Part shown: in pieces, positions 1-64,000 of the stretch
How positions within the stretch are numbered: position 1 is the stretch's first letter
How the letters are laid out: each line of letters begins with the position of its first letter
DNA from: Amoebophrya sp. A120
Taxonomy: Eukaryota > Protista > Dinoflagellata
Assembly (NCBI GenBank): GCA_905178155.1
Contig: CAJINV010000002.1
Location: 11,534,591-11,598,590 of the forward strand
Length of the DNA stretch: 64,000 nt
Direction: 5' to 3'
Notes under the pieces: model-generated
Told to the model about the DNA's origin: nothing
Databases searched by the model: none
Seen by the model: the letters and a program-made list of their open reading frames with translations, nothing else
Made by a program: the position numbers and the translations under genes

Positions 1-1001
1 GAGGTTAATTCATAATCACAAGCTATAGCTAAACGAGATGGTCCGTTTATTCAACTCAACGCACTGCGAAAAGGCAGGTGCTTGATGATGCAGAACATCG
101 TAGATTCCAAAAATCCGGATAGCGATACAGCAAGCCAGCCTGCCGGCGTTATTGAACATCGGACGAAAGATTCACCTCTCTTTACGTTTCCCAGACTACA
201 CTTTTTCTTCCAAAGATTCTAAGCGAAGGAAGGTGCTGAAATTTTTATCAGAAGCAGTTTATTACAAAACCAACAAAAGATCAAGGTACTTAAGTATTTT
301 CCTATTCGTCTAATTTTTATTGCTTTTGGGAAGTCTAGTTACTGTCGGCCGCGGAGCAGAAACACATCGTGAGAAATGGGTATGACTCAGGTCCACTATT
401 TCTTTGTTGAAAGTGTCGGTGTCCTCCTTCGTACAGTAGGCAACTTTGGCCTACTGAGGTACTTAAAAACTAAAGTGGGCTTTCTTGCTTCTGCCGCTCT
501 ATTGTGCAATTCCGAGTGCAGCTCCTGTTGCGATGGACCACAACTGGCCGGATTTGCAAAGTCTGCTGATGAAGCCGCCTTAGGGTCAGGAACAGGATCA
601 GCTCTGTTTTTCCGGGCCATTAAACCCGTCACCGTGCTCCTGGACGTACTAGCCAGAGGAGCGCGACCCAAAACAGCACGTTGTCAACGCCAACGGATGC
701 GCGACTGAAGACAACAGCGGAGACGAAGCTGGACGTTATTTCTATTGATCTTCGTTACTATTTGCTTCTAGAAAAGAAGGAACAAAAGTATTCCAGTATT
801 GATATTTCTTGAAAGAGAAAGAAGGACGTCGACCGTCTACCATGACTACATCGGATCAAGGCTGCGTGAGCTGCTATCAGTCGCGCAAGGACATTCGCCT
901 TTCTTATGCCGAAATCTTTTAACAAAGAAACGGGAAATCGACTATAAACTCTTTTCCGAAATCTTTTTCTTCCGAAAATAATGATTTTTTAAAACTTTGC
1001 C

Positions 1002-1973
1002 CTAGCCCATCATTTCATCCATCATCATGTCGGCTTCAGCTGGATACCCGCCTTCCATCATCCCCTCTTCTTCCACAGTATGCTAGTGAAAATTCATGTC
1101 TGCGTCGGATCAAAAGCAAACAGTGCTGGAGCGAAACCATGTACAAATTTGCACATACTTATGATAAGAGACAATTGCATTCTTGCTTAATGCAAATTGA
1201 TTTTGAGGCGACGTAGACGAAGTTTTATTTCCACCGTAGTCATCGAATGGCAAATCGGCTTCCGGCTCCATCCCGGTTTTGAATTTCGCCACCGCTTTGG
1301 CGCCGTCTTGGATGGCGTGTTTGCTGAGCTCCCCGGGGAGGATCAACCGAGCCGCGGTTTGGATTTCCGTGGCCCCCAACGTCTTCTTCCCCGTCAGCCG
1401 CAACAGCTTCACCGCCTCCGTGGCAATGCGCTCGAACAAGTCGCTCGCGAAGGAATCCAGGATCTGCATCGCCTTGCCGGACAGGGTGCACTCGTCGTGG
1501 TGGACCGTTTTCAACACCTTGTGGATGTACAGGTTCCAGGAGGTCGGCTTGTTGCCCTTCTTTCCCTTTTTCTTCTTCATGTCGTTCGGGTCCTTGATCA
1601 CCTTGTCCTTCTTCTCCATCTTGTCCTTCTTGAAGTGTTTCCCCTTCTTGTCGTCCTTGAACTTTTTGTCCTTGTACTTCTTGTCCTTGTCCTTCATCTT
1701 GTCCTTGTCCTTCATTTTGTCCTTGTCCTTCATTTTGTCCTTGTCCTTCATCTTGTCCTTGTCCTTCATTTTGTCCTTGTCCTTCATCTTGTCCTTGTCC
1801 TTCATTTTATCCTTGTCGTCCTTGTCCTTCATTTTATCCTTGTCCTTCATCTTGTCCTTGTCCGTCGCCAGCTTGTAGTCCAGCTTCATTTTGTCCTTCT
1901 CCTTCTCCTTCAAGGCCTTCTTGCTGCCACCCAGCAGGTACCCATCCTCCTCAACCATGTCGTAGGACGACAT
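1002..1973 (-). CDS. H2B: Divergent histone H2B with long K/D-repeat N-terminal tail. The 3' end is uncertain, with a probable intron and a short acidic last exon ending near 1002.
   Basis: ORF 1110..1973 contains an H2B fold: SWNLYIHKVLKTVH...LSGKAMQILDSFASDLFERIATEAVKL...KKTLGATEIQTAARLILPGELSKHAIQDGAKAVAKF. A downstream frame reads VEEEGMMEGGYPAEADMMMDEMMG* and ends at TAG 1004-1002. Confidence 0.88.
1681..1863 (-). repeat. Coding 18-bp tandem repeat, about 10 units, encoding KDKDKM
   Basis: Plus-strand unit ttgtccttgtccttcat(c/t) is repeated head to tail. Confidence 0.95.
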
Positions 1974-3126
1974 GACTTTTGCTTTGTTGATACGCTGTGC
2001 TGTTTGTTGAACAACGACCTAGCCCTGAGTCGTCGTGTACTCGCAATTTATTCTTAACGACGGACACGAACCCAACAAAATCTCACTTTCTATTGTTTTT
2101 TTTCTTTCATGATTCATGTTGTGTTTCTTTGGTCCAGCCACGAGATCCAGTTGTACGTTGTTGGCAGTCCAAATTATTTCAAACACGTACAACTTCATAA
2201 TCTGTGGATCGCTGAGCGAAATGCCACTGCGTCTCGCTTCTATTCTCTCATCTAAATTGAGTGTCGCAGTATCTATCACACCATACCCTGAAACTGATCT
2301 ACTATCTTTATACCTGTATCAAAAGGGGAGGACAAGAAAGTCTCGTTGCGGCTGCTGAGACAGAAATCATTGGAACTAGTTCTTCGTGGTCTGTGCGAAC
2401 CAAGCTTTTTCTGCCGACTAACTTCGCTTACGACCCGCACGAAACAGTCAAGCTACTGGCAGACAGAGGGAGCCTCCTTTATTACGTAAGTAACGTATGA
2501 ATCGTAACGTAAGGAACGAACAGTGACCACATCACACGTGAACAAGCCTGCAAGAAACGCTGCAAGTGCACTCGCTTCAAGTGTAAACGTTACACTCAAA
2601 ACCTCACTCTACTTTCTAGTGCGATGATTTATGCATACATGTTGCATGTGCTACTCCTAGGCAATGCGTCAAACGCAATAGTGAAACTAAGAAAGATTTC
2701 GCCTCTCAAAATGGGTGTCTTTCTCCGTTCTCCGGCACTCGGTGTTCTCTGCTCAAGTACAAATTCATCGGTAACCAGCAAATGGTGACAGAGCATCGCA
2801 AGCGAACACCTCCAAGTTTCCTCCTCCATCAGCTAGTTACAAAGTTGCACGATAGAATCAGCATCGATGTCGAGGCGTGAGAGTAGACGTAGCAAAATAC
2901 GCTTCATCAGTACACTTCGGTCAGTCTCGACCGAGCTTGCAACGCTCGCGTTCCGCAGCGGCGACGGTGATTTGATAGACAAGTAAATGATCAGCTTCTA
3001 CTAAGCTACTTGCTTGCGGTTGGGTTTGGGGTTGGGGTAATTCTAGAGTCAACATATCCAAAAAATCGGGGAAGGGGTAGATGCTTTAGATACATATATC
3101 GAAATCGTGCTTTTTTTCTATTCATT

Positions 3127-5454
3127 TCAAACCGCGGTGAGTTCGTCTTCCAGTACCAGCGGGTGCTCGGGATGTAAATCCAGCGCTGACGCTTTCCAAT
3201 TTTTCGGCTCGCCACAAAATTTGACTAGATCTAACGACCGAGGACTGGTCGGCAAGCTTGTGTACACGAGGCAGTAGTTTGGAATTTTCAGTGCACTTTC
3301 CGTAAAGCCCTGGTTGAAAAGTGTCAGGTACTTGCAGCAGGTCGCTCGCAGGTGCACGTGGGAAAAAGAATTTCTTCCGTCGATCTTTCCCATCAGACTC
3401 GTGGCTTGGTCCATGCCGATGCAATACTGTTGGTTCATGCATCCGCCCTCCCGGCTCGCTAGATCCGTATTTTTGCCGACGCAGCGAGCCAATCCTTCGT
3501 CGATCAAGTCCTGCCACTTGGAGCAGCAATTGGTTCTGGCGTTCACCAGTCCCCCGCAGTTCGGACTGTAGGCCAACGTCGTTTGCGAGAGCCCCACCTC
3601 GTACTCGTCGGTCAGCCCAAACATAGCATGAGACAGTTCGTGCGCGAAGAGCGCACCCTGAAAGTCCCACGCGGCCTGGTAGGTGTGCATTTTCGCGGAC
3701 ATGACCAGCATGTTGCTACCCCACTCGCCCCATCCGTACTGCCGTACTGACGGGCTGCCGGGCGCCACCCGAAGCAGATCCATCGCTTCTTCGGTCATCC
3801 AGACGTGCACCGAGACCGTCATGTGTTGCATGCCTGCGAATGTGTCCTCGCAGTGATGCTGTGCGAACGTAGCCAGCGCCGGCCAGTCACGGCACTCCAC
3901 CCAAAAGTTGTCCACGCCTTGCTGCAGCTGGCTCCAGCCCGGCGCCTGGCGCGGGTCCACGGCCTGATGCGAGCAGTCCGCGCCCTTCACGAACTCCAGA
4001 TCGCTGAAGCGCGCAAATCGGTCCACGCGGAAGACGTTTAGGTGGGGATTGCTGCGCGTGCTGAAGGGCGCAAAGTTTTTGTCCAGTACGGCGACGGTCT
4101 CTTCGACATACTCCGTCCACTGTTCCGCGGATTCCCAACCGTAGGGTAGCAAGACCAGATTTATGGAGTTGTCCAGGTCTCTCCCCGTTTCATCCGTTGG
4201 CGACACTTGCACGCAGGAGCCCCCGCCGTCCACCCGCGATGAGCCGGTGGAGCTTTGCTGGATGCTGCTGCCGCCACCTCGAGGATTGCCTCCACCTCCA
4301 AGGAGGGGCGGGGCCTGGTAGGGTTGCCCGTTGACTACGACCGGGTAATATCAAATGTAAAAATGTCTGGGTCTGGAAGAGTGCAAGATTTGACATGCAT
4401 ATTTCTCATGACACAGACACATGATGCCTGTAATGCATGACCTAGCATCGCGTACTTTTAGAGGGCTTCCTGATGCACTTTCCGCATGAGAAATGCCCTG
4501 TCCGTGTAGCACCAATTGTGCCCCTCTCGCTGGTCATGCAATACAAATTTTTTTAGAGTCCAAAAACAGCATGACAAGTTGCAATCTTCCAGACCCAGAC
4601 ATTTTTACATTTGATAGGTAATTGTCCGCTGTCTCGTACTCGTCCGGATGCGGTGTTTTTTCCGCCTCCGACACCGGGTTCCGGGCCTCCGTTGCGCCGT
4701 CGCTGGCCGCGCCACCGCAACAGGAGTCCCCCGCCGAAGCCTCCGTCGTCGTGGTTGATCGGTTTTCTTGCTGAGAGAACTTCTTGTTTTCGAGTGCGGT
4801 GCCACTGCCACTTCTTTGCAGAACACTTCCCACATCCACCGCGGATGAAGAAGCCACCTCTAGTACAATCCCCGCCTCACTCTCGCCATTGGTTCTGCCC
4901 CTTGGTGAAACTGCATCAGCGTGCCGCGCATTCGCCGGCTTGCTCACCTTCACTATCTTGATGCGCTTCTCTCTACTTGGGGCATTCAAGACCACCTTGG
5001 GTGGAGATCGTGCTAGTGCTCCTACCGCGTCATCCTTTCCCAGTTCGTCCACGTCCTCCGCTCCGGCTCCTGCGCTAGCCAATTTAACATCTGCTTCGTG
5101 ATTCTGCGAAATACCGGTATTATCTTCTGAGAGAATCCCGGCAGACCCCGGCGCATGATTCTCTATGAATCCACTATTTTCGACTTCCTCATCCTCGCCA
5201 GTTCCAGTGTCAAGTGAAGCGGAGTTGACGTCACCACGATGGAGCCTATTTAAAAGTCGGCGATCCCCCGGATGTTGTGGTATCAGCTTATTTTTTTTCT
5301 CTGCTAAAAGCGATTTATTCGCTTTCAGTCTTTCTTCTTCCGGGGGCACAGCATTTTTCACTGCGTGACTTGTGTCTCTGTAAACGTAAGCATCGGTAAA
5401 TCGGTCGAGGAAAAACCACGACCAAGAGTTCGAAGCCAACAACAAGTTCCTCAT
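3127..5454 (-). CDS. Zinc metallopeptidase, M64 (IgA peptidase)-like. Two exons are split by a TIR intron. The start is uncertain.
   Basis: Motif FAHELSHAMFGLTDEY (HExxHxxxxLxDEY). ORFs 4534..5454 and 3127..4233 join in frame (...ETADNY-PVVVNGQPY...SRVDGGGSCVQV) after removing 4349-4616 plus one TSD. Confidence 0.75.
4349..4616. mobile_element. TIR element acting as a non-canonical intron, family A (268 bp)
   Basis: TIR TATCAAATGTAAAAATGTCTGGGTCTGGAAGA at both ends. TSD GGTAA at 4344-4348 and 4617-4621. Excision restores the frame. Confidence 0.93.
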
Positions 5455-6205
5455 GTTAGTGAAAAATCAAGGCAACAGGCGGATAAAGATAGAATTAGAA
5501 GAACCGCTAGCGTTTATGTGCAAGTGCAACGGTGTCGCCTTTTGGCATAAAAAAATTGCAGGTCGAGGTATATATTGGGTTGGCGACGTCAAGCTGAAGT
5601 CTTAACGAAATATGAATATCACCTAGAGCTGGGAAGGGAACTGAGACTGGTGTCACTTTAAAAACGGAGTATGTAACTTCTTGATTCTTGTAGAGACTGA
5701 CAAGCGCGATTGCTGGAAAGATGATACTCAATGAGCCGAGAGATGAAGGCGAAAGGAAAACAAGGCCATCGGAAATACATCAACCTACGGTGATGCTACA
5801 GCTGACGATACGAAGAAACGAAAGCGGCACGGTACGCAGACACGAAGGACGTGGACGACTTTACCATGTAGATGTTTCGTTACGAAAAATGTAGAAAAAA
5901 AGCATGAACGACAACAAGTTCCATGATGTGAATGTACGACATTTTTGGGCACTTCTACTTTTTTGTGTGCAGCTGCAGAACGTCGACATCAACAAAACAT
6001 GTTCAATCAGACAAGACAAGGCAAGACATACTGACGACGATGCACAAGACGACGATCACCTTTTACAGTGACCTGCAAGAACCCTCGCCAGCAGTAGCAG
6101 CACTTTTCTTGAAAAAAAAAATGAGCAATTCATTGTGCTGATAGCCGATGTCTTTCTGGATTCCGTGTCCATCTTCATTCCATCTATCATATCTACAGCA
6201 TCTGA

Positions 6206-7861
6206 TCACAGCACAAAGTCTTCCCAGATTCCCTCCCAGTGGGCTTTTTTGGAAGCAACACAGCGTACATTCATCTCGGTTTCCTTCCCAGCGCAATAAT
6301 CGGGAAGTACTTTCCTTACGCCGTCGACAGAGAACTCCCGGTGGAACATGCAACACATGTTGAGAATCGATGTCTCGCTGAATTCCATTCCTGCTGCGGT
6401 GTTCTCCGCAGGGGTCATGAGGAACTCCGTTTGCCCCTCGGCGTCGTGATCAAGCTCGAAGGTGCTGTGGCCGATTTCGTGCGCGGCCAACGCCGCCTGG
6501 TCCGCGAGACTTCGGAGCTTCCCGGCCGGGTCGCTATTCAGGAGAAACATGCTCCAGGACTTGCTCTCATCTCGCACAATATCTCGGTCGGAGGCGTCGA
6601 ACTCGATTTCTTGCGTTATCCACTGGTCGTTCCCAGCCTTGTCCTTACACTCCATTGGATTCCATTCGTCATGATACTCGGGCGGGCAGAGATATTGTTG
6701 TCGCACCACTTTCGTTGCGTTGTTGAATACGTGCGTGTAGAACAGGCCGATTGCGTAGAGGTTCGTTTGTTCCTTCATCTCCTCCACCGGCACCACAAGC
6801 CCGACGGTGAGGGCCTGCCCGGTCGCGTGGCAGCCGCTATCGCGGGCGAAGGTATAGACCTCGTTCCAGTCGCTGCAGGTGACATGGTAGCTCTGCTGCT
6901 TCTCCTCAATCGTCCAAGCGCCGGACGTCGGTATGTGCTCCGGGTTGTACGAGCAGTTCGTTTTCTGCGCGATCGCCCCCGTGTCCGTTCCGCTTACAAA
7001 CGGAACAGCATCTTTCATTTCGTCCACGCGAAACAAGTTGACGTGGCTAGCTTCCTGCTGAAACTGCGGTAGTTTCACAAGCTCGTCCTTCAACGTTTCG
7101 ATGTACTCTATCCAGGATGTCCCTGCCTTTTCATATGCAGCGGTGTTGTAGGGCACAAAAACCACGTTGAAGGCGTCCTGAAAGACTTCGGGCGGTGAAG
7201 AAGCGGAAGCATGCGCAGAGGCGCCGACCGAAATTCTCGTACAGGTTACTACATCTGTAGAACTTGATGTGCTGCTCTCTTCACTTGTACCCACATCTTG
7301 ACTTGTTTCGTCCTCGCCCTCGGGAGCAGCAGAAGAGGAGGAGCTGCTCGATGTTGTTGCAAGCTCGGCTGAAGATCCGTTAGTGCCTGCAGTTGCGTTC
7401 TTCCCCTCGTCCACCTCCACACTGACGCACCCTTCCTTGGTTTTGCTTGTTCGCTTTCTCTCCAGAAGCGACAGAGGTGCGAGAGTGGGAGGTTCTGGCT
7501 TGATGGACGGGCGTAGAAGGACATCTCTAATATTTTTCGCCTTTTTTCCGTCTTGTCCTCCGCTGCCGGATGCAAGCAGAGACGAACGCCGCGGCCTCGA
7601 AATTACTTTTTCCTTCCCGCGACCCAGCGGACGACCTGAAGAATGCTCTTGAGTCACACTATTCTTGTTGTTGGCCGTTACACGTAAACTGTACTCGGAA
7701 ATAACTCTGTCTGAGGATAAAAGGAAAAACAAAAAACACCTGACAAAGTAGGTGGAGGAGCACGGAAAACTACACTTTCCGGCCTGGCGAAGCAAAGTAT
7801 CTGTAATCATGTTCATGGTACGTACCTCAGTCTGGGTGAAATAAACTTGTGAAAGCAACAA
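6206..7861 (-). CDS. Zinc metallopeptidase, paralog of the adjacent M64-like gene, with a metzincin-like motif
   Basis: Motif AAHEIGHSTFELDH...FLMTP. It shares the blocks NVVFVPY/NLVLLPY, WIEYIE/WTEYVE, HVNLFRVD/HLNVFRVD and CC...PDYC/CC...PNYC with 3127..5454. Confidence 0.7.
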   Translation of the reverse strand: MLLSQVYFTQTEVRTMNMITDTLLRQAGKCSFPCSSTYFVRCFLFFLLSSDRVISEYSLRVTANNKNSVTQEHSSGRPLGRGKEKVISRPRRSSLLASGSGGQDGKKAKNIRDVLLRPSIKPEPPTLAPLSLLERKRTSKTKEGCVSVEVDEGKNATAGTNGSSAELATTSSSSSSSAAPEGEDETSQDVGTSEESSTSSSTDVVTCTRISVGASAHASASSPPEVFQDAFNVVFVPYNTAAYEKAGTSWIEYIETLKDELVKLPQFQQEASHVNLFRVDEMKDAVPFVSGTDTGAIAQKTNCSYNPEHIPTSGAWTIEEKQQSYHVTCSDWNEVYTFARDSGCHATGQALTVGLVVPVEEMKEQTNLYAIGLFYTHVFNNATKVVRQQYLCPPEYHDEWNPMECKDKAGNDQWITQEIEFDASDRDIVRDESKSWSMFLLNSDPAGKLRSLADQAALAAHEIGHSTFELDHDAEGQTEFLMTPAENTAAGMEFSETSILNMCCMFHREFSVDGVRKVLPDYCAGKETEMNVRCVASKKAHWEGIWEDFVL

Positions 7862-9164
7862 GGGGCAGGTTGTCAGAGGAAATCAACCTGGGATTGCTTT
7901 GCGTTTGCAAGCAGACGACTTTTGAGCTGAACAAAGAAAAAAGAAACGAAAACGATATGCATCGGGGGGGGAAAGGGAGTGGAAATGGACAGATCTGGGA
8001 TTTTGTTTTTCGTGTTAACGTAGTTCCATGCAAAGACACGAACGCGTACGAATGCAGACGAGGAGGGAACGATAACGTCGACGTGCTTGGCTTCTTCGCT
8101 TGAACCGCCCAAGCGAGACGAGTGAACGAACATTGACTGAGCGCCACGATTTCACAACGACGCATCAAAGACGGGCGACCAATGCCTATGAATTCCTTCT
8201 AAACCGTGGTGAACATACGAGCAAGGCAAGTCAAAAAAATTGCCTGGCTTCATACATCGCGCTAATAGTGAAGTTTTCGGCTCGTTTCGATCCCTTGATG
8301 TCGCCGGATACCATTGGCAGAGCCGGCGACGGAAAGGATTGCAAACGAGTGCAATTCAGCGAAGTAGGAGTCTCTGTGCGTGCCCGAAGTCTGGCCACGA
8401 ATGTGGACCCGACAACGGAGCTTGATGCGATCTTTTCCAAGATGATCTTCCTTTCACAAATTCCACCTCAGAACACAAGCGAAACACGCACCCCGCGACT
8501 GCACTGCCACGCAGCGCAAGCGGCACCTGCTGAAAGCGGAGAAACCAGTCTTCGCAGACATTGCAAAAACCCCCCCAAGCCAACCAGAACGAGAAAGAAG
8601 TGGCAGGCAGCCATTCCCGGCGTACGCCAATTCGCAGCCGCAAAGTGACTCCATACCTCGCCGCACGGCGCTAGGGCGCAAAAAGATGGCAAGGAAAACT
8701 GGACGCAAACCACAACAACGCGACGCAACCACACAAACTACAACTGGCACCAGCAACTTGCGTTTTCCTTCCCAGGGTTGGGAGAGGAGGGTCAACTTTT
8801 TCGAAACTGCGGCAGAAATAACTGAAACTGTGTCAACTTTGCACACTGACAAAAGGGCGAGGGGGTGTGAATTTCCTCGCGCCCGATCCTTGGACCGGGC
8901 GTGCTGCCCTAAACTGTGAACTGGGACGACACGAAGACACATGAACACGCGAGATCCTACGCAACCAACCGACCACCGCTTGGATCAAGAACAACGAGGA
9001 CTACCTCTGTCCTCGGGCTCACATCATACTGATCTGCACACGGCTCCAATCTCATCTGAATTACACATTCTCACGCGCTTATAATTCCAACTGTAAATTT
9101 GATCGTCTGTGGTTTTCTACAGCCTGAATGCACGAAGAAGGGGCGCGGCCTTGAAGATGTCGGT

Positions 9165-12100
9165 TCAGTCGTTGGTGCTATTGGCACTCCCACCTGCAAC
9201 AACCTTCATGTTCGCAAGGCGTGGATTTTTCGCAACCACCACTTGCTGCCCGTTGCTCAGAGAGCGATTCTTCGTGGAGTCCCTTGGCTGACTTGGCGGC
9301 CGCGGAATCAGTCCGCGACTGTATCCAGGAAAAAAGCTGTGTAAGTGTAACTTTGTAGGAAGAGCAGCATCACAAATTCGCTTTGCATTACAGGGGAAAC
9401 CTGTCATGCGCAATTAGCATGCCAAAACACGTATGGAAGTAGCCTATGACGCACATCCAGCATCACAAGTGTGACAGTTTTGCATTTTTTGCATCACAGA
9501 CTTACACTCACATAGTTTTTTTCTTGCATAGACTGGGGTACAGTTTCATACTCCGCAGTTCCCCACCTCCGCTTCCGCCACTCGTGGCACCCGGGAACGA
9601 AGACGCCGCCACGGCAGAAGGTGGCGCGACAACTTTGGGATTGGGAGCTGCATTTTGAAGTAGACCATTACCCGCTAGATGGTGTGGTTGAAAGGTCCCT
9701 GGTGCGCCTCTACTCCCGAATAAGTCACTATAGCCCATTGATGTTCCATCGGGTGGTCCCCTTGCTGGTAGCGTGCTGGATTTCACCTGCTGCGAAATCC
9801 GAGGTAAAACGACGACTTCCCGGGAGCGACCGCGGGGTGGCGACGGCTGCTCTTCTTCGCGACCCATCCACAGACCGAAGCTGTTTCCCGCCGGGCGCAC
9901 AACCGGCTCCAGAGAACGCGGGAGATCACGCCGTAGCGGCAAAGGTGGAGGCATAGGTTCGACTACTCCAATGATGGCGGACGACTGGTCATCAGGATCC
10001 ACCGTGAAGATGGCTTGATCTCGATCATCCTTACGAGGACGCGGCTCATCTAGCTGCACCTGGCTCTCGCTACTAGGATCATGCGCAGCAACAAGTACCT
10101 GACCCTCAGCCTGCAGCTTCGACGCTGAGTTGGAATGTGAGTGCGCACTTCGTGTCAAAGTTCTCGGCGCGCTGAAAGACGAAACAACGAGCCCCGGCGG
10201 GGGAGCGTGTTGTCTTCTATCCTGTAGCGGTGCAGCTGCTCTCACTGTCGCGGTCGCTTCGTCGTTGGAAGACGAACTGCTCAAGCTAATGAGTTTGGAA
10301 GCCGGCTGCAGAATGTTCAAATGGCCGCGCTGCTTGTTCGCGATTGCATTCACTGTGGGGGAGGGCCGACCGGTAAAATTGATGCGCTGTTGCTGCTGCC
10401 GGTGACCCTCGGTGCGGTCGTGGTAATTGAGTTCCTTCTTCGCCGTGCGGTCCGGATGCACATTGTACTGGTCCCGGGAACTACTGGCAGAAGGAGCTGT
10501 GTTGGACACTAATGGAGCTTCCCTCGGAGGGGTCGTCGCTTCCGGTGGAGCAGCAGAAAATAAGACGTCCGGAGATGAGGGCGCTTCAGCGATGCTGCTC
10601 TCGGAAATGAAAGAAGATGCCACTGTAATTTGCTCGCGCTTCTCAATCTCTGGCTTCTTCACCTCCAAGTCTGCTTTTTTCATTGACGCCGCGAGTACTT
10701 CGTCGTCCCCTGCGACCACAGCTTGTCCCTTGAAGTCCTCATGTCCTTGTGTCGCCTCCTGTATTTCAGCACTGTTAATAGTTGGTGCGAGTTTTTTTTC
10801 TTGACGAGATCCGCCAGCGTCTGGTTGCACGTGGTCACGCTCGCGGTCATCTTCAGACGCCTTCTCTGTTACTCCTACTTCTTTAGTGACAGAACCCTCC
10901 GGATCTACATCTGCTGCTGGTCCTGATTCGTTTGAGTTCCTTACTTCCGTATCTGGAACGTGCTGCGTTGCGTCTACGTCCATCGGCGTCGGCTCGATAT
11001 TCATCGGCTGCGTCAGTTCGCTTAGTTTTTCCGGTTCTTCATCAGCAATGTTGCGCGGCAGCTTTCCATACTCATTTTCGGCAGCAGCCTGGGAAACAGC
11101 AGTACTATCTTGCGCCTTTGCGGGTTTCGCCTCTTCTGGCGCTGAAGCGTTGCTACCACCCGGGCGGTCCTGTTGCATTTCTCCCTTTTCATCTACGAGA
11201 GGTCCTAACGCTTTTTCCAACGTTACGGCTTCAGCTTGAAAGACATGTTCGTGTTCATCGTCTTTCTCTTCGTTAGCACCAAACTGACGTCTTGTCTTTT
11301 CACCGTCCGCTTTCGTATCCGCTGCATCTTCGACGACGTCACTGTCAGCCTTATTTGCCCTAAAATTTCTTCCCGTGACAAGAGTCTGGAAGGCAGACGT
11401 GACTTCTCTCAGAACCTCACTGGTCTCCGCACCCAGCAACTCGGTCCTCGAATTCTTGGGTCCGCCAGAATAAAGATCTTCCGCGTTTAGAAACGCACAG
11501 TATTCAATGTGCCCGACTTCTCCATTTTCTCCCGGAAGATTCAGAACCTGCGTCCAACAAGACCTTTTCTTCTCAGTGGAACCTAATTGTGCGCCAGCAG
11601 ACTCCTGCTCCGCAACCTTCATCACGGACGCCGTCACGGACTTGCAGGAAACATCTGCATGCAATGACCAGGCAGAAGTAGGCATCGTCGCGCGTGACAC
11701 CGGGTCACTCTCCCGCTTCCGGTTCCGACTTTCGCTTTCCGGGCTTGACATTTCCGGAGTATCAAAAGCTTGCCTGAAACCTGCAACCAATGATAGAGCG
11801 ATCGGCGGCGCTGTCTTCGGCGGAACAGGGGTGACGCGACGCCATACAAGCAGCTGGACATCCGGGCAGTCGTGCGTCTTCTTCAGCCCACCCTGGCATT
11901 TATCATCACAACTCGCAGGACTGCTTTTGTCCCTCTCCGCAGTAGCAACCGCCTTCTTTACGCCTTCACGGACGCTCTCGCGGTCCCGCATCGCAGTGAA
12001 TAAGAACTGCAACAGTTTCGACGGTCCGAGTACTTGCTTCCCCGTCTGGGCGTCCTTTACGCCCGTGTTGAGCACGACGAGGTGCTCGTAGAAATCGCTC

Positions 12101-13428
12101 TCGTCCGGATCCAGGCTGACGGAAGGTGCGCGGAGCGACAGTACTCTGGCATGCGAAAATTGTTGACCAAGTGACTGCAGCTGCAGCAGAGAATTCTGCA
12201 TTGTTCTGATCAAACCAAAATTTGCAGTGGTCTTTGGAGGTATCATCGCAATTGTGCTGGCATTGTGCGGTGTAGTAGCGACTGTGCCAGAACACACAAA
12301 TTTCCTCAGCGTTCCATTGCGTAATTCCTGTTGACGGTCGGGCTCCTCGCCGCGGGCAGAGGCGAGCGGGTTTCGTCCCTTTTCTTCCACTTGCTCTTGT
12401 TCGGGCATCATACTGTGCACCGTGTAGTTCTCCGACCGCTGGTGCGCTAGTCTGTTTGCCGTCGCGACCGCGTCTGTAATCTGATGCTCGGGCCCGAAGT
12501 GCACACTGCGAACGCACATCTCGTGAAAGACACGATGCAGAAAGATGGTTTCCATACGGTGTGGAAACACGTCGGGGTCCATTATGCTCGTCGTGCAAGA
12601 CGAAAATGCAAAGGCAACGATGTACTCGACAGGTCCGTCTGGTGCCTTCTTCTGGTGCCCTGGGGACGGAAGTGCAGGAGATGCTGGAGCAGACGAAGAA
12701 GGGATCCTTTTGTTTTCCGCTACTAGCGAAATCGCGAAAGAGAGTCCCTCCAGCGAAACCCAAAAGACATCACCGCTGTTCGTCGTGCTCTTTTGGAACA
12801 GGCACAGACTCGCCAACAAACTCGAGATGCGACGGCAAGATGGCGAGTTCAGATCGGCTAGCGAAGCCAGTAGCTCATTTCCTCGGGCACGATGTGGCAG
12901 CGGCTTCATCGTCTCAACATGTTCCTGTTCGGCCAGCCACGCACGGCCTTCCTTGGCCACAAACGCGTCAGCCGGGTCCTCCACGTCGTGATGTCGGCGC
13001 TGGCGCTTTCTTTCGGCCACCGCAACGTTCCTGCTCGCGCTCGCCTCCACCTTCTCTTCGGCAGCGTCGTTTTCGCAGCTGTTGCCGGTCTCTGCCACCC
13101 GCTGCTGCCCTTCAACATCGCTGTCACTGAGACGAGTCTTGCTCCCACTTGCGCCGCGGCTTGGCGTCTCTGGGAGCGACAAGTTTCTTCGGTCGCTTGT
13201 CGACGGCTGGTGCCCACCATCCGCCGCGAAGTAGCTCAGCTCACTTGACGAAGACCAAGAAGCACCTCCTGTTACAGCCGAAGCCACGCACCGGCCGGCA
13301 GGCACCGCAATCACGAGCACTCGTTCCAAAACCAGTTCCCGGACGACATCCTTCAGTGGCGGTGGACTACGCGGTATAGCAACCTTTTGTAACTGCATTT
13401 TTTCTCTTCGTTCACCACAAAAGTTCAA
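9165..13428 (-). CDS. Large hypothetical, largely low-complexity protein. The last exon is separated by a TIR intron, and ORF 13425..13790 may be an upstream exon.
   Basis: 1306-aa ORF. It joins ORF 9165..9413 in frame (KLYPS-RGLIPRPPSQ...STND*) after removing 9322-9530 plus one TSD. Confidence 0.65.
9322..9530. mobile_element. TIR element acting as a non-canonical intron (209 bp)
   Basis: Imperfect TIR TATCCAGGAAAAAAGCTGTGTAAGTGTAA versus TATGCAAGAAAAAAACTATGTGAGTGTAA. TSD GACTG at 9317-9321 and 9531-9535. Frame is restored. Confidence 0.88.
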
Positions 13429-14369
13429 CGAAGTTCGAGGAACTCAAAATGTGTCCGGGCCGGAATAAACGCGAAAATGGAATCGATTCCAAAGTAAGGC
13501 TGGCTTATAGCGGCCTTGAAATCATCAAATGGCCAGTCTTTGGCCTGATGATCCATGATACGACCTGCAATTTGAGGCACGTAGCAGCCCACACGTGTAT
13601 CTTCATCCTCGGCTCGGCTACAGCGCTTTATTTTGATCAGGTCTGCATTGCTTGGATGCTTGTTCCACTGTGAAACGATCGTATCAGGGACCCACGGAAC
13701 ACGGAGTTCTGCAAGCCGATGCTGGCGATAATCCTCCAGCATCTCGTACCAAATCGTTCCGGAACTGTTTGCGTTCTCAAGCATGCGCAAGATTGTTCCG
13801 CTCCCAAATCGAAACTTCTTTCATGTCTATTCATGCTTCTGTGTCATTTTTCATTCCGCCGAGACGGGACCCTTACGGGCGAATTCGCTTATACCCAGCG
13901 AGGGAGGAAACGGCTCCCGGGTACCCCAGAAACAGGGTACCAAATAGGGGTACCAGCTATCTGTGCGTGCATACATGAAAGTCGTAGAATAATTAGAATT
14001 AACAGAACTGCGTGAACCCTACAGAAGATGTAGATCGATAAGAGAAAAAAAAAGTTTCCGGGGATCTACAAATCTCTGAGAAATGCCAAGCAAAGTACCC
14101 AGCTCGCACATCATACAATGAGGCGCCGGTACAAAGCAGTGGAGGGTGCGGCTCCACGAATACAAATGTTGGCAGGACGAGCGATCATAGCGTTTCCGAA
14201 AAAAGCGGCTCGGAAACAGCTATGGAAATACATAGGAAGGACGGAATCACAGAGGATGCGGCTCTGCGAAAGCATACGAAAAAGTCATACCAGCATATAC
14301 CTCGGGTCTTTTGTTTTTCTATGCATTACGAGTTTTAGCAGCTATAAAGATACTATACGGGCAGAGCAA

Positions 14370-15452
14370 ATGAGCTTTAGGTCGGGGAGGGAATAATACA
14401 ATAGCATTTACAATGCGGACCAGGCGAGGCGGGTCAAAAAGAACTAGCAGGGATGATAGTCCATTCAAAAGCAATATCCTACCACAAGCAATATCCTACC
14501 ACGATAAGCGCAAGTGCTGAGACATGCACAGGCGCAGTCGTATGAAACAAAAAGTAAAGTAATGCGGAGCTTTCGGTCGGGGAGATAGCAATACATTAGG
14601 TTTTACAATGCGGACCAGGCGAGACGGGCCAACTTGAACTATCAGGAGGACTTTTATAGAAAAGATAACTAGTGGCGGCACTACCACTAGCAGTCGGAGG
14701 AAGACAACAAAAAGCTTTTACTGGTTTTAAACTTGTTCCTCTGCGTTCGTCGGGCGTTCGAGTTATAAAAGTTCCGATAAATAAAGCTCACCATCCTCAT
14801 GTCAACATCAAACCCACACGGCGACCGGCAGATGCAAACCGGAGCGGGGGTATCGAAGTCGGAGCAGCGGATGCAGAGCCGGGGCCATGGCGGTCAGGAA
14901 TGCAGGTAGAGCCCGTAGATCGTGTCTGTGGAGAAAGCGTCGTATCACCCACGTAAGCTCCGGGGTCGGACAGGTTAGGCGAGGCACATGCGTAGGGGCA
15001 CCATACCACCGTGCGAAAGACCAACAGGTACAACAAAAGACGGCAAAACGGAAGGAGGTCCCGTTTCACCCGGCGGCACCACCAGCAGGTCACACCGGAA
15101 CGCCATCGCGCAAAAGGCCAGCTGCCGAAACACCCGGAACACCTTCGCGCAGAAGACCAACAGGTCAAATCGGCACCACCAGATGGGCAAACCGGTTGAA
15201 CCAGCTTTCGTCATCGGGCCCAAATGCCGACCAGCTTTCGTCGACGAACACCCTCTGGGCGGAGATCGGTTTTGTCGCGCACACGTCCCGAACAGTAGCC
15301 CGTCGGGCGGGGTTCATGCCGTCAAAAGGGCCAAACCAGCTACTTGGCCTCTTTGGTGCACTCGCGGTACTCATCGACACCTCTCCGGTAGCAGTTACAC
15401 CCGCAGCTCGGAAGTAGGTCCCGTGTCACCCGGCGGCACCACCAGCAGGTTG
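14370..15452. repeat. Intergenic region with dispersed direct repeats, possibly a mobile-element remnant
   Basis: gagctttNggtcggggag...tttacaatgcggaccaggcgag occurs at about 14372-14428 and 14566-14622. aggtcccgtKtcacccggcggcaccaccagcaggt occurs at about 15056 and 15416. aagcaatatcctaccac is a tandem pair near 14469-14502. Confidence 0.55.
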
Positions 15453-16793
15453 GAGCAATAAGCCCTGCCGAGCATGGAGCGGGGCTGGAAGGCCGGGGAC
15501 GAGGAAGAACATCGTGTAGACATTTTTCTACCGTTGGTTTCTGAAGAATGACTGCAAAGGGACTAGGCACAAAAAAATGCAAACATGAGTGTTGGACGTC
15601 AATACATATGCATAGAGAAAATCTAGGTGCGGGAATGGGACTAGGTCAGGAAAGGCAAGGTATGGTAGCGTCGGAAGGCTTACAGCAGGTAGAGTAAAAA
15701 AAGAACGAAAAACAAAAAAAGAATCCTAGCCACGGATACACGACGTAAGTGGAGAAAAACCATGCGAACAGCCTGAGAGTACGATCTTGGCGGTGTTTGA
15801 GTTAAATACCACTAGCCAGAGCGAAGCATCAGCATCCTGTGTCCTGCGTAATTTCATTGGGAAGTGTTTTTTATTTGGAGAATGTGCTCATGTGGTCACG
15901 ACACACAAAGTGGCACAGATGATCGCTGGTTGACAAAGGAACTTTTTTTATTGAGCATCTCATTTTGCATACGCACAGTTCTGTTGTACATGGAATCGCT
16001 TCCGACACAGCTAAGTACATCTACAGAAGAGCTTTTTGTACAAACGAGATCACGAGCGTCAGCAGATCTATCACTTCTCGTTCTGGTACAGACCAACGAA
16101 GATTTTGAAAATCGTACGAGAATATCGACACGGCCAGTAGGGCGCTCAGATACTAGGGTCCTAAATGATGAACATGAATGGCATGCAAAAAAAGCATAAA
16201 GACCGACCGACAGCGTAGCTTCCGAGCACGGGCGCTATGATTCCTGCGTCGTCGCGGTCTGTTTCGGCTTGGCACCCCCGCGCCCCGGCTTCGTCTTCTG
16301 ACCCGAATTCTTGTCCTTAATATTCGGCTTCTTTACAGTGCCGCGGGCTGGGGCGGGTTTCTTACGCGTGTTTGTCCGTCGGGATGATGTCGGCGCGGGC
16401 AGGGACGGAGGCAAGGAATGTTCCTCGACGTCAGACGTTAAGTCATCACTTGAATCAGTTTTGTACAGCTCGCTGGCTGGCATCAACCTCAGTTTTTACT
16501 CTTACTACTTACAACTAGCTTCACTAAACTAATTTTCGCTCCAAAAAAGTACGCTCACTCTTCACTCAACTTTGTTTTTTAGTTCTCTTTACATACTCAC
16601 CAGCAGGTTGGTACGAGGAATTGGCTTTTTATTGCAAATGACCACACGCGTTCTTCGATCAGTAGATGATCTGTTTGTATTTTCATCTTGCTGTCGCGGC
16701 ACTATCACGACTTCTGATTCCGGCAAAATCGCCATGGAAATAAAGACTCCATGCGTCAAAATGGTGCGCAAAGCCATAGTACATCTTTATCAA

Positions 16794-18764
16794 TCAGTCC
16801 TGTTCATCATCGTCTTCCTCCTCTGTGATGATGTTTGACTGGGCATACCCAGACGATCGCTGTTTCGAAACCGGACTCATCGTTGCCTGGGCTTCGCCCG
16901 TTTCGCTGATGAAATCTTTTTTTGCCTTGCCGCCGCCCGGGTGCGCCGTGAGCAACGAAGACGATTCCTGCAGCTTTTCGCCGACGAATTTCGCAAACGT
17001 CTCCAGCACCTCCGCATCATCGTCGGTGAAAATGCCAATCTCTTGGTCAATTTCGATCTTGTTGATCATCTGGATCACGCCGACGACCTGTGGGACGACA
17101 AGCAGTTGACAATAAATCACGAACTTTCATAAGTATTCCCGCGGAAGCTAGCCAACTAGTGCCTGTAAGTCACTCTTTGCTCGCACAACCACGAACCGCA
17201 CTTCCTGTATTCAGAAGTACGTGTTTTTTCAAGAACGAGCTCCATCATAGTTCTGTCCACGACCAATTTATGAACCAAACAGACCTCTACCTTTGTCTCG
17301 GTGCTGTTTCGTATTGGCACACACAGCATGGATTGGGTGTGGTAACCGGACTTCTTGTCGAAGGCTTGGTTGAATCGCGAATCCTGGTACGCGTCGGGAA
17401 TGTTTATCATCACCTTGTCGGTTGCGCACTCCCCCGCAATCCCCGCAGTCCGCGGGATCCGGATCTCCTTTCCGCTGTCCGAACTCACGCTCCAGAGTTG
17501 GTCCTTGTTTTCGTCTATCCTGTGCAAAAGTATCGTACTCGTATTGCAAGTCTTGCATTACAAATCTTTTTCTTTTTGTTAACTCAAATCCGCATTACAA
17601 ATTTTTTTCTCATGCTAGGGAAATTTGTAATGCATTTATACGAGTACGATACTTTTGCACTGCATATCGTCTACCAAAAAGACCGTACACCGGTCCGCCT
17701 GAACCAACTCCGAAGCGTGCATGGTAACTGTAAATCAAAAGCATGATGGGGGGAAGCACGATGCAAAATTTCGCAACATGCGTGATACATAGTACTACAC
17801 ATCAAAAGTTCATCTCTCAGCGCTGGAAAGAGCTGAAACAATCAATCCACACAAAAGTAAAACTTGTCCATTTATACTTGTCAAAATCGTGCTCTGCGTC
17901 CCCAAGTCCTGCGACAACGCCTGAATCACATGGAGCAACCCGTTGGCCCGCTCCGACGCCACGATGGCGTCCCGGTACACCTCCGCGTTCCTTAACGCGA
18001 TCCCCGCATGCTGCGTTAAGTGTCCCAGGAGAAGTTCATCGATGGCGCTGAAAATCCCGCCGTCGGCCTTGTTGATGGCTTGCAAAACCCCAACGGTCTC
18101 ATTTTCGAAGTCCACAATGGGCATGACGAGCAGCGACTTTGTGTGGTAGCCGGTTAGCCGGTCAAACCCCGGGTCAAACCGGGGGTCCTTGTAGCAATCC
18201 GGAATGTTGACCGTCTCCTGCGTCTCAAACACGTGGCCCGCGATACCCTGCCCCGGTTGCACGCGGATGGGCTTCGCGAGGTTCGAAGCGGTGAGAATGA
18301 GCATCTCAATCTTCTTGTCCCACACAAACAGGCTCACGCGGTCGCAGTTCAGAAGCTTTGCCGTTTCAGCAATGATGATGTTAATCGTCTCTTTCGGAAC
18401 GATCTCGGCCGTTATGCTCCGCGTCGACTCGAAGAGTCTGTGAAGATGAGTTGGGATCGGTTTAGGAGATAGAAGTGTCAATGCAAGAAACTACGCACAA
18501 TCAACACGTCGCCTGTCCTTCTCTCATCTCCACTTACCTTTTCAGATACTGACTCGGAACGTCCATGATGTTGTTGCTTCCGGGCAAAGATAAAGAAGGT
18601 AATTCTCGCCGAGAATGCCCATCTCCGATTTCCTCCTCGAGCTTGCCCAGCAGAAATTTCTTCGGCTGCAGGGGTTTTTCCTTTAGGAGGGATTCCGTTA
18701 ACTCGAGCACCAGGTCCTCGACGTGGTGCTCCGCGAGGTACGTCTGCAGCGCTTCTGCCTCCAT
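16794..18764 (-). CDS. RIIa/Dpy-30-like docking domain plus two tandem GAF domains of the PDE regulatory type, multi-exon
   Basis: N-terminus LQTYLAEHHVEDLVLELTESLLKEKPLQPKKFL. GAF-A is LNCDRVSLFVWD...GIAGHV...NIPDCYKDPRFDPGFDRLTGYHTKSLLVMPI...GVLQAINK. GAF-B is VQADRCTVFLVD...GIAG...NIPDAYQDSRFNQAFDKKSGYHTQSMLCVPI...GVIQMINK. There are three GT-AG introns plus one TIR intron. Confidence 0.85.
17516..17666. mobile_element. TIR element acting as a non-canonical intron (151 bp)
   Basis: TIR TAT(C/G)C(T/A)GTGCAAAAGTATCGTACTCGTAT. TSD TCGTC at 17511-17515 and 17667-17671. Excision rebuilds the GAF motif RCTVFLVD-ENKDQLW. Confidence 0.94.
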
Positions 18765-19929
18765 GACTGTGGCTGCGAAGACGCCTTTCCAATTACCGCA
18801 CCCTGTTGTGGTTGTACTTCATGGCATCGAAAAAGCCCTCCTGCAGAGTGCAACGCCTGTAGGCTTCCATCTTGCTTGCTTGTGGATGATCTTGATGTTC
18901 GATAAATTCTACAACATGTACGATCGAATTCAAAAAATTGCGTAGTTTCCAAACTGCACTTTTACTTTTGATGTTCTGCTGATTAGTCGGCGGTCATCGC
19001 GCTGCCTTAATGCACACAATGTTGTAGTTCCGGCTGCAAAAATCGTTTCGCTCAACTTCAAGTTGGTTATACCTCGTGAAGATCCTCCAGCATCTTCCTT
19101 GAGCATCATCAATCTCCAAGGAAAGTAAGATACACAACCGAAAAAATTGAACATCATCTGCACAACTGTCGCGTGCAATACGAGCATGCGAGACACGCAG
19201 AAAACAAGCGAAGCGATGGAGGACCGCAACGGGCCACGAGTCGCGATTTCGTTCTTCTTCTCAAGATTTTTTACAATGATTTCTACTAACCCGGTAGAAA
19301 AACATTCATATCTTCCGAAATTCGAAAAAGAAAAGTAATCGGACTCAGAAAATTCATTCCAAAAGTAAAAAAGTTCTTCGAATCAATGGTGCACCAAGCG
19401 GCCTTCTCTAGCGGAAAAGAAAACCTCATAAACGGGAGGGTAGAAGGAGCGAAGATAGTTGTTGTAAACGCAAACAAAATGCGGACTGGGGTTGTGGAAA
19501 AGTTCACGACTATGACCAAAGCTCTTTTGCGCACAGAATTTTCATTTTATCGTGCTGTAGTGCGTTGAGTTCATAGCAGATCGAAACAGAAACAAACTGA
19601 GCGCCACCAGGGGTTCATACATTCTTCATGCTCAATTGCACACGTCGTGTTTTGTTCATTCCAAAAGGGTAGATGACGAGACTTCATATTTGACGTTGGC
19701 AAAATTTTCAAAACAAAAAAATTGATTTTGTGACACATGATCTATCAAGTACATTGATTGTGTAGTCACAGTCAAGTACATTGACTTTGTAACACATCTT
19801 GATGTTGTATCGCTCTACCTCAGCGACGACGACGAGTTCTGTGATTTTTACATAGTTTTAGGTTACTTTTACTTTTAGTCGTATCAATCTTCCACGCAAA
19901 GACACCTGACGCGATGCCACGCTCACACT

Positions 19930-22509
19930 TCACATCGCAAACGTGACTGCAATCGCGGCGTGAAACCCGGAGCACATGCGGGCCGTCTCGTCGCGTTCGC
20001 GGCACATCGTAGACCAGCGGTTCATCACTTCCGCCAGCACCTGCACGGCAGCCTGGAACTTTGCCATGCGCTCGTTCTCGACATCCAGTAATTCCGCCAA
20101 GTCCAGCTCAAATCGGGCCGTGTTCCTGTCGAACCGGCGCACATCCTCGCACATCATCCTCCGCGTCGCGATCGCTTCCTGCCACTCCTGCTGCGCGTCG
20201 GTTTGCTTCGTGGATGCGATATCGGTGAGGACCCCCTGCTCCTCGCACTGCTGCTGCAATCCCTGCAGCGCCTTGCTGAAGAAGACCAGCACCACGCCCC
20301 AGACGTGCGGGAGCTGCCGGCTGGACGCGATACAGACGTAGAACTTCTCCTTGTGGGACAGGTAGTCGAAGATCAGGAACAGAATCTCCTCTGGTAGCTC
20401 CGCGAGATGCAGGGGCTGTTCCAACCCGTCCAGCCATTCCAGATCCTTCGACTGGTGCTTATCGAGCGGCACGGAGTGCGATCTCGACGACCCGGTTCCA
20501 CAGGTCCCCGACGTTGAGCCGTGTCTGTGGCGTTGCCGTCGCCTGGCGCGGCCTCGCCGGTAGTGGTACCGTGTGGTGGTTCGGTTTGTCGCAAACATCA
20601 GGCCCCGGGCGGACTCCACGGCGGAAGAAGCGGAACCACTGTCGTGTCCACTGGTCGCGTTACTGACGATGTCCAGGTAGAAATCCGCGACTTCGGACGT
20701 CGAAGTGACGGTGTTAGAGTCGGTTTCCTCCCGCAGTTCCTGGAAGTACTGGCGGAGGAGATGCTCCGACAAGTACACGTCTGGGCCTCTGTCCTCCACC
20801 ACTTCGATCTGGTGGTGGTGTTCCTGATCATTAGTCACGGTGGTACTCGAAGCAGCGGAACTTTCGATTGCCGGATGTTGCAGTTCCTGCCCACCGATTT
20901 TTTCGACGTAGAGGTCCTTGGCGTTCTGCGAAGGTAGTAGAGAGGAGGCAGCGAGTACGCTAGTAGAAGTAGAAGTTATTTGGCCGGCAGAGGCGGGTGA
21001 TATTGGTTTGAAAACGGTGCTCTGCCTGCCGGGTTGTTGTACTCCGTGATCTCCTAACCGCACCACCGTTGTTGGTGACCTGTCCCCGTGTTGAATTCTC
21101 GTCCCCGTAGGCGACGGTGGGGGATTTGGATGCGTGTCACGCCCTCGACTCGCCGGAATGAACCGCGTCGGCGATGAGGTCTCGCCCTCGGGCGGCGCGC
21201 CGGCGCGACGGACCACGCGCCGTGTTGTTTTCGAAACGATGAAGTTACCAGTGGGTAGATTGCTGCTTGCTGAGTCGGGAGAAAGGTTGCAAATCGGGAG
21301 CGGCACCTTGTAGGAAATCGTTACCCCCGCGTTTTTGATCTGCGAAGCCATCAGCTGCCGGACGCCGACTGCTCGTCGCGGTAGGGAATTCGAGGAAACG
21401 CGAGATCCTGTTTCCGGTGGGCTCTGAAATCGCACGCCGACGTTTTGGTGGGCAGAAAACGGCGCGCGCCCCCGCTGAAGAGCGGGATCCATGAGCACAT
21501 GTTGTCGGGTTGTGACGACAGAACTTGTAGCAGGACCGCCTCCTGACGAACACGAGGAGGTCTTGCTCCCAGAAGTGATTGGCCCAGAGGACGGCGTCGT
21601 CGTAATGGTCAGCGATGACGCTCCTCCCGCCCCGATGGTATTTGTTGCGACCGCCCCTGCCAAATGTGCACTTGGAGGCGGCGACATCGCCCGAGTTTCG
21701 AGGATCGTAGACAGCCTCGCTCGCTGTGGCCCGGCCTGTGTTGAGGACGAGGAGGACACCACCGTCGGAAACGCGAGTTTGGACACCGGAAAAGACGAAC
21801 TTGTACTTGCAGTCGCACTACTGGGAGTCGTGTTGGGCGTTGGCGCATTAGATGATTGGGCGGAGATTACCACCGTTCGAGAGCTCGCACTTCCAGCGTT
21901 CAACATGTCTGCGTGCATCTGCAGCCGCCTTCTGTTCTGCTCGGTCACCGTCGCGTTCGACGGATTGTAGGTTTTTCTCTTTTGCAAGGGCGCCGTGTTG
22001 ATCGTTGGATCGGGCAATTTCAGCCCCACCGGGGGCGCCGCTAGACGCTTCTTCTCCTTCGCTTCTTCCTCGAGTTTCCGTGCCGCTTTCGCAGCGGACG
22101 CGTCATATTTTCCTATCTGGTACGGCATGAAGATTCGCGGTTGAAAAGTGAACGACGCTTGTTCCCTTCTTTTCTCGGCTTTCAACAGCAATAATGCGTC
22201 CTCTCCTTGTCGCAACAGCTCCTGACTACACCTTGCGTTCCCGTCCCGGAAGGTCTGCGCCTGCTTGGTCAGCATGTTCGCATACCGCTCGTATTCGGAC
22301 ATGCTGGTCAAGTGGCTGTTATGGGCAGAAGTTGTTCCAGAGGAGACCACCGTAGTGGTCGAACCCTGTGCTGCTGTCGTCGAAGCGGGCTGCATTGCGG
22401 CAGCACCCGCGGTTGCAGATGGTTGCGCTGTCGAGACGACCACGGGCGCCTCAGGAGACGAAGCCGTCGCCATACTGGACGATGCCGCTACGGTAGCAGC
22501 TGCTGCCAT
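19930..22509 (-). CDS. Ser/Thr-rich disordered protein with an F-box-like motif and a C-terminal coiled coil
   Basis: 859-aa ORF. LAELPEEILFLIFDYLSHKEK matches the F-box pattern LPxEIxxxIFxYL. Confidence 0.6.
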   Translation of the reverse strand: MAAAATVAASSSMATASSPEAPVVVSTAQPSATAGAAAMQPASTTAAQGSTTTVVSSGTTSAHNSHLTSMSEYERYANMLTKQAQTFRDGNARCSQELLRQGEDALLLLKAEKRREQASFTFQPRIFMPYQIGKYDASAAKAARKLEEEAKEKKRLAAPPVGLKLPDPTINTAPLQKRKTYNPSNATVTEQNRRRLQMHADMLNAGSASSRTVVISAQSSNAPTPNTTPSSATASTSSSFPVSKLAFPTVVSSSSSTQAGPQRARLSTILETRAMSPPPSAHLAGAVATNTIGAGGASSLTITTTPSSGPITSGSKTSSCSSGGGPATSSVVTTRQHVLMDPALQRGRAPFSAHQNVGVRFQSPPETGSRVSSNSLPRRAVGVRQLMASQIKNAGVTISYKVPLPICNLSPDSASSNLPTGNFIVSKTTRRVVRRAGAPPEGETSSPTRFIPASRGRDTHPNPPPSPTGTRIQHGDRSPTTVVRLGDHGVQQPGRQSTVFKPISPASAGQITSTSTSVLAASSLLPSQNAKDLYVEKIGGQELQHPAIESSAASSTTVTNDQEHHHQIEVVEDRGPDVYLSEHLLRQYFQELREETDSNTVTSTSEVADFYLDIVSNATSGHDSGSASSAVESARGLMFATNRTTTRYHYRRGRARRRQRHRHGSTSGTCGTGSSRSHSVPLDKHQSKDLEWLDGLEQPLHLAELPEEILFLIFDYLSHKEKFYVCIASSRQLPHVWGVVLVFFSKALQGLQQQCEEQGVLTDIASTKQTDAQQEWQEAIATRRMMCEDVRRFDRNTARFELDLAELLDVENERMAKFQAAVQVLAEVMNRWSTMCRERDETARMCSGFHAAIAVTFAM

Positions 22510-23288
22510 TTCTGTGCTATAACTATAGTGCTGATTCCTCTAGTACTCGAAGACTTTACTAACGTGCGAATTTCAGTGAAAGTGATTGGTCTTGGTCACT
22601 GCCTATGTTACACATTTTCGTACAGAATGGAATTATGGGGTACGCAGCCATTTGGTCCTGTGTGTGTGTTGCGTTCGAAAGGTCATACTTTTATCTCGAC
22701 GGACGTTCAATGTCAATTTACGAAACAAGGTTGCTTGCACGACTTTGGTGTCCAAGTTCTTTCTGGTGGCACGATGACAATATCCTTTCCAAGTACGAAG
22801 GTTTCCGTCTCTCGCATGTTTGCAGTTTCATACAGTAAGTTCTCTCTCGAGTGGTCCGCGATGCTATCAATACTTTAATCTAGCATGTGAGAACACATAT
22901 TCAACGCTTTATTACGCAAATAGACGGACGACGTGACTCTTGCCTGTTCCTCTTTGAAATTCCCTTTGTTCGTAAAATCGAATAGCATTACGCGCTGTGC
23001 GATGGATCAGGATCAGATCACCAAAACATGCACATCAATCTGGTCAAGCAGAAGTAGTTTATTGTAAATGATGAAATCCAAAACGACCAAATTCGGTGCT
23101 GCGCAACTCCCCCGGCTAGGTCGCAGAGCTTCCATCACGATGGAGTGCGGCGCGTTAACCTGTCATTTTTCATCACCGTCATCCGCTCAAAGATATGCAC
23201 ACGGAACGAAGATGAATGTGATTCTGGTGATTCAACCTATTGATTATGCAGCGAAGATGCAATGACCCCCACTAATTATTATCGACGT

Positions 23289-23681
23289 TCAAATACCCGC
23301 TTCTTCGTCTTCTGCGGGTTTCGGTTTCACAATCGGTCTGGCTTTCTGCTTCGGATTGTTTGCCATCAAAAAATGCGCTAGGTATTCGACCGGATTGTTT
23401 GGTCGTTCCTGTGCGACGGCTGCCAGGCCTGGGAGCAGCGTTGGGACGACTTGGGTATCGAGATATTGCCTAAGCGGCATGGTCTGAATCGAATGGTCTT
23501 CCCACATCAAGCTCTCCGTTGCCACCCGCTCCATCTCCTTTTGCCGCGGGTCGGGGTAGGCGGTACTCTCGCCGACCGGGATGTTATCCGTCATTTTGCC
23601 TGATGCGACTTGCGGTTTAGAAAATGAAGAGCGCTCTTCTATCTGGTCTACTGTGCTTCGTTGTTTGATGTCAGGTTTCAT
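23289..23681 (-). CDS. Dpy-30 motif protein
   Basis: PLRQYLDTQVVPTLLPGLAAVAQERPNNPVEYLAHFL is a typical Dpy-30 motif. Confidence 0.85.
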   Translation of the reverse strand: MKPDIKQRSTVDQIEERSSFSKPQVASGKMTDNIPVGESTAYPDPRQKEMERVATESLMWEDHSIQTMPLRQYLDTQVVPTLLPGLAAVAQERPNNPVEYLAHFLMANNPKQKARPIVKPKPAEDEEAGI

Positions 23682-24911
23682 TTTCCATTATGGAGGCGTT
23701 TTCCGAAATGGGACGGGGATTTTTCAAAATGCGTTCTTTATACCTGATGCGATAAAATTATGAGGTGGGTACGAAGACGAATCTCTCCAGCAAGTAGCTC
23801 TCGAAAGGATCCATCACGACCTTCTGATGACGTCGCTGACAGTGTTGTACAGATGATAAACGCATCTGTTGTCTCCCATCGTTCTCTCTCAGCCTCCCTC
23901 CGCCTTTCTCTCGCCATTCGGAACAGCTAATGTAAGCACAATTATTAATTCCGTTGAACTTGAAAATGAAATCGTGGTCCCACGTCGATACACCATATCC
24001 GCGTGCGCTATCATTTCTTTCCAGATTACTTGCTAACTACCTCCAACCTTGTTTTTTATCTGCATCTAGTAATTGTCTGCCATTGTACACGTAGCGCTGT
24101 TAAAGGTCTTCTTATTTCCCAATTCAGTCAACCGACCATCAACATTCTTTGGGGTTTTATTCAGTAGCTACTTCCCTCACACTGATGTCTAACTGAACTT
24201 CTAGAACCAAGTTGGTATCGGTACAGCAATTCGTAGCAGTGCGTGTCAGTATTTTGCGAGGTTCGAGACCGGGGTGCGGCAGCTTGAACTTCGTCGTGAC
24301 GGCAACTGGAAGTCGTAGTGTCACCTTGATACTCTCTTTACTAACTTTTTGATCTTGCCTGAGTCTGTGACATTCTTACTCATTTTCATACAAGGTAACT
24401 TCCTTACTTTCCAATTCCAGGTGAAACATTGAGTTGATACATTTTAATTTTAAGAAGCAAGCAAGGAGAGCAGCGAGAGCTACGACAATTCTATGTATTG
24501 AAGCTTGTCTCGACTCCATATTTAATTTCGTACGTGGTAGTTGATGCTTTGCAAATCGTTCACTGAAAACTCCACCAATCTAGGCACATAAAGTTTGTAA
24601 ACTGCTGCTAGTCTGTTTCTGCAATCCGGTGTGAAATTCGGTACGGTCATTGTGTATGAAGCTGTGTACATTTATTTCCAGCTGGTTGAGAAGCCTCTCA
24701 AGGAAAGCTTTTTTTCTTGGAAGAGTAAACTGCAAATCTGTCAAGCACCTCGACGAACTCCAGCAGCCATTTCCTGCTGTAAACAAGACAATCGTAAGCG
24801 TCAATCTGAGTCAAATTTTCGTAGATACAGGCACCTCTTTGTTTCTGATTCACTGATATCAATTTAGCTGCGCACTACATCCATTCTTGTTGTTCTGATG
24901 TTCAAGCGAAT

Positions 24912-27900
24912 CTACGAAATCTCGGCCTGTTCCTCTTCTTCCTCCTCCTCCTCGTTCAGCAGTGCTACCTCTAAATCATCATCGGCCTTGGCCCCGCCTG
25001 TACTTCCAAGCTCGACCTGCGTGCTACCCTCGGGACGTGTGAGCACGAACATGAGCATTGCGACTTGAACGCCGACAACGATGAGCAGAGAGAAGATGAC
25101 GCCGAACCAACCGCCGCGGCGTGCCTCGAACGTGTCGTCCTCCTCCTCCACCTCATCCATTTGTCGTGGCTCCCGCCAGCCGTACGGAAGACCCGTAGCG
25201 AAATCCACTTCGTAAACCTGATTTTCAAAGATCAAAAGATTGTTTTGCATAACCAACGAAGATGAGCAAATTGCTTCAGGCAAATATCTCTTGCACTTGT
25301 CCCTTACTGAGGCGCGAGAAGACAACAAGTCAGTAAGCAAAATTCAGGGCCGGTTATGTATAAAAGCTGCACAGACCATGACAACTGTGTGCACTCAAGC
25401 CAATACCTCGTTTGTATCGTGCATGACCCAGGCATCTCCGGTGGGTGTTTTGGCGTAGAATCGCGCTCCGACGACGAGATTTTCGTTGTAGTGCGTTTTC
25501 GCGGCCTCCAGGTACTGGTAAACCCGGTCGTCTTTTTGGCTCTTGTACTCTGCGCTGTTCATCATCTTGGTCAATTGTTTGATCTTTTTTTGCAAGAAAC
25601 TCCGGCGCGCCTTGACGTACTTCTTTTGCATGAACGAAGCCGCGTCCTCCTCATCGTGTTCCTCTCCGTCCGCGCCCTTTTGAGGTTGCGCCGCTCTCTC
25701 TTGCTCCTTCAAAGCTGCCTCCTCTGCGAGGGCCTTCTGCTGCTTCGCTTCCTCCTCCAGCAGCTGTGCTTGCTCCTCGGGGCTGCCGTGGGTGGTAAGG
25801 TCCTCGGAGGGCAAGACTAGCGACGCCATGACCATTGTCAGCATGGAGGCGACGGCCTGCAGGGCCGGCGCGAACTGGTCAAGCACCGACTCCACCGAGC
25901 CGTGAAATAAATCGGCCAGGTGCTCCATGTCGTGGCGAAGCCGGTCGTGCGACTTCACATCGTCAGCCAGCCCCGTCACGTCGAAGGTGGCAAAGAGGTC
26001 TTCCTGTTCGTGCAGGTCGAAGCTCTGCTCCATCATCACGCATTCCTCGACGGAGTACTTGCTCTGGGGGCACTCCGCCTCCAGCGCGTAGTGCAGGTGA
26101 GGTTGCAAGCCCATCTTGGAAGCCAGGTGAAAGTAGAACTGCTCCTTCCGCACGGCACCAACAAGCCCGTGCCCCTGCAGTTCTTGGTCCTGGAAATTAT
26201 CCTGTTTCAAAAGTACTAGAACTCCCCGTCGGCTCGCTGCACGGTTTTCTTAACTTGCGTGCTTTCATGCCGAAAATCTGCGTGCAAGAGATTGATGATG
26301 GACTTCGTTCATTATGCCGCAGCACTGCAGATCAATTATGACATACATCCCTGCTAACTCAGGGGGCAGAGGTCCAGGTCCTGTGGGCAGAACAAGAACC
26401 CCAGTACATTTATTCTACTTACTCATCAAATTAAAGTTAAAAGAGAACTGATGAAAGCCTAATAATTTCCGACACGACATGTGTGTTTTCTTCACTTTTC
26501 TTTCCGACAATGCGCCTGCAGCAAGATACGCGGGAGTTCTCGTAACGCTTCATAGAAATCCGCCATCGACGCAAATTTTTCCACCTGCACCGCCTGCTCG
26601 CATTCCAGCGTGGTCTCAAACCCGTTCTGTTCGGGACTCTGACATTCTTCCAAATACAGCGCCCGCACCATCATGGAGCCGAGGTGAGCTCCGGGCAGAG
26701 ACCAATCCCGGATGTCCCCTGACCTGGACGACGCGGTCTCGTTCCAATCTTCCACGGGAACCTGCTCGTCCATGCGGCCGCGCGCCCCATCCGTGCGCTC
26801 AACGTCGTCCTCGTGGGTGTACAGCACGCGCAAGGCCTCGATCTCGTTGTCGATCTGGCGCTGCGCGATCCAGTCCTTCAGCAGGCCGTGCTGCACCGGT
26901 TCCGAGCGGTAGAACTCCTCCCACTCGATGGTGGCGTATCTTGTCTGGAATTCGTTACGGGAGACGATGTCAAACTTCGTGTGCTCTACAACCGTCCACT
27001 GAAACAAGATCGCGCCGCCTATCTCCAGAAACTGCGAAACCTCCTGCATCAATTTCAGGACGGCTTCCTGCTCTTGCGGGTCCGGATTCGAGGGGAACAC
27101 GTTGATGTGTTGCAGTGGCAGCCGCCGCGTCACCGCGACGGACTGGAAGGTCGCCAGCACCAGCTCGAAGAAGCGCTGCTCCATCGACCCCGGGTTCAGG
27201 TTGGCGTATCCCTTCTTCAGGACTCGGTCGACACTTCGCACAAAATCTTCGGTGATCGGTAGCGCGGCCACAGGCGGTCGCTGGAACGGAACCGCTGGAG
27301 CGCCGGATTCGCACTGTGTTGCGTTTTTTGGAAAAAATGATATAGGTGAATCATAACGATTAGGACAAGGGACGAGGACGACGACGACAATGACAAAATC
27401 ATAAGCCAGCGTTGCGGATAGCTTCGGGAGCAAGTCGCTGCTTTTCTTTGACGAATGAATCAATCATGTTCACTCTACCGTACGTCTTGGCATTGAAAGA
27501 AATTGCAAATAAGAATAACTGCAAACTGTATTCATTCTACTTCATAGTCCTATTACAGCACTTCTTCCACCACGTACCTTTTCCTCCCCCGGTTCGCACT
27601 TCATTTGCTTGAGCTCCCCCCGGAACACCTCCGCGGTCTGCATGTTGAGGTAGCATTCCTCGATTTTGGCGATGACCTGGCGGTTGCGCTTCAGGCTGCG
27701 CTCCACCTTCCACCACTTGTTGCCGGTGACGTCTTGGAACCACGTGAACACGCCCGTCTTGCCCACGATCAGCTCCGTCAACCCCGCGCACTCGCGGAAG
27801 GTGAACCCGTTCTTCTCCATCCACTCCCCCTCGCGCGGGAAGTACTCCACGATGTTCTGCTCGGCGTCGTTGTAGATCCCGTTGGGGTACTCCTTGGCAA

Positions 27901-30900
27901 AGTAGCCCGTCGCGTCCACGTCGTCGTCGGGGATCATGTGCGCCGTCGTGGGCATCCCGTACTCGATCATCACGAAGAACTCGTCCTTGTCGTCGATCCG
28001 CTTGTGCAGCACCGGGGCGCCGTTCACGAACGTGCGCCCGAACAGAGGGAGCCGCGCGCGGTCCAGCCGGCTCCAGTTGGGGTTGCGCTCGAACATCTGG
28101 TAGGGCATGATGCGCATCGTGCTCCAGTCCTGCGGCTTCAGGTCGATCGGGCCCCAGAACCGCACCTTTTCCGCGCGACGGCGGACGAAGGGAATCCCGT
28201 TCACCAGGAGCTCCATGTCACTGGTCTCGCGGTACACCCGGTCCAAATCGTTGTCGTTCTTCACACAGTACGTACGCGCCATGCGGAACCCAGACAAGGT
28301 GTGGCTGCTCATCAAGCGGTAGATCGAATCCTTCATGAAGAACTCGGGGTGCGTGCCCGGACGGACGCCGCTGTTCCGGGGAAACGCGTCCGCTGCCGAA
28401 ACACGCTTCAGCTGCTCCATCATTCCGACGTTGATCCGCCGCCACAAAGTGCTGTTACACCGGTCGAACAGCTCGTCCTCGTGTCGCTCCATGTTCCGCG
28501 TCTCGTTGATATTCAACAGCGTCTTTTTTTGTATTTTTAGATGGAATTGTCGGAGATGACAAAGTTCCAATTTTCGACCGGATTGGTACATGCTGTACTT
28601 CGTGCGTGGGAAAAACTACGTTGGCGCGATTGACTCGATTACTTGGATAGAGTTGCTACTACTGCTAGCTACGCGGCGCATTGCAAAACTAAGTTGCCTG
28701 CAACAGGATGCATGTGGATGTCGAAAAAACCAGCAAAGATAAGACGTAGTAAAAAAAAGGTAAAGACACGGGTAGTTGATAACGTCTTCAAACACGTTTC
28801 ACAAAGACGTACCACGTCCTGCTCGCCGAGCGGCGTGCCGAAGGGGTGTCCCACGGAATGGTACTCGGAGACCCAGCCCTCGAGGCACTGCGTCCCGTCC
28901 TCGCTGAGCTCGGTGCAGTAGCCCCAGACCAGTGCACACTGACGCGCGTAGAAATGGGTACTGTCCTCCGGATTGGTCAGCGCGGCCTCGTGCGGCATGC
29001 ACTCCTCCGTGACCTCGGGTCGGTGGTGGTGCAGCTCCATCTGGACCATGCGGAACTGGTCCACCATGACCGGCTCCCCCAGCCGGTAGTCCAAACTGGA
29101 GAACGGCTCGGTGGGCAAAATGAGGGAATTCGGCAACTCGGCGTGACCCATGGTGAACCGGCCCTTCTGCCCCGCCAAGGACTTCTCAACAACGGTTTCG
29201 TTCACCTCCTTACCCTCGCAGCACGAGTTGCCGTCCTGCTTCTTCGCCACGACGCGGGTCACGTCCATCGCCGGGAACGTGCAAGTCTTCAGCATCTCCT
29301 CCGGAAAGCGCTGGGCCTCCACCCAGGAGTTCCCGAGCTCGTCCTCGAAACCCCGCAGCGGGTAAATCGTTCGCTTCTGTCAGGTATGCATTGCGAAAAT
29401 GTCGGAAATAAGAAGCATGAAAGTACAGAATGCAAACACCACAGACACTCGCCGGGTTTTGTTCCTCCTTGCGAGGAAGCCGAAAATGCACCGAACTCGT
29501 TGAACAAATAGTGAAAAATCTATGTAGAGTGCGGAGCTGTTTTGTGGCGCGGATCTGCGGTCTCTTTGTTGCAGGTTGTATTATCTACGTAATATCACGA
29601 CACTTTCGCACCGAGGATACTTGGCGCTCTGGACCGGGGTCGGGACCACCGCAAACGTGCCTCCCTCGCCGCCGTACGCCACGGCGCGGCACTGCAAGAG
29701 CCGCCAGTTTGTGGGCAGCTCCGGAAAGTCCTCGAGCACATACTGCTTGTGCGTGGCACCTGCGTTCAGGTGCATGACGAACATGCCCGCACCAACGGCT
29801 TCGATGACCCACACGTGGCGTCCGGTTTTCCAGATCCACCGGATCTCGTCCACCAAATCTCGCTCGTAGACGACGTAAGGCTTGCGGTCATAGAAGCCCA
29901 GTGCATCCTTCGGGGTCATTGTGGCCGCGTTGGATTTTTTGTTGTCTTCGAAAATGGTGTAGAAGTCGTGGCGCACCGGCACAAAGATGAGCGGGTCCAA
30001 CTTTCCCTTCTGCTCGTTGAAGTGGTAGGCTTCGTGGCTGGGCGAGTAGCGGGAAGCGCCCTGGTTCAGACACTTGCCATCCACCTCGATGAAGTCCACC
30101 TCGAGCGAGTGGCGCTTCTTGATCACGATGGTGTGGTCGCCCGAACAGGTGTGCGTGTGCGTTCGCGCGCACTGGTCGTCCAGGTCCGCGGAGATGGTTT
30201 CCTTCTGCAGCACCTCGAAGCCCTCCTGCCCGCAGTTCCCCGCGTCCGTAGCCAGCAGGACGGACCGCGTCTTGAAGCAGAACTCTCCCGCGTCGTGCGG
30301 GTCCGCGCACTTGCCCAGCTCCAGTGTGCAGTACGACTCCCCAAGTAAAGTCGGTTCGTCCGGGCCGTAGAACGCGCCGCAACGCTCCCACGACGCCTCG
30401 TCGCGCTCCACCACTTCTCCGGTCGAAACAGGCAGCGCCTCGACCACGTTGCCCTGCTCGTCCACGTGTTGCGGCTCCTCTCCACAGGTCTTCAGCATCT
30501 GTTGAAGTGAGACTTTCATTATTTTCCCAGGAGATCATTTCATTGTTTATACTTCACAATCCGCAGCGATAAAAATATTGTTCGCGGAAGGGGAAGGCAA
30601 AAAAACCAGCGACGCTGCATAAAAAAGCGCATCATGGGAGGAATTAGTAAACACTATCATTTCAAAAATGTTGTATCATTTATATCGAGTGATATCAAAA
30701 ATGAAAACCTCAGGCGGCATGCGTCCGGTGGCTTCGATCCACGTGTTTTTCATGTGATCTACGAACGCTCTGATCGTAAACTGGGACTTTGTGGCATTCG
30801 CGGGAGGAGGCTGGACCGGCACGGTTCCCAGCTGGAAGACGCCATGCCCGCTCTCCTGAGGATAGCTCGCACGGGTCGTGCACCGCAAAAACTGCATGCC

Positions 30901-33900
30901 ACTCGGCACCACCTTGGGATCACGGTAGTTCGAGGCGGTAAAGGCGCGTCGGTCCACCCCGCTTGTGTACAGCATGACGTAATACTCGTTGTGCTCGGTG
31001 TCGTGCAAAACGTAGACCTCCCGGTTAGCCTTCCAATTGTAGGACACCGGAGAGTACAGAGAGCGGGTGTACTTCACGTAGGGGAGCATTTCTGAACAAT
31101 CGTAGTAGTGTCAACATTCTGAATCAATTGAAAGTAAGAAAGTCAATTCGGTAGCGGGCAACACGCGGTCATCAAAATGAACTACTTATTTATACTCTCG
31201 AATCCCTTGTCTTCGATCACATGGCCGGCGGTTATGCCTGTGGTGTTCGCAAATGTCGTCTGAAGAGTGACACCGGCGGTGTCGTACATGAGGATGTGCT
31301 CGCCGAACTGAACCGTGTCCTGGAATCCGGCCGGCGCTTCGCCCGGACTTTTGAAGCACTCCCCACCGTGGTACAGATAGTCGAACTGAAAACGCGCTAC
31401 CGTTTTCAACACGATTTGAATCTGCGTCGTGGCGCAATCCACTGTATTCATTTTTCGATAAGTACTTTTTTAAATTCTTTACGCAGGATCTGCTCGGTGG
31501 TAGAACATGATTGGGACCACGACCCTGACCCGTCGTGAAGCAAGATGCTCCTTCGAAGATGCCAATCGCGCAGCCGGGTGCGAACCAACATTGGAATTTT
31601 TCGAACCACAATCAAAAAGATCCATAAAACGACCACGTGCAGTAGTAGATCCAAAGAAGCAAAAATTTCTATACGCTCCCGGGCCTTGCACTGGTCGCGG
31701 TACAAAGTGCGCACTTGGCTCTTGCTGAGTTCGTCGAAATGGCCGTAATCACAGGGAAGCTCGTTGGTTTTGAACCAGTGCGTGCGCGTGGTGTCGCACT
31801 CGTCCAAGTTCTCGGAATCGCAGGCGCCCACCTCGAGTTCGCACTGCAGCCAGTCCGCGAGCGAGAGCAGCGGGTCGGTATCAAAAGGAAAAACCCCCCC
31901 TCCCCATATCAAAACGGAAATCTGTGATGCAGATTTGGGGTCACAAATCAGCTCTGTATTGCAGTAGAGGACTGCAGGCCCACATCAAGCCTGAGTGGGA
32001 GAGGTTTTGGCCTAGGAGCTCAGCACGACAAAAGTCGATGCTGTAGGTCCAACAGCATCACAAACCGCCGGTATAATGCGGGGGGCCTTCTGGGTTTGCC
32101 TTCTTGCAAGACAGACGGGATTTGTGGCCACAAATCAGCATCACAAATTTCCGAAAATATACCTTTTCGGTATGGGGAAGGGGGATTTTTCCTTTTGATA
32201 GTCGGCGGCCATCCCGCACTTCCAGCCCGCTATGGAAGCGTCAGGTATAAAATCGTCAAAGTTGAAATAATTTGTAATGCAGAAAATGCGACACAAAAAG
32301 TGACTCTATTGCAGAGGACCCACGGGAGGCAGATTATAGTCCTGGTAAGGGTCAACAGTTGGACTGCTAACTAGCATGACAGAAGGCAGCTCCTTTGCCC
32401 TAAACCGCATGACAGACTCGCTTCCAGGACCGGGGAGATTTGTCATGCACCGACTACAAACTGTAGGTCTAACTGGTATCCGTTTTGTGCATGACAAACT
32501 ATTTCAACTTTGACGATTTCAAACCTGACACATCCATACCCGCGGGCCGGGGCGTGTTGGGGTCTTCGAGCTCCATCTCCCTTTCTTTGTCCTGGTACGC
32601 CTTCAGCTCCGTCTCGGTGATGAACTCCTTGGGCGCGAAGTGGTGCGTGTGAACCTTTGGGTGCAGCTCCGACGCGATCAGCGCCTCCTCCACCACGTTC
32701 TGCCCGTCCTCGCCAAACTGGTTGGGGTCGTGCTCCGCCGCCTCCGTGTAGAGCTCCGGAAAACACTCGCGCTTCATGTTTTCGGTCATGGTCCGGTAAT
32801 CGAGCTCCCAGAAAATGTTGTGCTTCTGGAAGACCCGATTCGTGTTCACCAGAGCCACGTTCTTGTTGGACGCGTCCACGCCGGCGACTTCGCAAGTCCG
32901 CGCTACCGTGCCGTCGGCTTCTGATTCAGAAGAAAGGATGGTGTCGGGATGACCAGCGTACATGCCCAAAAGGTACACCTTCTTCCCGCCACGGGCAACC
33001 GCGCTCTGCTCGTCCGACTTGTAGGTACGGACGTGGATGGAGCTCCCCTCGCGCAGCGTCGCCACGACCAAATCGTCACGCAAAGTTTCGTCGTCGGGCG
33101 CCAAAAAGGCCGTCTCGCCCTCGTCTTGCACGGCGCGCGCCGAAAACGTCACATCCGGTTCCGTGAACCCGTTGGGATCGAACCGCAGAGGCTTGTTCCC
33201 CGAAATCTGAAACTTCCGCTCGTGAATCTTCTGTGGCTTGTACAGAAAGGTGATGCCGCCAATGTTCACCATGCTCAGCGCCGCGAGCTGGGCCGACTGG
33301 AGTGGAAAAAAAAAGTGTACAAGTTCTTTTTACTTTAATGTAACAACAACTACGCAGTACGCTAGTACACCGAGTATGCTATTAACATTCAGTACTGCAA
33401 TTACTAGAAGCCTAGTAGTAGTAGTAGTAGTTAGCGTTCCACAGCGCTCATAACAGAAACAGCATGATATGATCGTTTTGGCATTTGCAACGCAGAAAGA
33501 GAAGCATGAACAAACCGTCATCTCCGTGTCGCCCGTTGGCGAAATCGCAGAGGCAGCGCCAGAGTTGCCACGGGCCGCCATTGACGCTTTCGCGGCGGCA
33601 AAGTACTGGTCCGCGCGCGAGGAGCACTGATAGGATCCAAATTCATTGTAGACAGCATCGACCGTGAGTGGAACGGGCGGCATCTTGACGATGATGGGCC
33701 AGGTGTGGTGTGCCGCAATCGTTTTGTCCACGTTCCGTGTGGTCACGAAGTTGCGTAGAGCCACCTCAACCTGCAGGCGCGTGATGGCATCAAACTTCTC
33801 GGTCGGACACTCCTCGACGGCCAGGAACCTGGTCACGATCCCCTCATAGCACAAGTCATCGGCTCCTTCCACCTTGTTGCTGCAGTGCCCCACAATCAGC

Positions 33901-34688
33901 TCGCAAAGGTTCATGCCCTGCATGCTAAAATACTTGTCTTCCTCTTCCAGTTTGGCAAGGGAACCGCAGGTCGACGCTTCCCAAAATTGCAGCTCGGCCC
34001 CGCTAAGCATTGTTTCCGGGGCTGTAAACAAGTTTTCCTCTAGAAGATGGTGCGACACGCGATGAACTCCAGGAGGTCCAGCCTCCGCGGCCGCAGTTGA
34101 AGGTGGTGCGGATGTTGACGCATCCTCCGGTTCTGCTGCTGCTGGACCACCAGCTGGCTTTGTGCTCTCATCTTGTTCAGTAGACGATCCACCTCCACAG
34201 CAGGAGGATCCTGTACTCTTTACCGTGCCCGCAGTCGCGCTGACTTCCTCTGGAACTTTAGGTGCGGCTGTGCCCTCCTCGGGCGCCGGTTCGATCGTAC
34301 TCGTTTCCGCCCCATCCTCTCCGGCTGTCGCGGCGCTCGATTCCGTTGTGGGTGTCTCTTCCGGAAGATGCTCCGACGCTACCGTTGCAGCCTCGCCCTC
34401 CGGCAATGCCGCTGGTTCATCGGGTAGAGGTGCTGCGGCCGCATCCGCCTCGGGTTCGGCGACCGCGTTAGGCGTTGTGGATGTCTCCTCTGGATGCTCC
34501 GGTTCCTGTGCTGCGACTTCGGCATCCACCTTTGGCTCTTCGACCGGTGCTGGTTCGACCAGTGGCGCGAGGGCTTCCGAGTCCGCAGGAGTCTGCTCTT
34601 GTGCGTGACGGAGACCGAGCAGACCAGCACTCTGCCATGCAAAGAGCAGGCGCGCAGCCCGAGCGAGTCGACTTTTTCCCTCTCGCAT
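24912..34688 (-). CDS. Probable single giant multi-exon type I membrane or surface protein of unknown function. Some junctions are tentative.
   Basis: It has a signal-like N-terminus, a P/E/A-rich stalk and Cys-rich blocks. Consecutive ORFs 33330..34688, 32499..33272, 31448..31912, 31182..31451, 30676..31089, 29581..30519, 28669..29322, 27542..28591, 26492..27463, 25395..26210 and 24912..25340 can mostly be joined in frame by GT-AG or TIR introns. There is one C-terminal hydrophobic segment, WFGVIFSLLIVVGVQVAMLMFVL. Confidence 0.62.
29385..29619. mobile_element. Degenerate TIR element within an intron (235 bp)
   Basis: Ends TATGCATTGCGAAAATGTCG versus TATCCTCGGTGCGAAAGTGTCG. Flanks TCAGG and CTTGG match at only 2 of 5 positions. 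Removing the element plus 5 nt gives in-frame PVQSAK-QKRTIYPLRGFED. Confidence 0.65.
31879..32200. mobile_element. TIR element acting as a non-canonical intron (322 bp)
   Basis: TIR TATCAAAAGGAAAAA(C/T)CCCC(C/T)...TCCCCATA. TSD GTCGG at 31874-31878 and 32201-32205. Frame is restored (MAAD-PLLSL). Confidence 0.92.
32231..32538. mobile_element. TIR element acting as a non-canonical intron (308 bp)
   Basis: TIR of about 39 bp, TATGGA(A/T)G(C/T)GTCAGGT(A/T)T(A/G)AAATCGTCAAAGTTGAAATA. TSD CCCGC at 32226-32230 and 32539-32543. Frame is restored (PRPAG-WKCG). Confidence 0.92.
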
Positions 34689-35359
34689 CGTCAGCTGGCT
34701 GGTGGTACAAGTGTCGTCAGTTACGAATCAGCACGAAGAGAGTGCTCGTTCGCAAATGACATGATCTTCGCTTATTGGCAGCAACGCCCGTGTGGCAGTT
34801 GTTTCGTGGCAGCAAATTGCTGTTTTTATAACCTTAACGGGGTCGGTAAGGGGATACCGACGCGTCGAGGGAGAAAAAAAAGCACGGCTAAACTGAGTTT
34901 TGTTTGGTCGGACAAAATCAAATACATACTGACAACGGTCTCTGTGCCAGCCTCTAAGTACAGACACAGATCAAAACGAGCAGCGCACTTTTATTGGAGG
35001 AAACCCAATCGACGCCAGCAAGGCTACAACGACCCATTACGAAGACACCGGACCCGACGAACTCTCGTCTCTCTCTCTACAACTACTTCTCAGTACGACG
35101 ATTTTCAACTTCATCAAGCAATAAGGCTCACGAATTACGTTCCTCCGGCTTCGAGCAAGAACTAGACACCCTCACCCACGAGGATTCGACATAGAGGTGA
35201 TTTTTGCAGTGGCGGAGGACAGAATCGAACCCAACGCGGTCGTGTAAAGTGCAATTTCTTCGCCCATGAGATTTGTAATTCAGGTCATTATGCTGCGTAG
35301 GTGCAGCTTTATTTGCTTGACTACAACCTCTACTTTTCAAAACGAAACTCGTAGCAATG

Positions 35360-38300
35360 TCATGATTTTGACGCTTCCTTAGAGGCCGGCTTGGGCTTCT
35401 TCCACCGCACGACCGCTTTCCGCCAGGAAACCAGGCACTGAGGCCCAAACAGCCGGAAAACACACTTGTCCAACACGAACGAGAGAAACGCCCCGAATCG
35501 CTGGGCGGTTCTCGTCGAGGAAGTGGGCCAGATTCCGATGATGTCCGGAAACCGACGGGTGTCTTGATCGCAACGACTGACTCGCTCCAGTTGGGCTGAA
35601 GACAAACCAGCGAATCTTCTCGGGTCGCCAACATCTTTGCCTTCTTCGCCGCATTTCAGATTTTCCCGCACATGCGTTGGATTCGTCGAACTCGGGATGA
35701 CCACCACCCCCCGTTGTAGGTTCCACCGCAGTGCTACTTGCTGGACTGTGCTGTCCAGCTGCTATCAAATGTAAAAATGTCTGGGTCTGGAAACTTGTGA
35801 TGCTGTGTGGCGTATCATGAGGAGGCCACAATTGCTGGCTCAGCATGACAAGTTTCTGAGCTTCTAGGTGTTGCCAATTCTGCATCACAAACTACGTTGC
35901 TGCATGACACAAAAGTGGGGCTCTTTGGTAATGTTCGTTCGTTCGTGTGGATCGGCTCTGCCGACCGGGTAACCCATCGCCTCGCATACAAATGACCGAC
36001 ATAGGCGAACCCCGTTGCGGGACATACATACGGCCGTACGGAAGGGCCCTAGGCGCTACATACATAGTTCACCCTAGCGCCTACCACTTCGGTCGGGACT
36101 GAGTCAGCCTGGTCCTGGGGGTTCACAGCGCACTAGCCCTCTGCTAGCATAAACAGATTGGGTTCTAAAAACTGATCTAACTTCTTATAACAGTGAGGCC
36201 ATCATACTGGTGCGCTAAAAAGGGTTCGGGGCGCTCCGTACGGAAGGGCGCCTTTCGACGCGGCGCACACTCTCCTGTAGAGGTTTACGCGGAACACGGA
36301 TGGGCCGCGCACGCAACTCAGTCGAGGAGGACACGCGCTCCCTCAATGACAGAGGTGGCAGTCACTCCCGGCGGCTGGCCTGTCTGGAGACGGCAAACCC
36401 CGCCTCCCATCTTCCCGGTTCGTCAATGACTCGGGCAAGCCATGTTGCTTAGACTCCCCGCACATGCAAATATGGGACGGCTGGGGGGGTTCAAAAAGAG
36501 CACCAGCTGCGGATGATCTAAGTGTAAAACAAAAAGCCATATTCTTCAGCTGTGCTGTTTATTTATCACTAGGCTGATGGCCTCCTGTTCTTTGTCTGCC
36601 TGCCGCGCCCCTAAGGCTAAGACCTTGCTCAGAAACAAGTCCGCCGACCAGAAATAAGTCCTCCCTGCAGAAACAAGTCCAGCACCAAAAGTCCAACCAA
36701 AAACGAGTCCGCCCTGCAGAAACAAGTCTACCGACCAAGAAAAAGGTGCCCAACCAGCAAGAAGCCCAGCTCGTCCAGCAAGTCGGCCCAGAAACAAGTC
36801 CGCCGACAAGTCCACCCACCGACCAGGAAAAAGGTGTCCAACCAGCAAGAAGCCCAGCTCGTCCACCAAGTCGGCCCAGAAACAAGTCCACCGACAAGTC
36901 CACCGACCAGGAAAAAGGTCTCCAACCAGCAAGAAGCCCAGCTCGTCCAGCAAGTCGGCCCAGAAACAAGTCCACCGACAACACACCATCAACTCCGAGG
37001 CCGAAGCGCAACTCCGAGACCTCCACGCGTCTGTTAACTCCGAGCCCGACCCGAAAGCGCAGCGCCGCCACTCGTCCGCCCGGAACTGCGAACAAAGAAA
37101 CCCGACCAGAAAGCCCAGCACCGCGGCCGGAAAGTCCGCGCGGTTTGTGTGTGTGTGTGTGTGTTTTTCTTTCTAGCTTAGAAGGAATCTCCCGCACTTT
37201 AGGCGGCTGCCAACAGAGGCCTAGGGAAAACGACGAAAACTAACAACAAGATTCGAGACGAAACAAGACGATTATAATGACGACGAAACATAAGTGAATA
37301 GCTAAAAGCACCTCATCTACACATCCAGACCAACCTATACAACTACAAATCCACCTCATCTACACACCCAAACGCAAGCAAAAATATTTTTTTTTTTTAT
37401 TTCCCCACTGCACACAGTTGGTAATGTGCATGGCAGATTTAAGAGTCATGCCAGACAAGCATGACAAACTTGCATTCTTCCAGACCCAGACATTTTTACA
37501 TTTGATAGCTGCTTTGCTAGGTCCATGAGAATCTCGTCTTTGGCGAGCGATTTCCGCCCGAAGTTCAGCGGGCCCCAGGCGACCGGGCGGATTTCTCTCT
37601 CCTGCAGGTAGTTTACCAACTCTTGTTGCTGAAAATGGGGATGGAGCTCAATCTGGTTCGCGTATGGCCAAATGGTAATTGCCTTTCTGTGTCCTCTCGG
37701 GGGGGCTGCGATGGTGTCGGAAGAAGAGCAGAGGAGCTCCGGGCGACTACTCTCAGAAACCTTGCTCGAAGATGTTGCACTGGTGGACGCAACAGAATCG
37801 GTGTCATCTTCTGCGGAGCCGGAGCTCTTCTTTGGTGCTTTGCTCGATCCTGCTGGTGCTGCATCTGCATGCGTTGCCACCCCAGCCACGCCGGCGTTCT
37901 GGTCAGCAGTTGTACCAGTGTACCACTGCAGCAGTTCTGTTGCCAATTGCGCCCTGTCAAAATTTGACACGCCCAAGTTCCGGACCAGGCCTTCTTGCAC
38001 CAGCGTTTCCATGGCATTCCAGGTATCCAAAATAGACACCGTCTGGTCCACCACCAGCGGTTTGCCCTTAACAAACACTCGCGGCCAGTGAATCAGCAGC
38101 AGGTCAAGATACGAGCTTTGCAGGTCGTTTAAGCTGTCCAAAACCGCACTCCTCACGTCGCTCGGGTGCAACTCCTCGCACCAGAGCTTGGAGGTTATCC
38201 ACAGGTCGCTGCGTGTGACACCGCCGGTGTTGCCTTCCAAAAACCTTGTCACCGCCCGCCCGACTTCGTCCTCGTTTGCGTACAAGCGCGCGCAATCCAG

Positions 38301-38489
38301 GTGGCGCACGCCGTTCTGCAGGGCGGAGAATATGTGCTCTTCATACAGATGGGCCGTCCCAAAACCCACGGAAGGGATGTCTTCGAGTGGGTTCTTTTTG
38401 GGCATCCCTCCAGTCATTTCTTGATTTCGCTGCGTCGATGTTTCTGGTACAATGAGAATCTTCTCGTCCGCGGCCAGTACTGGAAGCAA
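35360..38489 (-). CDS. Aldo/keto reductase, two exons split by a 1.75-kb TIR intron
   Basis: Motifs GFGT, HLDCARLY (Asp, Tyr), ITSKLW (Lys), LLIHWP (His), LGVSNF and NQIELHP. The junction reads LAKQ-LDSTVQQVALRWNLQRGVVVIPSS...RENL, the conserved AKR C-terminal motif. Confidence 0.92.
35935..37417. mobile_element. Nested, apparently non-coding 1483-bp insertion of unknown class
   Basis: Flanked by the 10-bp direct repeat TTGGTAATGT (35925-35934, 37418-37427). Removal leaves a 252-bp host element, close to the 268-bp sister copy. Confidence 0.72.
36630..36980. repeat. Tandem repeat of three 70-90 bp units plus AGAAACAAGTCC subrepeats
   Basis: ccgaccaRgaaaaaggt...ccaaccagcaagaagcccagctcgtccaScaagtcggcccagaaacaagtc occurs three times. 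Confidence 0.9.
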
Positions 38490-39086
38490 GCTTACACCGT
38501 GTTGATCGATGATTAAAACCCGCGAGAAAAAAAGAACAAACTCTAACCAAGAAACTTTCTCGTCGATGTCTAGTTTTTACCCGGTACCATCGTCACACGG
38601 TATGGGCGCATGAGAAGGATCTATATGTTCTGCAGATCCTGCTCGGGGAGGATCTTGCCAATGGGGCCGGCAAGTGTAGATCTTCTCAGAATGAAAATCT
38701 AGATCAACTGCATGAGATCGCGTGATCATGAAGCGCCTCAGTCTGTTTCTTGACCTTGTAGTTGAGACTCTTCTTCGAAGACAAATGGCCGCTCCGCAAA
38801 AGAACTTTGGTGCATGGAGAACAGACTGCATCGAAACCAGCTAAGAATCCTCCTGTCGCTGCCCTCCTCCTTGCGATGTGAATGCTTTTCCTTTTGTATA
38901 TGTTTAAGTATATTCACTTTGATTTTCGTGATTTTTGCGCATGATAGAAACGACTGGAATCTTTGTTGGGCAAATGTGTGTATTCTCGCGACAAGTCTTG
39001 TGTCTTTCCTTTGCGACGACGGAATCAACCCAGCGGCTATTTTTACTTGAGTCATTCATTGCATGCCCTACACCGCTGAGCCATCT

Positions 39087-40388
39087 TTAAAAGTCGTCGT
39101 CAGATGTGTCTGACCAGGGCCCGGCGCACATCGCTTGATCGTCACGGAACCGCGGGGATGCCATCGATGACTGCTCTGTGTCCTCGTCGCACGATGGAGA
39201 GTCGCCGCTGCTGTTCTTGTCGTCCTCTTCAAACGGGGCGGCGGTCGTTGTTTTCGACGGATTGGCTGTGTCATTTTTCCCTCTGCTCGCGTTTTTCGCC
39301 TCCTCCTTCGCCCTGTGTACCGAGTAGAACTCCGGCACAGTCGCAGTGTCAATGATGGTCTTGCGCGCCTTGAAGATCGCGTTTCGTTCCTGCTCGTAGT
39401 CCTTGCTCGCAGCGCCGGCGGAAGTGAACATCCACGCTTTCTGGGTGTGCTTGTTGTTTCCCTCGCACGGCCACTGCAACTTGTCGAGGTTGTCCAAGTC
39501 CGCCGGCGTCAGGACGCGGTCCTGGTGGCTCCCGCAAATGAGGCAATGCATCGCACACACGCTGGCCTTCAACTCGTAGGACTCCTTCATGACGAACATT
39601 AGGTAGGGGCAGTTTTTGCGTGGCTCTGCGCAGTCGATCCCGCCATCGTACATCTTCCCCAGCAAAATCCGCAGCGTATCCATGGCCATCTGCCGCTCCC
39701 GGACCGCCCGCTGGTGCCCTTCGGACGCTTCGTGCTCCCAGAAGAATTCGGTCGGCTTTTTCTTCGCATTGTAGCAGAGCCGACATTTCAAATGCAGCCC
39801 TTCGAAATTATTCACTTCACCGACGACTTCCACATATTGCTGTTTCTCCTTCATTATTTGCCACTTTTTCGTCTTGTCGCAAAACTCTAATAAATGATCC
39901 CACTGGCCGAGGTAGTCGTATTCCCAGGAAGCAGCCGCTGCTTGGTCCTGCCTTTCCTGCTCGGTCAACGCTGCGCGGCAAATGTTGCTCGAAGACGAGT
40001 TATAGGAGGCTTTGCTGTTCGTCTTGGCCGCACGACCGTCCTGCTTTTTCTTTCTGGAAGATTTGGTCTGCTCGTCATCGTTCCCTCCATTTTCATCGCA
40101 CTTCGCGTACAGGCACTTCTCGAGCCATCGTTGCTTCCGTTTCGCTTGCTGCTGCAAGTGTCGCTCTGCCCTATTTTCTTTAAGCAGTTTTTGCCTTGCC
40201 GCCTTGTCCTCTTTTTTCTTCTTCCGCTGTTGCGCCCGCACCTCGTGCTCCTCTCGCACAGCAGGAAAGCGACGCTGTTGCTCGGTGATCTCGTTGTCCT
40301 CCTCTTCTATCCGCCGCTGGGTGCGATCTTCGTACCGTCGCTTACCATCGTCGCGCCCTTGGATGTTGCGCGATCCCATCTTGTCCAT
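39087..40388 (-). CDS. Hypothetical protein with a charged coiled coil and putative U1/matrin-type zinc finger(s)
   Basis: 433-aa ORF with CRLC...EHEASEGH and CLIC...C....H patterns. Confidence 0.55.
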   Translation of the reverse strand: MDKMGSRNIQGRDDGKRRYEDRTQRRIEEEDNEITEQQRRFPAVREEHEVRAQQRKKKKEDKAARQKLLKENRAERHLQQQAKRKQRWLEKCLYAKCDENGGNDDEQTKSSRKKKQDGRAAKTNSKASYNSSSSNICRAALTEQERQDQAAAASWEYDYLGQWDHLLEFCDKTKKWQIMKEKQQYVEVVGEVNNFEGLHLKCRLCYNAKKKPTEFFWEHEASEGHQRAVRERQMAMDTLRILLGKMYDGGIDCAEPRKNCPYLMFVMKESYELKASVCAMHCLICGSHQDRVLTPADLDNLDKLQWPCEGNNKHTQKAWMFTSAGAASKDYEQERNAIFKARKTIIDTATVPEFYSVHRAKEEAKNASRGKNDTANPSKTTTAAPFEEDDKNSSGDSPSCDEDTEQSSMASPRFRDDQAMCAGPWSDTSDDDF

Positions 40389-40917
40389 CTCTACAGATGA
40401 TACCCTTGATGATAGATGTAGCGGGTCAACAGTGCACCACCGCAGAACTTGGTGGAGGTGGACTTAGCAGGGAAATGAAACTACCTCTAAGACGAGTCCC
40501 ATCTACAATTGTAAGAACATTTGCTTCAGTATATCAGTCGGGAACAATTCAAGTTATCCAGCGTTTGACAAACGGCTACGTAATTTCCTTCCAACTCCAT
40601 GTCAATGTTGCATATGTGGGGAAAAAAGTGTCACACCCATGAGGGACTTACAGCCGCAACACACAAGCACAGGTGCTGACCCCGCTCGTCCCAAGAGAAA
40701 CTGATTTCAGAACAAGTCACAAAGACAAACTCACTATCCCTGTCTGCAATGATAAATCTTTTGATGATACATGCGCTTCGTGTTCATCTTGAGATCTCAC
40801 TACCACTTTTGGAAAGAAACTCAAGCTCAAGGAACAGACCAATACGAAACCAGTGCGTCACCAAGTAAAACAAATGTTGCAGTGTCACCTTGCTGGATTC
40901 GAAAGTAGTTGTTCAAA

Positions 40918-42810
40918 TCACAGCTGCTGTGCGACCATGTCTACGACATATGTCGTGTTCACGATTGGAACTTCCAGCTGCGCAGATACTATGCCTGGTA
41001 GCCCTGCGAGGACCTTATGCACATCGCCCTGTGGGCCGGAGACCCGGCACCTGCCGGCATCCGGCATGAACAGATGAGCGGTGGTTCCGCTAACGGGAGA
41101 GAGTAATGTAGCAGAAACATCAAGAGTCTTTGTGTGACTTACTTCGGATGCGGATTTTTTCGGTTCCCCACTTGGACAGCTACTCTGGCAGAATGCTTTG
41201 TCAACTACGGTATGCAGCGCACGCAACAGCCTGAAGCTGCACTCACCACACTCCCCGGGCCCAAACCGGAACATATTTTGTGCCATCATCAGCAGGCCTT
41301 TTCTTGTCCGTACTGGCACTGCTGAAGAGGCGGGCTGGACACCTGCGCTGAAGTAGTCAGAGATGTGCTGCAAACCGGCTGCCAAAATTGCGCTGTCCGA
41401 CGTCGCGCAAAAAGGCGCCGAAGAAACGGCTCCAATGTTATTCTTCCGCCTCAACAGCGATCGTGAGCGTAGAGCGTGGAAGTTGGCATAATTACGTAAT
41501 GTCTCCGTCCAGAGAATCGCAGAACCAGCTGCAGTTGTCTTCGTGCTACCAAAACGCGGCGTGCTACTACTACTGTTTATTCGATCCGCAAAACTCCGCA
41601 GGATGAGTGAAGAAGCGTCGACGCTTTCCGCAAGAAATGCTACTGCGTTCCCAGAAGAATGGTCCCCTGCGCTACTTCCAATGAGCTCTAGACCAACGAG
41701 GTACTCCATGAGTTCCGCAAGCTCGCCGGGTGTCATTTCTTTCAATTTCTTGGGATCGAAAAGCAAACCCTTGCACAAGACAATCTTTTCGGCAAATTCA
41801 CCCTCGTCATTCTTATATCGCACCGACCAAAGTGCCTTCAAGATCTGCACTAGCTGGCGTGCTGAGAAAAGACCGAGGCGATTGCCTTTTGCCTCTTGCT
41901 CGATCCGGCGCTGCACCGCTTGCATCAGCGGAACAAACTTTTCCGCGACGTCGAGGTCATCGGAACGAGGCAGAGTGAGGATCTGCTCGAGAACGACACG
42001 GAAGTCCTTTCTCGCCGCTGGTAGAGAACCGAGCGGAACTGGCGGGGGTGGGCGCGGAATTCTTGGGCGTGTTGCGCCAAGAGCTGCATTTGCAAGATTC
42101 TCAGGGAATCCTGATGACTCGTTCCTTTCCCGTGTCTCTTCGATAGTATCGATCCGCAGAGCTTCGCAAACCATCTCGAGTACCAGATCCAACAGTTTGC
42201 TCGAACGCAAAATTGGTTGCCCGAGCCGCAAGAGCTTGAGGATGCGCGTCGCTCGCTGAACCGTTTGTAGAAGCGACGACAAATTTTTGTTCGCAGAACT
42301 CCCTTTTATCGACTCAGGACTAGACGGAGGTCGCTGCTCCAAGGACCGCTCTGGGTCTCTCTGTACCGGTCGTCTCTCCGGTCTTACTGCCTGTTCTTCT
42401 AATCTCTGCAACATGGCCTCCTCGTACCTCTGAAAACGTTTCTTCGAGAATGTCATGTAGCTATCGCCCCTTGGTTCCGTTTCCCATAACTCCAGAACGG
42501 CCTCGACCGTAGTTAGCTTCGCCAAGGATGCCCGGGAGCAATCCGGCCGGTCCGCACTGACGATTGATGTCCCTTTCAAACTACCAACACCTGGCGACTC
42601 TTCTTTGTCCCGCCGCAAGATCATGCGACTCGGAGTCTTGCCTGGGCGGTCGCTGGGGCGAGCCGTCTGCAGAGTGGTCGCGGCAAGGCTTCCAAAGCGC
42701 CGCTGCAAACGAAAGTGGTCGTGCACAAGGGCTGCAAATTCCAAGTCGTCCATCCTTGAGCCACTCGTGGAGCCAACGAGGCCTCCGCGCCGCGGAGGGC
42801 GTGCTCGCAT
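40918..42810 (-). CDS. Helical hypothetical protein, possibly RAP/FASTK-like
   Basis: 630-aa Leu-rich ORF. The C-terminal DVHKVLAGL...QLEVPIVNTTYVVDM resembles the start of a RAP domain, but the match is weak. Confidence 0.45.
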   Translation of the reverse strand: MRARPPRRGGLVGSTSGSRMDDLEFAALVHDHFRLQRRFGSLAATTLQTARPSDRPGKTPSRMILRRDKEESPGVGSLKGTSIVSADRPDCSRASLAKLTTVEAVLELWETEPRGDSYMTFSKKRFQRYEEAMLQRLEEQAVRPERRPVQRDPERSLEQRPPSSPESIKGSSANKNLSSLLQTVQRATRILKLLRLGQPILRSSKLLDLVLEMVCEALRIDTIEETRERNESSGFPENLANAALGATRPRIPRPPPPVPLGSLPAARKDFRVVLEQILTLPRSDDLDVAEKFVPLMQAVQRRIEQEAKGNRLGLFSARQLVQILKALWSVRYKNDEGEFAEKIVLCKGLLFDPKKLKEMTPGELAELMEYLVGLELIGSSAGDHSSGNAVAFLAESVDASSLILRSFADRINSSSSTPRFGSTKTTAAGSAILWTETLRNYANFHALRSRSLLRRKNNIGAVSSAPFCATSDSAILAAGLQHISDYFSAGVQPASSAVPVRTRKGLLMMAQNMFRFGPGECGECSFRLLRALHTVVDKAFCQSSCPSGEPKKSASEVSHTKTLDVSATLLSPVSGTTAHLFMPDAGRCRVSGPQGDVHKVLAGLPGIVSAQLEVPIVNTTYVVDMVAQQL

Positions 42811-45800
42811 GATGCTGAGGTAAACCGTGCCGCTGTCCGCACAAACAAAAGCAGCGCTTCACTTCTCGTTCGTTTCTTTTCAGACTCAGCTGCAAAGTAC
42901 ATAACTTTTATATTGAAAAGTAAAATCCGAAAGGGAAGTTTGAGTAGAACAGTGTAACTTTTAATTTTATATCAACAACATAATAGAAAAAGAGAAAGAC
43001 CAGATGGTGCTCGATTTTAAAAACTGATCGTCGGTCGCCTCAAGAGGGCTCGAGAGCATGATCTCCCAAGATCTGCGAAAAAATACGAAGAAAAGCGCTT
43101 TGCAGAAATCCACTTGACCACGAGGATCTTCAGTTTCACCGAAACCGCATAGCTCAGGATCACTTCGGATTCGGTACTGATAGATGATGTGAAAGAATAG
43201 ATGTTCTCAAAAACAAACTAGAACTAGGCAGATGTTAATCTGCATTGATGAGGGCTGTAGGACTTTTGAGCTTTTACATTCGGGCCGTCTATCTGTCCCG
43301 ATCTGTAGACCCTAAACCCTAGGACCAATCTAATTTTGAGGAAATTGGAAACAGAAACTGAACGCGCACACGCAATCAGAGGCGCTCATGTCACGAAGAA
43401 ACGCAAAAAGTTCACGTCTACCCACCGCGCCGCTGGTCAAGCATTTTTAGCATTAATACAAGAAGCTTCAGATTCATTATATAGGGACGAAGACATTCTG
43501 TGGTTTTATTACGTTTTGCTGCATCAAGATCAATGGTTCGATGCTTATGGTCCGCCTGTTGTTCTTCGAAATCCTTCTTCGTCCGCCGGGTCACTCGGGC
43601 AGTCTACACTTCCATCTACTTCGGGCAAGTGGTTCTTGGTGTGGAAACTTGTCGTGCTGCGAAACTACACGACTAGAAGGGTGGTGTTTTGGTACGAGAC
43701 CGCTACTTGTGCCTGCTGCGTCGGGGGATACAGAAGCGCATAAGCTGTAAGCTCTCTGGGAAGGTTGCGAGGTGAAACGTTGAAACGGGTACTTCTCATC
43801 ATGGGGCTCTTGCAGTGCAGAAGCATCTTCCGCGATGACGAAGAGGCTCATCTGCTACCTGCTACCTGGGGAGATTGGCACGAAACCAAACCGCTTTTAC
43901 TGTGTTAAGAGGAAAAGACAAGCACAATTTCAATCAACATGGGTTGAAATAACAAACCTCAATAAGCCCAAAAAAAAAAGCACCCACACAGGCACAAGAT
44001 TCTGCGCTAGCAGCTGCTCCTGCTGTACTTAATCGTATTTTAACATAATTTTTGTAGCCGGGAAACAATTTTCAGCTAAAAAGTGGGCATTATGCGATTA
44101 CGATGCACTACGTACAGAAGCAAGAGGCACATTATAACTTCAGCCCATGTGATACACGTACATTTTAGCACAGACACTACATCGTCCTGAAACGTTGTTC
44201 GACCGGGGTGAGGACAAGAACTTTTTGCATCGGGAACGCTTTCCGCAAAATCCGACAACTCAAACAGGGGTCAGCTCAGGGGTCGTTCCGTCTTGCTTTT
44301 GCTTTCTTTTCAAAGGTGATTATGGGAGTGAAATTATTTGTGTCCACACGCATTTCATTCCTCTCACCAGGAGGCCTAGTCCTCGTTCGAATGCGCGTTG
44401 CTTGAGGCATTCTCTTAGTTTTGGTTTTTCAGCATAGAAGAAAATGCAGGGCGGTCGCTAGGATAGCCAATATAGTTGTCGCAAACTCGTGCACACTACT
44501 TCTTCCAGAAGATAGAGAGGAGCAGTGGCACCTTATTTTTGCTCTTGGCTACATTGGTTTGTAAAATCCGAAAGTACACTGCTGTCTCTCCATGCTCGTT
44601 TTATTTGTGCTCACATGCTACAAACTTGCTTTAAAAGTAGAGGAGGGCCCCCAAGCACTGCAAAGTGCGCTAATCAAGATCAACCTTCAAGTGGCGTGTT
44701 ATACGTTGGGTTCAGTCATCCTCTGGTACCACGTTGCGATAATCCTACCCAAAAGTCGCGCCAGCTGTCAGTCTACTCTTCATCGGTGGGGTGCTACTTC
44801 TGCTCACAACGCCACATACCAGCGTACGTAAAAAACAGCTACGAGAAAGCTCCTCGTTACCCTAAAGCGAAGACCTTTTAGCACGGCTTTACTTCATGCG
44901 TCGACAAGTGTAGTTTTTTAGCTCCTGTACCTGTAGCCCTAGCCCCGTCTCTTTGATACATTAGCATTTTTAGCTCGTGTATTTGCGAGGTACGTTTAAG
45001 TGACAAATTGCGAAAATTTTTATCTACCGCCATTCTTGCTGCCGCTGGAGGGAGATACTACAGGTAATAGAAAAGGGGACTACAACATACTGTTGTTGCT
45101 GGTATAGAAGAGAAAAGAGGCATACAAGTACGTTTAAACGAGTCTAGTCTACTGTTGGTACCGCGAGCTCGGGAAGATAGTAACTTACATATTCTGATAA
45201 AATAAAAATAATGGGTCTGTCAGGTTTTGTGAGACGAACAGCCTTTTAGAAAATTGCTCGGGCGAGTTTCAGAATAGATCAGCGACCCCGGGAGGAGGAG
45301 AAGGTGCTGAGGATTCTACAACGACATGACTTAAAGCTAGCCTCGGAGGCTATTACACGATTCCAATCTGGGAATTCGTATTCCGCTACGGTAATGATCC
45401 TTCTTTGATGTGTGAAACAATCCGCTTAAGTTTTTCTTATTTGTTTTTGGTTCTGCTGTTGATGTTGGAGTTTTTTTGTATACGTTTATTTTCAGAAGCG
45501 CAAGCGCGTCGAACTTACTTCTGCTATAGGTGTCAAGTAAACTGCTATGTCAAAATCTGCTGCGGGTGGTGCAGGGGTATTTTTTACTACCATCATGGTA
45601 CAATGACACACGCACCGGTCGATCTCGGCTGCAAGTACTGCGACAGGTTGTGTCGGGCTGCAGCTAGAAAACGATCGGCATATCCTTGTCCTTGTCGATC
45701 TGTATTTTTAATTATTGAGGAATGTTCGTGTTGTTTTTCATGTGCGAATCAATTTATGATGAAGCATCTTTTTGAAACTCGCTCAGCCAGCGATTTATTC

Positions 45801-45922
45801 ATCATCTTGAATTAATCTCTTCATCAAGCAAAAAAAGAAACTGAAGAGTAAGAAGCAAGAATTGGAATTTCAAAAGCAGCAGCACAATTATAATACGTTA
45901 ATAAGGTAGCGTTTCCAACACT

Positions 45923-47433
45923 TTAGCTGGAACTGTAGACCGGCTCGGAGCCGTTCACGTACGGCAGCATCCAGGATTCCGTGCTGAATTGCTGCAGGGC
46001 GATGGTATCGAAGAACTCCATCAAGGACCCCGCGTCGTGCCGGTTCGGATCGCGCGTTCCATTGGCCTTGCTGTCCGCAAACAGACCCCACTGCTCCTTC
46101 CAAACTTCCGAGATACTTTGACCTGTCAGTCGTGGTGGATATTATTGATTTACCAAGAGAGGTGCTTGCGGCTTCCACGACAATCAGAATGGCAAAAATG
46201 AAAATTTCCGTGAATAAAACGTCGAGAGCTATACCTTTTTTGATCGATGACACCATGTAGGGTTTCGCCAGCTCCCCCAATGACACCAAGTACGGGCTGG
46301 CCCACGGTGCGGATACGACTTCTGTATTGCATTTAATTCAAACAAAAAATTGACTAATGTAGCCTTACACACACACACAAAATCTGCTATCTCCGCACCC
46401 CTGTCAAAAAAACGAGCACGAGGACGACGAGAGTCGTAATATAAAATCTAAGCAAATACGTAGTACCTGCCAACCCGTATTTGAGGACGAACGCGATGAT
46501 GAAGCAGGCCTGGTGGCGGGTGGGGTCGTGTACACCGTTCCCGTTCTCCTGGGCCCAGTCGATCCACATGGTCTTCCACTCCGCCGAGTTGCGCTGCCCC
46601 TGCTTGACGAGTTCTATGACCCGGCCCAGCGCAGACGCGTTGGCTGCGGTTTGGCTGGCCTGACCCTGCTGGTGGTTGTACATCTGCGTGGGCTGCTGGC
46701 TGTTGCTGGCTCCGTACCCGTAATTCCCCGCACCGCCGCCGTTCTGGTAATTGCCGGGGGCGGCCCCGTAGCCGTAGTTGTTTCCACCCTTGCCGCCGCC
46801 CTTCTTGCCGCCGGCCGGGGTGTAGCCGCCACCGCTGCTGTTGTAGTCCATGCCGGCGGGGGTGCCGTCGCTGGTGTACGCGCCGTCGGAGCCGTAGCGG
46901 CTGCCGCCGTAGTTCGCGGGGGTGGACGTGTTCGACTGAGCCGCGTTGGGGTAGGCCGTCACGCCGTTCTGCGTGATCTGGTGCTGCTGCCCCGCCATGG
47001 TGAGGTAGCCCTTCCCGAGGTTGTCGAGGAAGCCCTGGATGAAGGTGACCTCGTGCTTCGCCGGGTCGTACATAACATGCCCCTGGCTTTCGCAGTACGC
47101 GTGCCACGCATTCTTGAAGTTGGTGCTGCACCGCTGGCCCGCCTTCACCACGTCGGCGTACTCCGTGTAGTAGCGCTTGGACATCTGCATGTTGCCACTC
47201 GGGTCCACCACCTGGTACGACGAGTGCCCAGCCAACGACGCAATGACTTCAGATTTTCCGGGACCAGCAGGGCCTGCCGGTGCCTTACTGTTCTTGGAAG
47301 AAGTAGAAACTTGGTTAGTGTAGTTCGTGTGGTTGATGTTCCCGCCGGTGGTCTGTGCGGGGTGGATTGCGGGGACTAACGGAGTAACGCTTCCTGGACT
47401 AACACTTCCCTCCTGGGGTCGGGTACGTTTCAT
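45923..47433 (-). CDS. Three-exon protein with three copies of a ~42-aa KxGQ..WK..W..DPxRH domain and a G/Y/N/Q-rich linker
   Basis: Repeats are VKAGQRCSTNFKNAWHAYCESQGHVMYDPAKHEVTFIQGF, VKQGQRNSAEWKTMWIDWAQENGNGVHDPTRHQACFIIAF and IKKGQSISEVWKEQWGLFADSKANGTRDPNRHDAGSLMEF. There are two GT-AG introns and a stop TAA at 45925-45923. Confidence 0.75.
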
Positions 47434-49008
47434 CGATTGAAACTGCGCCGTTTCAAAAAAGGGTGCGGCTCCGAATGTGACACAATCACATCCAGAATCC
47501 GGGGACTACAGTAAAGCCGAGAAGCAATATTTTTCAACGTGGCCGATAATTAACCGGTTGGTACGATCGAATCGATTGATGTGGTTTCGTTGCGTGTGAA
47601 AACTTCCGAAAGCTGTATAGTCTTCTGTCGAATGATACTTGTCTCCGTCTCTGCCAACGCTCAAGCGAATCGCTACGACTGCTGCTGCTCTTTGTAAGTA
47701 ATGCCGAGCTCCCTATTGATTTTTATCTTTCCCGACGATCTCTGATAGTTCGACGACCCACTTGTGTAAAAGCTATGAAGCAAATTCGTAAGCTGGCTTC
47801 AAAGCAAACTCGTATCGCTATCGGTGTCGTACTAAAAATGAATATTTCTTGTTCGAATCTTTATCTACACAAAAAAGTACTATTTCCTCTCACGACCCAG
47901 AACGACTGGATTTAGTTTTTTTGTAGCCAACGTTTTCTTTTTACTAATCAGATGGTATGTTGTAGTCCCGTGCGACGCTGATGTTGCACTTAAACGAAAC
48001 TGTTCTTCTCCGTTGTCGACGACTAGTATTTTTGTGTTTTTGTGGTTCACCTAGGTAACCTCTCGTCTTCGACTTCGTGTTCTGTCTTTCGTTTTAACAT
48101 CAAAATTACAACGAAGCTGAAAATGATTTTTGTTGTCGTCGCGATTGTACAGTTGATGTTTGTTGAGCCAAAAAAAAACGAGTCTATCCGTTGTCCTACG
48201 TGTTCTTAGTTGTATCTACTTGTATGTAGCGATCGCGATATCGAACACCGATGATATAAAAAATGCGGTTACTACAGCCAAGCTAAAGTAGTGAAGGTGT
48301 AGGTAGAAGAGTACAAATTTCATGCTAGATTTGTACAAAGTAGTTGTACTGAGTACAAATAGGCGTACGAATAAGTACAAGTCCTTCAGTTGCCTCTGTT
48401 GGTTTTTTCGTCATATGCACTGCATGTCCGAAGAAAAATTGCATTGAAAAGTCGCTTTTCGAGCAGAAAAAACGCCACGTGCTATTGTGATCGGGCTTGC
48501 TGCTCCAAGCGGTCGTTTCTAAAGATCTACTCCTTCTAGTCAGTTCTGCAAGTCTTTCGCTTTAGCGTTCAAAATTTATTCGTCTTCGTGATCGTGATCT
48601 TATGAATGCTGCACAGACAGAGACACAATACAGCACAACAAAAAAATTTTTTTTTTTTCTACATTCATTTTCCTTCGCGATATTGTACGTCATGAAAGTT
48701 CTTTCTTCATTGACAGGCCGAACAAAAAGTAGGATCTTGTAAATATGCAGGTACTTGGTGCAGGTCTTTGCCAACATCGCTGTGTGGCGAAAGCAACTGT
48801 TGTTGCACTTTCAAGCGCAGCGTTTCATTTCTTATTTCAGTATGTTCGATCGTCTTCGTTCTTTTTGTCCTTCCGTTTAAACCGTTCGAACCATCTGCTC
48901 AATAGCTGGTGATCGTCTTGTTTTTTCATCAACATGTACAGAATTAAGCACAGCGAGGAGGAACTGACGAAGATATTCAAAAGAACCTGGTTTGTTCCAT
49001 AGCGCGGC

Positions 49009-52000
49009 TCAGCTTCGCAGCAAGGCTTGCGCTTTCTTCCCCTCCTCTGTTGCTTCCGCACTTCGGTTTAGCTGATGGAGTGCCCACCCGCGCCTGGTCC
49101 GACACGCCGCCTCGAGTCGCGGATGCGAACTCTGCGGCTTTCGGGACTCGATTGCCCGCAGGGTCTCGTCGCACATTTTCAACAAGTCTTGAACCCGCTT
49201 CAATTTTTGCAAACAGAGACAACAGTTCAGCCGGACGCGGAGCTCTTCCTCGAAAAGATCCTCACCACTTGAAGATGCGGCTCCAGAAGCAGAAGCTTGG
49301 TGTGGTCCTGCAGCCAACTGAAAATTGCCCTTGGTACGTGCGTAGTTGAAAATCTGCAGCGCGGACTCGAACTCTCCCTTTTCGAGGTACTTCGTGGCCG
49401 TGCCGACCAACTTTGCGACTTCCGCCTGCTGCAGGGACCCGTCCTCCGGGTCATCTTCGTCCTCGGAATCGGAGTCTTCTACCACTGCGGCAGATTTTGC
49501 CCCTCCTGCAGTTGCACGCGATCTCGATTTCGCCTCAACATCCTCAGCGGAACTCGAGTTCTGACCACCACCGCCTAAAATCTTCTTTTGGATGATCCTT
49601 TCCACGTTCTTTGCCTCAGTTGCACTGAGCTGCCCGGACGCGGAAGTACTAGTACCGGCTGCTGTGGTGCCTTCGTCTTCCTGTTCCCCCTTGCCACCCA
49701 ACTTTTTCAGATTTCCCGCAATTTTCGCTCGAAGCTGCAGCGCATCCGGATTTTTCGGTTCCGCCGAGAGTACCATCTCCAGAGCCTTCGACGCATCTTC
49801 GAACTGCTCCTGCAGTTCGTACGCGCGAGCCTGGCGGAGACGGGTCTTCACAAAAAGCCTGCGCCGAGTCTTCTCGCACGGGTGGTCGCGGCGAAAACAG
49901 CCAGGCTGCGTGGCAATCAGACTGCGCTCGAAAAACTCGGTGCTCTGAAGATAGATTTTCATGGAAAAATGCTTTCTTGTTTTTGTCACAGAGTTCTCTT
50001 TGCGCAGTCGCTCCTATCCATCTGGATCGCATTTCAATTTTTCCCTCTCGGCGACTGCATGTCACTCTGAGGAAAAGTAGAAGTCATTGACTTTGACGGT
50101 GCAGTGAAGACGAAAAACTATGACTTGACCCATAGCCCAGCACATAAGTACCGTTCTGTCTTCCTCTTTCATTTTCTCCTGGTCGAGTTCCGCCCTTTTT
50201 TTTTGCTCGTCCAGATACTCCGACAGTTTCATCCGGTACTCGCCCGCCTGATGCAAGGCTTCGCTGCACGGCCCCTCCTTCGCCAGGTTCTCCTGCCGCG
50301 CCGTCTCGATGGCCGCGTCGATTACGTCAATGTTCCGCGTGTAGAGCGCCTCCTGAAACTTCGTGATCTTCGCCCGGATCGCCGTAATCTGGTCCCGCGT
50401 CAATTTTTTGCGCACCGCAATCCAGGCCTCGTCTTTCTTCTCGGACGCGTCCCGCACCCACTCAAACTCCTCGGGGATATCGGGCAACTTCCCGTCATTC
50501 GGCGACCCGTGGTGCTTCATCAGCCAGTCTTTCTCGTCCGTTTTGCTGGCGTTCGGGTTGCGAAAGGTGTGGTCCTCCAGCGTCGGCGGATCCAGTCGCT
50601 GCGGCTTTTCGGGAAGCTTCGGTGCATTCCGCGCCACCGGCCACCTGGCGAGTAAATCGCAGGTCGTGTCGGCGTCTTGTAAACAACCTTCAATGTCCAT
50701 CGCTTGCAGCTTCACAAAACTCCGGTTCGCGCAAACGACGGCGTTCTCCTCCTTTTCCAGCAAGAACGCATCGTCATACTCTTTCAGAATCACCGCCTGG
50801 GTCTCCTTGTCGAGCACGTTGTTCGTCGTTCGAAGCTTCTTGTCAATCTCCCGCTTCTTCTCGCACGCTTTGGCAGCCAGTCGGACGCGTTGCAGATCTT
50901 CCTGCAAAATGCCTCGTTCCTCTTTCGTCAGTGCGCACTCCTCACACTCGTTCCGGTCCAGTGCAGTGAGGAACGAATCCTCGCACCGGGCGTACTCTCC
51001 CAGCCAGAGAAAGGCGACGCCGCGCCTTACGAGAACACGTGCGCGCAACTTCTCGTCTTCCGGGTCCTTCGGCGGGGCGCAGTGGCCGTCGGGCACTTTG
51101 GTCTTCATGTTCAGGATCTTTATCGCGTGATTGCAATCCTCGATGCAGTTCGACAGCTTCCCGAGGTACAGGGCGCACACTGCCCGATTTGCGAAGGCGC
51201 GCGCGTTGGAGTACTCGGTAAGTGCGGTCGTGTATGCTTGCATATCGTACGAAAAAACTGTTTCACTGTGAACTTGTGATGCATAGAATGGAGCACACAA
51301 CTAGTTGTCTTGCTACACATGCAAGACACTGGGTTTTTCAACGTGTTTTCCCTTAGGAAGCACGCATGGCAAGTTTTCTTGGTCATGTGTAACGAACTTG
51401 TAATGCAAAACTTGCAAAATCCTTACAGTGAAACACTTTTTTCGTACGATACTGCATAGCGCTCGGGTAATCCCCCGCGGCCATGCATTTGTCCGCCTTG
51501 TCCTTCAGCCACACGGGGTCGGACTCGTCGTAGTCCGTTTCGCCAGCTAGTTTGTGCTGCTTGGCTGTGGGATGTTTGTATGTTTTCCTTTTGATTGTCC
51601 AAGGTGAAGTTGAACTTCAACTCATACTTGCATTCATTTCATCAGATGTTTTCGTGACTGATACTGATTTTTCGTTGCACCCAGAAAAATATGTCGCAAA
51701 ATCTATCACTTTCATACGCGCGGCCACGCCAGTCAGATCCCTCGGGTGTGGTGGGGCGCGGCCGGGCCTATCACGCGCCGGAACGCCGGGCTTTGCGTGT
51801 CGGGTCATCGGCAGGATCATCTTGTGCGTACCGGCTTGGCGAACCTCTGGCAGGTGCGGTTTTGGCGGCAAGATCTCCATCTGATACTCCTCCTCGCTGT
51901 CGGGGTCTTTTTCATCACGGGCCCCTGCAGCTTCTATCTTCTGATTGTCCTCCGGGTCGGTGTTTTTATCCGTGATGTTCTCCGCCTTTTTCGCCTTGAC

Positions 52001-53024
52001 TTTTGGCGCGGGCTCGTTCTCGCCATCGCTGTCAACGAGGTCTTCCTCTTCGTCCTCTTCCGAATCCGGAACCTCTTCAATTTTTGCCGACGCCGGCGCG
52101 TCATCGCGGAAAATGCTACTGGTGCTACCACCGGCGGACCCAGAGCACGTGCTGCGGTATTCCTCGCCGGGCTTTCGTCTTTCGACAGGACCCCCAAATT
52201 TTGCTGTGATGGACAGGAAAAATTGTTCCGCACAGACGTCGACGAAGAAATTACGGATGAAAATGGAAAAGGCAAAACTGAAGCAGGTTCGGTTAGTTCT
52301 CGTTCTCGAATCAGATGCCATTGTTTCAACTGTAAGTCAGCAAAGAGACCAGAGCCGTTTTCTTTTTCTGCTAAACAGATTTGTACGCTTTTCCCCCAGA
52401 TTGTCGAGCACGTCGAAGACTTCGTTTTCTGCGATTTCTTTTTCTTCTTCCTTCCACTTTTCGATCTTCTCCCTGCCTTCTCGGTCGAGTCGCCATTGCT
52501 CCTCTTCAGCCTTTTTGTTCAACTGAAAGCGCTGGTCCTTGCGCTGCTCCGTCAGTTGCCGCTCGCGCTCCTCCCACTTCTGAAGTGACTCCTTTCGCCG
52601 TGCCAAAAGCGCTTCCTGTTAGGTAGACAATGCACATACAGAACCTAGAAATCAGATTTTTCGAGTAGTAGTGTGATTAACCCAGGAGATTTCCAACGAA
52701 ATTAAACTACCCCAGCACAAGCTCCAATTTAGTTACCCTGCCCCCCGTCGCACTGCTGTTCGCATAGCGGAAATCGCCCCAGGTGCCGGGACTTCTCTTT
52801 TTCAGGAGGAGTGTAACCCGGTCCGGGGCGACGCGCGCCTGGGAGCCCCCGAGGTCTACTTCGTGTAGCAAGTCCTGCTCGAAAAAGTGCGGACTTTGGT
52901 TGACCTTCACGTAGACAGGAGAAATTACGACCACACATTTATTCGCCTTCACCCCCGGAATACGCACCACGAATGTGATCGTATCCAAATCTTCCGTCCA
53001 AGTAAACTTCGCAGACAGTGGCAT
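49009..53024 (-). CDS. DNAAF4: Dynein axonemal assembly factor 4 (DYX1C1)-like: CS/p23 domain, coiled coil and TPR repeats, multi-exon
   Basis: N-terminus MPLSAKFTWTEDLDTITFVV...VYVKVNQSPHFFEQDL is a CS domain. DPVWLKDKADKCMAAGDYPSAMQAYTTAL...FANRAVC is a TPR start typical of DYX1C1. Confidence 0.85.
51243..51451. mobile_element. TIR element acting as a non-canonical intron (209 bp)
   Basis: TIR TATCGTACGAAAAAA(C/G)TGTTTCACTGT. TSD TTGCA (51238-51242) and CTGCA (51452-51456). Excision rebuilds the TPR helix GDYPSAMQ-AYTTAL. Confidence 0.92.
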
Positions 53025-53630
53025 CTTGGCGAACGGAAGCGTTTAAGAGATTCAAATACTTACTTCTTTTCTTAGCGATCAGTCGTGCATTATAAACAGA
53101 AGAACTAAGAAAAAACGCAGACCGTAAGCAGCACGCACGGCGAATGGGATCCGTGCTTTGGTCGACCTTCACTCAGCTGAGGAAAGATTTTTTGTTGGAC
53201 TTGCGCTGCTTCTTCGTCCTGTCTCACTCTCAGACTCAACGCACAGCGCTCTGTCCTCCCACAGCTGAGAACATAATTAAAGCGCAAGGAAATAGGTAAG
53301 ATTTTGCACCATCGTATCTAGTTCTACTTTATTGTCGACCGCGCAACAATAAACAGGTCTTGTTTGCCCTTTGTACAGGCATTCGCTCAGACTCAACAAT
53401 GTACAAATCCGTTCCTGAAATTGCAAGGGCCACCAACACCACGACAAAAATCGCCGGTGTCTTTTGCTTGCTGTTTCGTGACTTAACAGCAACGGGTACC
53501 CGTATACGAACGTTGTGGCGCAACGTTACTGACACTAAGTTCATTTTTGGAGGTCGAAGTCCATGAATCACCTTCGAGGACTCATAATTTTTTGAGTGGT
53601 TCAGAGCACTTGACGACTCTGAGAACTACC

Positions 53631-55042
53631 TCACGCGGCCTTTTTCCGCGTCATGTGATCAAAAATCACCACCTGCACGTACTCCGCGGTTTTGATTTCG
53701 TGCCGCTTCGAATTGTCTCCGGGGTCTTTCACGCGCGGGTCGACGCAGATTACCTCAAATGCCATTGAAAGCTACGTCCCAAAGATAGAAATAAGAAAGT
53801 CAAAAGGAAGCATGATTATCAAGCTCAGATCCGAGTAGTTTTCATCTCCTTGAATGATGAAAAAGACGAACGATTTACTACCTTTCTATCCCTTTTGTTC
53901 TTAAACAGCAGCCCTTGCTCGTAGTCTGGTATGATGTGATATCCACAGTAAATTTCCCGTACACGTACAAATGCAGTCTCTGCATGACAAAACTTGCCTT
54001 CAGTCCTAGTCTAGCATGACAAGTTGGACACTGCAAGTTAGCGAAATTTGTCATGCATTTTGTACATGTACGGGAAATTTACAGTGCATATGTGAAAGTT
54101 CGCGGACTCGTTTGACGCAGTGTGCTGTGTGTCCCAGTTGTAGAAACTCAAGTCCGTTTGTCGGGGTAGCAGCCTCTTTTTTCCTGTAGTGCGTTGTTTT
54201 AGATCCAGTTCCATCTATTTCTTTTCTACAACGACCAAATTAACCGCTACCAGCACGAATACGCCTACAACCAAACCATGATAACCAACATCAGTTTGCT
54301 AAACAATGAACTAACTTGTCGCACAGAAAGAACCAAAACCACCATTGAATACTTTCAAAGTAAGGCTCGAAATTCTCGCTCTTCAGTCGCTGCCCGTAAT
54401 CTATGTACCCTGACACCTCCTGCCCCTTCGTGTTTTTATCTCTTATGAAGATAATCACGCTGAGTTTGCCTTGTCGTACCAACTCTTCCCGGGCGGCCTA
54501 TTGGGATCAGATTTTGAAACGTCCCATTCAAAGTAGTCGATGGATCTGTGCAGCAGCGACGTGGGTACAACCAGTCATTCATCTTTTATTTTTTCTCGAA
54601 TGGAGCAACAATCAAAAAATATACCAGATGCCTCAGAAATGGGTAATCCGTGAGGTCTTTGTTCGCTGAGGCCAACACTTTCGGTGCATTCTGTAACTTG
54701 CTTTTTCTTGCCTCCTCCGCAGCCTCCTTGCGTGCTGCAAACTCTTCCCGCGACAAAACCTCGCCTTTGCGACACCCTATTTCCACCTGTTGGTAGATAA
54801 TCCATTGCACTTCAAAAACTGTCTGGCGCCCCCGCTTTAAGCATTGTTCACATCATGAAAAACAAAAATGCAAACATATGCACAAGCAAGCGTTCAACGA
54901 GATGAAAGCTCAAGTCAGTCAGCTGTACCAGCTGCCTTGCTAGCTCGTCATCCTCAAGGTATTTCCTGTCGTGGGCAGTGATTTGGGCGTCCAAGTAGTC
55001 TTCGTACGTAATGTACTGCTCGACACTGGCGTCGTCGTCCAT
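53631..55042 (-). CDS. CFAP299: Cilia- and flagella-associated protein 299 (C4orf22), six exons
   Basis: Joined exons read [13 protein letters not shown]...[15 protein letters not shown]...[35 protein letters not shown]...[15 protein letters not shown]...[17 protein letters not shown]...PGDNSKR...[14 protein letters not shown]. Confidence 0.92.
53940..54090. mobile_element. TIR element acting as a non-canonical intron (151 bp)
   Basis: TIR TAT(C/G)CAC(A/T)GTAAATTTCCCGTACA(C/T)GTACAAA. TSD TGTGA at 53935-53939 and 54091-54095. Excision gives conserved [17 protein letters not shown]. Confidence 0.95.
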
Positions 55043-55555
55043 TTTTTCGCAAACGGGAACGGGTCTTCACAAGTAGTGACACCGTACTTCTGAACTTTCC
55101 TCGTCTTTCACTTCCTCGTCGACGTATTTCTACTTATCTTTCCTTCTAAATTTCAAGGCAGGATGGATGATGATGTTTTCATGTTTCTTGTAAGGAGCGA
55201 TGAAATGCGCGATGCGATTCTGCTGTGCCAGTCGAGCAGCTGGCGCAATGCGAGGAGACCTCTGCGAAAACAAATCATCTTCTATGCGAAACTTTTAGTT
55301 TTACAGGCATCTGCTCTCAATCACGACAGGGTCTCTCAAACGACGCTCCTCAAACGATGACACGAAAAGGTCGACTTTTTACTTCCGATACTTAGTGTAT
55401 TCACGAACAAGTTTTAGATAGAGGATGTAGAAGTGAAGAACTTCGCAGCAGGCAGGATGCAATGATTTTCTATCTTGGCTGGGTGGAAAAAACACGAGCT
55501 TGTTCACCAGCAAGGACGCGTGCGAATGGGTTTTATCAATCTACAATCTTTGCGT

Positions 55556-56611
55556 CTAGCGCAGCGGCGTACACGACTCATTCTTGAGCTGCAACATTTT
55601 CGCGGTCGAAGAGTCAAACGGAACGTCCCCGACGGTGTTGCCGCCTTGTTTGTACCGGCACGACACGGCGAAAACCTTGTCTTCATCCTTGCTTTTTTCT
55701 TCTGCATCTTCCAGAAAAGCAGTACTCGAGTGACCGCTTTTCAGTGTTCTCGCTGCCCCGTTGAGCTTCCGAAAGATGCCCTGCAGCCTCTTGAAAGGGT
55801 CCGTAGATTTCATCGCTGGCGCCACTTTAGCTGTCGACTTGCCGCTCCCGAGCAATTTATTTGCTGCAGTTTTACTATTTCCCTTCAAGGAAACAGCAGG
55901 AGTCGATAATTTCTCTTTCCTTGCACCCGCAATAGTACCACACTGCGCCTTTCCGCAGCCGACCTGCGTGCTGCTGTGCCACATGAGCTGCGTGAAGTGC
56001 CCCACCATACACTGATCTTGCCGATCCAGCGGCCAGGACTGGCATTTGGTCGTCGTGCAGGCAGAGCCCACCGGCCCGTAGGTGTAATCCTTGATCTCCG
56101 CGTACCAGGCATCCACGACATCGGTTCCCGTGGGGTCGAACCCCTGCACTTTGTAGATATTTTCCCCGATGTAGTCCTCTTTTTCCGTCGGCATGCCATT
56201 GTCGTGTCGCTGTTCCACGCTGCTGTGGGCGAAATTCGTGCAGAGCGTCTTCGCATGTTCCTCCGCACCGGTCGCCAACTCCGGATCCCAGACCATGGAG
56301 GGGAGGAAAGCGCGCCGCCGCACGGCGTTGGTGGCCGCAACGAGGTCTTCGGTGAAACTCAGCTGTGCATCGTGCTTCGGGTGCAGCGCAAAGTGGGAGT
56401 GCGTCGCGTGGCCTCGGTCTTTCACGCGCTTCATGCGCTCCCAAGGGTCGTCATCTCCCCTTGTAGACAGCAATGAAGTTGTGGCGAGCGCATTTACACT
56501 GAACGGCAGTAGCAGCGCCGCCAAGCGGGCTGCGAAGTGTGCCATCGCAGTTACATATTTTTGGGTCTGATGAAACAAAGCAGTAACGCTAACGACCCTC
56601 GTTCTTACCAA
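55556..56611 (-). CDS. Secreted CAP/SCP (PR-1) domain protein
   Basis: Hydrophobic leader plus motifs MVWDPELA, FAHS, GENI, VDAWYAEIKDY and GHFTQLMWHSSTQVGCG. Confidence 0.9.
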   Translation of the reverse strand: MVRTRVVSVTALFHQTQKYVTAMAHFAARLAALLLPFSVNALATTSLLSTRGDDDPWERMKRVKDRGHATHSHFALHPKHDAQLSFTEDLVAATNAVRRRAFLPSMVWDPELATGAEEHAKTLCTNFAHSSVEQRHDNGMPTEKEDYIGENIYKVQGFDPTGTDVVDAWYAEIKDYTYGPVGSACTTTKCQSWPLDRQDQCMVGHFTQLMWHSSTQVGCGKAQCGTIAGARKEKLSTPAVSLKGNSKTAANKLLGSGKSTAKVAPAMKSTDPFKRLQGIFRKLNGAARTLKSGHSSTAFLEDAEEKSKDEDKVFAVSCRYKQGGNTVGDVPFDSSTAKMLQLKNESCTPLR

Positions 56612-56873
56612 CGAGCGTTACCGAACCGCCTTCTTATTTGGAAGACCTCTGCATATCTGTCTCAGAAACCCGATCGCAGATCCACGAGAAACCGGAACCC
56701 TCATCTGCAAGATCCTGAGGAGAACGAGAACACCAAGTCGCAACCAATTGGCTGTCGCTGTAAGAATGAGATCGCTTCCTGGTCGACGAAAACATTTTGA
56801 AGCGGGCAGCACGTGAGTTGTAATTTCTACTGGCACTTCATGTTCCGGTGTCCATAATATGGCCGAACATAAT

Positions 56874-58376
56874 CTATTCCATCCAATGCGAGTGTCCTGG
56901 ATCGGGCCAGAATCTGTAGGCCTCCGTCATGCCTCGGTTGTGATAATTGCCTGGTTGGTGTTCACTCCCGTCGTAAAATTTCGCCGCGTCCGGTTCATTG
57001 GTCACCGGGTCGCGGGGGATCAACGACTTTTCCTCCTCGGTGAGGAACCGGTTGCTCCACACGTCCAGCAGCCGGTCGGGTTTCGGAACGGGCTCGTTCA
57101 AGTAGTGCACGTTTTCCGCGTCCACTTCTATCTTGTCCACCCGCAGCATCGTCACGTACTGCCGGCGCCGCCAAAACATGCTCCACCGATTGTTGTTCGT
57201 CCCGCATCGGAAGACGAGTTTTTCCCCGGCGAGCGTTTGTTGCTCGATCGTGCAGTGCACTCTCGCGTAGGGTACCGTGGGCTTGCCGATGATGGAAAAC
57301 GACCGCCCGCCGACAAACAAAACGGTGCCGAAAATGACTTTTTCCCCCGCACGCCGCATGCGGAGCTTCTCGGTTTGGACTAAATCCCCGATCGTCACTT
57401 TGTGTTGCAGGTAGATGTTGGACTTGAAGATCGCGAACAGGTCCTGCTGATTCTTGGCGATGTGGTCCTGCATCATGCGCAAGCCTGACTTGGTCTGATG
57501 ATTGTACAGTCCTTCATCTGCATCAGGATCGGCGCCCGCGGTCGTGCTCGAAAACATCGCTTCTACGTCCTCAAAATGTTCCGGACTCGGCGGAATTTCG
57601 CCGCTGACTTGCTGTACGTTACCGTTTGTGATCGGCATCTGGTTGTGCCAAATGAAACTGCAGGTCGGCGCGGGCTGCGGGAATTCATTCTTGATCGGAT
57701 GCCACTTACGCGCAATCTTCCACCGCTTATTGTTCCAGCGGTTAGTGTATTTCCATCGCAACTTCATATCCGCGTACCTTCAGGGGATATGATGTTTCGA
57801 TTTCTTTGAAAGGTTGGCAGTCGCACGAGTGCAAGCTTTTTCATCGTCAAACGGGGTGGCTCTGACTCCGCAAATAAACCCGATGAAAACTCCTGTGCAT
57901 CACGAAGTAAACCGAAAGACTATTCATCTGTACTGTGTGAGCAAGTTCATGTTTCGATCCGGGTCTGAGGGATGCGAAGGATATTTTGGCATGGTTGAGA
58001 GCTTCCCGGTTTTCTGGTTCCCCTTGATAATCTCCATCTTGTGCCCCATCACAATGCGCGCCGGATGCTTGATCACTGTGCGGATTTGGTGGAAGTTGCA
58101 GTATGGGGCCGGAGTTTGCTCGTCGTGGCCTCCAAGAAAAACTCTTGATTTTCTTGCAGATACGTTGCAGGATGACGACGACGCCGCGGAGGTGCCGACA
58201 AATAACTGTGGCGGTACAGCCGTCGGAGCCGAGGCGTGCGCCGGTAGGTAGCGCAGAAGCGGGCGGGTTCCCGCATGAACTACTCCCGACCCCACTGAAG
58301 ACGCTCCCCAGAGTGAGGAGTGGAGGTGATTTCTCATGGTGACAGAACTAGTAGAGGTAGCACAAACACAAAGCAC
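56874..58376 (-). CDS. Organellar (probably mitochondrial) ribosomal protein bL21, two exons
   Basis: FAIF...QHKVTIGDLVQTEKL...AGEKVIFGTVLFVGGRSFSIIGKPTVPYARVHCTIEQQ...RQYVTMLRVDKI. The upstream exon has a transit-peptide-like N-terminus and is joined by a GT-AG intron. Confidence 0.8.
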
Positions 58377-58939
58377 TCGACGTATACCTCAGGAGACAAA
58401 GAAAAAGCAAACGAACCACATAAGCACAGGTGTTCACGCACTTCAAAAGATGATCGACTTCTGAATGGTCCCAACGAAGCAAGGCATTTGGACATGTTGC
58501 CTGTCTTTAACATTATTTCAGTTGCAGTCGGGAACTATGTGTGTGTGCCAAGAATATGCACGACCGGGAGCGTGACCTCCCAAAATGCCTTCTGATCCTG
58601 AGTGAGCTCGTAGCCAGCAAACACTGTGAGCGTATACGAGAGCGAGACGGAGCAGTGCAGGGAAAAACAAATTGAAGGATCGGTACACAAAAAAAGCGTT
58701 CGATGGATCAAAAGAAACAAAGGCTCGGCAAACAGAACATACACTTGTCGGCAGTTTGCAACGCCGCACTCAAAGACGCTCCCGACGCGATCCGCTTATG
58801 CGCGCCCTCTCTGGGTGCAGTGCGAGCAAAAGATGCAAAACAAGGCTGCGCTATTGCAAGGTGTTCCTGCCAGTGCTGCTGCGACTTTGATCAGTACAGT
58901 CAAACTCGCACTAATTTGGAACTACAAAATGACGTGAAA

Positions 58940-59506
58940 CTACACAAACCAGGAGTCATCTTCGCCGTCGTCCTTGTTTTCCAAACTGCAGCCGTCACCA
59001 AATTTCAATGAAGCCGGGCTCGGCCGAATTTTGACCTCCACGCTGTAAGTTGCGTCTTTCGTGCCCAGCTCCGCGGACACCTCGCGGTCTTCCTCCTCGT
59101 AGTTGAACTCCACCGTAGTTTCGCAGCACTTGTCCGTGGTAAAAACGAAGGTCCAAGTCCCGCCGAGGCTCGGTTCTTGGGGAGCGTCCTCTTTGAAGGT
59201 GGGTCCCTTGCTCGATACGCAGGCATTGTCGTCCGCATTCGCACGCACCCATCGCCTTCCAGTTACCGGGTTGCCCCACAGCGTCACGGACAACTTGTCA
59301 CCAACGCCAAGGTGCACGGACGAAGAGCCAGTTTCCACGCGCGGCCAATTTATTTTCGTCACAGGAACATCATCGTCCTTCTTGGCCGAGGACCCGCTGC
59401 TGAGCAGACCGTGCGCTTTCGCGTGGTAAACCGCCGTGCTGAGTGACAAGCAGACACCAACGAAAGGCAGGAGCGATGTTGCCGGTTTCCTCGAGGGAGG
59501 GGACAT
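58940..59506 (-). CDS. Secreted chagasin-family (I42) cysteine protease inhibitor
   Basis: Signal-like leader, then VGDKLSVTLWGNPVTGRRW (variant of NPTTGYxW), LGGTWTFVF (GxGG-like loop) and TTVEFNY. Confidence 0.72.
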   Translation of the reverse strand: MSPPSRKPATSLLPFVGVCLSLSTAVYHAKAHGLLSSGSSAKKDDDVPVTKINWPRVETGSSSVHLGVGDKLSVTLWGNPVTGRRWVRANADDNACVSSKGPTFKEDAPQEPSLGGTWTFVFTTDKCCETTVEFNYEEEDREVSAELGTKDATYSVEVKIRPSPASLKFGDGCSLENKDDGEDDSWFV

Positions 59507-60137
59507 CGTGCAGGTTCAGCCAAGAGTGAGTCGGAAGTCTACTTCTCCTGCTTAGCTACTGATGCAACTACGAAGCATCATGTTTACAAGAAGCTTTTCC
59601 TTGAACGTAGATTCACCCTCGGAACAAGTGCCTCTCTTTGCGTCCGCCCTCGACAGAAAGAGATGTCTGCAGCAACCGCAAAACTTCGACTCTCTGAACG
59701 ACAAACATATCTATCAGTACACAACGAGGGCAGTCCCTTCTTTGAGTTCGCATGTCTGAACACCAATGGCCGGGTCGGCGCTTGCCATTAAGCATCCACA
59801 TCCATTAAACCACTTCATCCAGGATTAAATTTTCGTGCTTTTGGCGCTTGATGATAAGATTCTTGAAATCGGAGTTCAACGACAATTTGCGGTTTGTCTT
59901 TATCCAATACATCGAAGCCTGGACTTGTGTAACAGAACGGAAAATTCTAGCGATCCACACTGGTTCGCAGCAATTCTTGGATTTGCTTTTGAGATTTGAT
60001 CACAATCGTATCTTCTAGGTTAGTACCCACCTTCAAAAAATCACACACAGCTTGTAGATACGATGACACAACACAACCATAGATCGCGGTGTTGAAGAAT
60101 GTGAGGTCGGCCGTCGCCTGGGGAAGAATGCTTCCGC

Positions 60138-63100
60138 TTAGTCTCCGAAGAGCGGATCTTTCCGCCCACCGCGCGCGTTTGCGCCTGGGGCGGGGCCATC
60201 GTCGAACAAGTTGCGTTTCGGTGCGCCAAAACCGGCTTGGGGCTGCCGCGCACCGGGGGGCGGCGCCGGAGGCTGCTGGGTCGCGGGGTTCATGGGAGGG
60301 GCAGCTTGATTCATGTTCATGGCAGGGTTACTGCCCGAGGCGGGGGGGAAGTTACTTCTTGGTGCCGAGGGGTTATTCGGCATCATGCCTGCGCCGGGCA
60401 TGTTACCGAAGCCGGGTCTGCTACCACCGGCGGTGCCGCTGCTCCGCGGAACATCGGCTGTCGGTTTGCTGTCTGCCGAAGCAAAACCGCCCTCGAGCGC
60501 TAGTTGTGCAATCTTGGGATCTTTTTGCAGAATGTCTGCCGCCTTCTGCAGCGTCTTCTGCTGGCCGGCAAGACTGCGACGCTCGTCCGTTATGTGCGGT
60601 GGCTCGCCGAGCATCTCGGAGAGCATCTTGGTCTGCTGCGTAAGGCCGACGAAAAGCTCGAACTGCATTTTCTCCTCCAGCGCGCGGACCAAAAAATACC
60701 TGGGGTTGATGGAAACGCCACAAATGAAGGCGGAAAACTTTTTCTGACCTAAAGACAAGAATGTATGACCATGATCTATGTATAAAGAAATTGTCTAGGA
60801 TCACGCAAGAAACCTCTCTGTTGAATAATACCCGATTGCTTTCGGCACCGAATCGCGCCAGTTGCGAATACTCAGCGAGAAAAAGCAGTCTAGCTGCTTT
60901 CGAAGATGTTGAATGTGCGACTGGTTGTACGTCATGCCGTCGTTGTTCCCAACGTTTCGGAACATCTTCTTCTCTGATGGATCCGTGAAGAACTTGGAAA
61001 CCTGTCGGTTGTGCCGATTGTTTGGGTTATTGCATGCAAATGCGAGTGCGTGGAGTTTCAGACTCTCACAGAACAATGACATGATGAGTTCAGCCAGCAC
61101 TATGTTGTATGTTCATCACTAAGCGCACCAAGACTGAAAGCAAACCAAATGAAGACCACACATAAGTACCCCGTCGCGGAAATCTGACGCCTTTTGCGCG
61201 GCGAATGCGTGTGCCGCCTGTAGTCGGGAGTCTTCCATCGGGTCCCCCGTAGGTGCGGGCGGGGGCGGAGGCTGTCCCTGCGGATTGTTTAAGTCCACGT
61301 GCTGGCCCTGCTTGTTCTGGTACATGGTGCCCATGTGTGCGAATTCAACCAGATATTCGTCATCATTCGTAAACCGGTAGATGATCTCTGCGCTGACCAG
61401 ATTCTCCACCACCTCTAGCGCTTTCTGTTTTTCCGCGTAGCAGATATCCTGGGATTTCTGCAGGACCGTCTCGGCCAGTTTGGGAAACCGGCGAAAGACC
61501 GACTTCGCGATCTTTTGGCAGATGTTGTCCAGTGCCGTACTCACGTCGTTCACGCACTCGGCGGCGGGAAGCTTGACCTTCTGAAGATGCGGGCGGAGTA
61601 GGTATTCGAAACTTTCCATGTTCCCGAACCCAGGCAGCGAATCCCCCTCGTGCATCCGAATGGCCCGGTCAATCTCCCGATCGTCCAGGGCCTGCGTGAT
61701 ACTCTCCATGTGAAAATCTATCAGAAACTCGTTGAAAATCTGCCGAACCTGCGCGCCGCCATTTATCTCCGTCAGGGCAGTGATGTACCGGTGCAACTTG
61801 CGGTCGTATCTGAATTTATAGTGGTGTCCTCCGTCGTGTTTGACTTTCCTGCTTCACTTTCAGTGTGTCTATAAGGGACAAAAGAAGATCTTCTGTGCAT
61901 CAGCTTTTGAGACAATTAAAGCTAGAGCAGTACTCGACTACAACTTCTAAGAAGTACGACGACGCTCATCTCTACGTACTGTGGAGAGCATGTGAAAACT
62001 GTACCTGCCCCTGATCGTCGACTTGAAGCACTCGACGTAATCGTTAATGAGACCCCACACGAGCTGGATTTGCTCGCGTTCTTCCAGGGGCACGCCCTCG
62101 CCGAGCTCGTCCAACCGCGTTTGCACGGTCCGCATGCGCTGCTGGATTTCGGACTTGATGTCGGGGAGAAAATGCCGAATGTGCTTGAACAAAATCTTTG
62201 TCAGCTTCTCGATCAGGGTGGGAATCCCAGTCATGCCCGGCGGGAGTCGCGAATAGCGCGGGTGCTCCGCGAACCAGGACTTTTCGGTGGAAAGCGCGGC
62301 CTGAAATGTTTCATTTGGTACAAATCAATTGGCAATCCTCAAGCCTGTTCCGTTACAGATGGCGACGCGCTTTTGCTATGCTGTAATGGCCACCCCGCAT
62401 TCATAACCAAAAGAAGTATTTACTTCTATCTACATATCTCCTCCTACATCCACATAGGGTTAGGAAGGGGAGACTCAGCGCCAAAGCTGCACCATGATCT
62501 ATCACGGCGTACCTTTATTTTTTTCTTGTTTGCGATGTCTTGTTGCGACCTGAGCTTGACCCCGACGTATCCGAGCATTAGTGGCACTTCCTCGCCTTTC
62601 AGCATCTTGACAGCATCGGTACCTCTGTCCATGATGTCAATCTTCGTTATCACACCAATGGTTCGCAGGCCCTGCGGGTCAACGACCTTAGCCATCTGAA
62701 GCGAGTCCGCGTTTACGACATCCTGGTTTGCAGGAAGCACGGCGAGAATGATGGTTTTCTGATTGCTTATGTACCTGGTGTCATGTTTATGTTGCCAGTT
62801 GATGAAGGTGGGAGGGTGAGAACATCAAAACAATAGGCATCGCGCTTCGTAGTGAGTGGTGCCGCAAGTAGTAAATAAAGGGAGGTAGAACTGCAAATAG
62901 ATGCACGTAGCTGCTGCAACTCAAGACCAACGCGTGCGGTAGGAGTAGGTACCTCATGGTCATGTCTTTCGTTATTTTCTCGATGTCCTCGTTTTGGTCG
63001 GACCCTTTCATGGGCACCAGAGTGATACCAGGTAAATCGATTAAGGTCAAGTCGGGTGCGTTGGTCGCGTGAATTTCCAGCTTGATCGGATCATCCACAA

Positions 63101-64000
63101 TGGCCTTGTTTTTACCTGAAGAAAGTTGAGGTAGGCTAAATCTTCATGCATGCCCTTCTAGAAGAAGATAAAGAAACCTTATTTCTAATCAGCGCCGAGT
63201 AAAAAATCTCCGAAAGAATTCCAGCTCGCGTCGATGCTGCACAGCCGTCCTTTAAAATTATATTCATCCGGCGCACTGCCATCACATCAGAGCAACTGCA
63301 AGCAAGTACCTGCAATCAAGTCGGTCTCCTTTTCAATCTCCTCCCTGACTTGGTCGAAGTTTGTGAATTTCTTTTTTGTGCGCTCGAAAATTGCGTATGC
63401 CGTCTCGCCCGGGTAATCCTGCGGGTTCAGGTGCTTCATGCGCAGCTCCAACGGCCGTCGTGTGCACAGCCCGTCGCCCCGCGGGAGAAAATCGAAGCCC
63501 GCAATCGACTCTGTGAAATGAAAATGTCGTAATCTGATGAGAACCAAAAGCAGAAGAAGGGCAGCAGCACTACAAATTGATGTTCTCATGGTTCGTTCGC
63601 GAGTGAGTGTCCGGCGCCCGATCAAAAATCATGACAAAAATTCATCTTGCTGCGTACGGAACAAACGGACAAAATTGGCAAAATCAATGCCGAACGTCAC
63701 TCGGTCTGCCCTGACTTTGACCATGAACGGCGCCTGTCTACACATGATCTTCAACGGCGACATCACCTCTACAGTAAGTAACGAGCTCGAGGTACCTATG
63801 ACACTGGACTTTCCGCTGGACTGGGATCCGATGGCGACGATGCGCGGGAGGTCAATATACTGTTGGAGGCCCACATCCCGAAGGTCGTCCACGACCTGAA
63901 TCAGCTGTTTCAGATTGTCGTACAACTGCGGCGCAGCTTCCGTCGAGGAAGACGACGAGGAAGTTCGGGGAGCCGCCGCCGGCGCATCGAAACCTAGGAC
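60138..64000 (-). CDS. Dynamin-related protein, alveolate DrpB-like. It is multi-exon and its 5' end runs off the window.
   Basis: Motifs LRDVGLQQYIDLPRIVAIGSQSSGKSS, FLPRGDGLCTRRPL, DLTLIDLPGIT and RTIGVITKID. Middle domain AIRMHEGDSLPGF, GED RDSVPKAIGYFLVR and a Pro-rich tail follow. Confidence 0.92.

Follow-up and report, generated by a model that had tools for sequence, protein, structure and literature searches.

The 64,000-nucleotide stretch of Amoebophrya sp. A120 analysed here (contig CAJINV010000002.1, positions 11,534,591 to 11,598,590; hereafter the window) raises the question of how transposons that lie in coding exons leave the message when their borders offer no splice dinucleotides. 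An earlier note had described nine such elements: at the coordinates listed below, all nine start with TAT, end with ATA and carry terminal inverted repeats (TIRs), and the count of 5-bp target site duplications (TSDs) given there was upheld, with 5/5 matching bases in seven, 4/5 at 51243 and 2/5 at 29385. A tenth element, absent from that note, was found at 26198-26554, which brings the window total to ten small hairpin-ended transposons inside protein-coding genes and the TSD score to 5/5 in eight of the ten, with a single element each at 4/5 and 2/5. They are non-autonomous DNA transposons with TAT..ATA ends and 5-bp target duplications, located in coding exons, and are named here by their first position:

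4349..4616, in a gene on the minus strand that weakly matches Peptidase_M64: element of 268 bp, TSD 5/5
9322..9530, in a minus-strand ORF, near the 3' end of its 1311 codons: element of 209 bp, TSD 5/5
17516..17666, in a second GAF domain: element of 151 bp, TSD 5/5, hairpin z -8.7
26198..26554: tenth element, 357 bp, TSD 5/5, decayed TIR, fold z -1.7
29385..29619: decayed element of 235 bp, TSD 2/5, fold z -3.6
31879..32200: element of 322 bp, TSD 5/5
32201..32230, minus strand: 30-nt spacer between two elements, made of a 25-nt micro-exon and one TSD copy
32231..32538: element of 308 bp, TSD 5/5, 56-nt arms
35763..37507, in an aldo-keto reductase (AKR) gene: composite element of 1745 bp, TSD 5/5, a 252-bp core plus a nested insert
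35935..37417: the nested insert, 1483 bp, with a 10-bp direct repeat at its flanks, an 84-bp tandem array and no transposase
51243..51451, in a CS+TPR gene, within its first TPR repeat: element of 209 bp, TSD 4/5, the difference being synonymous
53940..54090, in a DUF4464 gene: element of 151 bp, TSD 5/5

Element anatomy and relatives

Seven of the nine elements noted before are the seven top-listed inverted repeats of the window, with arms of 27-56 nt, and sites that combine arms of at least 16/20 with a TSD of at least 4/5 number eight in the window versus none in 30 of 30 dinucleotide shuffles. TAT opens all ten elements, a run of A is found at positions 11-13 in seven (one base off in two and none in 32231), all three frames are closed by stop codons in every element, and the internal motif TGTVATGC is common to eight. 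Near-full-length relatives were found in the fetched loci for eight elements and none for 26198 and 29385: 9322 has 17 such matches, while 4349 has a 91% relative in locus L070 and a 30-nt TIR in common with 35763. The latter had been noted as a TAT..ATA element, which is correct, but it is composite rather than simple; its core aligns gaplessly with loci L121 and L053 at 97% identity, and an Rfam search of its 1745 bp gave no match. The stretch 13958-14289, with TAT..ATA and a perfect 5-bp repeat, was rejected as an element, as its arms match at 6/20 only and it has neither motif nor relatives.

These are almost certainly the published introner elements of Amoebophrya sp. A120. TAT-type introners of A120 (TAT, seven variable bases and at least three A), with 3-5 nt direct repeats where exon and intron meet, were described by Farhat et al. 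2021, who did not detect U1 snRNA (PMC7789003), and RNA-seq-supported non-canonical introns of this type have been reported in the literature. The inverted-repeat/direct-repeat introners of that paper, as described in its available part, share with the window elements TAT plus an A run, 5-bp repeats, hairpin ends, non-canonical borders and GT-AG introns alongside, and no difference in kind was found. The link with Amoebophrya introners is stronger than the earlier note assumed, and since organism and element class are the same, the window adds no new case. The evidence supports a transposon origin, a 5-bp TSD and borders that are non-canonical. The additions made here are the motif, the strict 5-bp TSD, the chance level of GT-AG and a synonymous bias in the TSD, on which the available text of PMC7789003 is silent.

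In a survey of 254 copies from a second assembly the TSD keeps strictly to 5 bp, and TGTVATGC is present in 248 of them, across unrelated repeat families. A factor that all families have in common probably binds this motif. Motif and arms are retained alike in coding-like (157/161) and low-score (51/53) contexts, so that their retention does not demonstrate TGTVATGC as a splicing signal. A cross-family multiple alignment of the short elements gave nothing informative. Two IMG/VR matches to the TIR, in A+T-rich coding-like DNA, have neither a partner end nor the motif and were dismissed as chance; locus L094 likewise is without the motif.

Among known transposons, IS3EU/GingerRoot elements have TA..TA termini and TIRs as well, although their TSD is usually 6 bp (PMC10045372), a length found in none of 305 short candidates here, compared with 5 bp in 211. 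In the 40 of 58 A120 rows covered from Gozashti et al. 2025, fam38 is annotated as 'Ginger; 5-bp TSD, TA/TA Termini' (PMC12130899), and the A120 families fam12 (252/260 bp), fam17 (149 bp) and fam23 (209 bp), compared by their descriptions, are TIR DNA elements in the length classes of the window (PMC12130899). No transposase family was recognised in the five ORFs of the 1745-bp element or in the 18 ORFs of four long copies.

Reading frames and host genes

Taking out each element with one TSD copy leaves the minus-strand frame open at all nine junctions of the earlier note, as it had claimed, with one condition at 29385: a stop codon in the downstream TSD copy means that the frame is open only if the upstream copy is largely kept, and TSD base 3 is the earliest base after which the cut can fall. 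Placement within a coding sequence stands for all nine in terms of open frames. It is weakest for 9322, which interrupts a 1311-codon ORF that has no homologue, 51 codons upstream of its stop. By itself, a restored frame is what any insertion that duplicates its target in an ORF would give. In the second assembly, 86 of 89 confidently framed copies have concordant flanking frames (159 of 248 having been dropped for low confidence).

The restoration of conserved motifs, also claimed before, holds at the AKR, GAF and DUF4464 junctions and weakly at the TPR junction (E 0.008). With 26198 and 29385 added, five junctions are backed by homologues or profiles, besides the weak TPR case. Across the 17516 junction the sequence aligns gaplessly to the first GAF domain (37%, E 2e-20); the flanking exons of 53940 match PF14713 positions 144-172 and 175-195, in a DUF4464 gene that we take to be CFAP299; the AT5 protein P0122 spans the 26198 junction without a gap in the alignment; and the 29385 junction is spanned by an alignment to a neighbouring paralogous ORF (29%). 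In the one gene tested for identity to A120, the host of 35763, the Amoebophrya sp. A120 protein P0001 (CAD7936726.1) is 100% identical over 100% of the 300-aa query, and the deposited model equals the gene without the element and without one TSD copy.

No homologue across the junction was found for 4349, 9322, 31879 and 32231, and searches with the exons before 32231 and 29385, within their length limits, returned nothing. At 4349 the joined ORF has 671 aa and no stop, the junction falling in a low-complexity linker, and one 413-codon ORF spans the junctions of both 31879 and 32231. Ordinary GT-AG introns, said to occur in several of the same genes, fit the DUF4464, TPR and GAF genes; in three other intervals, with the search keys used, no join was obtained.

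Borders, duplications and arm pairing

Sliding the junction through the TSD was held never to give GT-AG or GC-AG. This is so on the coding strand (0/10 elements in any of six registers), but 4349 gives GT-AG on the non-coding strand; AT-AC appears in one register of 53940. Across 205 copies in the second assembly, GT-AG in any register occurs in 13, versus 14.0 expected, i.e. at chance level, unlike classical spliceosomal introners (Micromonas type), which draw a GT/GC donor with AG acceptor from element or TSD. One fixed register, register 4, yields an N-TAT donor in every element.

Mismatches between TSD copies are synonymous in 15 of 24 cases, and in 14 of 19 at TSD bases 1-4. Random phase would give 33% (P 0.003) and a fixed junction 40-48% (P 0.02-0.10) for the full set. 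This excess is a hint that either TSD copy can reach the mRNA and that the junction may vary. Where the fifth base differs (n=7), G is found in the upstream copy in five and in the downstream copy in none. The elements with imperfect TSDs, 29385 and 51243, are natural test cases for the position of the cut.

Predicted folds pair the element ends in the three of ten elements folded (z -8.7, -3.6 and -1.7), and at positions 16-29 an element's own arms pair at 87%, compared with 25% across families. G-U pairs are not preferred to A-C on the transcribed strand (156 vs 147). Selection on the arms after insertion was undetectable: mismatches per base amount to 2.6% in the TSD and to about 1-2% where the arm is invariant, while at five positions of the arm 16-38% of partner ends mismatch. 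Since conservation of the arms does not exceed that of the TSDs and these five positions mismatch, pairing may only mirror the needs of the transposase.

Removal of the elements

Removal very probably takes place at the RNA level. Our main reading, to which we give a probability of about 0.5, is that RNA excision is guided by the paired ends and operates outside the spliceosome. An integrase-like DDE transposase from the IS3EU/GingerRoot/Ginger neighbourhood would insert the elements in one orientation or the other; once these are transcribed, their arms would pair regardless of the sequence between them; two staggered cuts, one in each TSD copy, would then remove one 5-nt copy with the element and restore the original message; and the remover would be a cut-and-ligate system that recognises the paired ends and works without the spliceosome. 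The structure-guided route proposed in the earlier note fits the hairpins and the lack of splice-dinucleotide or orientation preference, and fits less well that G-U pairs are not favoured and that the arms are no better kept; the persistence of the decayed elements 26198 and 29385 despite weak arms also counts against pairing-guided removal.

A relaxed major spliceosome is a possible, though less probable, remover. Its donor would be the last TSD base plus TAT (N-UAU, similar to an ordinary donor at +2 to +4), and the hairpin would set a sequence-free acceptor four bases past ATA. Register 4 is always NT, and four of the ten window pairs in it also occur in Table S4 of PMC7789003, in which all nine predominant A120 border pairs have T second; the upstream G in five of seven fifth-base mismatches and the late cut required at 29385 agree with such a donor, and the same paper reports a nearly complete set of spliceosomal proteins (PMC7789003). 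A precedent is found in Fritillaria, whose non-canonical introns are likewise transposon-like, with paired ends, beside GT-AG introns, and are reported as spliceosomal; unlike the window elements, they prefer AG-AC/AG-AT borders (PMC11282704). Against this explanation, neither G at the fifth TSD base (58/205) nor AG at bases 3-4 (19/205) is enriched, insertions are without orientation bias (35 vs 30), and read mapping would be unable to fix the published junctions inside a perfect repeat; the synonymous excess at TSD bases 1-4 is a poor fit to a fixed junction. A fixed N-TAT donor selected for GT was rejected, no enrichment having been found; the relaxed spliceosome itself is kept as a rival.

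Both remaining explanations would dispense with RNA excision. Precise DNA excision in expressing cells or nuclei, with transcripts arising from empty alleles, would be compatible with orientation independence and the lack of G-U bias, and loss of the element with one TSD is a clean reversion of insertion; it is nevertheless improbable, as the nested insertion and decayed arms indicate long residence. PMC7789003 reports no transposase in A120. Programmed DNA elimination is not known to us in the Amoebophrya lineage. Even less probable is that the elements are never removed. Junction reads would then be jumps of reverse transcriptase over hairpin plus direct repeat, and the genes would be either dead or translated by ribosomes that hop from one duplicated codon to the other. 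A 5-bp duplication always holds one whole codon. Hairpins flanked by direct repeats are classic sites of template switching, which counts for this explanation; the flanking frames are intact and conserved, which counts against it. Hopping was rejected: it predicts matched codons, yet 5 of 12 duplicated-codon mismatches alter the residue, and 29385 has a stop there.

Excision outside the spliceosome has its closest parallel in SOS splicing (AKAP17A, CAAP1, RTCB), by which DNA transposons leave mRNA once their inverted terminal repeats have paired, with no apparent part played by the spliceosome (PMC12779559). Pairing of this kind is predicted here; SOS splicing acts imprecisely on rare exonic insertions in animals, whereas those of Amoebophrya are abundant and fixed. 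Euglenid nonconventional introns are also transposon-like, with paired ends and non-canonical borders beside GT-AG introns, and the C-D-G at positions 4-6 of their N3-CDG...CHG-N5-6 signature, as given in PMC12501133, was seen in none of the ten window elements (read by eye, with the intron taken from TAT).

A fuller version of spliceosome-independent excision, tentative and in our view rather unlikely, is a precise system for thousands of fixed insertions that would read the TAT/ATA ends and TGTVATGC 30-50 nt inside each end and make two variable cuts with offsets summing to 5 nt. If true, Amoebophrya would have a protist version of SOS splicing, lossless through the TSD, and the motif would be a handle for purifying the host factor. 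With the elements in print since 2021, the question narrows to the removal of tens of thousands of introns without splice dinucleotides, in which length and orientation are irrelevant, canonical sites are at chance and one motif is found across families with unrelated repeat cores. Both the nested 1483-bp insert and the 25-nt micro-exon are tolerated.

Elements of the window and their coding context

The nine elements with a TAT start and an ATA end described in the earlier note were all found at their positions (9/9), and the 5-bp flanking direct repeats (TSDs) were as it had claimed, perfect in seven of nine. A systematic scan of the window gave a tenth element. Under a strict definition (arms, the terminal inverted repeats, ≥16/20 and TSD ≥4/5), eight sites were found in the window and zero in 30/30 shuffles. 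The elements, named by their window start, and the support across their junctions are:

4349, 9322, 31879 and 32231: perfect TSDs; no homologue support across the junctions in homologue and profile searches
17516, GAF gene: perfect TSD; second GAF domain aligns with the first without gaps
26198-26554: tenth element, perfect TSD, decayed arms; junction bridged by an AT5 protein in the alignment
29385: TSD 2/5; junction bridged by a neighbouring paralogue in the alignment
35763-37507 (1745 bp), AKR gene: perfect TSD; A120 AKR model without a gap of its own at the junction (alignment with 40 AKR homologues)
51243, CS+TPR gene: TSD 4/5; weak TPR support
53940, DUF4464 gene: perfect TSD; flanking exons match successive parts of PF14713

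Sliding the junction gave no GT-AG or GC-AG in any register of the coding strand, as noted earlier, and the frame opens in the joined ORFs once the element and one TSD are taken out. The claim that a conserved motif is thereby restored holds for AKR, GAF and PF14713 (named CFAP299 in the earlier note) and is weakly supported for TPR. A restored frame is expected of any TSD-making insertion into an ORF, and is evidence for insertion, not for removal; the intact frames show insertion into coding DNA without later decay. The coding share of the non-element window is about 61% by a rough exon list, and the location of 10/10 elements in exons has a P of about 0.008.

Every recognisable gene of the window lies on the minus strand, an arrangement that resembles the unidirectional clusters reported for Amoebophrya; Pfam recognised histone, GAF, Dpy-30, AKR, CS+TPR, CAP, L21, I42 inhibitor and dynamin genes. 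Two tandem minus-strand paralogues at 3130-7882 share 28% identity over part of their length, and the one holding element 4349 shows a weak Peptidase_M64 match. The minus strand of 24900-34700 contains a series of ORFs without Pfam match, some mutually paralogous; for one exon there are matches to an AT5 protein and to two repeat proteins of >6,000 aa. The series is possibly a tandem family or a single, long multi-exon gene. The stretch 13958-14289 also shows TAT..ATA ends and a perfect 5-bp repeat, lacks arms, motif and relatives, is apparently non-coding, and is probably a chance occurrence.

Published introners and a second assembly

The window elements are real, correctly read and already known as A120 introner elements. 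The window AKR exon is 100% identical to the deposited Amoebophrya sp. A120 AKR protein (CAD7936726.1), whose model omits exactly element 35763 and one TSD. Passages of Farhat et al. 2021 (PMC7789003) report 66,565 RNA-seq-supported introns in A120, 65% of them non-canonical, no detectable U1 snRNA, and introner families that begin with TAT, seven variable bases and an A run, with direct repeats of 3-5 nt; these TAT-type families agree with the earlier statement that introners with non-canonical borders have been reported in Amoebophrya. Gozashti et al. 2025 (PMC12130899; 40 of 58 A120 rows) lists A120 TIR families whose length classes are those of the window elements; among these families, fam38 is annotated '5-bp TSD, TA/TA Termini'. 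Since the elements match the introners in these parts of both papers, the feature is already known.

A 22-nt terminal repeat used as query gave at least 133 matching stretches, 132 of those listed being in contigs prefixed JACKZZ01. Among the matches listed, this second public assembly contains the same families densely, with identity up to 97%, and only the elements match the window, the exons do not. The listed loci gave 355 candidates with arms ≥15/20, 254 of them with TSD ≥4/5, and among 305 short candidates a perfect 5-bp repeat was found in 211 and a 6-bp repeat in 0. Confident frames on both sides were obtained for 89/248 short elements among the matches listed, and were concordant in 86/89; the loci were picked via one family's repeat and this family is over-represented (134/248). 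The insertion phases of these 89 listed elements are uneven (42, 24 and 23), perhaps by a target preference acting on codon composition. Given wider coverage, this assembly could yield empty orthologous sites.

Internal motif and composite element

The motif TGTVATGC, chosen by eye from the window elements, was found 28 times in the elements (3,955 bp together) and 0 times in the remaining 60,045 bp; in the two decayed elements it has no exact copy. In the second assembly, which serves as an independent test, it is carried by 248/254 elements among the matches listed, mostly 30-50 nt from the element end; element-like DNA (107 kb) contains 1,326 matches and the 274 kb outside it 57, with overlapping loci counted twice. 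Among the same matches, 12/13 groups with unrelated repeat cores (positions 16-29) have the motif, and its presence in unrelated families suggests a shared factor, which may belong to the transposition machinery or to the host. Its retention is equal in coding-like and low-score contexts among the matches listed, and the data do not separate the two possible readers. No mention of it was found in passages of the Amoebophrya introner and splicing literature, although figures S19-S25 of PMC7789003 may show it.

The 1745-bp element is composite: a copy of 252 bp, which aligns gaplessly with two loci of the second assembly (L121 and L053) at 97% identity, carries a 1483-bp insert flanked by 10-bp direct repeats. 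This insert (35935-37417) ends in a short simple repeat, contains an 84-bp tandem array, has no Pfam, Rfam or locus match, and may be a non-autonomous retroelement. The whole element has no coding product recognisable with Pfam or Rfam and is not the autonomous parent; no transposase was found in four further long copies. The TA..TA termini point towards IS3EU/GingerRoot; however, the TSD there is usually 6 bp in the portion of PMC10045372 that treats them, and the elements, with 5 bp, are therefore not assigned to that group. In the 4349/35763 family the ends mismatch at arm positions 4, 5, 7, 10 and 15 in 16-38% of copies and the adjacent bases are almost invariant, a pattern which we read as the footprint of what the transposase reads.

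Removal of the elements

How A120 introners are removed is an interesting question, made easier but not settled by TGTVATGC, the chance-level GT-AG and the imperfect-TSD test cases; every removal step is based on the literature, one deposited model or inference. We give a probability of about one half to cut-and-ligate removal, a spliceosome-independent RNA excision guided by paired ends. Among the matches listed, GT-AG is found in 13/205 oriented copies (14.0 expected), neither G as last TSD base nor a preceding AG is enriched in these 205 copies, and asymmetric elements lie in both orientations (35 vs 30). The recognised feature must be symmetric; it would also have to tolerate a 1.5-kb insert and the 25-nt micro-exon between elements 31879 and 32231, which paired ends, predicted by folding (3/10 window elements), would satisfy. 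The TSD-base and orientation counts stand against removal by a relaxed spliceosome, which we consider possible but somewhat doubtful, and which is favoured by an N-TAT donor in every element in one register and by a G in the upstream copy in 5/7 fifth-base TSD mismatches. Paired-end RNA excision has evidence against it as well: the transcribed strand shows no preference for G-U pairs (156 vs 147 A-C among the matches listed), and no extra conservation of the arms after insertion was seen.

Each element has stops in all three minus-strand frames (10/10), so its retention would truncate the protein. Of 37 TSD mismatches among the matches listed, 24 were usable and 15 of these synonymous, an excess (P 0.003 against random phase, P 0.02-0.10 against a fixed junction) that speaks for cut-and-ligate removal, as a hint that both TSD copies can reach the mRNA. 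SOS splicing, in the sections of PMC12779559 describing it, is a pairing-triggered, spliceosome-independent precedent, yet its imprecision counts against the parallel. The Fritillaria and euglenid introns in parts of PMC11282704 and PMC12501133 are precedents on either side of the mechanism question. Excision of the elements from DNA is improbable in our judgement, and that they are not removed at all is very improbable. The A25 AKR orthologue shows a 23-residue insertion ≤2 residues from the A120 element position, possibly a coincidence or an annotation effect.

Follow-up and report, generated by a model that had tools for sequence, protein, structure and literature searches.

Multi-site transposon ends, with arrays of sites inside the element, are known from Mu, IS21, hAT and the CACTA subterminal repeats. 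The TnsB arrays of Tn7 (PMC9308760) likewise combine a short terminal sequence with internal, weakly conserved sites whose spacing matters, and the elements described here have this in common with them. Introners of Amoebophrya sp. A120 (Farhat et al. 2021, PMC7789003) start with TAT, seven variable bases and an A run, carry short direct repeats, use non-canonical NT…NN splice sites (Table S4), mostly measure 150-320 bp and lie in co-oriented genes; they were grouped into 1,954 families. That study found no transposase in A120, argued against general mobilisation by a transposase and described both the spread and the splicing of the introners as open. One A120 introner family, family 38 (Gozashti et al. 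2025, PMC12130899), has integrase-related ORFs; its table entry reads 'Ginger, 5-bp TSD, TA/TA Termini', and it is reported to lack Ginger termini. Among the transposon groups of PMC10045372, IS3EU/GingerRoot has TA..TA termini and a duplication of usually 6 bp, IS481EU has TNT..AYA termini and duplications of ~4, 15 or 25 bp, and Ginger2 has 4-5-bp duplications.

The window analysed here, a stretch of 64,000 nucleotides of A120, holds ten TAT…ATA elements (Table 1). TAT stands at both ends of all ten, the 5-bp duplication is exact in eight, and AAA occupies positions 11-13 of both ends in 7/9 window elements listed, the exceptions being E6 and E10. The original prediction had counted nine elements, all of which stand, and had overlooked the motif-free E10. 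A further candidate at 13958-14289 has a 5-bp duplication yet no end pairing and was left out of the count. With TIRs, a target duplication of fixed length and no coding capacity, the elements have the features of non-autonomous TIR transposons (MITEs), and their TAT termini and 5-bp duplication fit the published A120 introners. With family 38 they share, by description, the 5-bp duplication, TA/TA termini and TIRs, whereas that family is ~810 bp long with integrase-related ORFs and the window elements are non-coding. Their termini resemble those of IS3EU/GingerRoot and IS481EU and their duplications those of Ginger2, but the 5 bp seen here differs from the duplication lengths of the first two; as they are known here from non-coding DNA alone, we assign them to neither IS3EU/GingerRoot nor Ginger2. 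The depth of a DNA run over E3, E5 and E6 was ~700-1,900x that of the flanks, a measure that is not copy number, and the motif-free E4 and E10 showed single-copy depth.

Table 1. TAT…ATA elements of the window and the insert nested in E7 (positions count from the first letter of the window).
Element	Position	Size	Duplication	Motif copies (r, reverse)	Remarks
E1	4349..4616	268 bp	GGTAA	4428 r, 4569	
E2	9322..9530	209 bp	GACTG	9367, 9385, 9401 r, 9460, 9491	E8 homologue, opposite orientation
E3	17516..17666	151 bp	TCGTC	17555, 17592, 17625 r	highly repeated family
E10	26198..26554	357 bp	GAAAT	none	worn TIR; spliced
E4	29385..29619	235 bp		none	worn; spliced
E5	31879..32200	322 bp	GTCGG	31922 r, 32055, 32138	
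E6	32231..32538	308 bp	CCCGC	32272 r, 32374, 32407, 32440 r, 32489	
E7	35763..37507	252-bp core + nested insert	GCTGC	35795 r, 35843, 35882, 35902, 37459	in aldo/keto reductase gene
Nested insert in E7	35934..37426	1,493 bp, counting one copy of its duplication	TGGTAATG (8 bp) at 35926 and 37419	none	no Pfam matches
E8	51243..51451	209 bp	TTGCA/CTGCA	51274 r, 51398 r	in TPR-protein gene
E9	53940..54090	151 bp	TGTGA	53982, 54014, 54048 r	E3 homologue

The feature that unites most of these elements is an internal motif, GCATNACA. The TAT…ATA elements hold 28 copies of it within 2.1 kb, and the remaining 61.9 kb of the window holds none. In its original form, GCAT(G/C/T)ACA(A/G), it had been claimed for eight of nine elements and gives 27 matches, all within the 2,105 bp of those eight, the remaining 61,895 bp being free of it; in 2,000 dinucleotide shuffles of the elements the count averaged 0.24 and never exceeded 3. 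Twenty of the 21 positions listed at that time were exact, 51284 should read 51274, and six copies were absent from the list (4428, 9385, 9401, 31922, 32374 and 32407). As had been said, the motif is missing from the nested insert (0 in 1,493 bp) and from the canonical introns (0 copies in 8/8 RNA-verified GT-AG introns). The literature searched gave no prior account of the motif, and the excerpts of PMC7789003 contain no internal motif, spacing rule or fixed cut offset.

Written as TGC-AWB-ACA, the motif reads as a lopsided palindrome; its core is GCATBACA and its wider form TGC-AWB-ACARR. TGC…ACA is enriched ~14-fold and TGT…ACA is not. Spacing from the TIRs, a check proposed with the original prediction, turned out to be restricted: the outermost motifs start 37-38 or 46-51 nt from the element ends. 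The gaps between motifs are mostly 13-20, 31-36 or 43-51 nt, with a best period of 16.5 (p 0.005) and a grid of roughly 14+18 nt; part of this spacing may be inherited, since the families share ancestry. Families are inserted in both orientations with little target preference, and the motif has no clear strand preference relative to transcription (55 vs 51 by RNA strand in Pfam-anchored loci). With multi-site ends the elements share repeated, conserved internal sites at constrained spacing, the latter partly confounded by common ancestry. Unlike those of Tn7, Mu or IS21, however, the putative sites have a pseudo-palindromic core of 8-9 bp, occur in mixed orientation, fill the whole short element and are common to several TIR families, and the element doubles as an intron. 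The reading of the TIR end as a degenerate motif was set aside, a likeness being seen in only 4/9 families.

The motif was replicated at other loci, in which 336 elements were called with at most one duplication mismatch allowed (266 exact, 70 with one mismatch); A occupied positions 11-13 in 213-235 of 260 loci elements, in a search that itself required TAT. Among bystander elements, which were not selected by the query, 219/228 contained the motif (636 copies in 53,663 bp), as did all 10 multi-member TIR clusters. In 8/8 families, six of them not query-selected, conservation was higher in core columns (0.86-0.98) than in the rest of the interior (0.63-0.83), although defining core columns from the consensus biases them towards conserved columns. 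In other copies of E5 and E6, 0/28 variant positions fell within a core (p 0.035). Elements with poorer TIRs are no less dense in motifs (Spearman 0.04), and each of another 16 end-paired candidates that the element caller had passed over holds a copy; the loci thus give no sign of simple decay after insertion, a point against a motif that is dispensable once the element has inserted. Three scans of viral contigs gave no matches. Genome-wide avoidance of the motif, suggested by 0 copies vs 4.4-6.8 expected outside elements in the window (rank 14 of 16,384 words), was not replicated: the predicted coding DNA of the loci has 19 copies vs 6-8 expected.

The original prediction had treated the TIRs and interiors as unrelated, which overstated their divergence. 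E1 and E7 have a common 30-bp TIR, E2 aligns without gaps to the reverse complement of E8 (both 209 bp; 125 matches in 219 columns, z 9.6 vs motif-preserving shuffles), and E3 aligns end to end with E9 (both 151 bp; 98/166 columns, z 5.1 vs motif-preserving shuffles). The homology network of the family consensuses is partly connected, 7/28 pairs reaching z >= 3.0. Against the 1,954 families of PMC7789003, at least several families here are diverged relatives with one internal code. E4 and E10 fit none of the families and thus possibly never carried the motif; its absence from the element at 29385, stated in the original prediction, was confirmed. Mosaic elements, an idea from chimeric joints in DNA run X1, were set aside because both halves were nearest their own family in 283/316 and a half was clearly nearer another in only 3, and copying between TIR arms was significant in just 2/8 families.

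We then considered splicing. All five RNA-covered window elements (E3, E4, E5, E6 and E10) were skipped as element plus 5 nt, where RNA contigs show the presence of the spliced form and not its efficiency. The skips measured 362 nt in E10, 327 nt in E5, 313 nt in E6 and, unambiguously, 240 nt in E4, each in 4/4 RNA assemblies, and 156 nt in E3, in an RNA contig of run X4. For E1, a frame test on the sequence restored a long minus-strand frame once element plus 5 nt was removed. The E4 intron spans 29381-29620 (minus strand, GT…TG), the cuts lying one nucleotide ahead of TAT and four past ATA, and so sets the cut register, in agreement with the published NT…NN splice-site spectrum. E4 and E10 contain no motif match even with a lenient matrix, and RNA end pairing is retained in both (z -4.3 and -4.2, respectively). 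The motif is thus not needed for splicing, since two motif-free elements are removed precisely; such introns separate mobility from splicing and point to the hairpin formed by the ends as what signals splicing. Excision at the DNA level was also considered: the E3 skip joint was not among the 15 joints listed for DNA run X1, and because contigs drop rare forms, stage-specific excision may still occur.

The precise removal of E4 and E10 in 4/4 RNA assemblies counts against the proposal, made with the original prediction, that the motif flags elements for special splicing. As an RNA-level or co-transcriptional mark sending introns to a non-canonical pathway, it would account for its presence in bystanders and its absence from verified GT-AG introns; both orientations would be kept because elements insert either way. 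U1 snRNA was undetected in Amoebophrya (PMC7789003, in the excerpts used), so that a recognition step of unknown nature is expected, and a mild RNA-strand excess of TGTNATGC was seen in bystanders with codon-based strand calls (304 vs 245) and in the window (18 vs 10). Besides the two motif-free introns, however, cores in 135 exonic copies carry more mismatches than those in 16 non-exonic ones (0.115 vs 0.078), the opposite of what such a mark predicts, and excess complementarity around the motif was found in only 1/4 flanking pairs, with no consistent mini-hairpin or covariation. We therefore consider a splicing mark quite improbable, a quantitative enhancer role being possible. The idea of a functionless relic, in which families from one ancestor with internal duplications keep recognisable copies, draws on the homology network and on interiors rich in TG and CA and poor in CG, where mutation could favour motif-like words. 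In conservation, however, the cores are about level with the TIRs and ~2x above their neighbours, A is avoided at the variable position (4/636 copies), and the enrichment of TGC…ACA does not extend to TGT…ACA. This reading is largely refuted and very improbable.

The original prediction also proposed a common recognition site for a double-stranded DNA binder. Conservation in every family, pseudo-palindromy, regular spacing and the lack of a clear strand preference support this indirectly. Conservation, spacing and strand neutrality would apply equally if the elements were marked by a DNA-binding or chromatin protein of the host, be it for silencing, for nucleosome exclusion or for replication or transcription through them, and if motif-keeping copies spread or persisted better. 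In trees of six non-query-selected families, the core/other ratio was 0.35 on internal branches vs 0.57 at the tips (Fisher p 4e-5), as expected if constraint acts in lineages still transposing, which counts against a host function; the core is more conserved than the interior on tip branches too, which leaves room for one. Such a function would also fit the independence of motif density from TIR quality and the isolated copies outside called elements in the loci (79 vs ~19 expected after masking, about four times over). Among the loci ORFs (the 150 longest out of 502) and 43 of 95 window ORFs no transposase was found, nor was a cognate autonomous element, and a 753-bp element (L043:444-1196) has no ORF of more than 105 codons. 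The fixed distances from the termini, however, suit an enzyme that acts at the ends, and E4 and E10 work as introns without the motif; a host protein is in our judgement rather unlikely.

Taken together, the repeated motif is probably the DNA binding site of one protein, probably an integrase-type transposase, that would move all families. The table entry and integrase-related ORFs of family 38 speak for such an enzyme; the ORF sets without a transposase and the argument of PMC7789003 speak against it. This shared protein would load on several spaced internal sites and make cuts staggered by 5 bp at the TAT/ATA termini in the manner of a Tn7-type transposase, leaving the TIR body free to diverge between families. 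Splicing would depend on TAT…ATA ends joined by an RNA stem, in the cut register that E4 alone resolves, and the motif would be expendable after insertion. More tentatively, the introns may all belong to a single transposon superfamily that carries two codes: one for a single mobilising protein, in the phased array of the interior, and one for the splicing machinery, in a terminal RNA hairpin whose cut offsets are fixed. The conserved internal site provides a bait for the protein, a route to the autonomous element and a marker uniting many families. If the two-code scheme is true, Amoebophrya introns numbering in the tens of thousands, nominally split into some two thousand families, would unite, and TIRs freed from sequence-specific recognition would diverge into new ones.

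The original prediction placed an internal motif, GCAT(G/C/T)ACA(A/G) in either orientation, in most of the inverted-repeat (TIR) elements of the window (E1–E10, nine of which were listed at the time). The pattern is indeed confined to eight of those nine, with 27 matches in 2,105 bp versus 0 in the remaining 61,895 bp and a mean of 0.24 in shuffled elements, and its core, GCATNACA, occurs 28 times in the elements versus 0 elsewhere in the window. Apart from one wrong position (51284, correctly 51274), the predicted sites were confirmed, and six further copies were found. As predicted, the motif is absent from the nested insert in E7 and from eight RNA-verified GT-AG introns, short stretches in which absence shows only a density below that of the elements. 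An avoidance of the motif outside elements, apparent in the window, failed to replicate in metagenome loci.

For replication, metagenome contigs were scanned with a two-motif pattern, yielding at least 139 loci; among the 80 matches listed, 79 lay on contigs of one assembly, and no element was found in L049, the locus from another record. The loci were merged into 126 stretches (348,845 bp), in which the top 25 window matches by length were all element copies of 74–94% identity. A motif-blind caller, requiring TAT…ATA, paired ends and a 5-bp duplication (one mismatch tolerated), identified 335 distinct elements, as compared with 0 in 126,732 shuffled bases. After exclusion of 107 query-matching elements, the core was present in 219 of the 228 remaining (bystander) elements, at 636 copies per 53,663 bp, a density that is not a genome average since the loci were selected around one element class. 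The variable position was G in 330, C in 164, T in 138 and A in 4 of these copies. Two TAT…ATA elements stand out by their length, L043:444-1196 (753 bp) and L040:165-2623 (2,459 bp, with a 415-codon ORF lacking a Pfam hit); both have exact 5-bp duplications and are candidates for nested insertions or leftovers of longer elements. L050 and L051 are an identical stretch that stands at two places of one contig, once inverted, and may be an artefact of assembly or amplification.

An unconstrained motif fit converged on a near-palindrome. TGC-NNN-ACA occurs at 11.5 per kb in interiors versus 0.84 outside and TGC-NNN-GCA at 3.4 versus 0.83, and TGT-NNN-ACA showed no enrichment in interiors; the commonest middle triplets are ATG, ATC and ATT, followed by AAT, AAG and AAC. 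In each of the eight families, six of which the query had not selected, conservation is higher in core columns than elsewhere in the interior. In trees of these six, cores changed 1.48 times per column at tips and 0.53 times on internal branches, TIRs 1.80 and 0.56 times, and the remaining interior 2.61 and 1.51 times, indicating that constraint on both cores and TIRs is strongest in lineages with descendants. First sites are centred 37–38 or 46–51 nt from either end, and gaps between sites cluster at ~14, ~18, ~32 and 46–50 nt, 32 bases being three helical turns. The best spacing period was 16.5 (p 0.005, 3,000 permutations; 0.009 without family 5), a regularity that may partly reflect common ancestry.

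The families had been called unrelated, which did not hold: E1 and E7 have one TIR in common, E2 aligns with E8 without gaps in opposite orientation, E3 aligns with E9 end to end, and both alignments exceed motif-preserving shuffles. When the eight consensuses were compared pairwise, 7 of the 28 comparisons reached z ≥ 3.0 against such shuffles, connecting seven families, and many pairs were without detectable similarity. Judging from these comparisons, the common motif would originate most simply from shared ancestry combined with TIR turnover. E4 and E10 fit none of the families; they could be old, or could have lacked the motif from the start. Within TIR positions 4–10, both in the window and in the loci, an element's two arms are often dissimilar at 4–7, and a small set of identical variants turns up repeatedly in different families; many TIRs also contain small local duplications.

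The window elements, with TAT starts, ATA ends and flanking 5-bp duplications, match the introners described from Amoebophrya sp. A120 in the available part of PMC7789003, and as elements are already known. RNA assemblies covered five of the ten elements, E3, E4, E5, E6 and E10 (26198-26554). E3 plus 5 nt is skipped exactly in one assembly, as are E4, E5, E6 and E10 plus 5 nt in assemblies from four runs (two samples of one study, recorded as probable RNA) that also contain ordinary GT-AG joints. Deleting the element plus 5 nt restored long reading frames for E1, E2 and E7. Across the loci, element length plus 5 is spread evenly over the three frames (118, 116 and 101), as expected if splicing is efficient. 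Other features of the window are listed below; the nested insert had neither a Pfam hit nor a relative in the loci, and is possibly a non-LTR retroelement derivative.

Further features of the window
Feature	Position	Strand	Description
Nested insert	35934-37426		8-bp duplication; (TTCG)n terminal on one side, T run close to the opposite end; 84-88-nt tandem array; (GT)n
Core histone domain	1113-2018	minus	Follows a long 18-nt tandem repeat rich in lysine and aspartate
TATC…CATA stretch	13958-14289		Exact 5-bp duplication, without end pairing
Several 25-80-nt direct repeats	14372-15458		Adjoin the 13958-14289 stretch; region without assigned gene

The motif had also been proposed to flag the elements for special splicing. 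E4 and E10 are decisive here: both have zero matrix hits for the motif and are excised exactly from RNA. In addition, the core is preserved no better in exonic element copies than in non-exonic ones (core mismatch 0.115, n = 135, versus 0.078, n = 16). Splicing can therefore proceed without the motif, the contigs reporting presence and not efficiency. The ends of E4 and E10 still pair as RNA (z −4.3 and −4.2, where three canonical introns gave −1.6 to +1.2). The mismatched duplication of E4 fixes the cut register, the sole intron in which it does so: the cuts (29381-29620), 1 nt ahead of TAT and 4 nt beyond ATA, leave GT…TG as intron ends, and an AG lying 3 nt farther along is passed over. This one intron is consistent with the NT…NN splice sites tabulated in PMC7789003 (Table S4), as far as that source was available.

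Families are inserted in both orientations relative to transcription, and copies divide 55 versus 51 by strand in 33 elements of seven Pfam-anchored loci. The bystander copies divide 245 versus 304, a mild excess that we do not dismiss, by codon-based strand calls that agreed with Pfam in 4/4 confident cases and with splice words in just 35 of 57.

The fixed 5-bp duplication and the weak target preference of the insertions point to a DDE enzyme. In the accessible portions of the literature, IS3EU/GingerRoot elements have TA..TA termini with usually 6-bp duplications (PMC10045372), and one A120 family whose ORFs are integrase-related is listed with TA/TA termini and a 5-bp duplication (PMC12130899). 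Several results count against an array read by a mobilising protein: no transposase appeared among the 150 of 502 loci ORFs and 43 of 95 window ORFs that were scanned, and PMC7789003 found none in A120; motif density is unrelated to TIR quality among loci elements; a motif copy is present in each of 16 additional end-paired candidates that the caller had missed (one stretch occurs twice); and core constraint continues on tip branches. Binding of the motif by a host DNA-binding factor instead seems to us unlikely.

Subterminal binding arrays are of a known kind; in the part of PMC9308760 available, Tn7 specificity comes from several weak, correctly spaced sites behind a short terminal sequence. 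Searches of the accessible Amoebophrya and introner literature, including keyword passages of introner papers and the letter content of two supplements (12 of 14 files for the second), gave no description of this motif, and the logo and example figures S19–S25 of PMC7789003 might show it. Of the recognition code originally proposed, the special-splicing role is not supported and the shared protein remains the likelier part. By analogy, we somewhat favour the reading in which the internal copies would form a Tn7-like array of putative sites for one shared protein, and the terminal hairpin would serve splicing.
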